DNA from: Cyanophora paradoxa CCMP329
Lineage: Eukaryota; Plantae; Glaucophyta
Assembly (NCBI GenBank): GCA_004431415.1
Contig: QPMI01000082.1
Coordinates: forward strand, 1 to 64,000
Direction: 5' to 3'
DNA length: 64,000 nt
The notes below the pieces were generated by a model that worked only from the letters and a program-made list of their open reading frames with translations, did no database searches and was not told the origin of the DNA. The position numbers and the translations under genes are program-made. Of the stretch, positions 1 to 64,000 are shown one piece after another (the stretch's first letter is position 1; every line of letters starts with the position of its first letter).

Positions 1-97
1 TGCGGATCGAATTCGATGAGCACCATGCGAAATTGATGACCCCCACATCCACGCCGAGGATCTTCATCCCAGGTCGCAAGAAATCTGAATGAAGGGG

Positions 98-313
98 ATG
101 GCAGAGGCCTGGGCGGAAAAAATTCATCGGATGGTGCATCGACATTACCGAGATGAGTTCTTCAGCTCAGACTACAGCCAAAGCGTTCCAGACATTCTGA
201 GCGATTTCGAAAGCTGCATTAGAGAGGGCTGCGCGCTGCTAGGTATCGACTACGAGGACCTGGAGCTAGGTATCGACTACGAGGACCTGGAGCACCTCGA
301 AAAATCTGAATGA
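98..313 (+). CDS. Small viral hypothetical protein with a duplicated LGIDYEDLE
   Basis: Open frame 89..313; upstream motif AAATCTGA at 81 favours ATG 98; 27-bp tandem duplication at ~239-292. Confidence 0.55.
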   Translation: MAEAWAEKIHRMVHRHYRDEFFSSDYSQSVPDILSDFESCIREGCALLGIDYEDLELGIDYEDLEHLEKSE

Positions 314-323
314 AGGGGGTAAA

Positions 324-1407
324 ATGGCCAAGGACCCAAGAAGCCGAAGAAGCCGAAGGCGGCCAAGCCCCAGCCCGCCCAGCCCGCAGGCGCAGCGCCC
401 GCGGCCCCCGCCCCCGCCGGCCAGGCCACCGGCACGGGCTCGGGCACGGCCCCCGCCGCCGGCGCCAGCTGCGCCATGGGCATGACAGAGGACGGCCAGC
501 AGCTCACGCCCGAGCAGGTCAACGCCTTCCTCGACAACTCGAAGACGGGAGGCATCGAGCGCATGGCCTGCCTGCCGAGCTCAAGTGGTTCGACGTGAAC
601 ACCGTCAAGTCCGACGCCACGGTCGTCTGCGTCGGCAAGCGGCGCACGGGCAAGTCCTTCTTCCTCCGCGATCTCATGTTCAACCTCTCCGGCACCTTCC
701 CGGGGGTATCGTGATCAGCCAGACCGATCGCCTGAACGGCTACTGGAAGCAGTACATCCCGCAGCGCTTCATCTGGCCCAAGTACAACCCGGGCGTGCTC
801 TTCCATTTATTCAGGAGGCAGCAGGCGATCATGCAGCACAACAAGTCCGAAGACGTGCTCGCGGGAAAGGAGATCCCGTCGACCCGCGATTTTTCGTGCT
901 GCTCGACGACGTGATTTCCGACGCTCGGCTGCGGTACGACGAGGCCCTCAACGAGCTCTTCGTGGCGGGGCGCCACTACAAAATCATGACCCTTATCACG
1001 ACGCAGTATGCCAAGGCATCAATCCCGTCCTGCGCTCCAATACTGATCTGGCTGTCATTTTCAAGTGCTCGCAGGCGATGCAGCGCGAGGCCCTCGCAAA
1101 GGAGTGGGGCGACATCATCTCCCAGCGCGCCTTCTACTACCTGCTCGATAAGTACACGCAGGATAACCACTGCCTTATCATCGATTCTTCCAACAACTCT
1201 ACGAACCCTCTGGACGTTTTGTACGTCTACAAGGCCGAGGAGCCGCCCCCCTTCCGCATCGGATCCAAGGAGTACTGGGAGGGCGAAAACCGTCAACGGA
1301 GAAAATCTCGTGGTCCGGACGGCACGGTGGACAAGACGCTCCTCGGCATGATAGATAATTTCAGGAAGCACCCGCCGCGCCTGATTTTTTCTGAGGTTCG
1401 TGCGTAG
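324..1407 (+). CDS. A32-like (FtsK/HerA superfamily) viral DNA packaging ATPase, frameshifted as assembled
   Basis: Joined frames give VVCVGKRRTGKS (Walker A), FVLLDDVISD (Walker B), ELFVAGRHYKIMTLITTQY, LRSNTD and YKAEEPPPFRIGSKEYW. Confidence 0.93.
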
Positions 1408-1408
1408 C

Positions 1409-1735
1409 ATGTCGCCAGCGCCCACATCGCCTCCGTCTTCCGCGTCGAGTCCATCGCTTACGACTGCCTCCTGGAGCGAGCCTCGACCCCTCCTCGCCTT
1501 TAACGACGGCGAGAGTCAGCAGCGCCCTGAGAGGATCTGCACGCGCTGGAATTAACTGGAGCGCCTGACCGCGGAGGCGGCGGACGAGCCGCCCGAGCGC
1601 TGGGCAGTGAGGACACCACTCGAGAGATGACAGACGAAAGGGAGACAGGTGATTTACGTGCGCGACCCGGACGATTTGCACCTCGGAATCGGGCTCGGAG
1701 GAGCAGAGGAGACCGAGACGAGACTCGACGCCTAG
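1409..1735 (+). CDS. Viral hypothetical protein, frameshifted; end approximate
   Basis: ATG 1409 preceded by the viral upstream motif; no recognisable family. Confidence 0.35.
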
Positions 1736-1767
1736 GCGCGCCTTAAAAATTCCGAGGCGCTAGGAAA

Positions 1768-2085
1768 ATGTCAAAGGTGCTCCTAGGCTCCCAGGCTATC
1801 GTGCAGTACGCCCTCGCTGGCATCCGCTCCTCATCGACGCCGCCTTCTCTCGCACGAAGGCGAAACAGGCGGGCCACGCAGCGAGCTCGCCGCGCAAGTC
1901 GCCGTCAACGGCCTCTCCCTCGGCCTGCTCTCGAAATACGTGCTCACCCTCAAGTTCTTCGACGACGACCCACCGGCGATTATGTTCTCCTCGGATCACA
2001 CACGGCAGACGAACATGCTAATCAAGGCTACCAGCGCCGCTTCGAATCAAGCAGGCGCTCGAGCGGAAGCCGCCGCGATCACTAA
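1768..2085 (+). CDS. Viral hypothetical protein, probably frameshifted
   Basis: AAAATG start with upstream AAAAATTCCGA; ORF 1768..2085. Confidence 0.45.
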   Translation: MSKVLLGSQAIVQYALAGIRSSSTPPSLARRRNRRATQRARRASRRQRPLPRPALEIRAHPQVLRRRPTGDYVLLGSHTADEHANQGYQRRFESSRRSSGSRRDH

Positions 2086-2868
2086 AGAGTAGTAAGAGTA
2101 GGAAAGAAATGCCAGTCGTTGTACTCGCAGATCCTGTCAAATCGAATCTAACTCCGAGAGTTTCTGCCTGCTCTTGAGCAAGGGAAAAAGGGAGTGCTGG
2201 CAAATCAGCAGCACGAAATCTGCTGAAAACGTAATGTATTGAGCATGTTCTTCCTGCCCTGCGACTTGAACATGCTGAAGGACCTCCACCAGGCAACATC
2301 TCCTGCACCGGTCATGTCCTCCGCGCTCATCGAGCGGCGCGCTCGCCGTGATGCGCCACTTGATCTGCGCCAGCGCTCATTACTTCTGCTGCTTCAGAGC
2401 CGGAAACTTGCGATATTGTCTTTGCTCCACTCCTTCCCGCCATGCGCCTCGCAATAGCTGCAGCACGTCCTCGGTACCGGAGAATCCTCCAGGCAGTGCT
2501 GCTTAAGTCGCTCGGAAACGTGTACTTGCGCAGTAGTTGCTGTGGAGCTCGCTGACAGCCAGGGTTGATGGTCCGGATAATAAAGATCCAGGACCAGACC
2601 GCAGCCTTGGCAAACCAGATCCCCATCCAGGTGAACACCAACGAGGGCGGTAGAGCTGCAATTTCCGCAGGGACAGCGCTTCGCCTTGGGCCTTGGTGCG
2701 CGTTGCGCTGCGGGGCGCTCTCCGGCCCAGGTAGGAGTTGGCGATGCGCGGCGCGGCGGGGTACGTGCCGGAGTGTCAAGTCTGGGTCCCCTCGTCGTGA
2801 AGGATGGCGCCGTAGCGCTGGATCTGCTCGAAGTTTCGAGAGGAGATCGATTTCGTTAGAGTCTGCAT
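2082..2868 (-). CDS. Viral late transcription factor 3 (VLTF3, poxvirus A2-like), frameshifted; start approximate
   Basis: Minus strand across frames: Zn ribbon CPCGNC...DLVCQGCGLVL, HxSERLKQ, GRKNMLN.YVF, FPLLKSRQKLSELDSI..ICEYNDWHFFPTL*. Confidence 0.88.
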
Positions 2869-3080
2869 TCCTCTGAGTCCTCGTACTGCAGCTGAGCTAT
2901 TCCCCTGCAGAACCAACAGTTGGCTTCTCAGAGGAGTGGTCCCACTTGCAGTGAGAACACTTGTTGCAGAAGCGTTGCTCAGTGATTCATGTGAGGCTCA
3001 GTGATGTCAGGTGAGGTGCGACGTACCCGGGCCCCACGTGAAGCTCACCCCAGCTCGAAAATTTTCTAGCCTTGTCTGAC

Positions 3081-3875
3081 ATGCTCAACCTCATCGCGAG
3101 GGCGTGCAGCAACAGGCAACCGCACCGAACCCTCACCTCCGCATGGACGCCTCCGGCCGCTCCGGTAGAGACGCACATCGTGGTGGGCAACATCAACGAC
3201 AAGTGCTGGCGCCCGACAAGACGTGTTCCAGAAGTGCTGGACGCGCGCCCGTGAGAACTGAACGGGAGATCGCCGCAGCGCGAGTCGAATTTCATGATCA
3301 CCATCCAGACCAACTACAAGCCGCGGAGCAGGGAGAGCTCCAAGGTGCAGACGCGTTCACAGGGGCTGGAGCCCTCTTCTACGACGACAGGCAGCTGGCC
3401 GTGCATAAAGATGGGTGTACCCCGACAAGGCGAACCCCAAGGCTTCGATTCAAGTCCACCAGTACGACACGCACGTGGAGAAGGCAACGCGAACATCGGC
3501 ATCGAGTACGGGCCGCGGTCGGGCGGCTCCACGCGCACATCCTGCTCACGCTGGTGCACTACTCGCGCGTGCAATTCGACGCAAGAAGCGTCGATTTCCT
3601 CATCAAGTTCATGCAAACGGAGGCAGGCGGCCTGCCGAATTTCTACAAGGACGACTGTTCGGGAGGAGTACCAGAAGACGGCGGTGCGGCCGATACGGAG
3701 AAAGGACCCCTCGGCATGCAGTGGACGGCAAGGAGACGGGCTACAGGAAGCGAGAAACCGCCAGGCAGATGCACGTAGACGTAAAATTGCTGCCGCAGAG
3801 CAACCTTAAGATCTGCTGCAGCTGTACATACGAAGACGTAGAGGCCTCGAGACGGCGCTGTAAAGCTCGTGTAAA
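3081..3875 (+). CDS. HUH-superfamily (rolling-circle Rep-like) endonuclease, frameshifted
   Basis: Motif I FMITIQTN (~3291), motif II GIEYGPRSGRLHAHILLTL (~3498-3553), motif III-like LLQLYIR(K) (~3815-3836). Confidence 0.78.
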
Positions 3876-3895
3876 TTTTTTCTCGTGTCCAATAA

Positions 3896-4830
3896 ATGCC
3901 TCGAAGCGCCGAGGCCGCAAGAAGACCAGAGAGCTCGAGCGAGTCAGAGGAAGAGGAGCCACGTCCCCGTCCTCCGAGTCGAGGAAGAAGAGAGAAGAGA
4001 AGAGGAGCCGAGCCTAAGCCGAAGGGCAAGGCAAGGGAAGGAAAGGGAAAGGCAAAGGAAACGCGCCCGATACCGCGTGGACGAGCTCGAGACGCCCGTC
4101 GTTGAGATTCCGAAGCGATACTGCTGTTCAGCGAGGACGCATATTCCAGCAGCAGAAGAGCATATCCGATTACATCAAGCTCTCGCACCAAAGAAGTTCA
4201 GATGCTCCATCGCTGCTCGATAAATCATACCACGAGCCCGACCTCTGGAGCATCCACAGCGAAATCGAGTACGATAAACTCCCGAGGAGCGACTGCGCGC
4301 CATACCGCGCACGTACCAGAGCGCGCAGAAATCGCCGCCAATCTGCTACCGCTGCCTTCGCCTCATGTACGAAGCACGCCCGTGCCGAGCGCCAAGGGCC
4401 AACACGCCAGAGAAAATCGCCGCGAGGAGCAGCGCAGGCGAGAAGATGCCGTGTACGAAGAGTACGTCCGGTCATAGAGAAGGCAAACGCGTGGGCGCCA
4501 AGCAAAACGCAAGGAAAGAAAAAGGGCCAGAGCCGTACCCCTCATCAAGGACAAGAAGCCGCGCAGTGCCCACGTGTCGCCAGAAACTCGTGCTCTGCCA
4601 GAAGTGCGTCACGCTGCTCGGCAACAAGGGCCTGCTCGTGATCTTGGCCTGCAGAGGCGAAAGAGGGCGACACGGCCACCGTCTCCAAGCAGACGCGCGA
4701 CCACATGGTCGAGAGCGTGCTCGGCGGGCCGAAGCCAAAGACCACGAAAAAGGCAAAGATACGGCCGCTGACTTCGATCGTCCGTCATCGAGCCCAACTC
4801 TGCGCAGTCGAAAATCAGAAAGGCGAAAAT
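3896..4830 (+). CDS. Viral hypothetical protein with charged N-terminus, frameshifted; end approximate
   Basis: Motif-preceded ATG 3896; protein-like segments in alternating frames. Confidence 0.5.
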
Positions 4831-4842
4831 CGTGCGCCGAGC

Positions 4843-5830
4843 ATGGAAGATTAATGGCAACCTTCGCGGACGCGCAAGAGGTAAAGCAGAACATAGAGAA
4901 GGCGAAAACGGACTGCAGGCGCGCAGGCAACGGCTGGAGCGCTCGAGAAGTGATCACGGAAATCAGCGAGACGGGCGGTCGTCTTCATCCTCAACAAAAA
5001 GAATCCCGACGGAAGCACGCGGTACGACATACGACAGGCGCGCCAGTCGCGCTACTGGTGCTCTTCAACACCCACAAGCGCCTGGGAGAGCGCGAGAATT
5101 CGAGCGCGCGCTGCGCGACAGCCTCGCAGAGTGCTCTCGGATGCAGAATTCTACAAGTTCATACGCTTCAATATGAAGGAAGAGAACGGCAAGTACAAGG
5201 ACGACACGTACGCCAACGCAATCATCGAATTCGCGTGCAAGGGCGTGAGGTGGGCCGACGACGGCGCGCTGCACGCCCACGTGCTGTGACGATCGATCAC
5301 ATATCGAATTTGCAGTGCTGTGGCGAATTACGACTGGTGGTGCTGCTGAAGGAGAAGAGCCGAGCACCACGACGTGTACGAGCGGCTGCACCAAATTCTG
5401 TCCGCGAAATTCACGGCGCGGGCAGCGCCTCGTAGACCAGAAGAGGCAGAGGCAGGCCTCAACCGAGCATCGATACGATGGTGAAATCGCAGAGCTCGAG
5501 CGCATGCTGACGGAAGAGAAGATAGGCATGGGGAAAGATCCGCCCACCGTCCTTGCGTCGCTGATCCCAGAGAAAATTACGCGAGCAAGCTGCAGGAGTA
5601 CCTCTCAAAGACGCTGCCCGACAAGCAGAGGCGCATTTACTGAAAGAGTGTCGCACGCGCGAAACACGAACAACACCGACAACAACACGGACGGTACTCT
5701 TCACGATTTCCAGCGGACGCCGCCAGGCGGACGATCCCCGCTTCGCGCCGCAGGCGCGGAAATCGCGACCTGAGGCCAGGGCCGAGGCGCGGCAAAGGCA
5801 AGGGCGCGAAGGGAAGGTAGCGGATAATAA
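4843..5830 (+). CDS. Viral hypothetical protein, possibly VLTF2-like; frameshifted, boundaries approximate
   Basis: Protein-like segments (YKDDTYANAIIEFACKG); possible YWC and FCS..C remnants that require indel repair. Confidence 0.35.
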
Positions 5831-5848
5831 ATCTGACGGCCCGCGAAA

Positions 5849-6049
5849 ATGTTCCAGGGAATGCACCCACTCGACATCATCACCGTCGTCTGCGCGCGCT
5901 CTTCCTGTCTCGGAGCTGCTGGCGGCACGAGCGCGTCGGCCCCAACACATGCTGGGCGCCCTGAAGGCGGCGCCCTTAGGGTCGTCCGCCGCGACAGCCC
6001 GAGCCCGAACCCCACCGAGCAGCAGAGCGCGAGAGCACGCAGAACATAG
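5849..6049 (+). CDS. Small viral protein with hydrophobic N-terminus
   Basis: AAATCTGA motif plus AAAATG start. Confidence 0.45.
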   Translation: MFQGMHPLDIITVVCARSSCLGAAGGTSASAPTHAGRPEGGALRVVRRDSPSPNPTEQQSARARRT

Positions 6050-6112
6050 GCCGCACCACGTCGACATTCAGATGACGCAAACCGGTACCCGTTTTTTCTA
6101 GAGAACATGGAA

Positions 6113-6454
6113 ATGGAGACTCCCGCGACACCAGCCCCCAGCGCAGAGGCTCCAGCGCCAGCAACTCCAGCAGCAGCACCGCGGCCTACCCTTGGCTTCT
6201 TAGGACTTACGCGCGAAAGAAGCAGCAGCAGCCGAAGCACCGGCGAAATGGCGGCTGACCTGGATCGGTGCACCGCCGCGCCATCGCGAGCTACGCCAAG
6301 CGCGTCGAGCAGTACCACCCCAGATGGCAGAGGACGCCGGGCGTACGCGAAGAACCCGCCGCGAGCCCGCCGTGATGGCCGCCGTCATCGACCGCTGCAG
6401 TGGGCGCTGCACGAGGAGGGAGAGCGCGTCAGGAATTTCTTCATGCCCAAGTAA
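6113..6454 (+). CDS. Viral hypothetical protein with Pro/Ala-rich N-terminus
   Basis: ORF 6107..6454; TTTTTCTA motif 16 nt before ATG 6113. Confidence 0.55.
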   Translation: METPATPAPSAEAPAPATPAAAPRPTLGFLGLTRERSSSSRSTGEMAADLDRCTAAPSRATPSASSSTTPDGRGRRAYAKNPPRARRDGRRHRPLQWALHEEGERVRNFFMPK

Positions 6455-6475
6455 ATTTCTGAATGGGCCTTAACA

Positions 6476-6658
6476 ATGTCGTCCATGCTCCGAGCCTCGA
6501 TGATATCACCAGCGATTCCCGCTACCTGGCAGCCTGCTGACCCTCGGCGCGGTCGCCTACATGTCGCCCGCCGCTACTACCTCGTGCGATCCTCGCCGCG
6601 CAGTTCGCGGGCTACTACTTCGTGGGCCCTACCTCCTCAACGGCCTGAGGAAGCATAA
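6476..6658 (+). CDS. Small viral protein
   Basis: AATTTCTGA motif 18 nt before ATG. Confidence 0.45.
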   Translation: MSSMLRASMISPAIPATWQPADPRRGRLHVARRYYLVRSSPRSSRATTSWALPPQRPEEA

Positions 6659-6679
6659 TTTCTCAGCCCCTCCTAAATA

Positions 6680-7121
6680 ATGTCCTGCGTCAACCTCTAC
6701 GTCCAGTCGAACGGAGAGACGCAGGATTCCGAGGCTTCTGGCGCCTCAGGCTGAACCAGATCCCGCCGACATCGACACGCTGCAGATCAAGGGCGTCTAC
6801 CTGAGCTGACACGACCGCGATTCCGGACCCCACCGCCGCGAAAACCGTCAACGTTCTGCTGATGGACGTGCCCGACTTGAACGTCACGACCATCTCGAAC
6901 GTCAACACGTGCATCAACAAGGTCGTGATCCCGACGTGGGCCACGACGGCCTCGAGAACACCATCCTCTACTGGTTCGAGTGCCCATGGCCGTGCGCCCG
7001 AACTACGTCGCGTACGACAAGTTCCAGGAGCTGCGCGTGCGCTTCACCGACATCACGGCGCCACCAAGAAGAACAACGCCTTCATCGTCAAGAACTTCGG
7101 CCTCTGGCCTTTGCGAAATAG
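6680..7121 (+). CDS. Probable minor capsid (penton, single jelly-roll) protein, frameshifted
   Basis: ~145 aa, beta-rich: MSCVNLYVQSN...LQIKGVYL...NVLLMDVPDL...FQELRVRFTDITG, resembling the penton C-terminal pattern. Confidence 0.55.
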
Positions 7122-7141
7122 ATTTTCGCAGGCCCCCTTAA

Positions 7142-7599
7142 ATGCGCCTGATCATATTCCGCGAAGGGCTCGGGCGTCAAGACGCGCACCTTTACGGCGT
7201 GCCTGGCTACCCTCGCCCCTCACTTACAGAGTCGATCTTGTAACCGCCTCTGGTCCAATTAAATACGGGCTGCTGCACAGCCTCAGTCACATCCGTCTCG
7301 GCGAGAGCGCATGCAGGACTTGGCCTTAATCGTAGAATCGATACAGGGGTAGACACGCTAACGGCGAGCACGTTTACAGGTACGGTAGCAAGGAGGGTAC
7401 TCGCTGCCGAACGGCACGGGCGGAATACTGGGAGCCGAAAATACGCGACGCCTCCGAGGCCTACCGCTGCTGCGTGACGAGCAGATCACTATCAGCCCGA
7501 TTACCCCTACGCCGACGTTTCTGGCAGTGCCCGTGGCCGTTGGACAACGGCGAGGTGAGCGGCAAGCTGAAGTGGACGTGGACGCGGAGCATTAGTTAA
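7142..7599 (+). CDS. Viral hypothetical protein, frameshifted
   Basis: Motif-preceded TAAATG start; fills the gap to the next motif. Confidence 0.4.
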
Positions 7600-7620
7600 T
7601 TTTTCTCTCTCGCGGATAAA

Positions 7621-10600
7621 ATGTCGATGCTCGACGACCCTGGCGCATGGCCATCCCGAATCCGGACGAGGTGCTGAACGCGCCTTCGCGATAGACGGGA
7701 GCCTGAGCGTGAGGGAATTTACGCGACGAGATAAGGCTGCGCAAGGCGCGACCTACAGCGATTCCTGACGTCCGTCGTACCTTGGACGATTACGTGACCT
7801 CACCGCAATTATCAAGGGCTCTGGGCGTCACGACCGAGACGGGCGTGACTGAACATTATTAGAGGCGGCCGACGTGAAATCGCAAACTCCGTACAGCGAA
7901 AGACGCCACCCTGAACCTCGTGAAACTGACTCTAAAGGGCGCAGAGGGGACGTGAGGCCCGGTACAACGCACTCGAGCGCATCGCGGGCCCCTGCGCCAC
8001 ATCTACTGGAGCCGCCAGCGCTGCCGAGCATGGAGCCCGAGCAGTACAGCGCGACAGGAGAGTTTTTCGCGTGGTTCGACCACTTCAAGTGAACATCCGC
8101 GCCCTGAGCGCCGACAGACGGGCGAGACGCCGGAGACGACGGGCGGGGCCGCATCCCAACGGCACCCGACGTGCTCCCGATCGCTCAGACTGGGCGAAGA
8201 CGCAGAACTGGCGCTGAAGGACCACTTCCACGACGAGAGGTACGCCCTCGTCAAGCACCGCATGTGAAGCCGACATCACGACTGGCGCACCGCCACTGTA
8301 CGACGACATCATCGCGGCCCAAGTGCCGGCGCGATTCCGGTGGGGTACGGCGCGGAAGCACGGGAGGTGGGTACAGGCACGGGTGGGGTACAGGCACCGG
8401 GGTGGGTACAGGCACGGGGCGGAGGGGCTCCAGTGCACGCCCGTGGAGGGGCGGGTAGCAGCGGCTCGGTGGCGCGGCTCGGCGGAGAGAGCGCGGAGGG
8501 GTACGCTCGTGCCGATCCTTGTACAACAACGGAATCTTCGGCGGCCCTGATTGCAGCGGTGCAAAGTACTACAGGATCGAAGGCGTACGAAAGGGACATT
8601 GCAGAGCTGCAGAAAGATAACAAAACGATCGTTTACTCAGACGAGCAGGTGAGAATACTGCAGAGGAGCTGAAGACAAGGGAGCGGCAATTTAACGAAAT
8701 GAGACAGCGGCCGAGAAAAAGATAGCGACGATTTGAAAGAGGCGAGCGATAGAATTGAGAAATCCCTGGAGGCCGAGGAGAAAGCCGAGATCCGGAAGAG
8801 AGAGGCCGATAGGATCGTGGAAAACGCGATAAGGAGGCAAAGGAGCAGGCAAGACCGAGCTGGAGAAACTGGACATGGAAATAGCAAACAAGTCAACATA
8901 GCAAACGAGGTCGAAGAGGCACAAAGATGCTGGACGATGAGCGAAAGCAGCGGAGAGCAAGCCAGAAAAGCAAAGGAGATTTAAGCAGCTCGAACTGCGA
9001 GAACAGGAGAGCAGAAGGCAGAGGGCTCGCATCCACCATACGATTCAACCTAGAGCAGCAAGTGAAAACGCTGACGCCGAGCTGCAGAGATAGGACGCTG
9101 TGCCAAGGGCACAATGGAGACGCAGACGACGCCAAGCCCGATCCAAGGCCGCCGCCGAGAGCTGCCCTTCGCGCGCTGGGTAGGAGCGACCAGGTGAAGA
9201 GCTCATTGCCTCACGCTCGAGGATCAGAGGCCCTCTTCGACGCGTTAGAGCAGCGGCGCAGGCGGACGAGGAGGCAGCTGCAAGACAGAAGAGGAACGAC
9301 TGAAGGCAATGCAAACTGCATCAGACGAGAATTTGCACGGCTGGAGAGCCGAAGGTAGCGGAGCGTAAGCGACGACTGGAGACGTTCAGGGGGCGCAGAT
9401 GGATTTTACCGCTCGGAGCTCAAAAGACTGAAAGAAGAAATGCATCGGGGACAGGCTCCGCGCCATGGAAGAGAACATGCGCGACTTTAGCTACGTTATG
9501 GATCAGCTGACGGAAGGGTCAGAAAGACGCCGAAGAACTGAGGAGAAAGATGCCGATGAGAAGTGGAAAAACTTTGAGCGTCAGGCTGTTCAGAGCCATC
9601 AGCGATGCCATCTGGATAGCATACGCGACGTGGAGGAGATGCACAGAGAACTGCGACGGAAGCGAGCCTGTGGCGGGAGCCCTCGAATGGTCACTGTACC
9701 GGATACAAAAGGGGAGTTTTGGCAGAGCTGCGAGCCAATCCGAAAACGGTGAGCGCGGCGCACAGACGCGTACCTCTCCATGGTCGATTACGTGGCAAGC
9801 TGAGCAAATTTGGAAATGCGAAGAGCCATCATTCCAGCGAGGGCTCGCGCAGTACGATGCCATGGTGCGCGATCTGGAGGCCTTCAAACGTGAGCACCAC
9901 CCGCCAAATACAAGATTCACATAGATACGACGGCATTCATGGCGATCTAAGAAGAGAGAGACGAGGCAAGAGTCAGATCGAGGAGCGCTACAGAAAGCCC
10001 AAGCGGACAAGGAGTACGCAAACAGGGTGATCGAAGAGCGAAGCAGCAAGCCAAGGAGAACGCGCGAGACGCAACGCCGAGATAGAAGAGCAGAGCGGAA
10101 GATCGCAGAGCGCAAGGCGGCAGAGAAGAGGCAAGAAAGACCAAGGTAGAGACAGAGTACCAAGCATTGAAACGGAGGCCAATCAACTGTTAAAAGGAGG
10201 GAAGGCCTACGCGACGAGGGCGGGCGTGGCTCGGCCAGCCCGGACACATCACCCTCGCGGAAAGGACGACGTTTCCGTAGAGGAAATGCGCCCGGCACGG
10301 CTCGCCTGCCCTCCGAGGGCGTATTCAGACGCTCGACAGGCGCGTGATGGGCGACTCGGACGTTATTCTGCGCAACGCCCTCATGCCCTACGGCGACTGA
10401 ACCGCGCCACCGCCGACGCCCTTGCTGATTTCGACCTCGAGCGATTCACCACCAAAGAGCAGCGCGACGCCTTCCTGGGCGCCCGAGGGCCAGGCGGCCC
10501 GGGTGCCAAGGAGCCTTCAGCGCAGAGACCCTCTTCTCCGCGATGGTACGGCGAACAACGACGGCATGTCTTTCGGGGCAGCCGATTTATTCAGGGGCGG

Positions 10601-12541
10601 GCATCGACTTGGTGGCGCCGGGCTGGGGGTACGGCTCGCGGCCATGCGGCGGGCGGCGCGCGGCGGCCGGCCTTGGGCTGGCGACGGCGGCGGCCTGCTC
10701 TCGCCTACCAGCGCTCTCGCAGGGCAAGATAGGGGAGGCCGAGTTCTTCGATACGTTCCGCGATCAGATGATCATGACGGTCGGCTCTTTTGGCCTTCAG
10801 ACGGGCATGTCGTCCGCCCTGAGCGCCCTCACGAAAATGAGGATCGCACGGTGGGCGGACTTGGCCTGTCCATCCTCGCGGCGCCATCGCGCAGTGATCG
10901 TGGATATCATCAACGGGCGCAGCGCGGAAGAAATCGTGAAGAACTTTTCAAGTACCCCGTCGACTGGGCGACCGACACCATACAGTTCATCGCGGAGCTC
11001 TCGCAACAGATCTACGACTGGGCGTCGAGACGTGGGCGACGAGGCGAGCCAGCTGCGCAACCGAATTAATCGGCTGGAGGCGAGCTGGGCTCCGGATTTT
11101 GGGTGTGTACGACCCTCGGAGGCGCGCGAAATGCCTCGCTCTTGGCCCAGGAGCTGCGGTTAAACGAAATCAAGGAGCGAAGGAGCTGCAGGCCTTCATT
11201 CGCGCGCTCGACAACAGCATCAACGATTACCGTACCCCCAAGGACCAGAAGACCCTGCTCGAAATCGATCGCGCGACCGTGCTCTTCCTCTCCAGCTCAC
11301 CGTTAAAATGCAGGAGGCTTCGGGTCGACTTCGCTCGCCCTGAGTCGACTTATGCGCGACCTGAAGCAGATGATAAAGAGGAGACCAAGGGCGGAAGCGC
11401 GTCTTAATTGCCGTCTACCAGGAGGGCCTCAACAGGATCAATCACATCGAAGCCCTAAGGCGCGAATTCGGCTCGGCCATCCGTCACTCGGCGTCTCGTC
11501 GAACGGAGGGCGCAGGTGGCCCGCCTGGCGGACGCCAACTCGCGCCTCGAGATTCCCGGACCTTCCGCATGCAGGATTGGTGGGAGGCCGAGGCCTTCAG
11601 GAATTACGGGCCTTCATAGACAACGGATCAATTCGCAGAGCCCCAAGGCAAACTGGCTGGTACCCAAGGCCTACGTCGATAAATGGTTGACAGGCCTGCA
11701 GCACCATACACCAAGAAGATCGCCAAAGGCATCGAGTACTGGGCGCCCGAGCCAGGCCAGCCGTGTTTGCATCGCAGAACTACGAGTGGCACATGGCGCC
11801 GGGGCGAGCCAGCCGTGAGCACCGTGGGCGTTGCCGTGCCGCAGCTGGCGACGGTGGCACACACGGGGGCGTATGCAGATCTCAGCGGAGGCCGACGATA
11901 CCCGTGATACCAACAACGTGGGCGTGGATAGCATCACGGGAAGCCGAGTACGTATCCCCACGCAGACCACCAGCACACCATCTCTCAGATCAGCGACTGG
12001 ACGGCCCCGGACTTGACGAACATCTCCGTGGATTGGGACAACGTAACGGGCAAGCCACTTACCTTCCCCCCTCTACACACAGTCACAATGTGTACTGGGA
12101 TAATGTCATCGACCGACCCACTTCCTTCCCACCCTCTACGCACAGTCACACAGAGTACTCGCTCACCAGCCACGGGCACAGAAACGTGAACATGGATGCG
12201 TACATAACGCACGGCACGTCCTTCCACTCCTACGCTGCGTACACGGAGTTTAACATCAATTCAACATACACGGTGACGTTCAACATTACATTCGGACAGG
12301 CGTACGACACTGGAGGCGGACTGGGACCCCAGCAAACCCAACGCCGGTTATTAACGTAACCCCCTCGTTCGACATCAATCCGGCGGCAGCACGGATGTCG
12401 ATTTCTACGGGCCAACGTCACGGCGGTGAGTCACACTGGCTTTACAGTTAAAGTGAGATTCCAACCCAGAATGACGGTCACGCCCACCCAAATTGTCCAG
12501 CTTTTATTCATTGGACCGCGATCGGCAAGCTGCTTATGTAA
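7621..12541 (+). CDS. Very large (~1600 aa) putative virion protein: coiled coil, hydrophobic helices, C-terminal phage tail repeats; heavily frameshifted
   Basis: Continuous protein-like + strand segments with no internal start motif seen; E/K/R-rich 8600-10200; hydrophobic 10600-11000; LATVAHTGAYADLSGRPTIP and WDNVTGKPLTFPPSTHSH repeats at 11840-12175. Confidence 0.6.
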
Positions 12542-12565
12542 TCGATTTTCTGATGCAATCCAAAA

Positions 12566-13611
12566 ATGTCGGTCGCTGTCCTCTATTTACCTATGCTGCC
12601 AGCGTGAATCACAAGGGCGATCACACGATTAAGGAGACCACCCTCGGAAACCAGGCCACGAGGCCCCCTACAACGCCACGGCCGTCCCTTTTCCGAGGCC
12701 GACCTCGTCCGCGTCGGCGAGCTGCGCTGCGACAAGATGCGCACGCGGGAGGGCGGTCGGCCGTGCCGGGGCGCGTGAGGACGCAGAGGCTCACCGTCAC
12801 GAACGGGCCTGGGACGGGAGCGGGTACACCACGAATCAGGTGACCTTTAATGGGACTGTGAACGGGAGGGAATGCGGCTCTGTATGTGCAAGGAGGCGGA
12901 GCAAACGTGGTGGGGGCTTAGGGTGAGCGGGCTTCAAACTTGGCGGCATCGTTACATTGGACGATAAGCTGCAAATTACCGGAACGTCACCGTACATAAA
13001 TGGCGGTGGTTCAGGCGTAGCTATAAAGTACAACGAAAACGATAGACTCCTCTGTGGGACTCTTGGCGTTGGTGTTACAGGTACTCTATTTACCTCGGCA
13101 ATCGAAGCCCTACTAATGGCCTAAGCATAGCAAACACTTCAATCGTTGATAGCGGAAGCGTCAGCTCTGGTCTATCCTTGAGAAACAACGGCACCGAACG
13201 ACTGCTGTGCGGAACCGTCGGCGTTGGCATCACGGGTCGGCTCATCGTCTCGACGCTCACGGCGATGGAAACCGAGCCGTTTATTCGGATGCTCAAGGAT
13301 ACCTGACAAACTCGTCGAGCGATAGCCGCCTGAAAGAAAATGTCGCGAGCATGTCGGGCATTCTCCCTCTTCTGCTGCAGCTGAATCCCGTGTCGTTCAC
13401 CTGGAAGAACACATCCTCGGGGGTTCGAAACGGATTACGGTCTCATCGCACAGGAAGTCCAAGGCGTCTTCCCGAGTCTCGTTTTCGAGAACGCGGATGG
13501 ATTTCTCGGGTAAACTACGACAGGCTCATTTCCCTGTCGTTGAAGGCAATTCAGGAACTTTCACAAGAAGTTCAAACTCTCAAAGACCAGGTAGCGGCAC
13601 TGGCGAGCTGA
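12566..13611 (+). CDS. Fibre protein with C-terminal peptidase S74 intramolecular chaperone, frameshifted
   Basis: SSSDSRLKENV (~13318), LNPVSFTWK, YGLIAQEVQ.VFPE, VNYDRLISLSLKAIQEL then a coiled coil; internal RLLCGTxGVGxTG repeat. Confidence 0.85.
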
Positions 13612-13631
13612 TCTGGAACAACTAGGAATAA

Positions 13632-15750
13632 CTACACCGCGAGTATCACAATTCGACCGTTGCCACCGTCGCTGAAAGACGAGCCACCGTTGCCGCCCCT
13701 ACCAATGCCTGCTGCGTAGTGAGCGTCTCCGCTATTTCCTGCCACCTGGCCGGACCCAGGATACACCGTAGCATCCGTCAAGTTTCCTATGTAGCTCGAG
13801 CCACCGCCACCTCCAAACATTCTTGCTATTGGTTCTCTGACACTCCGCTCCTGCTGGACCCAGAGCCTCCACCGAAGTAACCACCACCACCACCACCACC
13901 GAACCTGTAGCCGCTTGAATCAGGCCCAGTCTCTCCACCTTGGCGCAAAGTTCCCGGGTTGCTGGCCTGGCCCTGAGGCCACAACACCGGCTCCGCCAGC
14001 GTTTGGGTGCCTCCTTGAGCCGGTATCTCTCCGGTTACTCCAACCAACCCAGCCGCACCACCGGTCAACCCCCCGCCTACTCCCCCGCCGCCATTCGAAT
14101 CACATGTACCCCACCTCCGGCCCCTGCAACAACCAAGTCGGTCCCTGCAACGCGCTGAATTGCAGAACGACCACCACCGGCGCCGTTTTTGTACTCCGGA
14201 TCGACGCTATGGCTCCAGCCCTTCCACCACCTCCGTAGACGGTAGCAGTGGCAGTCCCCGATACACCCTTTGGGCCGCCGCATCCAACAACAAGGATGAG
14301 CGTCTCCCCGAGGACACAGCCAATGTACCAACTACGCAAGCACCCGCGCCTCCACGGACCCCCGTACCTGCGCGTTCTCCGCCTCCACCCCGGCCGCCCA
14401 TACGATGACACGCACAGCCACAGTCCCGTTGGTACTACGAAAGTCTGGTCGGCCCCGGTGTAGGAGAATGTACCCAAAACAGGAGCGTTTGCAGTTGTTG
14501 CACTGGCAGACGAGGACTGAGGGCCTTCCTCGCCGATCTGGTTGACGCCCTTGATGGTGTAAGTGTAAGTGGTTCCGTAAACGGTCGTTGTGTCCGAAAA
14601 GGGCTGCTCGTGTCGCTGGCAAGGAACACGCCACCCTGTAGATGTTGTAGGAGACGGTGACGCCGTCACCGGCACCGACCACTCGAGCACAACAGGCTGT
14701 GCTGCCCCCGCCGCGGGGTTGCAGTGAGCCCAGTGGGCGCCCCCGGTCCGTGGTGACGTACGCCGCAATACTCTTCGGCCCTCCCTCCCGTGTTCGTCGC
14801 GGAGATCTGGTACTCGTACCCTGTACCCCAGACGGTGGTCGTGTCGCTGTAGGAGTTGGTCGCGGAGTCTGTGAGGTAGGCCCCGTCTCTGTAAATCTTG
14901 TATCCCGTCGCTCCCGTGGACGCAGTCCAGCTGAGGCTGACAGGCTGCTGCTGGTCGTTGGGTGCTGATGCCGTCACGTTCGTGGGGCGTTTGGCATAGT
15001 CCAGACCAGGAGCGGATCGGACTTGTCGTATTCGACACCGCCCACGATGCCGGCCACCTGGTAAGAGTATTCCGTGCCCCACGTAAGAGCAGTGCTATCG
15101 TCAATGTACGAGGTAGACAGGGCACTGCTCGCAAATCCGATTGGCGTACCGTTCCTGTAAATTCGAATCGAGTCCGCGCCCTCCATGGCCACCCAGTTGA
15201 TTGTGACGACTATGGCGGGTTTCGGGAAGCCCGAAGACGCGGGCCGCCCCGGCAATAAAATCGCCGTAGGTCTGGGCCGTGCGGTCGTGAGCGTGGTGTA
15301 GGCTTCGATCTGCGGGCTGAAGCCGCCTATGCCTTGGAAGAGAATGTAATTGCTCATGGCACCCTCGTGGTGTAGAGAAGCGACTGTGCGTAGGTTGTGG
15401 GCGGGGCTTTGCCATCAGAGCCCGTGCTGCTGCTGCCCTGTTCGCGAACCGCCGCCACGCGGTAGAGTCGCTGGGCCCCAAACTAAAGGGAGAGTCCGTG
15501 TAGGTGACGGTTGGCGCATTCACCGTGGCCACGAGATCCCAGGGCCGTTGATGCTGGTCGCCCTGTACACCTTGTACTTGACGGCGTTGGTGACCGCGAC
15601 CCAGTTCAGCTGAAAGCCGTACGTACTGTTCCCGTTGTTGAGCACGGAGCCCGATCGCACCTGGGGCCTGCCCACAGTCAGCGAGATCGGCTCCACGCCA
15701 TACTGCGGAGCCTGCACCACCTGCTTTTTCACGAATACGAAGCGGGGCAT
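13632..15750 (-). CDS. Fibronectin type III repeat protein with C-terminal glycine-rich (ALK/LTK-like) domain, frameshifted
   Basis: LNWVAVTNAVKYKVYR, LSWTASTGATGYKIYRDG, YTYTIKGVNQIGEEGPQS; [45 protein letters not shown]. Confidence 0.82.
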
Positions 15751-15788
15751 TTTCCTCTACGATCCGAAAAAATATCTGCCCCGGGTAA

Positions 15789-16465
15789 ATGACTTCCAAC
15801 TGGTACCAGACCCTCAGCGGCTCACTTGACGTTGGCAACAACACCAAGGATTTCGCACGCATACCCTCCGGCAGTTACGTCGACGTCTTTCTGCAGAATC
15901 CCGTCGTGATTCAGGTCGTTCAGAACGCCTACGCCACGCCCAAGATTTATTCCTACCAGCTCTTCTTCGACCCTCTGAGCCTCAGCGCAGAGGTTATCGA
16001 GCTGCTGCACGAATCAGGACTCGTGAAAAAGGTGGCACCTGCCACGGCCACTGCCAACGTCTTGCGCTGTCTCGAGGTCAAGTTCAGGGAGACGGGTACG
16101 GCCCCACCGTGAACCGGTACCCCAGTTCTTCGAATCTTCCGGGTACGGGAACTTACCAGATGAGGGGTACGCTCAAGGGCGACGTGCTCTTCACGAAATT
16201 CAATCCAAGTCCCGCGACCCTGGGGCCCTCTACACGGGCGGCAACCCACGCGGCTCGACTCTACCCCGCTTCCCCTTCACCTTTTTCAGGTTCCAGGTCT
16301 TCCCCTCTCCTACGCCGCCGACCAGCCCACTTCAGCACGGGCGCCAGCCTCTGCGCGGAGCTGCGTGAGTGCTCGATTTCCTACGCGTACGGCACCGACG
16401 CTGACTCTGTGCCTGGGGCCCGCGTCATGAACATCGGTGGCGACATCACCCTCTTTCACGGATAA
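15789..16465 (+). CDS. Viral orphan protein A, paralogue of the next gene
   Basis: ORFs 15789..16112 and 16109..16465 joined by frameshift; shares sequence blocks with the gene at 16489. Confidence 0.7.
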
Positions 16466-16488
16466 TCTTTCTCATTTGAGGTCGCAAA

Positions 16489-17299
16489 ATGCCGACCACC
16501 TCGGCCACCATCGTGAAGACCGTGTCTGCCGGCTCGATCGTCCCCGATTTCTACGGCAACGCTGGAACGTGGCCAACGCAGGGACGGACAAGGTGGAGTG
16601 GGACGGAAACTACGCCACCCCGCTCACCGTGAGGGTCCAGAATCCCGTCATGTTGCGCGTCACCTCCAACGATTTCGAGAATCCCGCCTCCTGCTCCGTG
16701 TACGTGTACTTTGACATCGACTCGGGCGTGAGCGCGGATGAGGCGGAGGCGCTCTGGCTCTCGGGCCTCCTGAAAAAGATAGAGCCCTCTGTGCCTGATC
16801 GGCCCGCCATTCGCGTGCTCGAACTCAAGTTCACCGCTAACACCGCCCTCACTCGCAAATTCGGGAATGGTGCGAATCCGAACATCAAAACGCATTTAGA
16901 TGGCGCCCTCATCGATGCCACACACAAGACCACGCAGGCCGTTCCCTTTGAGATGTACAACCTCTGGAAGATGACCGCAAAGGAGATGATGACGAATGCC
17001 ACCACGGGCGGCGCCTCGGGTACCGATTATTCATACGGCGCCTCGAATCCCGTACCCAGGTCTGGCCCCGGCTCCTCTTCACGAAATTCACTTTCAAATT
17101 GTACAACAACATCGCCGGAATGCCTACCTCTGGAATGGTCGTGGGCTCTACCCTCATGGCCGAACTAATTGAGGCAGAGGCGGACTACACGACTGCGACT
17201 ACCAACTCGACAGCGCCAGGCGCCGGAGCCGAAGTTTACGTGGCCTGGGAAACGGTCGGTCGCGAGTACGACACCAAGATTCACACCACTAGCGTCTAG
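16489..17299 (+). CDS. Viral orphan protein B, paralogue of the previous gene
   Basis: Motif-preceded ATG 16489; QNPVMLRV, SGLLKKIEP, RVLELKF, LFTKF, GSTLMAEL. Confidence 0.7.
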
Positions 17300-17335
17300 A
17301 CTGGCTAAGCTGCATTAGCACCTGTGTCGCCTCCA

Positions 17336-17653
17336 TCATCTCCCGAATCTCCTCGCTCTTCTCCTGTAAATTGGCGTACCCCTCCTCTTCTTGCGAATCT
17401 CCGACATTGATGCCCAGCGCAGGTTCTCCCTCCTGTAGTCCAGCGGGTTGCCGTTGATGTGTTCCACGTAGCGTCCACGTGGCGACTTCCCGAGGATCAG
17501 CTGGGAGAGGTAGTGCTTGCGCCCTCCGAACGTCTTGCTCACCCTGTCCCTGTCCACTCTCCAGGGAAACTCCAAGGCACTCGGGGGTACGTCCGAGTTG
17601 ACCAGGACGTTGTAGGCGACGTCTTGCGAGTCGGTGCACCGGAGCAGGGCCAT
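17336..17653 (-). CDS. HNH endonuclease-like protein
   Basis: YLSQLILG...VEHINGNPLDYRRENLRW. Confidence 0.8.
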   Translation of the reverse strand: MALLRCTDSQDVAYNVLVNSDVPPSALEFPWRVDRDRVSKTFGGRKHYLSQLILGKSPRGRYVEHINGNPLDYRRENLRWASMSEIRKKRRGTPIYRRRARRFGR

Positions 17654-17677
17654 TTTGCTCTAGGTTCGGAAAAACCT

Positions 17678-17758
17678 GGGACTTGGGACTTGGGACTTGG
17701 GACTTGGGACTTGGGACTTGGGACTTGGGACTTGGGACTTGGGACTTGGGACTTGGGA
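17678..17758 (+). repeat. (GGGACTT)x11 tandem array
   Basis: Counted directly. Confidence 0.98.
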
Positions 17759-18183
17759 AGAGTTGAAACCCAGGTCCCGGCCCAGACTTTCTCCAGGATC
17801 AGAAATTTGTCAGACAAGTCAGGTGAGTTTTTCTACCGACTTTTTTACTCCTACCACCCCTCGTACTCTTTTTTACTCGTAGTCTTTTTTACTCGTATCC
17901 CATCTCGTACCCTCCTTCTCTCGACATCTCGCACGAATACTCCTACCCCTCTTCACATCCTTTTTCGGTTGCATACTCTCGTGAGCTTTCATGTCCAGTT
18001 TCATGCTACAAGTCGTACACCAGTTCAGACTCTACCTCGCTTGAAATCTCACCTGGAATGTCACCAGAAACGTCGTATCCAGAATTCCGTACCCCTTTCT
18101 AAGTCTGCCCGGTGGTTAGGGACTTGGTGCAGCAAACTCTCAGATCCAGAGAAAGTCTGGGCCCAGACCCTGAGTCTAACTCT

Positions 18184-18229
18184 TCCCAAGTCCCAAGTCC
18201 CAAGTCCCAAGTCCCAAGTCCCAAGTCCC
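18184..18229 (-). repeat. (GGGACTT)x6 array, inverted relative to the array at 17678
   Basis: AAGTCCC x6 on the + strand. Confidence 0.98.
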
Positions 18230-18303
18230 AGGATCGCGCCAAGTCGTAACTGAATAGTCGGACAATTTTTACAAGTATGTACAGTGGAATGACGCAATAC
18301 TAT

Positions 18304-19532
18304 TTACAGCATCTCAAAATCAGAGTCATCATCGGAAACCAAGTCAATCGGTGCATCGGGCGCGGACTTAAGGGGAATGCGGGGAAGGGCCTGCGCTGCC
18401 TGCACTAAGTCCTGCCGCTCCTGCTCGCGCTGCGCCGCCAAGGCCGCTGCCGCCTCTGCCTCGCGCCGCTGCTGAGCCTCGACGCGCGCCCTAAGTTCCG
18501 CTGCCTCCTTCTTCTTGCGCTCGGCAATCTTGGCCAGCGTCATCTCGCGACGAAGAAGGCGCTCGTGACGCAACTTGCGCCGGAGTTCGGCCATTTCGCG
18601 CTTGGCGATGATGCGCTTCTCAATGGTCTTGACGTGCTGAGTCAGGCGCTCGGTGTAGTGTGACGTCACGCGAGAACGGGCAATGCCAGCGCCGATCTTC
18701 AAGTCTTTTTCGTGTTCCTTGGCGGGATTCTTGACTCGCTCGGAGTTGTCGGTGAATGACGTGGTCTCCATGAACTTCTTCTTGACGATTGACTTGGTCT
18801 TGATAATGCGGCGCTTGCGAGTCGGGTTTTCGTTGTCGCCTTCAGAGTCAGAAGACGACTCAGAGTCGTATGGAATCGGCACGTCAAAGTCGATGAAGTC
18901 GTTGATGTCAGACTCGGCGTCAGAGGCCTCGGACGTGGCGTCATCGGCGGGCTGAGGGGCGGGCTCGGCGACGGGCTGAGGGGCAGATGACGACGATGAC
19001 GGAGGGGGGTAATTCGTGAAGACTTGCGGGGGGTAGGCCCAGGCGAGCGTTTCGGCGGCAGACTCGGCGAAAAGCTTGGGGTCGCCCCAGCCAGTGGGAG
19101 TCTTGACCCAGCCGGGGACGGGGGGCACGTCGTCAGAGGGCTTGGGAGGGGGGGCCTTGGTGTTGCGCCAGTACGTGCCGGTCCACTCCCAGTCGGAATA
19201 AGGCCAGGCTGCAAAAAAATGGGAGAAATCAGCCAAAGTCGAGAGGGAAAATCAGAGGGGCTCACCGGGGGGGCCATCGGCCCAGGCCTTGTAGCAGGGG
19301 TGAAGTTTGGCGCCTTCTTCTTCTTCGAGGGGGTGTACGAATCTCCCCTCGACGACGGCCTCGACGGTTTCGTGGAAGGGTACGAGGTAGAGCTCGCCTT
19401 CGTACGTCTCGTACTTGTACCGGAGCAGCTGAGCGCGCCGTTGCATGTCGGGGGTAGGCTGTTGTCCGGACTTGTGCAGATTGCGGGCGGCGACGAGGTC
19501 TATGTCGAGGGCGGGGATAAGGCTTGGGCATC
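18304..19532 (-). CDS. Orphan protein (Trp/Pro-rich, acidic, coiled-coil) with a spliceosomal intron at 19265..19209; start at 19446 or 19532
   Basis: Removing the 57-nt GTGAG...TTTTTTTGCAG intron joins ORF 19252..19446 in frame to the 310-aa ORF (ADGPP-A-WPYSDW). Confidence 0.7.
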
Positions 19533-20036
19533 TGCGCCAAAGGGAAAATCGTCAGGCAAAGGCAAAACGTGAGGTGACTGTGAGGGCGGACTTGCACGGA
19601 TTCGGAGAGGCAGAGTTTGCTTGGGCTGAGAGAGGCGGCGAACCCGTTTCAAGAGTGAGCCAAAATGGCGGCGGACCGCGGTTTTGTGGGTGATTTTTTT
19701 CGCGGTCTAGTTCGCAACGGAAAACGTTGCCAACTGGCCTGAAAAAAGCCAAATTTAGCGTTGGGCCGAAGGCAGAAAAAGGAGCCGGCCTGACGGAAAT
19801 CGCCCGAGTGCGTCCGCCGAAGGTCGAGTCTCGGATGGGGGTACACCCTCAGGGGGCCCCTGGTCCCTCACCCTGGTAGTACCCTCTCAAAGGGATTTTC
19901 GAAGCCGTACAATTCTTGGTAAGTCTCGTAGTCCGGGCTGTACCCCTCACAATCTGCGGGAGCCCCATTGAAAGCCTCCGTCTGTCCTCTCTCAATTCCC
20001 TGCGGAAAAGACTGCGGTCGCTTCGAGCTTCGCGCG

Positions 20037-20336
20037 TCACGCCAGCTGGGCGTGGTCTATGATTGTTAGGGTTGTCGTAGCCTGGCCCACCAGCCTCACG
20101 AAATTTTCGCGTACGGCCTCGGGGAGACTCTGGAAACGGCTCGTCGCGTGGAACTCAATCCATTCATTGAATCGACGCGGATATTGACGGATGACTTCAA
20201 GCACGCCCTGTGTGTTGGGCTCTGGTGTTATGTCGGGAATGTCATGTCCTGTGAGGTGCCAACGCCAGAACTCGCGCAGCCTTTCGAATGCCATCTGCAA
20301 CTCAAAGGGGAAATCGTAATAGAGATTGCCTGACAT
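20037..20336 (-). CDS. Viral hypothetical protein (99 aa)
   Basis: Intact MSGNLYYDFPF... frame; ATTTTCGGA motif plus AAAAATG. Confidence 0.65.
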   Translation of the reverse strand: MSGNLYYDFPFELQMAFERLREFWRWHLTGHDIPDITPEPNTQGVLEVIRQYPRRFNEWIEFHATSRFQSLPEAVRENFVRLVGQATTTLTIIDHAQLA

Positions 20337-20393
20337 TTTTCTCCCCGTCCGAAAATTTCCCCGCTTTTGGGTCCAGACTCTGATTTTAACTCT

Positions 20394-20450
20394 TCCCAAG
20401 TCCCAAGTCCCAAGTCCCAAGTCCCAAGTCCCAAGTCCCAAGTCCCAAGT
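20394..20450 (-). repeat. (GGGACTT)x7 array
   Basis: AAGTCCC x7 on the + strand. Confidence 0.98.
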
Positions 20451-20983
20451 TTTCGATCGATTTCACGCGTGAAAACGGCACTTTTCGGCCTTTTCCGATT
20501 TTTCCTTTCTCGAGATCGCATTAATGCCCTCGATCTCGAAATCGCGATCGAAAATGGTCGCGATCGTGAGAAAGTCGCGATCACCAGGGTCGCGATCGGC
20601 TCGTGATCGCCGCGATCGCCAGCCTCGGAGGGGGTACCCCACAGCTGTTGCGGCGGTTATAAGAACCTCCGCAATCCAAGCGTCACTTCCGAGTCTCGAG
20701 CTCTCGGAGTTGACTTTTCGCGTTTGGCCCATTGATGGCCCTCCTATATAGATGCATGCGGATGATCAAGCTCCCGTCGACGTCGACGTCTCGTTACGTA
20801 TACGACGCATGATCAAGTTCCCGTCTCGTTACCGTAGTACAATTAGGCAGATTTCGATTTCCTGCAGACCTAGCTAAATTAAAGCTAGCGAGCCGTGTTT
20901 GTCAAAAGTGCAGATCTAGATTTGTCTTATCCGATTATAATTTAAAGAATACATCCAACCTGTAGCTACCCCCCGACCCCCGA

Positions 20984-21889
20984 TCATCTCCTACGCCCCC
21001 GGCGGGGGTCAAGACCCGGCCGCTGTGGGTCGGCCTGCTGTGCCGACCCTCCGATCTCGCGCCTGCAGACAGGGCAAGTTCGGTTGGCGTCGAACCACTG
21101 CGATATGCAGGCCTCGCTGCGGGGGCGGCAGGGTCGGATGAGGCGCGGTACAGGGCCGGGCCGGGCCCCCAGCGGGCGCGCGGGGGGCGCACTGGTAGAT
21201 GTGGTCGCAGGGAAGCTTCATGACGCGCAAGCCAGCCGCCATCCGATCCTTGCACACCTGCGCGCGCTGAGAGCTAGCGGCCGGGCGCGCAGCGCGCGGG
21301 CTCGCCTGGCACTCCTGCGATGACTCGGCGCTCGTAGCGGCGTAGACCGGGAGCCTGGCGCGCTCAGCCTGGCTCACGCCCCGCCGCACGTTCGCCTCAT
21401 CGAGACGGAGCAGCTCCTCGTACGACATCCCCGGCGTCGTCGGCCGCCCTGCGCGTATGGGTCGGGGCCGCAAGACGGACGCAGGGGCCGGCCGCACCGC
21501 CAAAGTGAATTCCGAGGCCGCCGAGAGACGAAAGAATCCTCTCCATGTCAGAGATGAGGCCGGCTGTTTCAATCCCCGATGCTGGTTCCCTCACCCGCGC
21601 CACATGAGGCGAACGCACTGCCCCGGATAGGAGCTCGAGTAAGCGGAGCAGGGCCCAAACCGCAGGCGGGGCAGCACCGGCATGGCGGGAATGGGCGGCT
21701 GGATGATTTGAGAGAGAGGGGAGAGCTGGAAGCGTGGGATGCGTTGATGGAGACGGCGCGCTGCGCGATGGAAGGCTTAGAGCGGGCGCCGAGGCCACTC
21801 TTGAAGAGCGCGGCGTACAGGGAGAACGAGGTCGTGCCGTGCACGTGCTCTTGGAGTTCGTTGAAGCTCATATTCAAGAAATCGTCCAT
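20984..21889 (-). CDS. RING-H2 E3 ubiquitin ligase
   Basis: MSYEELLRLDE; spliced CQVC...LPCDHIYHEACISQWFDANRTCPVCR. Confidence 0.9.
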
Positions 21890-22670
21890 ACTCCTACGGC
21901 CGACTCCGATTATATATAACAATAGCGCAGGCGAGAATATGATTATACGTGCCTGAATGCAGAACCGCCGAAGCTGCTACTTCGCGGCGCCGCGGGCCGG
22001 CCGCTGCTGCTCGCGCCTCCTGCAGGCTCGTACGATGACGTTCGCAATATCCTTTCCGGCGAGCGATGCATGGCCTGTAGGCGGCTGGCCGGGCCGGCGC
22101 TGGGCGGGCCGGGGCGAAGCTTCTAGCTCACTTTTTTTGAAGGAGGGGTACCGATCTCGCAATCGAGTCCAGGCCGATGGCCAGGCGCCGGCGCGCGCAC
22201 CGACAGGCCGGCGCCGCGGTACCGTCGCCGAGTTGGATCCCGGACCGCCGCGGCTTCTGAGTCTAGCGCTATAGCTCACTCTTTTCTGCAGGAGGGCTAC
22301 CGAACTGCAGGCTTGAGGCCACGCGGTACCGGTACGTTTACGTACGTATACTAGTATACGTATACGGTGCGCATATGCATGCGCATATGCATGCGCATAT
22401 GCACGAACATGCGCTACTGCTGCTGATGCGACGCGGCGCATGAGATTGCGCACGCGGCCGCGCGCGCGCGGTCGACGTCGTGCGCGTGCGAAGTCCAATT
22501 CAATTAAGATTAATGATTCGAGGCTTAATTAGTGGCCTCGCGATCGGCCAGGGGGCACATCGGAGCTCGTAAGAGCGAGCCCGGTCCCGGCGAGGTCGTA
22601 AGAGCGAGCTCGAGGGTTCGAGAGGTTGGGGAAAAGTGACGGCCCGCGGCCGCGGTGCGGGGTTTGTGAG

Positions 22671-23892
22671 TCACGATACCGATTGCGAGGACCGGGTGAG
22701 GATGAATATGGAGCCCTGCGCCGGCAAGCGTGTGATAATCGGTGTGGTGCTACGGAGGGGGTTGGGCGCCATAGGATCTTAATAAAAAAGCGCGGGCGGG
22801 ACGTCGACAGGGCGGGGCGGATGCGAGCCTTGTCCCCGCGCCCGATACGCATCTCAGGATCGAGGAACGTAGTGTCGAGCCAGCCTTCGGGGCGGTTCAG
22901 GAGGGGCAGGCGGAGCTCGAAGGGGAGGCATGGGAGCTTGAGGACCGCCGCCTCGAATATGACCCCCACGCGCCGCTCCGAGAGCACCGCGAAGCGCGCG
23001 TCGATTGCAAAGTAGGGAGGGGTCCCAGCCGACCCCCCCGCCCCGAAGGCGAGCTCCACCTTGTTCTGCACCCGGCCTTGCGCCACATCGATCGCCTGGA
23101 AGGCCCGTCCCGTCCTGACGAATTTCTCCCTCTGCATCGCTGTGTCAGCCAGTCACCTTGAGCTCGGCCGTCTGGACGCCGGCCGCGGCTGGTGACGCGT
23201 GCGGCGCACGGCGCTGCAGCTGGCCCGCCGCGCGCGCGCAGCCGCTCCGCGGCATACCGCAGCACCAGTGCGGGGCGGGAAATCACCTTGACCGGGTCAC
23301 TCGCCGAGGCTGGCGAAGTCTCCAGTACTTTCTGGCCCAGCGGCCGCTGCGGCCGCTCCTCCCCGCTCGCGCTCCAAGAGTCGCGCCCGCCGTCCAGAAG
23401 CGCGGGACCCGTGTAGATTAAGTCCCACAGCCCGTCCAGGAGCTCCGCTCCTTCCTTTGTTGGCCTGCAGTCGGATTGTGCTTACTAGTACGCGTATTTG
23501 CCGCGCTGCACGCGGCCAGCATACCGTGGCGTAGGATTCGACCCCTCAAGCCTGTCCACAAGAAATTGGATTTCTCGCCTTTCAGCAGGCGAGACGCGCT
23601 TGCCGCGCTCTGTCGACGAAGCGATATGGATGAGCCGCTGCTTGTCCACCGGCGACGCTGACTGCGCTCCAGCGCGTGCTACGAGTGGGGCTGCGAACAT
23701 TGCTGGAGCGGGACGTGTGCTGCAGTGCCCGCGTTTAGCGGCACCGCCTTCGCCAGCCGGAATCGGACCCGCGGGTCGAAAAAGAGGCTGCGAGGACCAG
23801 CGAGGATCTGCAACAACCAGCGGGGACCTGCGAGGGCAGCGAGGACCTGCGAGGACGCAGCGAGGACCTGCGAGGTCGGTGGAGGGGTACAC
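22671..23892 (-). CDS. Plastid lipid-associated protein / fibrillin; start uncertain
   Basis: RGKRVSPAERREIQFLVDRLEGSNPTP, QAIDVAQGRVQNKVEL, GWLDTTFLDPEMRIGRGDK|GSIFIL. Confidence 0.88.
23790..23877 (+). repeat. Degenerate ~10-bp tandem repeat GCGAGGACCT
   Basis: About 9 imperfect copies. Confidence 0.75.
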
Positions 23893-24062
23893 TCGCTTTT
23901 TAGTGCGAAGCGGTCAGCTTCCTAGCCGAGCTTCCGGCATCGTGAGCCCCGCGGAGGGGTCGTAACGTCGTAGAGTGTCCTTTTTTCTGCTTAAGCACCC
24001 GCTTGCGAGCCCTTCACAATCGCCGGCGAGAATCGCCGCGGCCGGACCTGCCCCAAGACAAG

Positions 24063-25655
24063 ATGCATCTACCTGAACCCGAACCCGTCTCGATCTCTTC
24101 GCTGCCCTCGGAACTGCTGCTGCACGTCTTCTCGTTTCTCGACACCCAGGCCTTCGGGCGGTGTTGCTGTGTCTGCAAGCAATGGAAGGGTTTGGCACTG
24201 GAGTCGAATTTCTGGGAGATCCAGTGCAGGAAGGCGCGCCAGGCCATCTCCTCTGCTGGCCTCGTATCTCTGAACACGGCTGCAGATATGGGCGGACTGC
24301 AGTCCAGCTGCTCTCAAAGCCCACAACGGCAGCTGGAGAGACATGCTTGGCCGCCGCCCCCGCCTGTCTCGCGTTGGGTGCGTCACCCTCAGCTTTTGTG
24401 GGTCGTTGGGGCAGTGGCCGACAAGCCGCCCTGCAGCTATGCGACCGACCGAGGTCGCCGAGACGAGAACAAAGACAGCTACCAGGTTATGGAGTTCCAC
24501 GGTGTCTTTGGCATATTCCACGGTCATGGGGACTACGGCGCCATCGCCTCGGAGTTCGTAGCTCAGAAGCTGCCGATCTACCTCCAAAACGAGCCTGAGC
24601 TCACTGCCCCAGGTTCGCGGACTGGCCCCTTCCTGCGAATGCGTTGACGCGGCTAACGTTGCTCTGCCCCCCAGGCGACCTCGAGAAGGCGGTCATCCAA
24701 GCTTTTCGCGGCGTCGAGGCCGAATTCTCGCGACGCCCGAAGGCAGAGACGGACACCAGTGGCACGTCAGCCCTGGCGGTGGTGTTCCGGGACCGCGAGG
24801 TCGTCATCGCGAACGTCGGCGGCTCGGAAGCCGTCCTCGGCCGGGCGCGCCCTCCTAACGCGAGTGCCGCGACTGGCAACAGTGGAGGGGCCGCGGGCAG
24901 TAGCGTTACGGGCGGCGGGAGCAGCGCCGCGGCTGCGAGTGGTAGCAGCAAGGCGGCGGAGATGGTCTACGAGACCGTGCAACTTTCGCACTCGCACCTC
25001 ACCTATGTCCGCCCCGACGAGCGCGAGCGGTTCGATGAGTTTTCATGTATCCGCGGTCTTGAGTTGTTTGACCGCTTTCCTGTCGCAGTGTGCGCCAGGC
25101 GGGCGGGCGAGTGGAGAACGACTACGTTCACCCGATGTACAGCGCAGGCTACGGTCTCGTGCTCACGCGCTCCATTGGTGATGAGATCCTGAAGCCTTGG
25201 GGGGTCACTGCGGAGCCTGAGGTGCGGCTCGGCGCTGCCCGGGTGCGCGGGCGGGGCGCGGGGTCGGTGCTGAGGGCACGGGGCGGGCAGCTGTGGCGGC
25301 ACACGTGGAAGGCGGAGGACAAGTTCATCATCATGGCGACGCGGGAGCTCTGGAAGTTCGTCTTCGCGACGGACGCGGTGGATATCGTGCGGCGCTCGCG
25401 GCACCCGAAGGAGGCGGCGGAGGCCCTTGTGCGCGAGGCCCGCGGGCTCGGCGCCCCCGGCAACATCACCGCCATCGTCATCGAGCCCTACTCTCCCGCC
25501 TCGATGGTCGCCCGCGCCTCTCGCGCCCCGCCTCGCCCCTCTCACGCGCGCCGCAGTGCGCCGCCCGCGAGGCCCGCGAGCTCCCCACGGCGCGGGAAGC
25601 GCGAGATCTTAGCACTGCTCGCAAGTCGGCGGCGGGTCCGAGCACCCAATGCTGA
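24063..25655 (+). CDS. F-box protein fused to a degenerate PP2C/PPM domain
   Basis: ISSLPSELLLHVFSFL..CVCKQW; GIFHGHG, SGTSA, IANVGGS, LTRSIGD, GVTAEPE, GNITAIVI. Confidence 0.88.
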
Positions 25656-25951
25656 ATCGTGCTTCATCTCTATCGCTGCATCCGATTTCCCACCGGCCCA
25701 ACGTTCACTCCCTCCTGGGCAGCCCTCTCCCTTTCTGTCGATCTGCCCGTCTCTCTCCTTTTCTCTTACATTCTTTTCTGCACCCTGCTGTCTCCTCTTC
25801 CGTCCCTTATCGCGCGTTTCCCTCGCACGCGTTCGTTCGGCATCAAGTAGTTGTACTCTCTGGTATGAATATCCTCGTATATAGTCCGCCTACGTTTAGA
25901 TTGTGCGCGTAGTTCTGTAGGTGCCCCAAACCAATTCTTGCCTACTAGGCT

Positions 25952-25971
25952 ATGGATCCAGACGTCGACCT

Positions 25972-26002
<31 letters not shown>

Positions 26003-26549
26003 GTTCGCTGCCGAGCCTCGCCGGCGCCGCGGCCGCGCCTGGCCTCAAAAGCGTGGAAGTGTTAAGCGCTTATAATTAGCCGGCAGTCGGCGTCTACATG
26101 GCGAACTCTGCTGGCCCGTCGTCGGCAGCGGAGTTGCTGTCAGAAGGATTCCTCGCGAACTACACTCCAGTGCTCGACACCGTTGAGCGGCAGCTGCATG
26201 AAGTAATGTGCGCAGCGCCATGCGGATAGCGCTGCCCGCTTGCCGTGTTTGACGCAGCGACAGGGAGAGCCAACGCAAGCTCCTTGCCGAGTTCCAGGAG
26301 GAGAACACGAGGCCGATTCCCATTCACGTCTTGCAACAAATACACGAATCGGTCCGCACCGCGCGCTCCGGGAGTTCGATGCAGCGCGCTGACCGCATGC
26401 AGGTGGCGGCGACGTGGACCTACTCGCGCAAGATCGCCGCGCTGCGCGAGGAGATGATGCGGGCGCAGGAGCGCGCAGACATTCTGATGAGGCGCACGGT
26501 GAAACTTCGGAGGCGCGCGGCAGAAGCGGCGGCGAACCCCGCCAGCTGA
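25952..26549 (+). CDS. BLOC1S6: BLOC-1 subunit 6 (pallidin)-like; start uncertain
   Basis: LSEGFLANYTPVL...SQRKLLAEFQEEN and YSRKIAALREEM...LMRRTVKL match the pallidin/snapin pattern. Confidence 0.7.
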
Positions 26550-27326
26550 TGCTCTCGTTCTCATTCTCTGTACGTGCAATGCAGTCCTGGAGAACGTTTG
26601 CCCCTCAATCGGGTCCGCGCGCTGCTAGGACTACCGTAGTACAGGCGCCGCTTTTTCCTCGGGGGCGGGGCTGCCGAGGACCCGGACGTCTCCGGCGCAG
26701 GGCTTGAGCCGGGCGAGCTGATCCCGGCTAACGGCTTGCTATATATATGCCATGATGGCCAACGCGTACGCGTACGGCTGCAATCGACCCGACGGCCGGC
26801 TAGCAATGCCACTCATGATCAGCGACTTTTGCTCGTACAACGTTAACGGTACTCGCCGAGTCGGCCCAGTACTGCGCATGCGCACTGCGGCATGCCGGGC
26901 CGCATGCGCAGTGCATGTGCGCATGCCGCCCGGCGAGCCTCGGAGCTCGAGTCGCCTGCCACGGTCACCGGTTGCATGCGCATGCGCACTGCCGCAGTGC
27001 AGCTGCAGCGCTAGCTGGTGCACGTACAGCGCTAGCGCAGCCGCCGAGCTCGCGGATCAAGAGTTCCTAATTACAACTATACACATATGAACGGTAAATC
27101 TCAAGCGTCAGGCTATGACTGCGCCTGCGCGTCGCGTATGCTAATTTTCGACAACGCCTTTCATCTTACGAAAAATATTCAAGTACAACGCGAGGTCCAA
27201 AAGTAAACAGGTCTAGATCTATCGGGATCGCGAGATTCTGCACGTTATGGCCTGTGCTTCGAGCCAGGTACCAATTGCAACCTTTCGACCAGTTTAATAG
27301 ACCGATGATCTTGATTTAGAACGAAG

Positions 27327-29275
27327 TCAAGCGGCGGCGCCGGCCGCGGCCTGGGCCGGGGTGGTTGACGCGGTGGCCTGGTGGTGCGGGTGGGGGCGTG
27401 AGGGCCGCGGGCAAGGTGGGCGCTGCGGGACCAGCGCGGGGCGCACGTCGGAGGCGGGCTTGGGGGCGGGGTCGCCCTTGCGGGTCATCATCTTGGCGTA
27501 GAGGGCCTTCTCCTTCTCGCGGTACTCCTTCTCCGCCGCCACGATCCGCCCGTGCTCCGCCCGCAGCTCCGCGTTCCCGGGCTGCAGCTTGATGGCCCTC
27601 CCGCACTCCTCTTTCGCCCGCCCGAATTCCCCCAGCTGCACAAGGGTCAGAGGGGCGCCAGGGCGGGGAGGGCGGGGGTCGGGGCGGGCCATGAGGAGGG
27701 CCTGGGCGCGGCGGAAGAGGGCCTTGACGTTCTCCTTGTCCTCCTCGAGGGCCTTGCCGCACGCCGTCTCCGCCTCCTTCGCCTCCCCGAGCTTCAGGCG
27801 CGCCTGCGCCAGGTTGAGGCACGCCGACACCTGCCGCCCGCGTCATCGCCGCGCGCGCGGCCCGGCGGGGGCGCCTGACGCGCCTTGATCTCCCGGATCT
27901 TGGCCTTTTGCTCGTCCGTCGCGCTCGATGGCAGGTACGAGAAGAGTTCCAGGCACTGCCAGTATGGCCAGGGTCAGCGACGTAAACCGCGCATTCGAGA
28001 GAGGGGGGGGGGGGGGGGGGGGGGGAGAGGGGGAAGGGGGGGGGGAAGAGGTGAAGGGGGGTGGGGGTTCTGGTGTGCGTGTGTGTGGGGGGGGGACTAG
28101 GGGAAGAGGTGGCGTGTCGGTGGGATGCGCACGGCATCATACTTCTTGGCGCTGCGCGGCGTCGTCAGCAGGAGGAGCAAGCCGCGGGGCCGGGGGCGCG
28201 CTTACGCGGTTGCGTAGTCGGCGCGCTTGTAGAAATCGTTGCCGCGCTCCTTCCGCTTCACGCCGGCCTCGAGCTTCTCCGCGACATCCATCTCCCACGA
28301 CTCCTTCTCCCACCCGGGCTCCGCGTTCTCGAAGCCCGTGAGCTCCACGTCGTACGTCGTCGTCTCCTGCATGGCGCCACCCGCACGTCAGGTCACAGAG
28401 AGACCATAGCGCGCGTTGTTCGGAGCCAAGGGTCCCCTAGCAAGAAGCGCGCCGCACCGTCTCAGGAATGTCGCCGCTGGTCCGCCGCCAGTTGCGGATT
28501 GGGTACTCCTTCACCTGGGCCCTGCGCAACCCCGCCGTCGGTCCGGCTGGGCAACATACGATAATCCGCGCACGCGCACGCGCAAGCGGTCGGCCGCGCG
28601 GACGTACTTACCCGAACTCCGGGCTGCAAACGAATCGCGCCTTCTCCCCTGCCCGCATTGTCGCGATGCCTTCCTCCCAGCCTTTGATCACACGTCCCTA
28701 GAGGAGGATAGATGTCCTGTCGGTTCGGGTGGGATCGAGAAGATTCCAGATCGGAAAGCGGAACCTTGGAAAGCTTGAACTCGTACGGCTTGCCGTCTTC
28801 ATTGCTATCGAAGTGAGTGCCATCCTCACGGTACGCTGCGCGCGCGCGCCGGCACGTCAGCCTGCAGCTGGGAGCGGCGGCCGCGGCACGGTTCGGCTGA
28901 GCTTCGAATTTGAGGGCCGAGCACAGAAATCGAAAATTGCGAGGCAAAATCAAACCCAGTACAGCACACCGTCAAAGCGAACGAAGCACTTGGCGTACGC
29001 TTCCGGCTTCGCTTCGTCTATATCTGACTCCTTTAGCACGAACTTGGTCTGCATATCGCGCGTCAGCAGGCGGCATATCCGGACGAGCGCGTAGTATCAA
29101 TGCGCACCAGGCCCGGTGCGAGCTCGACGGCCTTGGACTTGTCGACGTTCTCCCAGCTGAGAGGGGGCTTCGACTCCTTCATGGAATCCGCGGCGGGCTC
29201 ACCGTCGTCGACCTCATCCATGCTGACGTCGTCGGCAATGGGCTCTGCAACCTTCGGCGCGTCGGCGTCCGCCAT
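27327..29275 (-). CDS. FKBP-type peptidyl-prolyl isomerase with TPR domain
   Basis: DGTHFDS, VIKGWEEGIATMRAGEKARF, YDVEL, KERGNDFYK, LNLAQARLKL, NVKALFRRAQA. Confidence 0.92.
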
Positions 29276-29459
29276 TGCTTGCGGTGCTGGGACTGGTGTT
29301 GGATGGCGGCGGAGCGCTCAAATTCGAATGCGCGAAATGCGCGGCGCGGCGCGAATTTATAGGCGGGGTGGGAATTCGAAGCTGCACGAAGCTTCGATGC
29401 GAGGAAGTCTACCCCCTTCGTACTGTACTATGCGCAACATGTACCCGTGAACGAAAAAA

Positions 29460-30386
29460 ATGAACATCGCGCCCATCAATTACATCAAGCTCGGGCGCGC
29501 GGGGCCCAAGCAGAGGAGGGAAGCGCTCGCCGCGCTCCTTCCCCCAGGGCATCGTCTCTTGCCCGCGCCCGGCCTCCCCGCTCGGTCGGCCCCGCCCGGC
29601 AGCGACGCGTCGGACGAGCTCGTTGTGCGCCATGTGCTTCACGAGTGGGCGCATCGTTGGGCGCTCGCGCACGGCGCCGGCCATGTCCTGCAGATCCTGC
29701 GGATCTTGCACGACAACCCTGTGGACGGCGACAAGGACCTGTTCGGCAAAGATCGAAAGCGCCCGGGTGCATGCTTCTTTCGCGTTTATCCTGCTCGCAG
29801 ACTTCCTGAGCACTTCGTCGCAGACTTCCTGATTGAGTTCGAGCACTTCGTCGTTGTGGTGGAGGTGGACGAGCGGGGCCACGGGCGCACCAACGCCTTC
29901 GCTCGACGCTTCCTGAGTGCCGCGCTCCGCTACAGGCGCTCCGCGGAGGACGCCCGGATGCTCAAGATCTACGAGCAGATCCTCGAGGTTCGTCAGATCC
30001 TCGAGGTTGAGCAGCCTCTGATGCGAGCATGCGCAGATCTACGGGAAGCCAACAAAGTTCATTCGACTCGCAACGCCCGACTCGCAGTCCCAACGCCCCA
30101 ACACGGCGACTCTCCTCAGTTCTCTCGAGCGCGTCGTGGCAGACGGAACACCCACGGAGCGCGAGTGGCGGAGCGCGAGCGCGAGCGCGCGCTGCGGTGG
30201 CGGTGGCGGTGGCGGAGCGCGAGCGCGGTGGCGGAGCGCGAGCGCGAGCGCGCGCTGCGCGCGGCGGCGGAGCGCGAGGCGCGCGGGCGGCCAGGGGTGA
30301 TCCGCCGGGTCCCGGACTCCCATCGGGGCTCGCTTAGTCGCGGTAGACCTGTGGATCCTTCCTATTGGAAACGGAAATCTCGTTGA
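29460..30386 (+). CDS. PD-(D/E)XK-like endonuclease of the type common in large DNA viruses; contains introns, end approximate
   Basis: After removing GT-AG introns: KRPDFLIEFEHFVVVVEVDERGH...EDARM...YGKPTKFIRLATPD. Confidence 0.7.
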   Translation: MNIAPINYIKLGRAGPKQRREALAALLPPGHRLLPAPGLPARSAPPGSDASDELVVRHVLHEWAHRWALAHGAGHVLQILRILHDNPVDGDKDLFGKDRKRPGACFFRVYPARRLPEHFVADFLIEFEHFVVVVEVDERGHGRTNAFARRFLSAALRYRRSAEDARMLKIYEQILEVRQILEVEQPLMRACADLREANKVHSTRNARLAVPTPQHGDSPQFSRARRGRRNTHGARVAERERERALRWRWRWRSASAVAERERERALRAAAEREARGRPGVIRRVPDSHRGSLSRGRPVDPSYWKRKSR

Positions 30387-30832
30387 CGGAAAATCCTTCC
30401 TCTGCAGCTGTCTGTGTCTGTGCTGGGGGGGCAACCACGGGCGATGCCTTTCGCGATGCCTCGAGGCGATGTCTCCTCTAGATCTCTCCTCTCGCGAGGC
30501 GATGCCTTCTCCTCAAGATCTCTCCACTCGAGGCGATGCGCAAGCGCCGGGACAAGCGCCGGGGGGGGGGAAGAAACTCCGGGGTACTGCGACACCGCCT
30601 GTAGCGTGTTGGCGCCGGCGTGGTGCGCGTGAAAGAGAAAAAAAGAAAGCAGCCCTCTTGCTTGCAAGCCGCAACGCGCAGCAGAGACCGCGCTGGCGCA
30701 GCAGCACCAGCCCGCGCAGCCCCAGCCCGCGCAGCACCACAGCAGCGGCCCCGGCCCGCGACGCGCGCGGCCGTCGGGGGCTATCGGCCTCGGCCCTGAG
30801 CTTCCTCGTCAACCAAACGATACGCTGGCAAG

Positions 30833-33800
30833 ATGCAGCTCAACGGGGGTCCGCTGGACCCCTTCTTCAACATAGTCTTGGCCGGCGGGGCGGCGACTGT
30901 AGCGAATCCTTACGAGCAGGCATTGCATGCGGGGACTAGTTCGAGCCAGGCGGACTCCGCGCGCGCAGCTGTAGCCGCCCTCGCTTCCAATGCTGGCTTG
31001 GTCGCTGCAGCCGCGTCGGAGGCTGCTGCCGCCGTCGCAGCGGCCGCCGCGGCGCAGCAGCAGCATCACCAATCTCAACATTCGCAGACTCCTCCGCACT
31101 CCCAGCACATCTCTCAGCACCCCGCGCAAGGACAGAACCAACAGGGACACGGAGCGCAGCCGGCGTACCGGCCCGCACAGCATTCCAGCCCGCAGCTTTC
31201 ATCCCAGGGGCACCGAATGGACGTTTCTTATCTGGCCGCTCGCCCGACGCCAGCCCCGACTTCGACTCCCACGCTCAGCGAACTCCTGGGGGGACCGTCC
31301 TTCGATCCGTCCAAGGCCGTGACTGCGCAGGACCTGACCCAAATTTTCCACTATCTTGCGCAGCAAGCTGTCCAGCAACAACAGCAACAGCAGCCGCAGC
31401 CGCCGCCGCCGCAGCAGCAGCAGCAACAGCAGCATCATCATCATCAGCCGCCGCCGCCGCCGCCGCTGCCTCCGCCGCCGCCGCTGCAACGGCAGGTGCT
31501 GCAGCCGCAGCATCAGACCCAACATGTACAGCCTCAGTTACCATCCCTTTCATCGCATTTCCCACCGATACCTCCACCGGCGCCTTCCTCTGCCCCCTCT
31601 TCTTCTTCTTCTTCCTTTTCCCACCCCCATCCTTGCACAGCGGCACCTCCATCTGCGCCTCCTTCTCGATTTTCCTCTTCAGGCCAGTTTGGTTCCTTTC
31701 TGGAGGACCCATTCCGCGCACTGCAGGCCGTGGCCGCGGCCGCGACAGCACCAGCCGCGGCCCCATCCGCGACTGCGGTGGCTGACGCCTTTTGGTCCCT
31801 GGGCGAGTCTACGCAGAGTATCATTGCTGCAGCCGTAGCTGCGAGCGCGCAGGCTGCGGCCGCGTCGAACACCGCAACCACACTAGCGCCACTACCACCT
31901 CCGCCGCCGCCGCCGCCACCGCCGCCGCCGCAGCAGCAGCAACATCAACATCAACAACAGCAACAACAACAGCAGCAGCAGCAGCAGCAACAGTCACGCG
32001 CCCAGCCCGGCGGGCCGCAGCAGCAAGCGGCGCTGCCAGGGTCTGGCGCGATGACGGCTGCGCAGGCGGCGTGCATGGCTCAGCTTGCAGCGTCGAGTCC
32101 GTCGGTTGCGGCAATGTTTTCCGCGCTTATATCATCGCACCCCGCTGCTGCCGCTGCTCTCGCATCGTTTCTCGTCTCCAACGTCGCCGTCCATTCTGCG
32201 CCCGAACCACTCCGGCACCCGCCCCCGCCCCATTCCGCCTCGGAGCCGGCGCCTCAGTCCCCCTTCCCTACATCCTCGGCCATCCTGCAGGCCGCCCAAG
32301 CGGCAGCATCGCCGGCGCAGCCGCCACGACTGCAGCAGCTCGCCGCCGCCGCCACGCCGCACGCGGGGACAGCGGGGTCGTCGGCGGGGCAGGCCCCGGC
32401 GCAGGGCCCTGTGGCGGCGGCGATGGCGGCGGCGGCAGCGGCGGGGCTCTTCGCAGCAAGTTCGACGGAGGCGCCGCACGTCTGGACGCCCTCCTTCCTG
32501 ACGCCCTCAGACCCCGCCCTCATGGGGTCCCAGGACCCTCACGCCCTCCTCGGTCCGCCCGCGCAGCCCGCCCCTCCCCCTCGCGCCCCGCCGACGCCGC
32601 CGCAGGCTTCGACCCCGTGATGCCCAACGCGGTGCCGTCCGCCCTTACGCGTCCTCCCCCCGAGCCGTCGCCGCCCGCCCCGGCCTGGCCTACACAGAAG
32701 CAACCCGCCGTGTCCGCCCTGCCCCTCGGCGGACAGGCGCCACGATCCGTCTAACTCGGCCGCAGGCGCTTCGCGCCGACGGCGCTGCACCTGAACCCTG
32801 GGGCGGCGACGCCGGGCGGGGGTGTAAAGCTGGAGGGGGCGGTGCGGGCGAGCGTGAGCCACGCCACCTCGTGGCGCGACGCACAGCAGATTCCCCGCAA
32901 CACGTCCGCCCAGCCCCTCTCGCCTCCTGCGCCCGCACTGACCCCGCGGCAGGGACCGCAGTCTCTTTCAGCCCGGCACGTCCGATGCGCCCCAGGGGAA
33001 CGCAGCACCGCCATCGGGCCCAAACCCTCTCCCTGCCACCCCTCCGCACGCGCCGAGTGGCCTGCCGCCCCCCCCCGTTTCGGGCTCTCCCGGCTGGCGG
33101 CCGCCCCCTGCTCCAATGGTGCCGAGCCTACCTCCTCCGCCTGGGGCTAGCCCCGTGGGGCCGCCCCTTTTGCTTCACGCCCTCGGCCGGCAGGCCCCGC
33201 GGCCCGGCGCAGAGGCCGCCGCCCCCTCTCCCCTCGGGCCCTCCCCTCCGCCCCCTGGGGCCATCCCGGCCGGCCCTCTCGGCGCTTTCCCGCTTGCGCG
33301 GAGCGACCCGCACTCGCATCCGCCGCTGCCGGGCGCCGCGCAGCTGCGGCCTCCCTACGCGCAGGCAGCGGTCGGTCCCGTCCCGCCTGCCGTGGCACCG
33401 GCGGTGGCGAGCAAGGGGGCCGGGGCGGGGGCGGGCGGGCAGCAGTCGACGCCGCCGCTGGGGCCGCAGGGGGCGGGGGTGCTGGCGCCCTCGCGCTCTT
33501 CCAACTCGTCGAGCGCCTCGTCGTACCCGCCAACGCCGGCCCTCTCCAGCGCCTCCTCTTCCTCCCGCAAGGGGCCCCCCTCCCACTCCGAGGCCCGCCC
33601 GCCCGCCACTCCCGCCCCCGACGCCCCCGCCGACCCCCTCTCGCAGATCGAGCGCAAGCGGCGGGACTTGATGACGGAGCGGATCGGGCAGCTGAAGAAC
33701 CTGCTGCCGGCGAGCGAGCTGGCGCTGGGGAGCAAGAGCACGCAGGCGGCGATCCTGGGGTCGGCTGCGCGGTACATCGGGACGCTGCAGGCGGAGAACG

Positions 33801-35631
33801 CGCAGCTGCGGGAGGCGCGGGGCAGCCTTGTGGCGCAGCTGAAGGCCACCCGCCGCGCCCTCCGCGACCTCAAGGGCCTCGGAGAGCCGGCCCCGCCCGC
33901 CCACGGCTCGCCCCCGGAGGCCGCCCCTGAGAAGCCCAAGTCGGGCGGCGGCTCGGGGTCGGGCGGCAGCGGGAGCGGCGGCTCGGGGGGCGGCAGCCGC
34001 TGCGGCTCGAGCGGGGAGAGCGCCTCGCGCGAGTCGTCCCCCGGCCGGGACGACGGCATGGAGGCCGAGCCCGACGGCCCGACGCCGCCCCGTCCGCCCG
34101 CCCCGCCCCGCCACACCGCCCCGGCTCCGCGCCGACGCAGCGTCTCCCGCAGGGGTGGGGGCGGCGCGGGGGTTGCGGAGCTGTGGCGGACAGGGGACGG
34201 GCCCTACACGCTCCTCGTCTGCTCCGTGCCAGAGTCGGCCGCCGTCGCCAGCCCCAGCATCGTGCGCCGCCGGCCGCGCCGCCCTGCGCAGCCCCGCGCG
34301 GCGCCGAGCGCAGCGGCAGGCGATGGGCGTGCGGGTGCCGGCGGTGAGCGTGAAGCAATTTGCGGCGATGGGCCTCAAGCTCGCCATGGAGAACCTCTTC
34401 ATCACTGATCCGACCCTCCCGGGACACCCGATCGCGCGCCCCGCACCCTGCCGGGCGACGGGGTCCGCGGCTGACGGCGCGGGGGCAGATTTATGCGTCT
34501 GAGAGCTACCGTGCGGCGGTGGGGATGACGCAGGAGGAGGTCGTGGGGGCCCCCGGCGCCTTCTCGCACCCAGGCTGCGTGGACTACGCGGCGGCGGGGG
34601 GCCTGGCGGGGGCGCTGCGGGACGGGGCGGACTTCCTGGCGGAGGTCTTCGCGCGGCGCAAGGACGGGGCCCCTTTCTGGAGCCTCGTCTCGGTCGTCTC
34701 CGTGGTGGACGCCCAGAGCCGCGTCGTCAACTACATCGCCTCCTCCGTGCCCCCGCCCCGCTTCCCCCCCGGCGACGGCCCCGCCGTCTCACGCCGGCGC
34801 CGCGCAGCTCGACATCACCTCCTGCAAGCACCGCGAGGGGGTCCTCATGCGCCCCGAGGCGGCCCCCAGCGCGGAGGGGCCCCTCGCGGCGGGCCCTGCC
34901 AAGGCCTGCCCTCAGAACGCCCCCTCCGGCGACCGCGAGGGCGGCAACGGCGCCAAGCGGCCCCGTAACGGGTGCGACGCCCCTCAGTGACAGTGGGCCC
35001 CCGGGGCGAGGGCGCGACGGGGGTTGGGCAGATACGGGCCGCGGGGCAGCGGGGCGCCGATCGGGGAACCGAACACGCCGCTGAAGCACTTCCTGGCGGC
35101 GCTGCTGTGCATGGCGATGGAGGGGCTCCTCGTCACCGACTCGCGCACCCGCCCCGGCGGCACGGACCGCATCCTCTTCGCCTCGCGCGGCCTCCAGGCC
35201 CGCCCGGCGCCGCCCCGCGGCCCCCGCGCCGGCCCCGCCTGCCGCGGCTGAGGTGGCGCAGCGGGCGACGGGCTTCTCGCGGGGCGAGCTGGTGGGGCAG
35301 TCGTGCTCCGAGATGCTGGGCGGGGAGGGCCCCGACGCCGCCCCCGTCCCCGGCCTCGACGCCTGCATGCGCCTCAAGCGCCCGTGCATCGCCCGTGCGC
35401 CCCCGCGCGCCCCGCGCGCCCCGCCCCCGCTCACCGCCTCCCCGCAGAGGCCCTCCTGCGCCGCAAGTGCGGGCCGCCTCTCCCGAACCTGGTGCGCGAG
35501 AGCCGCGGGGCGGGGCTGGCCGGGCGGGGCGGGGGCTGATGGCTGGGCAGCTGTTCGCGACCCCGGTGCTGGACATGAGCGGCGAGGCGGTCCGCTTCAT
35601 TCAGCTCCGCCACGCCTTCGAGGCCCTTTAA
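30833..35631 (+). CDS. Gln/Pro/Ala-rich bHLH-leucine zipper transcription factor with two C-terminal PAS (LOV-like) domains
   Basis: SQIERKRRDLMTERIGQLKNLLP...QAAILGSAARYIGTLQ (~33640-33790); FITDPTLPGHPIIYASE...RRKDGAPFW; ILFASRGLQRATGFSRGELVGQSC; link to the 595-aa 5' ORF via an intron near 32552-32605 is inferred. Confidence 0.78.
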
Positions 35632-35724
35632 GCCCCCGCCCCGCACCGCATTCGCCCCCGCCCGCGCCCCCGCGCCCCTCACGAATGAGACGTATTTATT
35701 GCGAGGGGGCGGGGCGACGAGGGC

Positions 35725-37405
35725 TCACGCCTCGAGCACCTCGACGAGGCGGCCGAGGGCGGCGGCGACGGTCCCCGCGACGCCGCGCTGGTACCCGCAG
35801 TTGGCCACCAGCGCGCACAGCGGCGCCTTGGCCCTGGCGCGCCTCTCAGCGCGCCGAGCGGGGCGGGGCGGGGCGGGGCGGGGCGGGTGAGGCGGCCGAC
35901 CGGCGCGCAGCGGCGGCGACGGCGGCCTCGCGCTCCACGACCGTCGCGCGCGTCGCGTGAAAGTGCCCGTTGGGGTCTGCGCCGCCCTCGGCTCCAGCAC
36001 CGCGGGCGCCAGGGCCGGCGGCCGGCGCACCGCCCTCGAGCACGTCGTAGCCGATCACGTAGATGATGAACTCGGGTGAGAACTCTGCAGGCGGGTCGCC
36101 CCAGCGCCGCCGGCGCGGCGGGCCGGCGCGGCGCTGTGGCACCTCGGAAGGCGTCGCTCAGGGCGTCGAGGAGGGCAGCCCGGTACTCCCCATCGGTCGT
36201 GGCGCACGTGCACGGCGCCCCCGCGCGATCGCCCGCTTCGCCCAGTGCTCCTGCCCGGCCCGCCTCGCCTCGCGCCCCCGCCCCCGCGCCCGCGCCTGCG
36301 CCCCTCGACCCTCGCGCACCTGGGGTACTCCTGCGAGGAGGGGGGGAGGGGGGGGGGGGGGAGGGGGGGAGGGTGGGAAGGGTGGTGAGGGGCTGGGCAG
36401 GCGGGGCGGGCGGGCGAGAGGCACGAGGTCGTTGTTGTATGCGTCGACGATGTAGACGACGCCGGCGCGGGCCTCCTTGAGCAGGTCCCCCTCGTGCCCA
36501 TTCCCCTGCGCCCCCTCGCCCCCTCGCCCCGGGTCGCCGCACCCCGCCGCAAAACCGCACCCTGTGCACGTCGAAGTCGATGCTGCGGCGTGTCCCGGCA
36601 TCAGTCAGGTGCCGGCGCGCCCTCGCGCCGAGCTCACATCATCAGCTTGCCGCCGGGCCTCTTTCTCCAGTAGTGCCGCGCTGGGGGCAGTCAGCGGGGC
36701 AGAAGGGCCGCGGAAGCCGAGTCTCTCGGATCACGGCGAACCGGCCATGGTAACGTCGGCAAACCAGCAGAGACCGGCGCCGCCGCGCGGGCCCGACGCG
36801 TGGTGCAGCCCCCCGTCCTGCAGCGGCTGAGCGGCAGAGCCAGCGCACGAAGCGGGGCGGGGCGCGCGGACCGTGTTCACCGCCCAGCCGCGCTCCAGCG
36901 CCAGGTCCACCGCCATGAGCGTGCCGCGGGCGCACCAGCGCTGCGGCTCGACGTACTCCATCAGGAGCCGCGCGGGGGTTGCCCGCTCCACCTCTCGCCG
37001 GCTCATCTCTCCGACACGCGCGAGGAGCGCGGGGGTGCCTCGCTCGATGGAGCGCAGGTACTCCTCCGTGTGCGCCAGCAGGAGCTCCTCATCGCTGGCG
37101 CGGCGGTCGCACTCAACGAACCCTCGCCCGCGGTGCAGGTCGGCCCGCGCCCGCAGCAGCGCCACCACTTCGCGCAGATTCTGGCACGAGGTGGCCAAGT
37201 CGGTGAAGCGCACGTTGTACCGCTCGCTCACAACCACCGGCATGCTAGCTGCAGAGCTCAGCGCGGGGGCATCGCCCGGGCTGCAGCTGAAGGCTGCGAC
37301 GTCGGCTGTCTCTCTCTTCGAGTCCGCTTCATCCAGCCCATTGGCGGCCCGCCTGGCGCGCTTCGCGGGCGGCGGCGCGGCGCGTTCGGGATCCTCGGCC
37401 GCCAT
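35725..37405 (-). CDS. Histone deacetylase family protein, class IV (HDAC11-like)
   Basis: ELLLAHTEEYL, ALERGWAVNT|GGLHHAS..G.GLCWFADV, DVH-QGNGHE, GYDVLEG-DP, GYQ. Confidence 0.88.
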
Positions 37406-37968
37406 CCGACGTGGCGCTCGTATGTGCTGTCCGCAAATCAACTACGTAAGTCTTGCAAATCGTGCACACTGCGAGCGGCGCGCCAAGAGCTTCGGCGCAC
37501 CTGGTCAACAAGCCGGCTCGCGCGGCTCCACGGACTAGGGGGGGTTTACGGCCGAAAGATAGCAGCTGCAGAGGCCCTGTTGTGTGCTTGCCAAAGAAGT
37601 TGACAAGCGCCAGCTGCAGGCCCTACGCCTGGCCCAGGCCGCCCAGCTGCAGTGGCTTGCGAACGAAGTGACGTCGGGCGCCGGCGAATGCCTCATGATC
37701 TTATGCGGTACCGGTACGTGCGCCTTTCCTATATATAGCTAACGGTGCGCACGAGCTACATCATGCCTACATGGCCGCCGGGCCTCTCTCTTGCGCGCCG
37801 GCGCCTAGCCTAGTAGCGTACATGGCCTCTCTCAGAGTCTCTCTCGCACGCAGATCCTTCGAGGATCTCAGAGTCTTAACTTCAAGGCTTTTAGCTTTTT
37901 GTACTACAGTAGATTACGCGCGCGCCTGCGTTTACGCTAGCTATAGATGTAAAACTGACATTATATAA

Positions 37969-39565
37969 TTACGTCGACGTCTGAACTGCCGCGGGAGCGC
38001 TGGCGCTGTCGGCTTCGGGTGGGGGGCCCGGGGCGTCCGGTACGGACCCCTGCCGGGCCTGGCCGACTCTCCAAAATGAATCGGCAGGGAGGCGGGGAAA
38101 GAAGCCGTCGGCCGCCTCTCGGCCAGCGATCACCGGAAACTCGCCCCTGCGCATGCACGCGCAGTGCTTGAGCGAGTGCGCCAGGCGTTGCAGGCAACCG
38201 CCGGCAGCGCGAGGCGCACTTGCGGTACCAGCTGCGGGGGGGTCAGCGGGGGCGCGATGGTCAGGGTGCGGGGCAGGCGCACACGTGGAGGTTGTAGTCC
38301 TCGGGCCGCTGCCTGCGGGGGCCGTCCCAGCGTCAGGGGCTGGCGCGGGGCACCAGGCCGGGGCTGCAGTCGTGCCTGGAGCCGTAGGCGCCGAGAAAGC
38401 GGCCCTCGACGGGGGTCTCCTCGTGCTCGTAGCCGAGCCCAGCCATGAGCTCCACGAATGTCGAGACGCCGTCTCGGTCCGTCGAGAGCACCTCGAGGAA
38501 GAAGCCGCCCGGCCGCAGCAGCCGCCCGATCAGCCGCGACAGGCTGCGTGCCGCGGCGGTCGGCGCGGCGGCCGGGCATGCGCGAGCTGAGGATTGCGCG
38601 CGCCTTCCGACACTGAGGAGGGAGTAGGTGAGCTCGGAACCAATGAGGACGTCCGCCGCAGGCAGCTCCGCCTCCGGAGGCGGTTTGTCCCAGTCCTGCG
38701 CCCGCATTGGCCCAGGTTCCTTGGCGGGCAGAGCGGAGGCGAGGGCGGGGCACGAGGTGCATGACGCGTGTGCGGGAGCGGAGGACGTCGCGCCAGCGCG
38801 CGTCGGCGGCGCGCTCAGCGTCGCTCGGTTGCCGCTCGGGGTCATCCTCGGCCTCTGCGTTGGTCCGCACGTTGTACGCCGCATTCTCGATTACCTGCCG
38901 CCCCGTCGCCCCCCCGGTCGCATCCCGCGCGTCGCGTCGCCCGGCCCCCGCACCGACTCAATGTAGTCCGTCAGGACGACCGTCGAGCAGAACCGCGCCG
39001 CAACGATGCCCGGTAGACCGCACCCGCAGCCGAGCTCGATCTGCTTGCAGCTACGATCAAGATGGCACCGGCCCCGCCACCGCATCGCGGTGCTACGCGA
39101 GAAGCGCGCACGAGCGAGCGGCTAGCCAAGTACTGCTCTCCGTACACGTAAATCCAGCGCGCCAGGATGATAGACGCATCTGGCTATGATTCAGTGACTC
39201 CGCGGCAGAAAAAGTGCGCGAGAGTGAGGCTTACCCCACAAAGCGCACTGGACAAAGTGGCGAGGTTCGCGAAGCGTTGGCGTTCGTCGGTTTAGAAACG
39301 ATAAGGCGAACGGGGCTGGCTCACCCCAAGTCCAGCATCAACGATCGACAGCTCGCGAATGAAGGCTTCAACCTCCCAGGTTTTGCTGCGCTTGTCGCGT
39401 GCGCCGAAGCCGATTGTTTTTCTCTTGTTCTTCCCAATCCCAAGCGCAGCCTGGTGCGTGAGGGGGTGAGTGAGCACGCGTAGCTGTAGCGCCGCGTTAC
39501 ACGCGGCGTACCTCCTGCCAATTCACACCCGCCGCTGGGCCGAGCTTCGGTCGTCCGTTTAGCAT
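37969..39565 (-). CDS. METTL21/family-16 protein lysine methyltransferase
   Basis: DAGLG|CALW|DASIILARWI, IELGCGCGLPGI, VVLTDY, DW, DVLIGSELTY. Confidence 0.88.
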
Positions 39566-39627
39566 CGTCCCGCCGCCGCCGTTTCGAGGTGCGGGGGAGC
39601 GCGATGCCTGCTAACCGCCAAGATGGG

Positions 39628-39815
39628 ATCGCGCGGTGCGGGATGGCTGCCTTGGCCAGAGGACCGCCGACAAAGCGTTCTACGCGCCGAGACCCAACTC
39701 GATCGCGGGGTGCGCGAAGCCTGCCTTGGCTAGACCCAAGAGAGCGCTCTACGCGCCGAGATCCAACTCGATCGCGGGGTGCGGGATGCCTGCCTTGCCT
39801 AGAGGACCGCCGACT
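39628..39815 (+). repeat. ~70-bp direct repeat, about 2.5 copies, in a divergent promoter region
   Basis: TCTACGCGCCGAGA(C/T)CCAACTCGATCGCGGGGTGCG occurs twice with flanking partial copies. Confidence 0.8.
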
Positions 39816-40014
39816 TGGCGTCGAGTGCGAGAAGCCACTACCCCGGCACCCCCGGTTGAACTTCAGCCCCCCCGGAGTCATACCACGTGCGGCTTGCGTG
39901 CTTTCATTGAGCCCACTTCCCAGCATCCCACACGGCCACCCAGCCCTCCAGCGGCAATCACTACACAACGAGCGCGCGCCAGCACTCTATTCTCGACATC
40001 ATCGCGACGGCAAC

Positions 40015-41256
40015 ATGGCCTTCGCGCTCCCGATCACTCTCCGCCCTCAAACCTGCAGCACCTCCGATCCTAGCCTTCTGTTTTCCGGACATGGTGCTGC
40101 CGTCCTCGCCGGTCGTCCGTCTCCCGCGCTCCTGGGCGGCGGTTTGCATGCTCCCGCGCGCTTTGGCGGCGCTCGGCGGGCAAGATCAGACAATCGGATC
40201 TTCTTTGGTACTTGAGTCCACATGTCATGACCCCACGCTCCCACGCCTCATACTCCACGTGCCCAGGCCAAAGCCCCACGCGCAAGTGGCGCATCCCCGC
40301 CCTCGTGGCACCAAGTAGCATGCCGATGAGGTCTGTGGCATGCCGGAGCCTCGGTTCGCGCCGTAGAGTGTCCGATATAAGTCGCGACCTTTCGTTTTCC
40401 GGCAGGGTCGAAGCCAGCTTTGCCTGGGACGAGAGCGAGAATATTCAGCGCGAGGAGGAGACGGATGGTATCACGTTTGAGCAGCAACTTCTTGCAGAGC
40501 AGGCCCGTCCAGCCCCGCCACTTGCGCCCCCGGGCCGCGGCCCTGCAGCCGCCCGCCGGGCATCTGACGTCCAGCGCAGCTCCGGCGCGCCTTTATCCAT
40601 ATGTCCGACACGGAGCTCAAGAGCCAGGTAAGCCCGGAAGCAGCAGACTGCATTCGCAATCCTATCTGATCCGCGCTTCTAAGGTTTTGGACATTGTTCG
40701 GCTGCAAGCCCAAGAGGCCAACATTTGGTCCCGGATGCTCCGCCAGGACTTCGGTGCGCCCTAGCCGGCAGCAGCGCATCAGCGTGCGCGCGCGTGCCTG
40801 GGTTTGACTGGACCTGGGCTTTCTCGCTATCAGGCTTTGGCAATGACGTGAGTTTGCTTCTCCAAGGCGCTTCTCTGTCTCTTTCTTATCTTGATTTGGC
40901 AGTCCGGCGCGGGCGCTGTTCCCTCGGAGGAGATGGTCGATGCTGATGAGGATGTGTCGTTGAGCACCGGCATGGGCGTAGACCAGTCCTTCAAGGCCCT
41001 TCGACTCCAGCAACTCATGGTTCATGAATTTCCTCGTTCTCTCTTTCCTGGATTCGCTTTTCATATGATTTGACTGCATTTGCAGGATGGCATGACTCGC
41101 GAAGAGATCGAGCAAACCTGGTACACAATTCCAAGGGCAAGGACTTGCCTATCCCTTACCTATTCTCGCAGGACTCAAGTCTACACAGACTACTGCATTG
41201 CAAAGAACACTTGGAAGAGGAATTTGTCTCGTTTGAGCCGTGGTGCAACGCTGTAA
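40015..41256 (+). CDS. Hypothetical protein, probably plastid-targeted
   Basis: MAFALP start followed by a Ser/Ala/Arg-rich leader; several short introns; no recognisable family. Confidence 0.55.
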
Positions 41257-41782
41257 ATTTACCTTTGTAGTACCATTGCGTTCAGCGTAGACAGTGTAGC
41301 TACGCCTGTGGCCTACGCATAGAACAGGTGCGGCCGTCGCCGTCGCTGGCCCGGTTGTAGGACCATTGTATAGTAAACTTAGCAGATTTGACTTGGAATT
41401 GACTTTGTACATTCAGCATTTACTTGGTCGGCAATTTTACTTGAATTTGACATTGTATAGTACGTTTGACCTCGCAAATTTCAGTAGAATGTGTGCATTA
41501 ACTTGTAATTGACGCGAGACGTGATTGTTTGCTACTAAGAACTAGCGCCAGCAGTGCCCAGCCGCTGAGCAGCACATTACGCGGGCAATCTTTACTTGAA
41601 TTACGACCACGTATATATATACACACAGATACAGAATGAAATCCAGACATCCAGGGAGCTCAAGAAATTACGATCACGACCAGCCAGTTATAATGCATAG
41701 CTGCAGCTAATTATAAGATCTAGAGCTAGCGCCAGCAGTCCCACGGCCAAGCTCTAAGACCTAAGCCAGATATTGCCAGCTG

Positions 41783-41933
41783 CAGGGCGAGAAGGAACAA
41801 AAGAAGGGGAATTGAAGCACCTGCTCTTGCCAGGGCGAGAAGGAACAAATTAAAGAGGGGGAATTGAATCGAAGCACCTGCTCTTGCCAGGGCGAGAAGG
41901 AACAAAAGATCTAGAGGGGGAATTGAAGCACCT
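41783..41933 (+). repeat. Three imperfect ~50-bp direct repeats
   Basis: CAGGGCGAGAAGGAACAAA...GGGGAATTGAA x3. Confidence 0.9.
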
Positions 41934-42208
41934 TGGCGCGCTCCAGCCGGACGATCTCGGCGTTGAGGCGCACGACTCTGCAATCACGAATTTAAAGCTT
42001 AAATCAAATATCACAAGCTCTCCCCCTCAGGGCCTCATGATCAGGGCCTGGGCCGGGTAGAGCACACTTCGAAGTCAAGAAGCTATAGCTAGCTAAACGA
42101 AGCTCGACTCGGCGAATTGAAGCGTTTAGCACCGTCTATATATCTGTAGCGCGTCGGCAGCCGTACCGCGCAGCTCCTGTAGCACATCTGGTAGCCAGCG
42201 CTAGAGCT

Positions 42209-43260
42209 ATGTCCAAACAAACAGCCTCTGCCGCGGACAACACCGTGCGAAGGACGTGGAATCTATCACAATATGGTGCGTGATGAGTTGCTGTAGGTGC
42301 GCGGCGTGGCTGAACCGTGCGCAGTCGAACAGCCGAAGGACATCGATCCCTCGAAGATCATAGACGAGGATACGTACCTTGACGACGAAGACGCCGACAA
42401 CCCAACGCGCAGTATGCTGGCTCTATTGGCCCGCCCCCCACACTCCAGGCTCAGCGCTCTCCGCAGACATGCCTGGGAACAAGTACATCCCGCGACCCAA
42501 GAAGAAGAAGGACGGCGCGGAGACCGCAGGTAGCGAATCAGAAGATGATTCGAAGCCGAAGCCGCTGCACTGCGTTACCTGCGACCTCGACCTGCCGGAC
42601 CCAGCCGCGTTCCTCAATCACCTCATCAGTAGCGAGCGTACGTCTCCTCCCCGGGCTTTCCATAAACATCTGCGACGGTCGTCGCAGACGCGGATGCGCT
42701 GAGCAGATCGGCCCTTCCGGCGAAGGCGATCGTAAAATCGATCAACGAAAAATTCGACAACAAGAAGAAGGGCAAGGACAAGGAAGACGTCGAAAATATC
42801 TTTTTGAATCGCATGCATTCTGCGGCTTGCACGCGCTTGCGCAGTGCGCTGCCCTTGACTGCAGTCCCCTTCGGGCGCTCCACAGCAGATTCAGGTCAGA
42901 GGCTGTTGTGCGACAGCTTCTCCGTGCCCCAGCCCTCACAGCTTGCAGGTGAATCTTGACGACCGCGTCAAGCGTAGGATAGAGGAGGAGCAGAAAGAGA
43001 AGGAGGCAAAGAAGAAGGTGCCCGTGCTCCGCCCCACGCCGCGCATCTTCAGGTCGCACACACTGATCCCCCGCAGGCAAAAGCCGAGAGCAAGAAGAAG
43101 GTATGTTGGCCCCGGGGGTGTGATGTGCTTCTTCCGAGGGACAAAGTGCGCCATGCAGGCGGATGCGGAAGCGGCTGCCAAGGTGGCCGAGGAAGAGCAG
43201 GCTGCAATGTACGCTGCAATGGGCCTCCCAGGCGGGTTCGGGACCACAAAGAAGAAGTAG
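42209..43260 (+). CDS. Matrin-type zinc finger splicing factor (ZMAT2/Snu23-like)
   Basis: DNTVRRTWN, HCVTCDLDLPDPAAFLNHL, MYAAMGLPGGFGTTKKK*. Confidence 0.72.
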
Positions 43261-43310
43261 ATTGCAAGGAATTTTGCCAGCTTGCCCACGATGCCAGCCG
43301 GTCTGCACAG

Positions 43311-44940
43311 TCGCACCTCAAGTTCGGAAAGCGCGTCGGGGTCGGGTGCGGCGCGGCGGCGCGGGGGGCGGCTCGCCTCTTCGAGGCCGACAGGGCGGGG
43401 CGGCAGGGGCTTCGCGGAGACGTTCAAAGGATGGTGGCAGGGCCGCGTGGTGGCCATCAAGAAGATCATCCAGGCGCGGCGGGGCGCCCCTGCGGCGGGT
43501 CTCGCCTCATGGGGCGGCAGGTTGCGGACCGGCCCCTCACGGAAGACGACCTTGAAGACTTCAAGAGCGAGGTGTGTGAGCGGCGGGGCTGGCGGCGGGT
43601 CCCGTACGCGCTAAGGCGGCGCGGGCAGCTGGCGCTGATGGCGAAGCTGTCGCACGAGAACATAGTGCAGTGCCACGGGGGCGGCGACCACCTCCCCGAC
43701 CTCTTCATCGTGATGGAGTTCTGCGCCAGGGTCCGCGCCGCGCGCCCCCTGCGCCGCCCCAACGGGGGCCGGGGCGCGACCGGGCGGCAGGGGAGCCTCG
43801 CCTCGCTCTTGCGCAAGGACAAGACCGCCATCCTCGACTTCGAGGCCGTCCGGTGCCCTCGCGCCGCGCGCTGGCCCCGCCGACGCGGTGCTAACGGCGC
43901 GGGGGCAGGCGGATCGCGCTGGGGGTGGCCCGCGGGGTGGCCTACCTGCACGCCCTCGACCCGCCCCTCATCCACCGCGACCTCAAGTGCGAGAACGGTG
44001 CGCCTGCCCGCCGCGTACTGGACCAGCGAGCGCCTCACGCGGCCCTTCGGCAGTCTTCTTAACCGACGACCTGACCCCAAAGATCGGGGTTCGCTCTGGC
44101 CGTCGCGGCTCGTCCACGATAGCCTTTCTTCGCGCAGTTGACCGAATGAGTGCAGGACTTTGGCGTGAGCGTCCAGACGGGCGCCTCCTACATGATGAGC
44201 GAGTCCGGCACGTACCAGTACATGGCCGTGCGTGCCCCGCCCCTCCCCGTCTCGCCCGCCCTGCCGACGCCCCACAGCCCGAGCTTCTGCGCGGCGAACG
44301 GAGCAATGAGCTCGTAGACGGTGCAGGCCTCAGCACGCGCAGAGACACACGCGCCGTTGGGCGGGGGCCGGCTGACTCGAGCACGCAGTGTACTCGTTCG
44401 CGATGCTGCTGTACGAGCTGGTGACGCGGCGGGTGCCGTACTCGGACATGGGCCTGCAGTCGGGGGTGGCAGGCTTCCGGGCGGCGTACAGCGGGCTCCG
44501 GCCCTCCCTCGAGGACTGCCCCTGGCCCGAGCTCGCCGACCTCATCTCCGACTGCTGGGCCGACGCCCCCTCTGCCCGGCCCCAGATGTGCCAGGCCGCC
44601 CCCCCCCCCCCCCCCCCCCCCACCCCCCCCCCCGCCCCCCCCCCCCCCCCCCCCCCCCCCTCCGCCCCGCCCCGCCCCGTCGCGGCCCCCTGACGCGGCG
44701 CAGATCGTGGTGCGGCTGCAGCACCTGGTGGGCACGACGCGGCCGGTGCCCCCGAAGGAAGAGAAGAAGGAGGAGGAGAAGAAGGAGGGCCGCCGCTCCC
44801 TCGAGGTCCCCCGCAACCAGGGCCTCCACGCCTCCCCTTCCCCCGTCCACCGCCCCCTGCCCAGCGCCAGCGCGCCCAAGCCTAGGCCCCTACCCGGGCC
44901 TTCTCCAGCGGTTCACCCCGTTTTTGTTACACCTCTGTAG
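43311..44940 (+). CDS. TKL-group protein kinase; start not located
   Basis: KRVGVG|GFAE, VAIKK, IHRDLKCEN, DFG, GTYQYMA|PE, D|VYSFAMLLYEL, CWADAPSARP. Confidence 0.9.
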
Positions 44941-46007
44941 GATTTTCAAAGTTTCGAATTCGTGTGGACGGTCCCTAAGGGCCCGAGGGCCCGATCATCG
45001 GATCCTTCAGCCTACTAGGCTACGCGGGCCCTGCCGCAGTGTGTGCACGTGCACGAGGGTCCGACGGAACCGTAGCCACGGCATACGCATGCATGCGCAA
45101 TTGATTGCGATTAATACTGCAATTTGCCCTCGCGATCGGGGCCGCGGCGCGCGGGGCCCGCGGCCGGCGCCGCGGGTCCCAGACTCCCAGCCTGGCAGCC
45201 TAGCTATAGCTATATATATATATAGGCCTGCAGGGCCTGCGCATGCAGCTGCGCATGCGCATGCCGCGCGCGCCGCGCGCGCGCGCGCGGGCCGGGTCAT
45301 CGATCCCCCCCCCCCCCCACCCCCCCCCCCCCCCACCCCCCCCCCCCCCCCCCCCCCTCCCGCCCCCCGCCCCGCCCCGTCGCGGCCCCCTGACGCGGCG
45401 CAGATCGTGGTGCGGCTGCAGCACCTGGTGGGCACGACGCGGCCGGTGCCCCCGAAGGAAGAGAAGAAGGAGGAGGAGAAGAAGGAGGGCCGCCGCTCCC
45501 TCGAGGTCCCCCGCAACCAGGGCCTCCACGCCTCCCCTTCCCCCGTCCACCGCCCCCCTGCCCAGCGCCAGCGCGCCCAAGCCTAGGCCCCTACCCCGGG
45601 CCTTCTCCAGCGGTTCACCCCGTTTTTGTTACACCTCTGTAGGATTTTCAAAGTTTCGAATTCGTGTGGACGGTCCCTAAGGGCCCGAGGGCCCGATCAT
45701 CGGATCCTTCAGCCTACTAGGCTACGCGGGCCCTGCCGCAGTGTGTGCACGTGCACGAGGGTCCGACGGAACCGTAGCCACGGCATACGCATGCATGCGC
45801 AATTGATTGCGATTAATACTGCAATTTGCCCTCGCGATCGGGGCCGCGGCGCGCGGGGCCCGCGGCCGGCGCCGCGGGTCCCAGACTCCCAGCCTGGCAG
45901 CCTAGCTATAGCTATATATATATATAGGCCTGCAGGGCCTGCGCATGCAGCTGCGCATGCGCATGCCGCGCGCGCCGCGCGCGCGCGCGCGGGCCGGGTC
46001 ATCGATC
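44600..46007 (+). repeat. Near-identical ~700-bp tandem duplication of the kinase last exon and 3' flank
   Basis: ~44660-45305 repeats at ~45360-46007; each copy begins at a poly-C tract. Confidence 0.95.
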
Positions 46008-46314
46008 CGCGATATATATAGATATATCGCGCGCGACGTCGACTCGTAAATATGCCGCAGTACTAGTGCGCACTGCGGCATGCTACTCGCGTATATATGA
46101 TCAGCGACTTGCATGTACCGTACGTATACACGGTATATCGATATCTATATAGATATAGCTACTAGCCTAGTAGGCTAGGATCCGGATGCGGTACATCAGC
46201 TTGGCCATGCATATGGCAAATATATAACTAGTAAATACTTATGATCAGTGACTTAAGCTTACACAGCATGTACTAAGGTACTACGGTAATTATAACTGAA
46301 GGTACTGGACTGTG

Positions 46315-46381
46315 CACCCGTGACCTGTCTGTGTGTACAATTCGACTCACCCGTGACCTGTCTGTGTGTACAATTCGACTC
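46315..46381 (+). repeat. 33-bp tandem duplication
   Basis: CACCCGTGACCTGTCTGTGTGTACAATTCGACT x2. Confidence 0.95.
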
Positions 46382-48186
46382 GGTGAAAATGCAAGCATCT
46401 TTACATGCTTATATTTACGGGGAAATATGGCGAACTTCGGAAAGGGAAAGGAAAAGAAAGCAGAAAAGTGAAAGTGAGCAAGCTCGAGTATTCATGATAT
46501 CGATCATGGACGATGTGCCACGGTGAATTCGAAGGTGTTCCTCGAGTCACTCGCATACGTGGTGGGAAGCACGGGCGAGGTGGAGGAGGGAGCACGCCGG
46601 GGCCCGCGGCGCGACGCCGCTCGCGTCCAAGTCCAACTCCAGCAGCCGAGCTGCACTCTCGTCCACAAACGGAGCCGGTCGCTTGCCCACGCTTGCGACA
46701 GGGGGCAGGGAGAGGGCAGGAACGCTGCTGCCCGCAGTCAAGTCACAGCGCCGGGGCTGCAGCCGTGCGTAAGAATAGAGCAAGGGCAGGTGGCGGAGAT
46801 AAAAATTGGACGCACGCGACGATTGGGAACACGGGGGCGGGATACGGGCGGGGCATCAAGCTCCAGGCCGTAGCTGGGCCGTAGTTGGGGCTCGCGCGGG
46901 CATTCGAAGAGCGGGACAGTTGCCTCCGCCGGAGACGTAGGAGTTGGCGTTCTGGGGACGATCGCTGGCGAGCTCGAGTACGTGCACGTACGTCGGGGAG
47001 TGCGCCGTCTGTCGTTCTGCGGGCAAGACCGGTTAGCGTCAGCGCCTCTAATGTACAGGAACGAGCGATGATCGTACCGGTATGCAAGCAAAAGTCGATT
47101 GAGAAATGACATCCTCGAAATTACTGCGATGGCGACGCTCAAGCTCATCAGATCTAAGCTGCGAGGCGACGGACGAGCTCGGACCAGATTCGCGGTGTCG
47201 GTGCGCGCGAGCAATTTTCGGGTGAAGCTTGGAGTTGCCGGCATGCTTTGGCAGCCGCGTCCACCCTGCCAAAAGCAGCGTGTCAGCACCCTCGCTCCCC
47301 AATATTGCAACACAGCGGGAAGAGCGGAGACAGCGCACTGTGTGGATGGGTGTACCAAATCCAGGTATATGGTGTGTGGGGAGTGGGCCTGTACAGCGGG
47401 AGAAACGGCCCGGCTAGCGCTGCGCGTTCATCGCTTGTCAAAAAAACGTCGCGGGGCGGCGACAACGACGGCGCGGGGCGGTGACCTGGTGCCGTAATTA
47501 CTGTTTCCTTGTTCTATGCGATGCGCCGCCATCATGCGCGGGGACGCTGCCGGCAATTTTTCTGGGGAGATACGCAATGTTGCTGGAGCAGGTTACAGTG
47601 GATATCGACGCGCGCGGTCGGATATCGACGCGGTCGGCGACTCGGCGCGGATCCGAGCTAGCTCCGAAGAAGCTCAAGCGCTAGCTAGCGAGCTCTTCAA
47701 TGCTTGTGCGGGGTACGTGGATCTTTCCAACGCCGGCTCTGGTGGACCACCCGCTTCAGGAAGTTCGAATTCCCGCTGGAGCTCCGAGTTCCCGTCCTCC
47801 CGGAGCTAGCGCTTCTCCGCCGCCCGATGATTTTATGATCTGCCAGGCGCCGGGCCCGCCGGCTAGCGCTAGCGCTATCGCGCTCGTTTCGCTCCTAGCC
47901 TAGTAGGCCTTAAGCTTGAATATTTAATTCGAATTCGGCAACAACCGTCGGTCGACGGCAATTCGACGCCACATCGACGGCGGCCGCGTCGCCTACGTCT
48001 TCATGCGCATGCCATCAGCCTGTGCAATCCGAATCTCAGCGCCGCAGAGTGTAAAGGCCTCTAGCCCCTATAGGCTAGGCCCCTACCTCGGCCCCAAGCT
48101 TAAGTCGCTTGAGGCTTAGCTTGCCAGCTTTGCCAGCGAAGCAGCTTAACTTGTTGAGGTGATTTCGAAGGTTTGGGAATGCTAAG

Positions 48187-48495
48187 CTATCGGAAAGGGT
48201 GCTCGAGCACGCAAGTGTGCGTGTACGCGCTAGGCCTGGGGTGTCCGCGGGGATCTGGGTGGGGGTCCCTGGGAGAGCCGCCATATCGGAATCCGGCGGC
48301 CGGAGTGCACGTGCGGGCGCCGACGTGGCCTCGCTCGCTGTCGCTCGCGGGCCGGCGCTGCGCTGGGGACGGAGCGCTAAGGGGCCTCGTGGGGGCGGGG
48401 CGCTCCATCGGCGGGAGCGCCCCCCCCGGAGGGGCGGCTCTGGGGAGTCGAGGAGAGGTATCGGAGGTACTCGCGCGTTTCTGCGTGGCGTTCAG

Positions 48496-48526
<31 letters not shown>

Positions 48527-51500
48527 TGGCGCGGCGCACCGTTCATGCGCTGCTGGATGTCGAAGATGAGGCTCTGGAGCGGGGCGACCTCCTTGCGCCA
48601 GGCCTCGCCGGCACCGGCCGCCCCGGGAGGCCAGGCGGCCTCCTCGCCCTCCTCAGAGCCGCTCCACCTGCCCCGTCGTCGAGCGGCCCATCGTCGCCCA
48701 CCGCCTGCGAGCGGCGCCCCTCCACGTCCGACCCGCGCGCCGCCGCCGCCGCCGCTGCCGCCGCCGCTGCCGCCGCCGTTGCCGCCACGTCGGCGCCGGC
48801 GGGGTCGTCCAGGGAGACGCCGGCAGCCTGGAGCGCCGCCCGTCGCAGCGCGATCTCTTGCTGCGAGGCGGGTTTGTTGGCGCCCGGGCGGGGCCTGCGG
48901 GGCGGGGCGCCGACCTCGCGCTCCTCGACGCGGAGGTGCAGGCGGACAGCCGCCAGCTCCCGCCGCGTCTCCTCCAGCTCCGTCTCCGCGCCCCGCGCCC
49001 GCGCCTCAAGCCCTGCGCCCGCCCGCCTCGCCGCGGCGCGGGCCTGCGGGCGGGGCCGGGCGCGGGCGCGGGGCGGCACCGGTGGCGCGGGACTCGGCGG
49101 CGCGGCGGGCAGTGCGCTCGGCGTGGAGCTCGCCGCGGGCCTCGTCTAGCTCCTCCCGCGCCCCGTCCAGCAGCGCCTCCAGCGCAGCGGCGCGCCCCTC
49201 GGCCGCCGCCGCCCGCTCCTCCGCTGCACGCACCCGCGCCGGCTCGGGCGAGCCCTGTGCCGCCAACTGGCAAGGCTGGCGCTCAGCGCAGGCGAACGGG
49301 GGGCAGGACGGCTGCCGGGCCGCACCCGGACCTCCAAGCTCGCCGCCCGCTCCTCCGCCGCCCGCGCCCGCGCCTCCGCCTCGCACGCCCGCTCTCGCAG
49401 CTGCAGCCGGCGGCGTCAGGCGGGGCGGGGCGCGGAGCGGGGCGGGCGGGGAGGGCGGGCCCGCTCGGCCTCGGCGTGGGGCAGGGCGGGGGCGAGGGAG
49501 CGCTGGGAGGCGGCGGCGGGCTCGTCGTCGGGGCGTCGCCCTCGGCGCTGGGGCGCTGGAGCCGCCCTCGGAGCCGCGCGAGGCCTGGCGGCGGTGGCGC
49601 GGGAGGCGGCCCGAGAAGGCCCGGAAGACCGCCGCGTTTTCCTCCGCCGCCGTCGCCAGCTCCGAGGCCCGCCGCGGCGAGGGCCCCGTCGCCCTGCGCC
49701 CTCCTCGTCCGACCGCGCCAGCAGCCGCGCGCGCGAGCCCAGCTGCCGGCCGGTCCCCGTCAGCGCGCCGGCCGCGGGGCGGGGCGCCGGCCGGGCGGGG
49801 CCGGGCGCACGTCGGAGCCGACGCGGAGGAGGGGCGGGCGCTTGTTCCAAAAGCCGGCGCGGGCGACGGAGGAGGGGCTCGTGTCGCCCGGGGCGCGCCC
49901 GAGGGCAGCGGGCGAGGTGGACATCGAGGGGGGCCCGGAGTCGGAGCCCGGGGCGGGCGGGGAGGGCCCGGCGGCGAGAAGAGCCTGGAGGTGGGTGACC
50001 TTCTCCTCGAGGAGGCGCTTCATGTCGCTCTCCTCCTCGAGGCGACGCCGCAGCTCGGCCACCGTGGAAGTGTCCCGCTCCCGCTCGCTCCGCGCCGCCT
50101 CCAGCTGCCCCAGCTGCTCCCGCAGCTCCGCCAGCTCCCGCCGGTACAGCGTCAGCTGCGCCTTCACGTCGAAGAACTGCGCCCCGCCCCGTCACGCCCG
50201 CCGGACCGAGGCGCCGCGCGCGCGCCGGCCCGCGCCTCGTTCACGGTGGCCCTGTTGACGACCTGTGCGCGGCGGGCCCCGGCCCCGGCTCGAACCCCGG
50301 TGCGTCCGGTGCGGCCGGCCGGGGCCGGGGCGCAAGGCGGGGAGGCTGGACCTTCTTGGCGCGGGATGCGAATTTGAGGGTGGAGACGGTCTCCTCGCAA
50401 CACGAGGCGACCGGCGCGGCGGTGCACACGATGAGCGTGATCGAATTCCCGCCCAGCGCCGGCTCCAAGATCCGCGTCAGCTTCCCCTCTGCCGGGCCGG
50501 CCGTTCGGCCCGGGGCTCCGTGCGGCTCCGCGCGGCTCCGCGCGGCGCAGAGTCGGCGCACCGCGGTACGGGATGTGGGAGCTGCGCGGCGCGCGACGAG
50601 GGCCGCGTGAGGAACGGCCCAGAAGGGCGGGGGGCGTTCGGGGCGCACTTGCTGCCCTCGCTGAGGCGCAGAATGACCTTGCCTGCGCGCGCGCGGATGG
50701 GGCGAGGGGATGAGAGGGAGGGGGGGGGGGGGGGGGGGGGGGAGCGCGAGCGCGGAGCGGGGGCCGGGCCGGGGCGCGCCGAGGGTGAAGAGGGACTTGT
50801 TGATAGCGTTGGTCTCCCGCAGGCTCGCGTCCTCCATCGACCAGAGCTTCTCGCTTCCCGCCAGGTCCACGAGGTTCTGCACCCCCTCCCCGGCGGCCCG
50901 CTCGCGCACCGCGCACAGCCAAAGGCCCGCCGCGCGCTCGCGCGGCACGCACGAGGACGGAGACGCGGACGGAGGAGCCCTCGTCGTCCTCGCCGGGCAC
51001 GCCCGTGTGCCGCGGTCTGCTCTCGATCCCCAGCTGCCGCCCCGCCGGCTCGAGGCGCGCGGCGGGGCCGGGGGGATGGGCCCCGGGGGTAGGACGGGGG
51101 GCGCGCCTGGAAGATGGCGTGCGAGCGGCTGCTGAAGTCGTTGAAGCTCGTCGCCCGGATGTGGCGCCGTGCTGCCCGCCGCCGCCGTTGGCGCCGCCCC
51201 CCCGCGCGGCCCGCGGCGCGCTTCGCGGCGGCCGCACCGTTGCCCTCGCGCAGGGCGGCGAGGACCTCGGCGGCTGACGCAACGGGCCGCTCCTGGCGCC
51301 CTCCACGAAGACGCCAGTCTGGGGCGGGGTGGGCGCCCCGCGGGGAGGGGGCGGGCGGGGCGGGCGGGGGTGCCTCGGGTCCTCGCGGACGGGGAGATTG
51401 CGCCCCGCGGCGTCGTCGGGCCCCAGGAGGCAGTTGATCTGCTCGTTATAGATCTCGAGGTAGCTCACGCGCAACGCGAACTCCCGCCCAGCCTCCTGCG

Positions 51501-52656
51501 CGCCGCCTCGCCCCGGGGCGGCGGCGCCGCGCCCGCCCCGGCCGCGCGCACGCGGCGGATGTGCGCGAAGACCTCGTCCACCGCCAGCGGGATGAGACCC
51601 GGCTCCCCCTGCCGAGCCCTCAACGCGCGGCCGCGGCCCCGGCGTCAAGTCGCCGCGCCTCGGTGCCCGTCATGGTGTACGTTTTTCCGCTCGTCGTCTG
51701 CCCGTACGCGAAGATGGTGCCTGCGGCGGGATCGTCGCTCGCGGCGCGGTGCGGGGCAAGCTGGGTCGTACCATTGAACCCGCGGACGACGCTCTGAATG
51801 ATGTCTTGGGCGACCTCCTGATATAGGCCCGTCGTCCGCTCCTCCGGACCAAAGACGCGGTCTGCGTCCCCGCTCGCTCAGGGCCCGCGCAAGCCACCGC
51901 ACGCCACGTTGCGCACCAAAGGTGTAGGATGTCGATCGGGCAGTGCCCCGCCCCGGCGTCGCTGGCGTGCGAGAATTCCTCGGAGAAACGAAGGAGGCAG
52001 GCAGCGCCGGGCGGGCCTTGCCACGCGCCGAGCTTCCGTCATCGGGGCTGCGCCGCGGAATCCTCGACGCGAGCGAGCCGGTCCGATAGACGGGTGTCTG
52101 CAGTCCGGCATCGGCGCGCGGCGGAGCAGCTTGGGCGCGCGGCGGGGCGGTTTTGCGGACCGGCGGCGGGAGAGGCGAGCCTGGCGTGGAGGGTTCCTTC
52201 AGCTCCTCTGAGAGACGCCTCGTGAGGCGTGCCACGCCCGTCCGATTGGGTGTGAGCTGGAGTAAAGGGTTGAGAAGCGACGGGCAGCCAGAATTTTACA
52301 GCTGGGCTGATTGCCCTACACTGCGTTCGCGACACGCACCGGCAGGGGTCTCGGCGAAGGTGGCGGCGGTGACGCAGCACCGCCGCTTCGCGTGGGCGCC
52401 AGCTCGCTGTCCTCAACGGTGGTGGCCAAGGAGACCGCGACCAGCGGTTGATTGCACGGCAAAACAGTCCTCCCATCTGTCTTCCAGACCTGCAGATCGC
52501 CGGCCTCCTCGGGATTCGGAGGCTGAAGTGTACAGGTCAGCGCGTGGATACAACACAGAGCGCTCAAATAAGCCGCGCTCGCACCCTAAAACGTATTACG
52601 ACGCGAATCTTGTCGCTTGTCGCGCCGGCAGGCGGCGTCGTACGGCTGCCGCCCAT
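48187..52656 (-). CDS. Kinesin motor protein (kinesin-7/CENP-E-like); end approximate
   Basis: [10 protein letters not shown]|PPN, YTF|[50 protein letters not shown], coiled-coil tail. Confidence 0.93.
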
Positions 52657-52882
52657 TGCACCTTTTGGCGCGCAACGCGCTGCTGCGCTACAAGTGCACA
52701 AAACTGCTACGCAGTGAAGGGTGCTTGCCTTCTGCAGCTGCGTGCTGCTACACGTACCCCCGTCTAGGGCAGACCCCCCTCCGGTACCGCGCGGGGGCGC
52801 GGTTGGCGTTGACGATTCGCCTCATAGCCGCCGGTTGTCAGCCGCCGGTTGTCGTCGTCTCGGATGATCAGACGGCGGCCGC

Positions 52883-54930
52883 ATGCGGACGTTTCGGTCC
52901 TCGACGACGTGCATGACGACGCGAGCTCGCACAGAACAACTGGTGCGTATATTCGCGCGCGCTCAAGCATGAACGACCGCGCGACACTCGGGCGTCGCAG
53001 ACCCCGAGATATCGTCCGATGAGAGCCCGCCGCCCACGCCACGAGCCGACACGCCGGCGGGAGCCACACAGCTGCGCGACTCAAGCGCGAGCCTTTCCGA
53101 ACTGGTGGGTTTGGCTGGCGTGCAACATCCGCGGCAGCTAGGGCAGTTACTCACCAGCGCGCAGACGCCGCGGGACCTGACATCAAAGGTGACTTCAGAA
53201 CCGTGCAACTGGCAGCAAGAGCTGGCTCACATTGTGCACGCGCGCGCGCTCATGCTCCGCGAACACCGCAGGTCAACCCCGCCGACTACTGGCTCTCGGA
53301 CAGCAGGAAGCTGCCGCAGCACCTCTTCTGGCAGGCCGTGGCGGACCAGGTCATCCAGGAGCGGAGCGAGTCGCAGAGGCAGCTTGTTGCGCCGGAGGAC
53401 GGGGGTCACTCCTCGCGCACGAGGATTCTCCTGGACAGCGGCAGCCCCTGGCCGGCCCCGGGCCGCGCGCCGCAGGCGCAGCCCCCGCCGCAGCCCAACC
53501 GGCAGCAGGAGGCCCCGCGCACGCCGCGGCAATCGTCGGCGAGGGCGGCGGAGGCCGCGGGCGAGGGCGGGGCGGCGCGCGGCGCGTGGCAGGGGGCGAT
53601 GTACCGCCCCGAGCCGCCAAAGAAGGATGCGGCGGTGCCCTCGCCGGCGCCCCGTAGCCCCACGACGCCCTCGGCGCGCACGGGTCGCGGGTCCCCCCGC
53701 TCTCTGGGGGGACCCCGCCCGCGGAGCGCCATCCGGGGCCACGAGCGGGCGGAGCAGGAGGGCGTCTGCGCCTGCAGCTGCTTCAGGGCGGGGCGGAGCG
53801 GGACGCCGCCGGCGAGTCCGCCGCTTCTGGAGCGCCTGCTGGGATGCGTCCCGTTCTGGCGCCCAGGTGGGGATCTCGAGGGCGCCGAGGGGGGGCCGGC
53901 GGCGCGGCCGCGGGCGGGCCAGGGATCCGAGGGCGGTGCGGGGCACGCGGCGGTGCTGGATGCGGACTTGCACGAGGGGGTCATCTCGCGTCTGGTGCGC
54001 GGTCCCCGCCCGTGCCGTGACGCTGGCCCTGAGTGGCGAGCGGCAGGCGGGCGAGGTCGAGTTGCTGCGAACCCGCGTCGACCGCCTCTCCGCCGAGACC
54101 GCCTTCCTTGCCCGCCCCGGCCCGCCCGGCCTGCCCGCTCCCCCCTCCTCCGCGACCCGCGCCAGCCCCCGCGATCCGCCGCCTCCCCATCCCGAGCGTG
54201 CCGCCCGACTCGACCCGTCGGCCCCTGTCGTCGGACGTGCAGTCCGCGTCGTTGGAGGACACGGAGCCGGCGCCTTCCGCGGGGGCCACGCCCCCGAGCC
54301 CCTGGGCGTCGCGTGGTTCCGTAGGAGCCCCGCCGCCCAGACGTCACCGATCGCCGGTCCGGCCCCCGCACGCCTCGCAGTGCACTGTCCGCTAACCCAA
54401 GGTACGCAGGGGCGAGCGGGGCATGTTACACACCCACCGCGGACGATGTCGGGTGGTGCGCGCCTGCCTCGCATCTCCTTTCCGCCTCCAATGGCGCGCG
54501 CCATTTCTGACGTCGCCGTGTGTCTTCGCAGCATGCTCATCGCGGTCGTCGGATCGGGGTGGGCCTGAGGCCGTGCGAACGCCGCGGCCGCCGCTCACGG
54601 GCGGAAGGCAGGGGTCAGAGCGGCGCGGAGGCGGCGCGGGTGGAGAGCGAGCCGGTGGCGCTGGACGGAAGGAGCCGGGAGCAGCTAGATGCGCTGGTGC
54701 GGGCGCGGCGCGCCGTCTTCTGGTGCAGCGGGGCGGGGCGACAGCTTTTCGAGATCTCGCGCTCTTGCCCCAGCCCGCCCCCCGATTCGGCCTTCTCGGG
54801 CTCCGCCGAGGAGCGTTGCACCCTCTTCGTGCAGCCGGTCCGGCCCAGCGCGCCTTGGAGTCCCCTGCCCGCTGACCTCAAACGCAGGCGTGCATTACGC
54901 TCGCCCACAACAACTCCAAGCGAGAGCTGA
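52883..54930 (+). CDS. Hypothetical protein; boundaries approximate
   Basis: Protein-like exons (VNPADYWLSDSRKLPQHLFWQAV; LDALVRARRAVFWCSG) separated by typical short introns. Confidence 0.45.
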
Positions 54931-55559
54931 TTGCCCGCCGCGCCGCCACCATCGACCTTCACCCTTCCGACCCCTGCTGCTTCTCCCTCTTCGTTTATGG
55001 GCCTCCGCTCCCCTCCTCCGGCACTCCGGGCCCTAGTCCCGAGCCCATCGCCGTCACTCTGCGTCTGTCCTCGCCTAGCGACCGTGACATCCTCGCACTT
55101 TGTGTCAGGTGCGTTGGCAGCGCGCCCCAGATCTAGAGCCGCCGCCGCATGTGCTCCGCTTATCGTTGCTTACGGCAGGAAATTCATGGCAATGCCTCCT
55201 GGTCCCGTTTAGGCCGATGGCACTTAAGCTTGCCTTGGTCGCTGCGATTAGGAGCCCGTTTTTTGAAGGGCGCCCGTTTAAAAAAAATCCGATTTGTTTG
55301 CAGAGGGGCTGGTTGGTCGTCAACACATTGGTTTAGAGAATAGGATCAGCACAGCATTTGTGGGGAAATCCGGTGTGTACGAGTGTGCGGATTGGGGGTT
55401 GCGACCGGTGGCTCAGCGGGCCGAAAATCGGGAAGAGGAAGAGGAGGGGGAGTGGGTAGCGGGGCAGGGGGCTTGTGAACGGCTGCCGCAGCCGAGACGG
55501 CAGCCGCCTCCTGCTTCTCGCGGGGAGGGGCGGGGAGGGAGGCGAGGAACGCTTCCTGC

Positions 55560-56933
55560 GCAAGGAGCGTTAGACAGGCCATGGGCATTGACGCTGACAG
55601 GCGATGCAATGCGGGGCGGACGAGGGAGCGGAAGTACAGGTCACGCCATCGAAGCTCGATGTCGTTGTGACCCGCCCCCTGCGGCGTGTCGGCGGCGACC
55701 GGTACCCGCCCCGTGCGAATCGCGCCCTACCTGAATCCAAACCGGTTTCGCAGCGTTTGCGCACATCTTGTACAACGTCTACAACCGCCAAAGTTAGTGG
55801 CAGCACACACTTTGAGAAAAGACTTGTGGCGTACAAGGCCGTGGGCGAAGGGCACCACTTCGTCGTCTATTGACAGGAGTCAGAATGGCCGATGCGGGTA
55901 ACGGGCGGCCGAAAGCGCAGAGACCTGTTCCATGTATGACCAGCACCGGTGCTTGTACCTGGAGGTCGCATTAGTGAGAAGAGAGGAAAAGGTCATGCCC
56001 AACTCGCCCGTCGTATCTTGTCGACGTTCGGAAAGATGTCAAAGCCAAACGTGTGGTCGATCTGTCTCGATGGCATGAGGGCTTGCCTTTCGGACAAGCA
56101 GCAGAAGGGCGTGCTTCCTCACTTTAAGAACAACTCGTACGCAGGATGTCAGGGGGCTCTGCAGGATAACGGCCCGGACGTCCGCACGTGACGCCAAGTC
56201 GACTGTCGGGCCGCTGCCAAGCGACCGCCCGAATCTGCGCCGTGTTTGTTTGCATGGGCGTGTGAGGGGCAGGTCTGCCGAACAATATGATGTCTCTTGC
56301 AGCATCCAGCTTGCAGTGTTTTGTCAGGTACTCAAAAGCGGCGTCCGCGGCCTGTCAACAGAAATCAAGACAGGAACCTCTCTACGAAGGGCGCGGTGCT
56401 GTGAGCAAGCTACAACGCATGCGCACCTCGTAGACACCATGTTCCGAGGGCTGGCCCTCGCTCAGGCCGTATCCGGGGTATTCGTAGGCGCACAGTGAAA
56501 CCTTTAGCCTAGAGGAGATAGCCATGAGGTGATCCCTGCATTGAGAGGACATCGTGAGCGAGGGCAAGTCCGGACGGCAACGTGCGACGGACCAGAGCAG
56601 ACCGAGGTCCTCTGCGTTTCCATGGGAGAAGAGAAGCGTGCGGTTTGTCTTCGGGTACGTTATGTGGAACGCCGGAATCCGCATGCCGCTGGCCGTTCGC
56701 AGCCAGACTAGCGTGCCATCGTCAAAACTGCGCGGCGGGCGCGGGCATGGCTCAGGATAGCCGCACAGCAGTGCAGCTCCGATTGCCACACTGGGGTGCG
56801 GCACAGAATACGCACTATTGACAGGGCGGGGGCACGAAGGCTGCGGAGCCGAGTAGCGAAGTTCAAACTGCTGTCGAAGGGCCTGGGGGCGGCGCGAGCG
56901 CTGCGCACCGAGCCTAGTGACGGCGCCGCCCAT
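55560..56933 (-). CDS. ABHD17: Alpha/beta hydrolase, ABHD17-like depalmitoylase; end approximate
   Basis: LLFSHGNAEDLG, YEYPGYGLSEGQPSE, GRSLGSGPTVDLAS, VLVIHG, DEVVPFAHG, GAGHNDIE. Confidence 0.9.
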
Positions 56934-57899
56934 GCCCCGACGGCGCTCAAAATGCAGCTCGAGGGGGCGCGCTTCGATGCGTTCGCAGTCCGCAGCGAAG
57001 CTTGGCTGCGTCCAACGCGCCTCCGCGGCGGACTTGCTGAGCGTCAGCCGCCGACTAAGCAGCAGTTGGCGGGTCGTTCAGTTGGCGGGTCGTTCAACGT
57101 TAACCGCGTCAAAGGTTTTGGTAGGCAGGGGCACCGCGTACCCCCTTCCCGAAGTTCACAGAGTTCAGATCTAGCTATATATATCCAAAGAATCCATCAC
57201 CCCCCTATACTGCCACCGTGGCGCCGGCACGCCGCATGCGCATGCGCAGCTGCAGATGTGTGAAAAGTAAATTAACTTAGTAAAACCTCGGGTCGTTACC
57301 CTTGCTCCGCTCGGGTGGGCCCGATCGCGAGGCTGCGGCCGCGGCTGATTGGGGACACCCCGTCCAACCTGGCCCCTTCACCCTTCACCGCCTCCCCCCC
57401 CCCCCCCCCCCCCCCCCCCCAAACACACACACATGTACACACACTGTGACACCACACACCACACACGTCCCCTCCCCCCCACCCTGGCCCCACCCCCTCA
57501 AATGAACGCAGGGCCCAGGGTGTCTGCAGCTGCTGCCTGTCCATCATGTTATGCGTTCATGTTAGCAGGGATCAGTTGGTCAGATCATGATATATTGTCT
57601 CGAACATGTACACAGGGAACATCTGGAACAGGTACTGAGCGCCGGGGTTCCCGTTGGGGACGCGATCTTTGATTGCAATTACGATTAGGGGTTGGAAGTC
57701 TTTGATTTCGATTACGATTGGAGGTTGGACGGGAACCTTAAGCTTCGCCCAGGGTCGAAAACGGGGTAGTCATTTTTTACACAGCCGCGACCTAAGGGCC
57801 TCTCCTTTCCCCAAGGCCGATTTTAACCACCTGTGTTGAGTTGCTTCTGCGCGCCAAACAGGTGCACTTTTGCTTCCTGGGTGCGGTGGCAGTCGGAAC

Positions 57900-59738
57900 A
57901 CTGAACGAGTGATGTGAAAAGGCTTCAGCCGACCTTGGCTGTCATAATGTTGCGCAGTGCACGCCAGTACACTTGCTCGAGTTCCTGGAGCTCAGAAATC
58001 TGGATTAAAAAATCAGCCGGACCAGAACATGTACAGATGAAGCTTGAAGAGCAAGAGTCACACCTGCAAGTTCTGGAGCTCCTCGCTGCCAAGAACGGAG
58101 GCTTTCACCACAGATACGGTTACCCGTTCGGAATTGATATCTTTCTCCCTGAAGATCTGAGTGAGAACGATACCAGCACCGCGAAATATTCGGCATGCAC
58201 AGCGCATACACACCCGAAGGCGTGCTGCGGGGCACGTGTCAGCACAAGACTGCAGATGGAAGTGGATCCGGACATCACTCACCAGATCCTCCTTCAGCCG
58301 GTCGAGCATATGCTGAACCATTGGAACGTACTTCTTGAATCTGCCTTCTCGAGTTCCACAGTCTGCAAGTGCATTGGCAAGCTTTGCTTGGAGTTCATTT
58401 GCATGCCGTCTGGCATCCTCAGCTTCTTCCTCGGCCTTTCGCTTGTCCTGCTCGTACTCTTTGACCTCCTCCATGACGTCAAGATTCTTTTTCTTGTAGT
58501 GCTCCACCTGCCAGCCAATGAAAACGGACACTTTTCCACAGAAAACATTCTTAATGGACCTGGTTTGTAAGCCGCGAGATTTGGCTCTCGAGATCTCCGA
58601 TCTTCTTGTCATCGTCTCTCCGGCTCTTGCTCCTTTTCCGGGACGGGGATCTCGAACTGTCTCGCCTGTCTCGCTTCTCATGCCTTGTAGATCGCTGCTC
58701 TTCTGTCTGAGAGCTTCCTGTAACCTCCATCTGCGAAATCTGCGTTCTGCTATCCCGATCGGGGACGTCCGCTTCTCCGGAAGCAACAGCAGCGCGCTCC
58801 TCCCCTGCGTCGCGAGCTGGCGACTTCGACGGAGACCTCTCTCGCTCATCAGCCCGCTCAGGTGATCGATAAGATTTGCTAAGATCATGAATGATTAGCG
58901 AAAGGAAAGAAGAAGCACAACTGTGCGCACCGTCCGTTCATCTGAGCGTCTCCTTCTCGGTCGCGTTCTGACGACCTGTGTCGGCTGCGCCGCCGTTCCC
59001 GGTCGCGCTCCTCGCGATCTGGCTGTGGCGAGCGACTACCGCGCGCTGAAGCATAGGAATAGAAGTGAGATTCATCGATCTTGCCGGGCGAAATAGCGCG
59101 CACAGTGACGCCGCCCTGGCGACCTGGACGTACGACCCCGGTCCACGCTGCGCGTCCTTCGCCGGTAATCGTTCCGCTCGACCTCTTCCCTGCAAAGAGC
59201 AAGGTTTAAAAGAAATCTGCGCGGCGAGGGCCCCCGTAGTAAAGTGGCAGGCACCGGTCATCGCGGCGCGGGCTATAACGGCCCCGCCGGCGGTCATCAC
59301 CGCCGAAGTTGGGTGCATCCCGGAGCTCATGCTTTCCGTGCGCAAACCTGCAGGCACCGATCGGTCGCAGTTGCTCAGATCATGAAGGGCCCAAGTGGCG
59401 TACGTGCAGCGGTCCCCGCGAGGGCAATTGCCTGACGGACGCTGTTGATCAGGCACGCTGAATCGATACGTGCATCAGATCGGACTCACCGTTCTCCTCG
59501 AAGAACTTGCACTGAAGGGCGAAAAGTGCGACAGGGGCGTGTGTCAGCAACGGGGCAGTCAGACGGCGGGGAAGACAGCGACTTGAAATGCGCACCAGCT
59601 TCGTTCGAAACTGTGCGCAGGGGAGCCGGCGGAGATCAGCACAGGAAAACGGGCGCCGGCGCGACCGAGCGAGCGCCGGGGCCTAGAGTCTTTATACTAG
59701 CTGCGAGCGCGCACCAAGTCGCCGTACGGCCTCGCCAT
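57900..59738 (-). CDS. CCCH zinc-finger protein with RS/RD-rich region and coiled coil; end approximate
   Basis: Spliced FRTKL|CKFFEEN|GNCPRGDRCTYA|HGKHELR. Confidence 0.8.
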
Positions 59739-59886
59739 CCTCTTGGGCCCTGAAAACCAGCCTCACTTCCTGTACCCCTTCCGACCCCGCCGCCGGGCCG
59801 CCGGCGCCGCCCCCAAGCGCCAGCTGCGCCCTGTACCACTGCCGCCTTAGTGGCCTGCGTGGATTAAATCGCGCGCGGTCGCAGCG

Positions 59887-61676
<1,790 letters not shown>

Positions 61677-61973
61677 TTGTTACGTTTTTTCTGTGAAACT
61701 ACGCCTGAATGGGCGACTTGAGCAGGTGCAGCCCTTGCTGTTGCCGGCCCAGCCGTATGCGTCCACGCGTCCAACACTTGTAGCCCGGACTTAGAGAGAG
61801 AGAGAGAGAGCAAGTAAAAGACACTCCCAGGACTCGGACCCGAGTCTGGGTGGTGGTTACAAAAGTAGATAAAAAAAGATAGCAAACACACGAATCCCAC
61901 CCCGATACCGGCTCCCTGAACGGCACGGGTTTGCGGTTTGAATCGTGCCCGCTAGGGGTACAGATTTAGCGGG

Positions 61974-62462
61974 ATGCTCGCGCGTGCGGCCTTAAGGACA
62001 GCGTGCGTGGCGGGCGCGCGGAGCGGGCTGCGGATTTGCGCTCTGCAAGCATGTAGCCGCTCACCGGCGACGCCGGCGCTCCGCTCGTTTACGTCGACGC
62101 GCACGCCATCATCCTCTGCGCAAGCGGTGGGCGCGCCGGCGCCACAGAGCTCGAGCGCCGACTTCGAGACAAGTCGTCGTGCTCTTCTGTTTCGTAGCCA
62201 GATGCGTGGCGTTCTCGAGCTGGATCTCCTGCTCGGAAACTGGACGGCTAAGAACATCAAGCGCCTGAACGAGCACGAGCTGCGGGAACTAGACGCCGTG
62301 CTACTTGTCGAAAATCCCGACTTACAGAAGTGGTTATTTGGCATTGAGGCCGTTCCGGAGACATTCGCCGACAACTCCGTGCTTGCCGACATCATCGCCT
62401 GGGTCAAGACCAGGCCAAGGCCCCGCCCCTACCACGGAAATCAGGGCAAGGAGTTCTTCTGA
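61974..62462 (+). CDS. SDHAF2: Succinate dehydrogenase assembly factor 2 (Sdh5)
   Basis: Mitochondrial-type leader then RALLFRSQMRGVLELDLLLGNW...ENPDLQKW. Confidence 0.9.
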   Translation: MLARAALRTACVAGARSGLRICALQACSRSPATPALRSFTSTRTPSSSAQAVGAPAPQSSSADFETSRRALLFRSQMRGVLELDLLLGNWTAKNIKRLNEHELRELDAVLLVENPDLQKWLFGIEAVPETFADNSVLADIIAWVKTRPRPRPYHGNQGKEFF

Positions 62463-62824
62463 TAGCAATTCTTCAGTTTGTAGAAGTAGAACGGATACGA
62501 ACTTAGCAATATAATTTGCATTTTTATGTGGTTGTAAAACACGAAACATTGAATGATTTTCGGTAACGTCATTATTCTCACCAGTTAGTGAGTTTTCATC
62601 ATAACCTACTTTGAACCAGCTTATCATGACTGTTCGCATTTGGACACGTACTTAAGACGCAGGTCCGGGCTACAAGTGTGGGAATGTACACTGCGGCCGC
62701 CGCGGCCGCGGGCCCAGCCCACCGAGCTCACGCTCGGCCGGCCAGGCCCATAGCTACAGGTGCCCGCATGCGCGGCGTGGTGCTGCATCGCGTCTTGTGG
62801 CGGCGGGGGTCGTCTCGGGGCGGT

Positions 62825-63225
62825 GGCGGGAGCCCCTACAGGCCCTGTAGGGGGCCCGACATGGAGTCAGCCTGCGGACGGGGCGCGAAAAGGGGTCAGA
62901 TCGAAATCGAAAGGTCTTGAGATCCAAATGAAATCAAACGGGGGCGCACTCGATCGACGAGCCTCCCACCCAGAGGAGCGCCTGCGCGGGCGGACCAGGG
63001 CACCTGCACGCGCGGTGCGCACCTGGGGCGCGTCTTGGGCGGGAGCCCCTACGGGCCCTGGGAGCTCGAGGGACCCGAGATGGAGTCAGCCTGCGCCGGA
63101 CCGGAGGGCGAAAAAGGGGGTCATATCGATATATCGAAAAAAAAGGTTGTGAATTCAAGCCTTAAGGCGATCAGAATCAGAGTTGCGATTACGATCAGAC
63201 TCAGAGTTGCGATTACGATCAGAAG
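62825..63225 (+). repeat. Imperfect ~90-100-bp direct repeat pair plus a 24-bp tandem pair
   Basis: GGCGGGAGCCCCTAC...ATGGAGTCAGCCTGCG at ~62825 and ~63038; TCAGAGTTGCGATTACGATCAGA x2 at ~63177-63223. Confidence 0.8.
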
Positions 63226-64000
63226 CGCTGTGGTAGGAGGTCCGGCCGTGCCGTAGCGTAAAAAGGAGCATTTGGTCAGGTACTAATTATAACCGTTAAA
63301 CGGCTATGTGGTACTGTGCACTGCGACCGCCGTTCCCGCGGGCCCAGCCCACCAGCTAGCTGGCGCCGGTCAGCCGGGCCCCGGGCCCTGCTTTGCCCCC
63401 TAAGGAGAGCCTCGGAGTAATGCGCCTCCCTGCGAACACTAGCGCTAGCTATAGGTGCTCGCACGGTGAGTGCTGCATCGTATCTTGGGAGGTGTTCGAC
63501 TAGTTTCTGATAGCTAGTTCTAAAATTAAAGGTGCCCGCATGGCGGCGAGTACTAGTTTAAGTATTCGGTTTCAAGTTGTAGGGCGTTTTCAATTTCCCG
63601 GGGCCTCCAGGAACCCCAACTGCCCAAGAACAACGCGTCACCCGTACGCGTCACACATGCGGTTTAGGCCGTGCGGGGGTGTACGGGCCTCGTGGGGAAT
63701 GGCCGGGACGGCAAAGGCGAGGGCCTCACCTTCCTATGTGTCGCCCACACATACGTAGTTCATCGATGCAGCTAGCTGGCCGCTAGCTTGCGTGTCTACG
63801 ATGAACGCAAGAACTCCCACCACCAGAATTTGCTCCCGTCACGTGTGCAGCCTTGCTGGGAAGAAGCACAAACAGGCGTAGGTCACAGCAGATCAAATCG
63901 CAGATCAAAGCTAAAACTTCCTAATCGTAATCGCAATCGCAATGGTCATGAGGTTTGGATCTGAGTTTCGTCCAGTACTGCAAAGTAGTCATTATGCAGT

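Follow-up and report, generated by a model that had tools for sequence, protein, structure and literature searches.

The first ~20.7 kb of the window (64,000 nucleotides of contig QPMI01000082.1 from the glaucophyte Cyanophora paradoxa CCMP329) belong to a multi-copy endogenous mriyavirus-like element. The nearest homologues of the element's proteins are C. paradoxa gene models, the alga holds at least 22 copies, and the gene content includes an A32 ATPase, VLTF3, and two HUH-motif genes. Most of its frameshifts are long-read errors. Nor is the element a new discovery: a glaucophyte assembly is reported to contain Mriyaviricetes-related regions (10.1101/2025.04.19.649669), and viral regions that are methylated have been reported from C. 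paradoxa (PMC12344493).

The A32-type packaging ATPase (324-1384, plus strand) is broken by indels here and intact (356 aa) in other copies. It matched the Pox_A32 profile weakly, and a PDB sequence search with it returned nothing significant. It is ~50% identical to gamadvirus ATPases, with which it forms a clade (support 0.956; FastTree, midpoint root); since the ATPases P0004, P0005 and P0007 were sister to the gamadvirus clade (0.986), not inside it, the element was not placed within Gamadviridae. The ATPase is followed by a small gene with no function assigned (1384-1735, plus; motif TC 1390, ATG 1409) and a gene (1743-2090, plus; TC 1751, ATG 1768) whose product weakly matches the small helical protein encoded next after the ATPase in gamadviruses and is probably its homologue. 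Facing these is VLTF3 (2094-2990, minus strand, starting at 2868 or 2990): PF04947 was found on homologues (Atlas 0.96), together with a TFIIB-type zinc ribbon, and its predicted fold has a pLDDT of 39.6. The HUH endonuclease (3081-3874, plus) contains motifs I, II (RLHAHILL), and III (YITK) in intact copies; it has no Pfam match and is 27% identical to a gamadvirus HUH over 200 aa (pairwise E 8e-15). The next, long gene (3872-5820, plus; TC 3881, ATG 3896) has another HUH-like motif (LHAHVL) in the C-terminal portion, seen by eye across frames.

Further along the plus strand lie two small genes (5824-6099, TC 5832, ATG 5849; 6092-6454, TC 6097, ATG 6113 or 6107), a small hydrophobic gene (6452-6658, TC 6458, ATG 6476), a protein that is beta-rich by the appearance of its sequence (6655-7118, TC 6661, ATG 6680), a gene without assigned function (7122-7598, TC 7126, ATG 7142), a very long coding region of approximate end (7596-12540, TC 7604, ATG 7621), and a fibre-like gene with a Peptidase_S74 chaperone domain (12545-13611, TC 12549, ATG 12566). 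An fn3 and glycine-rich gene of approximate end (13632-15775, minus; TC 15767, ATG 15750) is divergent from the first of two plus-strand paralogues (15767-16465, TC 15775, ATG 15789, and 16463-17299, TC 16470, ATG 16489; 40% identity over 68 aa), the second of which had no match in Atlas. On the minus strand are an HNH endonuclease (17336-17675; TC 17670, ATG 17653), a gene of uncertain element membership (18304-19660) with a GT-AG intron (19265-19209) and a probable second intron ending at 19532, and a 99-aa ORF (20037-20358; TC 20352, ATG 20336).

Searches of the window with Pfam or gamadvirus profiles gave no match for a Nucleocytoviricota-like MCP, VLTF2, RuvC, PDDEXK, or helicase in this indel-damaged element, which runs off the left edge; the gamadvirus set had no purpose-built VLTF2 or helicase profile. 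Of the gamadvirus profiles, built from loci no more than 10 kb from the ATPase, those for the ATPase and VLTF3 were the only ones to match, and tblastn added a weak HUH match. No DNA polymerase or RNA polymerase genes were seen in the 20.7 kb, which is part of the element only and of which 99 of 168 frames were scanned. Mriyaviricetes reportedly lack both polymerases and have genomes of 35-45 kb. Contigs from three runs presumed to be RNA cover the element unevenly, a weak indication since such contigs show neither start, strand, nor level. One of them begins ~13 nt upstream of TC 3065, and the first bases of another two lie ahead of 5832 and 6458.

A short motif, in its fuller form (A/T)4-9 TC(T/G/C)NA, lies with its TC 14-19 nt before the ATG at 18 starts, and all 15 plus-strand TC/ATG pairs and three minus-strand starts listed in the earlier note proved correct. 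By our reading of three-frame translations, ~18 of the 20 genes with a 5′ end inside the window carry the motif, in agreement with the claim that it precedes almost every viral gene; it is absent from the three convergent junctions, and neither VLTF3 start has it at 14-19 nt. Two starts were compared with other copies of the element. At the ATPase (motif 300-326, plus; TC 305, ATG 324), 17 of 22 models begin MAKDP, and at the HUH gene 7 of 12 begin MLNLIA. The starts at 98 and 6113 are weak, having earlier in-frame ATGs at 89 and 6107; the site at 98 (81-100, plus; TC 84) is a 17-nt duplicate of the 302-318 sequence. At two places the motif is arranged for both strands. A palindromic GAAAATTTTC (3056-3083) contains the upstream motif of the HUH gene (TC 3065, ATG 3081); on the opposite strand it has a W8-TCG at 3058, which lies 68 nt ahead of the VLTF3 ATG at 2990. 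A 38-bp divergent spacer (15751-15788) uses one A/T run for TC 15767 on the minus and TC 15775 on the plus strand. A 52-nt 5′-leader intron (3048-2997) would put the 3058 site 16 nt from ATG 2990; among the joints listed from the presumed-RNA contigs, none corresponds to it.

The motif is enriched at this spacing. In a selection-free count over both strands of positions 1-20700, 12 of 36 sites with at least six A/T before TC had an ATG 14-19 nt downstream, whereas windows of the same size elsewhere had 2.4 and block shuffles (200 per setting) 0.7-1.0, with 4 as the maximum, as the earlier note had predicted for shuffled controls. For five A/T followed by TCT, the count was 10 of 17 in the viral part and 0-2 in ten control windows. 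With a leave-one-out matrix, the 18 starts ranked 1-14, 16, 20, 22, and 27 among 445 viral ATGs, bearing out the proposal that the motif marks true starts despite the frameshifts; VLTF3 starts 2868 and 2990 ranked 292 and 233. TC alone is a weak signal because 146 of 326 A/T runs of five or more (45%) end in T|C anyway. Rather, the signal is carried by position and an extra A at +4, present in 13/18 sites. Pyrimidine-purine occurs at +2/+3 in 11/18, and positions -3 to -1 before the ATG are A-rich. Viral and host starts differed in that, with a matrix trained on gamadviruses (below), 8 bits were reached by 15 of 18 viral starts and 10 of 856 host ATGs. In the scoring that accompanied the leave-one-out ranks, 3/857 host ATGs had at least 10 bits. 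The separation was incomplete, as the host part has a weak excess of the motif (W5+TC, 11/64 vs ~5, p 0.015 uncorrected, with one site in an inverted duplicate counted twice; W5+TCT, 4/18).

The same motif occurs in relatives. Gamadvirus loci were found with a four-sequence alignment query; none turned up when close ATPase or VLTF3 sequences served as queries, and two attempts at other mriyavirus groups gave the same gamadviruses or one contig, so that the relatives sampled are gamadviruses, with no Yaraviridae. For motif statistics, 75 loci were reduced to 35 representative groups with 570 mechanically called ORFs; further sets of 80 and 61 loci served only for names and an HUH search. De novo analysis of the sequence before genes recovered TTC(T/C)(A/G)A in 33 of the 35 groups of marine gamadviruses, as foreseen in the earlier note for related viruses. 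The top 6-mers were TTCTAA, seen 98 times in 45 gene families where 4 were expected, and TTCTGA, seen 110 times in 42 families with 6 expected; 202/570 starts had the motif at 12-28 nt compared with 265/14486 other ATGs. W4+TG, W4+AC, and W4+AG showed no positional peak. In two families the motif lies 45-55 nt upstream. A matrix trained on gamadviruses alone picked the previously noted TC at 18/18 window starts and placed all 18 within the top 29 of 442 ATGs (AUC 0.993), with the VLTF3 starts at 134 and 188. The motif precedes divergent (71/174) as well as tandem (185/372) gamadvirus starts, and only 4 of the 185 tandem motifs constitute the upstream stop codon. Where it lies inside an upstream gene it is under codon-level constraint: in the last part of the gene that precedes the gamadvirus ATPase, Phe-Ser pairs are written TTT-TCT in 14/15 cases, as opposed to 16/266 elsewhere. 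Further, of 23 motifs that looked like exceptions because they lie at convergent ends, 22 precede an ATG opening at least 43 aa, and the motif exposed a conserved ~115-aa gene antisense to and overlapping VLTF3, whose product gave nothing significant in a PDB fold search.

The earlier note called the motif a late promoter, a label that the relatives do not bear out. In gamadviruses it also precedes VLTF3 (21/28, within 70 nt), RuvC/A22 (15/16), YqaJ (23/27), putative SSB (20/26), and HUH_long (3/3). ATPases carry it in 24 of 36 cases; a first impression that they lack it (3/36) was an artefact of too strict a pattern. Among 185 gamadvirus starts lacking the core, no second, early-type motif emerged, the top words being core variants. 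We dropped the idea that VLTF3 of the window lacks the motif because it is early, as most gamadvirus VLTF3 genes carry it. With the motif on VLTF3's own gene, a viral factor can account for the first round of expression only if it comes packaged or if the host by itself reads the site weakly. Upstream of genes in the larger giant-virus loci sampled, TTCYRA was not enriched (18/519 vs 682/19203; 34 groups).

Gamadviridae (Mriyaviricetes; Yutin et al., PMC11253617) are among the closest known systems, sharing the A32 ATPase facing VLTF3, an HUH plus a probable second HUH-containing gene, and the upstream motif. They differ in that HUH_long, which together with ten gamadvirus-specific proteins marks the family, has 1592-1860 codons compared with ~640 in the element's long HUH gene, and other gamadvirus family profiles find no match in the window. 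The proposed likeness to CroV and mavirus is loose in the window. In CroV the late promoter reads TCTA and has A/T-rich sequence on either side (PMC5294985). Like the promoter of CroV, mavirus, and type 4 EMALEs, our motif has a short TC(T) core after an A/T run, precedes many genes, and is near-universal in a small virus. However, its conserved part is TTC-Y-R-A, exact TCTA occurs at 2/18 window sites, and A/T content is 85% upstream but 42% downstream. Gamadviruses come closer, with TCTA the commonest core (58/202) and 76% A/T upstream and 61% downstream. CroV has its own RNA polymerase and mavirus depends on CroV (PMC5294985, PMC8547959, 10.1101/068312), while the Cyanophora element encodes its own VLTF3. 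The late TAAAT of poxviruses and the TATA initiators of ASFV, viruses with VLTF homologues, likewise combine an A/T-rich tract with a short element overlapping the start near the ATG (PMC5294985), but they differ in sequence, are transcribed in the cytoplasm by an RNA polymerase of the virus, and were mapped experimentally. Medusavirus resembles the element as a nucleocytovirus with VLTF3 and no RNA polymerase (PMC8400408) and with motifs upstream of genes (PMC8557863); those described there, an early palindrome and a poly-A tract, include none like TTCYRA. In beta- and gammaherpesvirus late TATT promoters, host Pol II works with viral factors, a functional analogy from unrelated viruses and factors, in which TATT is bound by a TBP mimic.

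What the sequences show directly is the motif's position and strand specificity, its conservation among relatives, and constraint at the codon level where it lies inside an upstream gene. We give an even chance to the reading in which it acts as an initiator-type promoter, placed where transcription begins and recognised by host Pol II together with the virus's VLTF3 (plus VLTF2 in those viruses that have it). Pol II uses TATA-like elements 25-30 nt upstream of the transcription start. At 14-19 nt from the ATG, the motif cannot be such an element, and this geometry suggests that transcription begins at TC or immediately downstream, with the purine of TTC-Y-R-A as the probable first base, which would leave 5′ leaders of ~10-16 nt. 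Out-of-frame ATGs at +4/+5 from TC in three starts (324, 6476, and 12566) and the in-frame one at 89 may be tolerated because transcription begins too close for their use. One promoter class appears to serve most genes; each gene would then be transcribed separately with a short leader, and divergent pairs would be driven by A/T runs that are palindromic or common to both genes. The gene content points to a host polymerase with a viral specificity factor. Several observations count against this reading: pyrimidine-purine at +2/+3 is limited to 11/18 window sites, VLTF3 of the window has no motif at 14-19 nt, two gamadvirus families carry it at 45-55 nt, the search of the window recognised no VLTF2, presumed-RNA contigs begin ahead of three sites, and a few host ATGs match strongly.

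That host basal Pol II machinery alone reads the motif as an initiator, with VLTF3 unneeded for recognition, is unlikely, if the best placed of the alternatives. Eukaryotic initiators have a pyrimidine-purine core, as the motif does; the motif precedes VLTF3 itself and DNA-metabolism genes in gamadviruses, and the few high-scoring host ATGs and the weak host excess also fit. Against this, host ATGs reach the score of viral starts too rarely. Moreover, gamadviruses are linked to haptophytes (PMC11253617), and if such hosts apply to the metagenomic loci too, a motif common to these and a glaucophyte element fits a virus-encoded reader better. Next in plausibility, and improbable, is mimicry of a helper giant virus's late promoter, as in mavirus and CroV, with activation in trans by a helper factor or polymerase. 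In mavirus, too, a single motif serves nearly all genes (PMC8547959, 10.1101/068312), TCTA leads among gamadvirus cores, and TCTA is slightly more frequent than expected in 3 of the 34 groups of larger viruses (p 0.006-0.03, uncorrected). However, the element's own VLTF3 and the negative larger-virus sample make the helper the less likely of the two polymerase sources offered in the earlier note; in addition, Yaravirus is described with its own factory in the nuclear region (10.1101/2020.01.28.923185), and the presumed-RNA contigs come from three runs of the host organism, whether infected or not.

We rate lower again an action on RNA, in which the motif would mark the 3′ end of the preceding gene, accept a trans-spliced leader, or form part of the leader used in translation. 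The poxvirus terminator is T5NT, and four sites (1390, 3881, 6097, and 7604) read TTTTTCT; in many cases the A/T run takes in part of the preceding gene's stop codon, site 7126, ATTTTCGCAG, resembles a splice acceptor, and positions -3 to -1 are A-rich. Yet the motif is found at divergent starts and missing from the window's convergent junctions, convergent matches in relatives resolve into hidden starts, and 6/18 spacers contain no AG. These objections leave a translation-leader role standing. Chance, meaning A/T-rich spacers in a compact GC-rich genome combined with convenient choice of ATGs, could draw on the frequency of runs ending in T|C and the two starts with earlier in-frame ATGs, and is highly improbable; shuffles and control windows speak against it, and codon constraint, the de novo gamadvirus 6-mers, the gamadvirus-trained matrix, and the unenriched outgroup refute it.

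Short A/T-flanked promoters are an already known kind. Our literature search, which covered neither subscription papers nor bioRxiv supplements, found no description of a mriyavirus or gamadvirus promoter, and the word "promoter" occurs 0 times in PMC11253617. Tentatively, the initiator reading could be extended: TTC(T/C)(A/G)A after an A/T run might be the single core promoter of an entire branch of mriyaviruses and a direct target of VLTF3/VLTF2, which would redirect host Pol II to it. It would then be ancestral to the nucleocytovirus post-replicative promoter, with CroV TCTA a descendant. The Yaravirus authors report finding no promoter motif (10.1101/2020.01.28.923185), so the gamadvirus-type motif may not hold for the whole class.

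VLTF2 and VLTF3 are giant-virus hallmark genes, and mriyaviruses keep both, reportedly without an RNA polymerase. A conserved, tightly placed element provides a concrete DNA target for studying their transcription, and the motif is also an annotation tool that recovers starts in error-rich assemblies. C. paradoxa grows axenically (PMC12344493). If the single-core-promoter reading is true, transcribed copies in this culturable alga would be the first system for the role of VLTF3 without a viral polymerase.

An earlier note had placed an A/T run followed by TC upstream of almost every viral gene at window 81-20360, within the part of a mriyavirus-like element at window 1 to ~20.7 kb. All 18 proposed sites (15 on the plus strand, 3 on the minus strand) are present, each 14-19 nt upstream of an ATG, a spacing probably uncertain by roughly 1 nt at each site. 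Aligned on TC, they give the consensus (A/T)4-9 TC(T/G/C)NA, with A at +4 from TC in 13 of 18 and A-rich positions -3 to -1 before the ATG. The expected positional enrichment was borne out: with starts not preselected, 12 of the 36 occurrences of at least six A/T followed by TC (W6+TC; W, A or T) in window 1-20700 had an ATG 14-19 nt downstream, compared with 2.4 per equal-sized window elsewhere and a maximum of 4 in shuffles (200 block shuffles per setting). For W5+TCT, the counts were 10/17 in the viral part versus 0-2 in control windows. A leave-one-out matrix ranked the 18 starts 1-14, 16, 20, 22 and 27 among 445 viral ATGs. Counting against the observation, 146 of 326 A/T runs already end in T followed by C, the host part has a weak W5+TC excess (11/64, p 0.015 uncorrected), and starts 98 and 6113 are each preceded by an in-frame ATG. 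Start 324 agrees with the gene models of other copies in 17/22 cases and start 3081 in 7/12. Three host-side ATGs also score strongly: 21889 (-), with a 106-aa ORF and a TATATAA-like run, 47577 (+), with a 35-aa ORF, and 61709 (+), with a 24-aa ORF. A 17-nt motif-bearing sequence is duplicated at 81-97 and 302-318, flanking a 71-aa ORF with an internal 27-nt tandem repeat, an arrangement suggestive of an insertion that duplicated the promoter.

The element encodes an A32 ATPase (324-1384), VLTF3 (2094-2868/2990, minus strand), and a HUH endonuclease (3081-3874; intact copies show motifs I-III). It further carries a longer gene containing another HUH-like motif, along with an HNH nuclease and fibre-like genes. 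The combination of ATPase, VLTF3 and HUH with no polymerase is consistent with Mriyaviricetes as outlined in parts of PMC11253617, and the ATPase tree (midpoint root) places the element as sister to the Gamadviridae clade, outside it (supports 0.956 and 0.986). No MCP, VLTF2 or helicase was seen in the window part of the element, which extends past the left edge. The element's closest homologues, gene models that carry the label Cyanophora paradoxa, form an ATPase cluster of 18 members and a VLTF3 cluster of 12, each spread over many contigs. Since ATPase models sit on at least 22 differently named contigs, the element is endogenous and multi-copy. Most differences between short-read contigs and the window are gaps (7 substitutions and 120 gaps in one 2507-nt contig), suggesting that most frameshifts are long-read errors. 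Over window 1-17600, one DNA run gave summed word depths of ~1800-6100, which do not measure copy number, and three runs taken to be RNA by guess were uneven, peaking at 6458-7044 with zero in some bins.

Several features lie towards the right of the element. The neighbouring genes at 15789-16465 and 16489-17299 are paralogous (40% over 68 aa); neither matched Pfam, nor the second the Atlas. At ~17.7-20.5 kb, a 7-nt repeat (TCCCAAG/TGGGACT) forms three arrays, inverted and direct, that share unique flanks, adjoin two motif-bearing starts and may be an origin or end structure; short tandem repeats also flank Phaglo-G, according to part of the PgVV paper. The gene at 18304-19660 (-), which lies between TCCCAAG arrays, contains one GT-AG intron (19265-19209) and probably another. 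Direct reading of the sequence did not reveal its start; it could be a host-type or immediate-early gene, or else lie outside the element. The host part carries a ~700-nt inverted duplication, 98.9% identical, at 44608-46008.

The motif was also sought in related viruses, as the earlier note had proposed. An ATPase alignment gave 75 viral loci (~50% identity), reduced to 35 groups with 570 mechanically called ORFs; a metagenome scan also returned contigs (L094 and L155) that Table S1 of Yutin et al. (PMC11253617) names as gamadviruses. The motif, here TTC(T/C)(A/G)A, occurred in 33/35 groups and at 202/570 starts versus 265/14486 other ATGs, counts that are not independent events, as groups and gene families are related. 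De novo analysis of the upstream sequence put TTCTAA (98 versus 4 expected) and TTCTGA (110 versus 6 expected) at the head of the 6-mers, each in more than 40 gene families. The motif peaked 16-26 nt before the ATG; W4+TG, W4+AC and W4+AG had no peak. It is not a stop-codon effect: among tandem genes it coincides with the upstream stop in just 4/185 cases. When the motif falls within the preceding gene, 14/15 Phe-Ser pairs are written TTT-TCT, versus 16/266 elsewhere. A gamadvirus-only matrix (11-30 nt allowed), its width set with prior knowledge of the window's motif, picked the proposed TC at 18/18 window sites, all within the top 29 of 442 (AUC 0.993). The same pipeline found no enrichment in 34 groups of larger-virus loci (18/519 versus 3.6% background); three of these loci (L247, L270 and L272) have a slight TCTA excess upstream of ORFs (p 0.006-0.03 uncorrected). 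Gamadvirus families 2 (for example, L049:693 and L065:8947) and 10 (for example, L020:14035) carry the motif 45-60 nt upstream, within the preceding gene; the spacers of L049 and L065 end in CAG directly before the ATG, as with a 5'-leader intron.

Motifs at convergent gene ends (23/154 in gamadviruses) are not real exceptions but mark a conserved 111-130-aa protein: in 22/23 a following ATG opens at least 43 aa, and 17/23 lie behind the ATPase. This small helical protein directly follows the ATPase in 29/36 gamadvirus rows (for example, L015:4568-4906 (+)) and runs antisense over 248-380 nt of the VLTF3 3' end. In both genomes checked, ATPase and VLTF3 carry consecutive numbers in Yutin's table, so the protein is apparently unannotated there. 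Its fold is predicted at pLDDT 91.8 and has weak matches (best E 0.009), among which uncharacterised nucleocytovirus proteins come first. The window gene at 1768-2090, in the same position, matches it weakly (hhalign probability 39, E 3e-4).

The description of the motif as a "late" promoter was not supported. In gamadviruses it precedes genes for MCP (15/18) and ATPase (24/36), and also RuvC/A22 (15/16), YqaJ (23/27), a putative SSB labelled from gene order (20/26), HUH_long (3/3) and, within 70 nt, VLTF3 (21/28). It looks near-universal, extending beyond structural genes, though it may serve a broad post-replicative class; the helicase start lies outside the stretches covered. The proposed likeness to CroV/mavirus survived in part. 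The motif works like such an element, but we do not class it as the CroV promoter, a TCTA bordered on either side by A/T-rich sequence in the portions of PMC5294985 and PMC8547959 describing it: exact TCTA occurs at 2/18 window and 58/202 gamadvirus sites, and downstream A/T is 42% in the window and 61% in gamadviruses.

How might the motif work? Only 14-19 nt from the ATG, the motif cannot be a TATA-like box, which would have to precede the transcription start by 25-30 nt, and an initiator is the simplest reading. Transcription would begin at or just after TC, leaving a leader of ~10-16 nt; poxvirus and ASFV late promoters share this initiator-type layout, as part of PMC5294985 describes. Two observations speak against this: a pyrimidine-purine step at +2/+3 holds at only 11 of 18 window sites, and some contigs from the runs guessed to be RNA begin upstream of the motif, though such contigs reveal neither start nor strand. 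We consider a role at the RNA level unlikely: the motif is present at divergent starts (71/174 in gamadviruses) and absent from the window's three convergent junctions, and 6/18 window spacers lack AG.

Because mriyaviruses have no RNA polymerase, according to sections of PMC11253617, host Pol II is the likely enzyme, and VLTF3/VLTF2 would supply specificity, a pairing to which we give an even chance. That gamadvirus VLTF3 genes bear the motif themselves leaves room for recognition by host machinery alone, which we consider unlikely, or for a helper virus driving the motif, which we hold slightly less probable still. In the window, VLTF3 lacks the motif at the usual spacing, but the reverse strand has a copy 68 nt upstream of the ATG at 2990. 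A possible 52-nt leader intron at 2997-3048 (-) would set that copy 16 nt from the ATG; contigs from two studies, guessed to be RNA, stop close to 2995, with no joint listed for this intron.

Mriyavirus-related regions in a glaucophyte assembly were known before, as part of 10.1101/2025.04.19.649669 indicates. The word "promoter" is absent from the main text of the mriyavirus paper (PMC11253617). Among sources available in part, the Yaravirus preprint (10.1101/2020.01.28.923185) reports no enriched motif, the PLV-framework, Ariadnavirales and endogenous-element preprints give no mriyavirus promoter, and the PgVV and Antarctic papers bring promoters up only in connection with PLVs and virophages. 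Our literature search, whose scope excluded subscription papers and bioRxiv supplements, found no mriyavirus promoter described. The motif is a real and conserved promoter-like element that has apparently not been described before.
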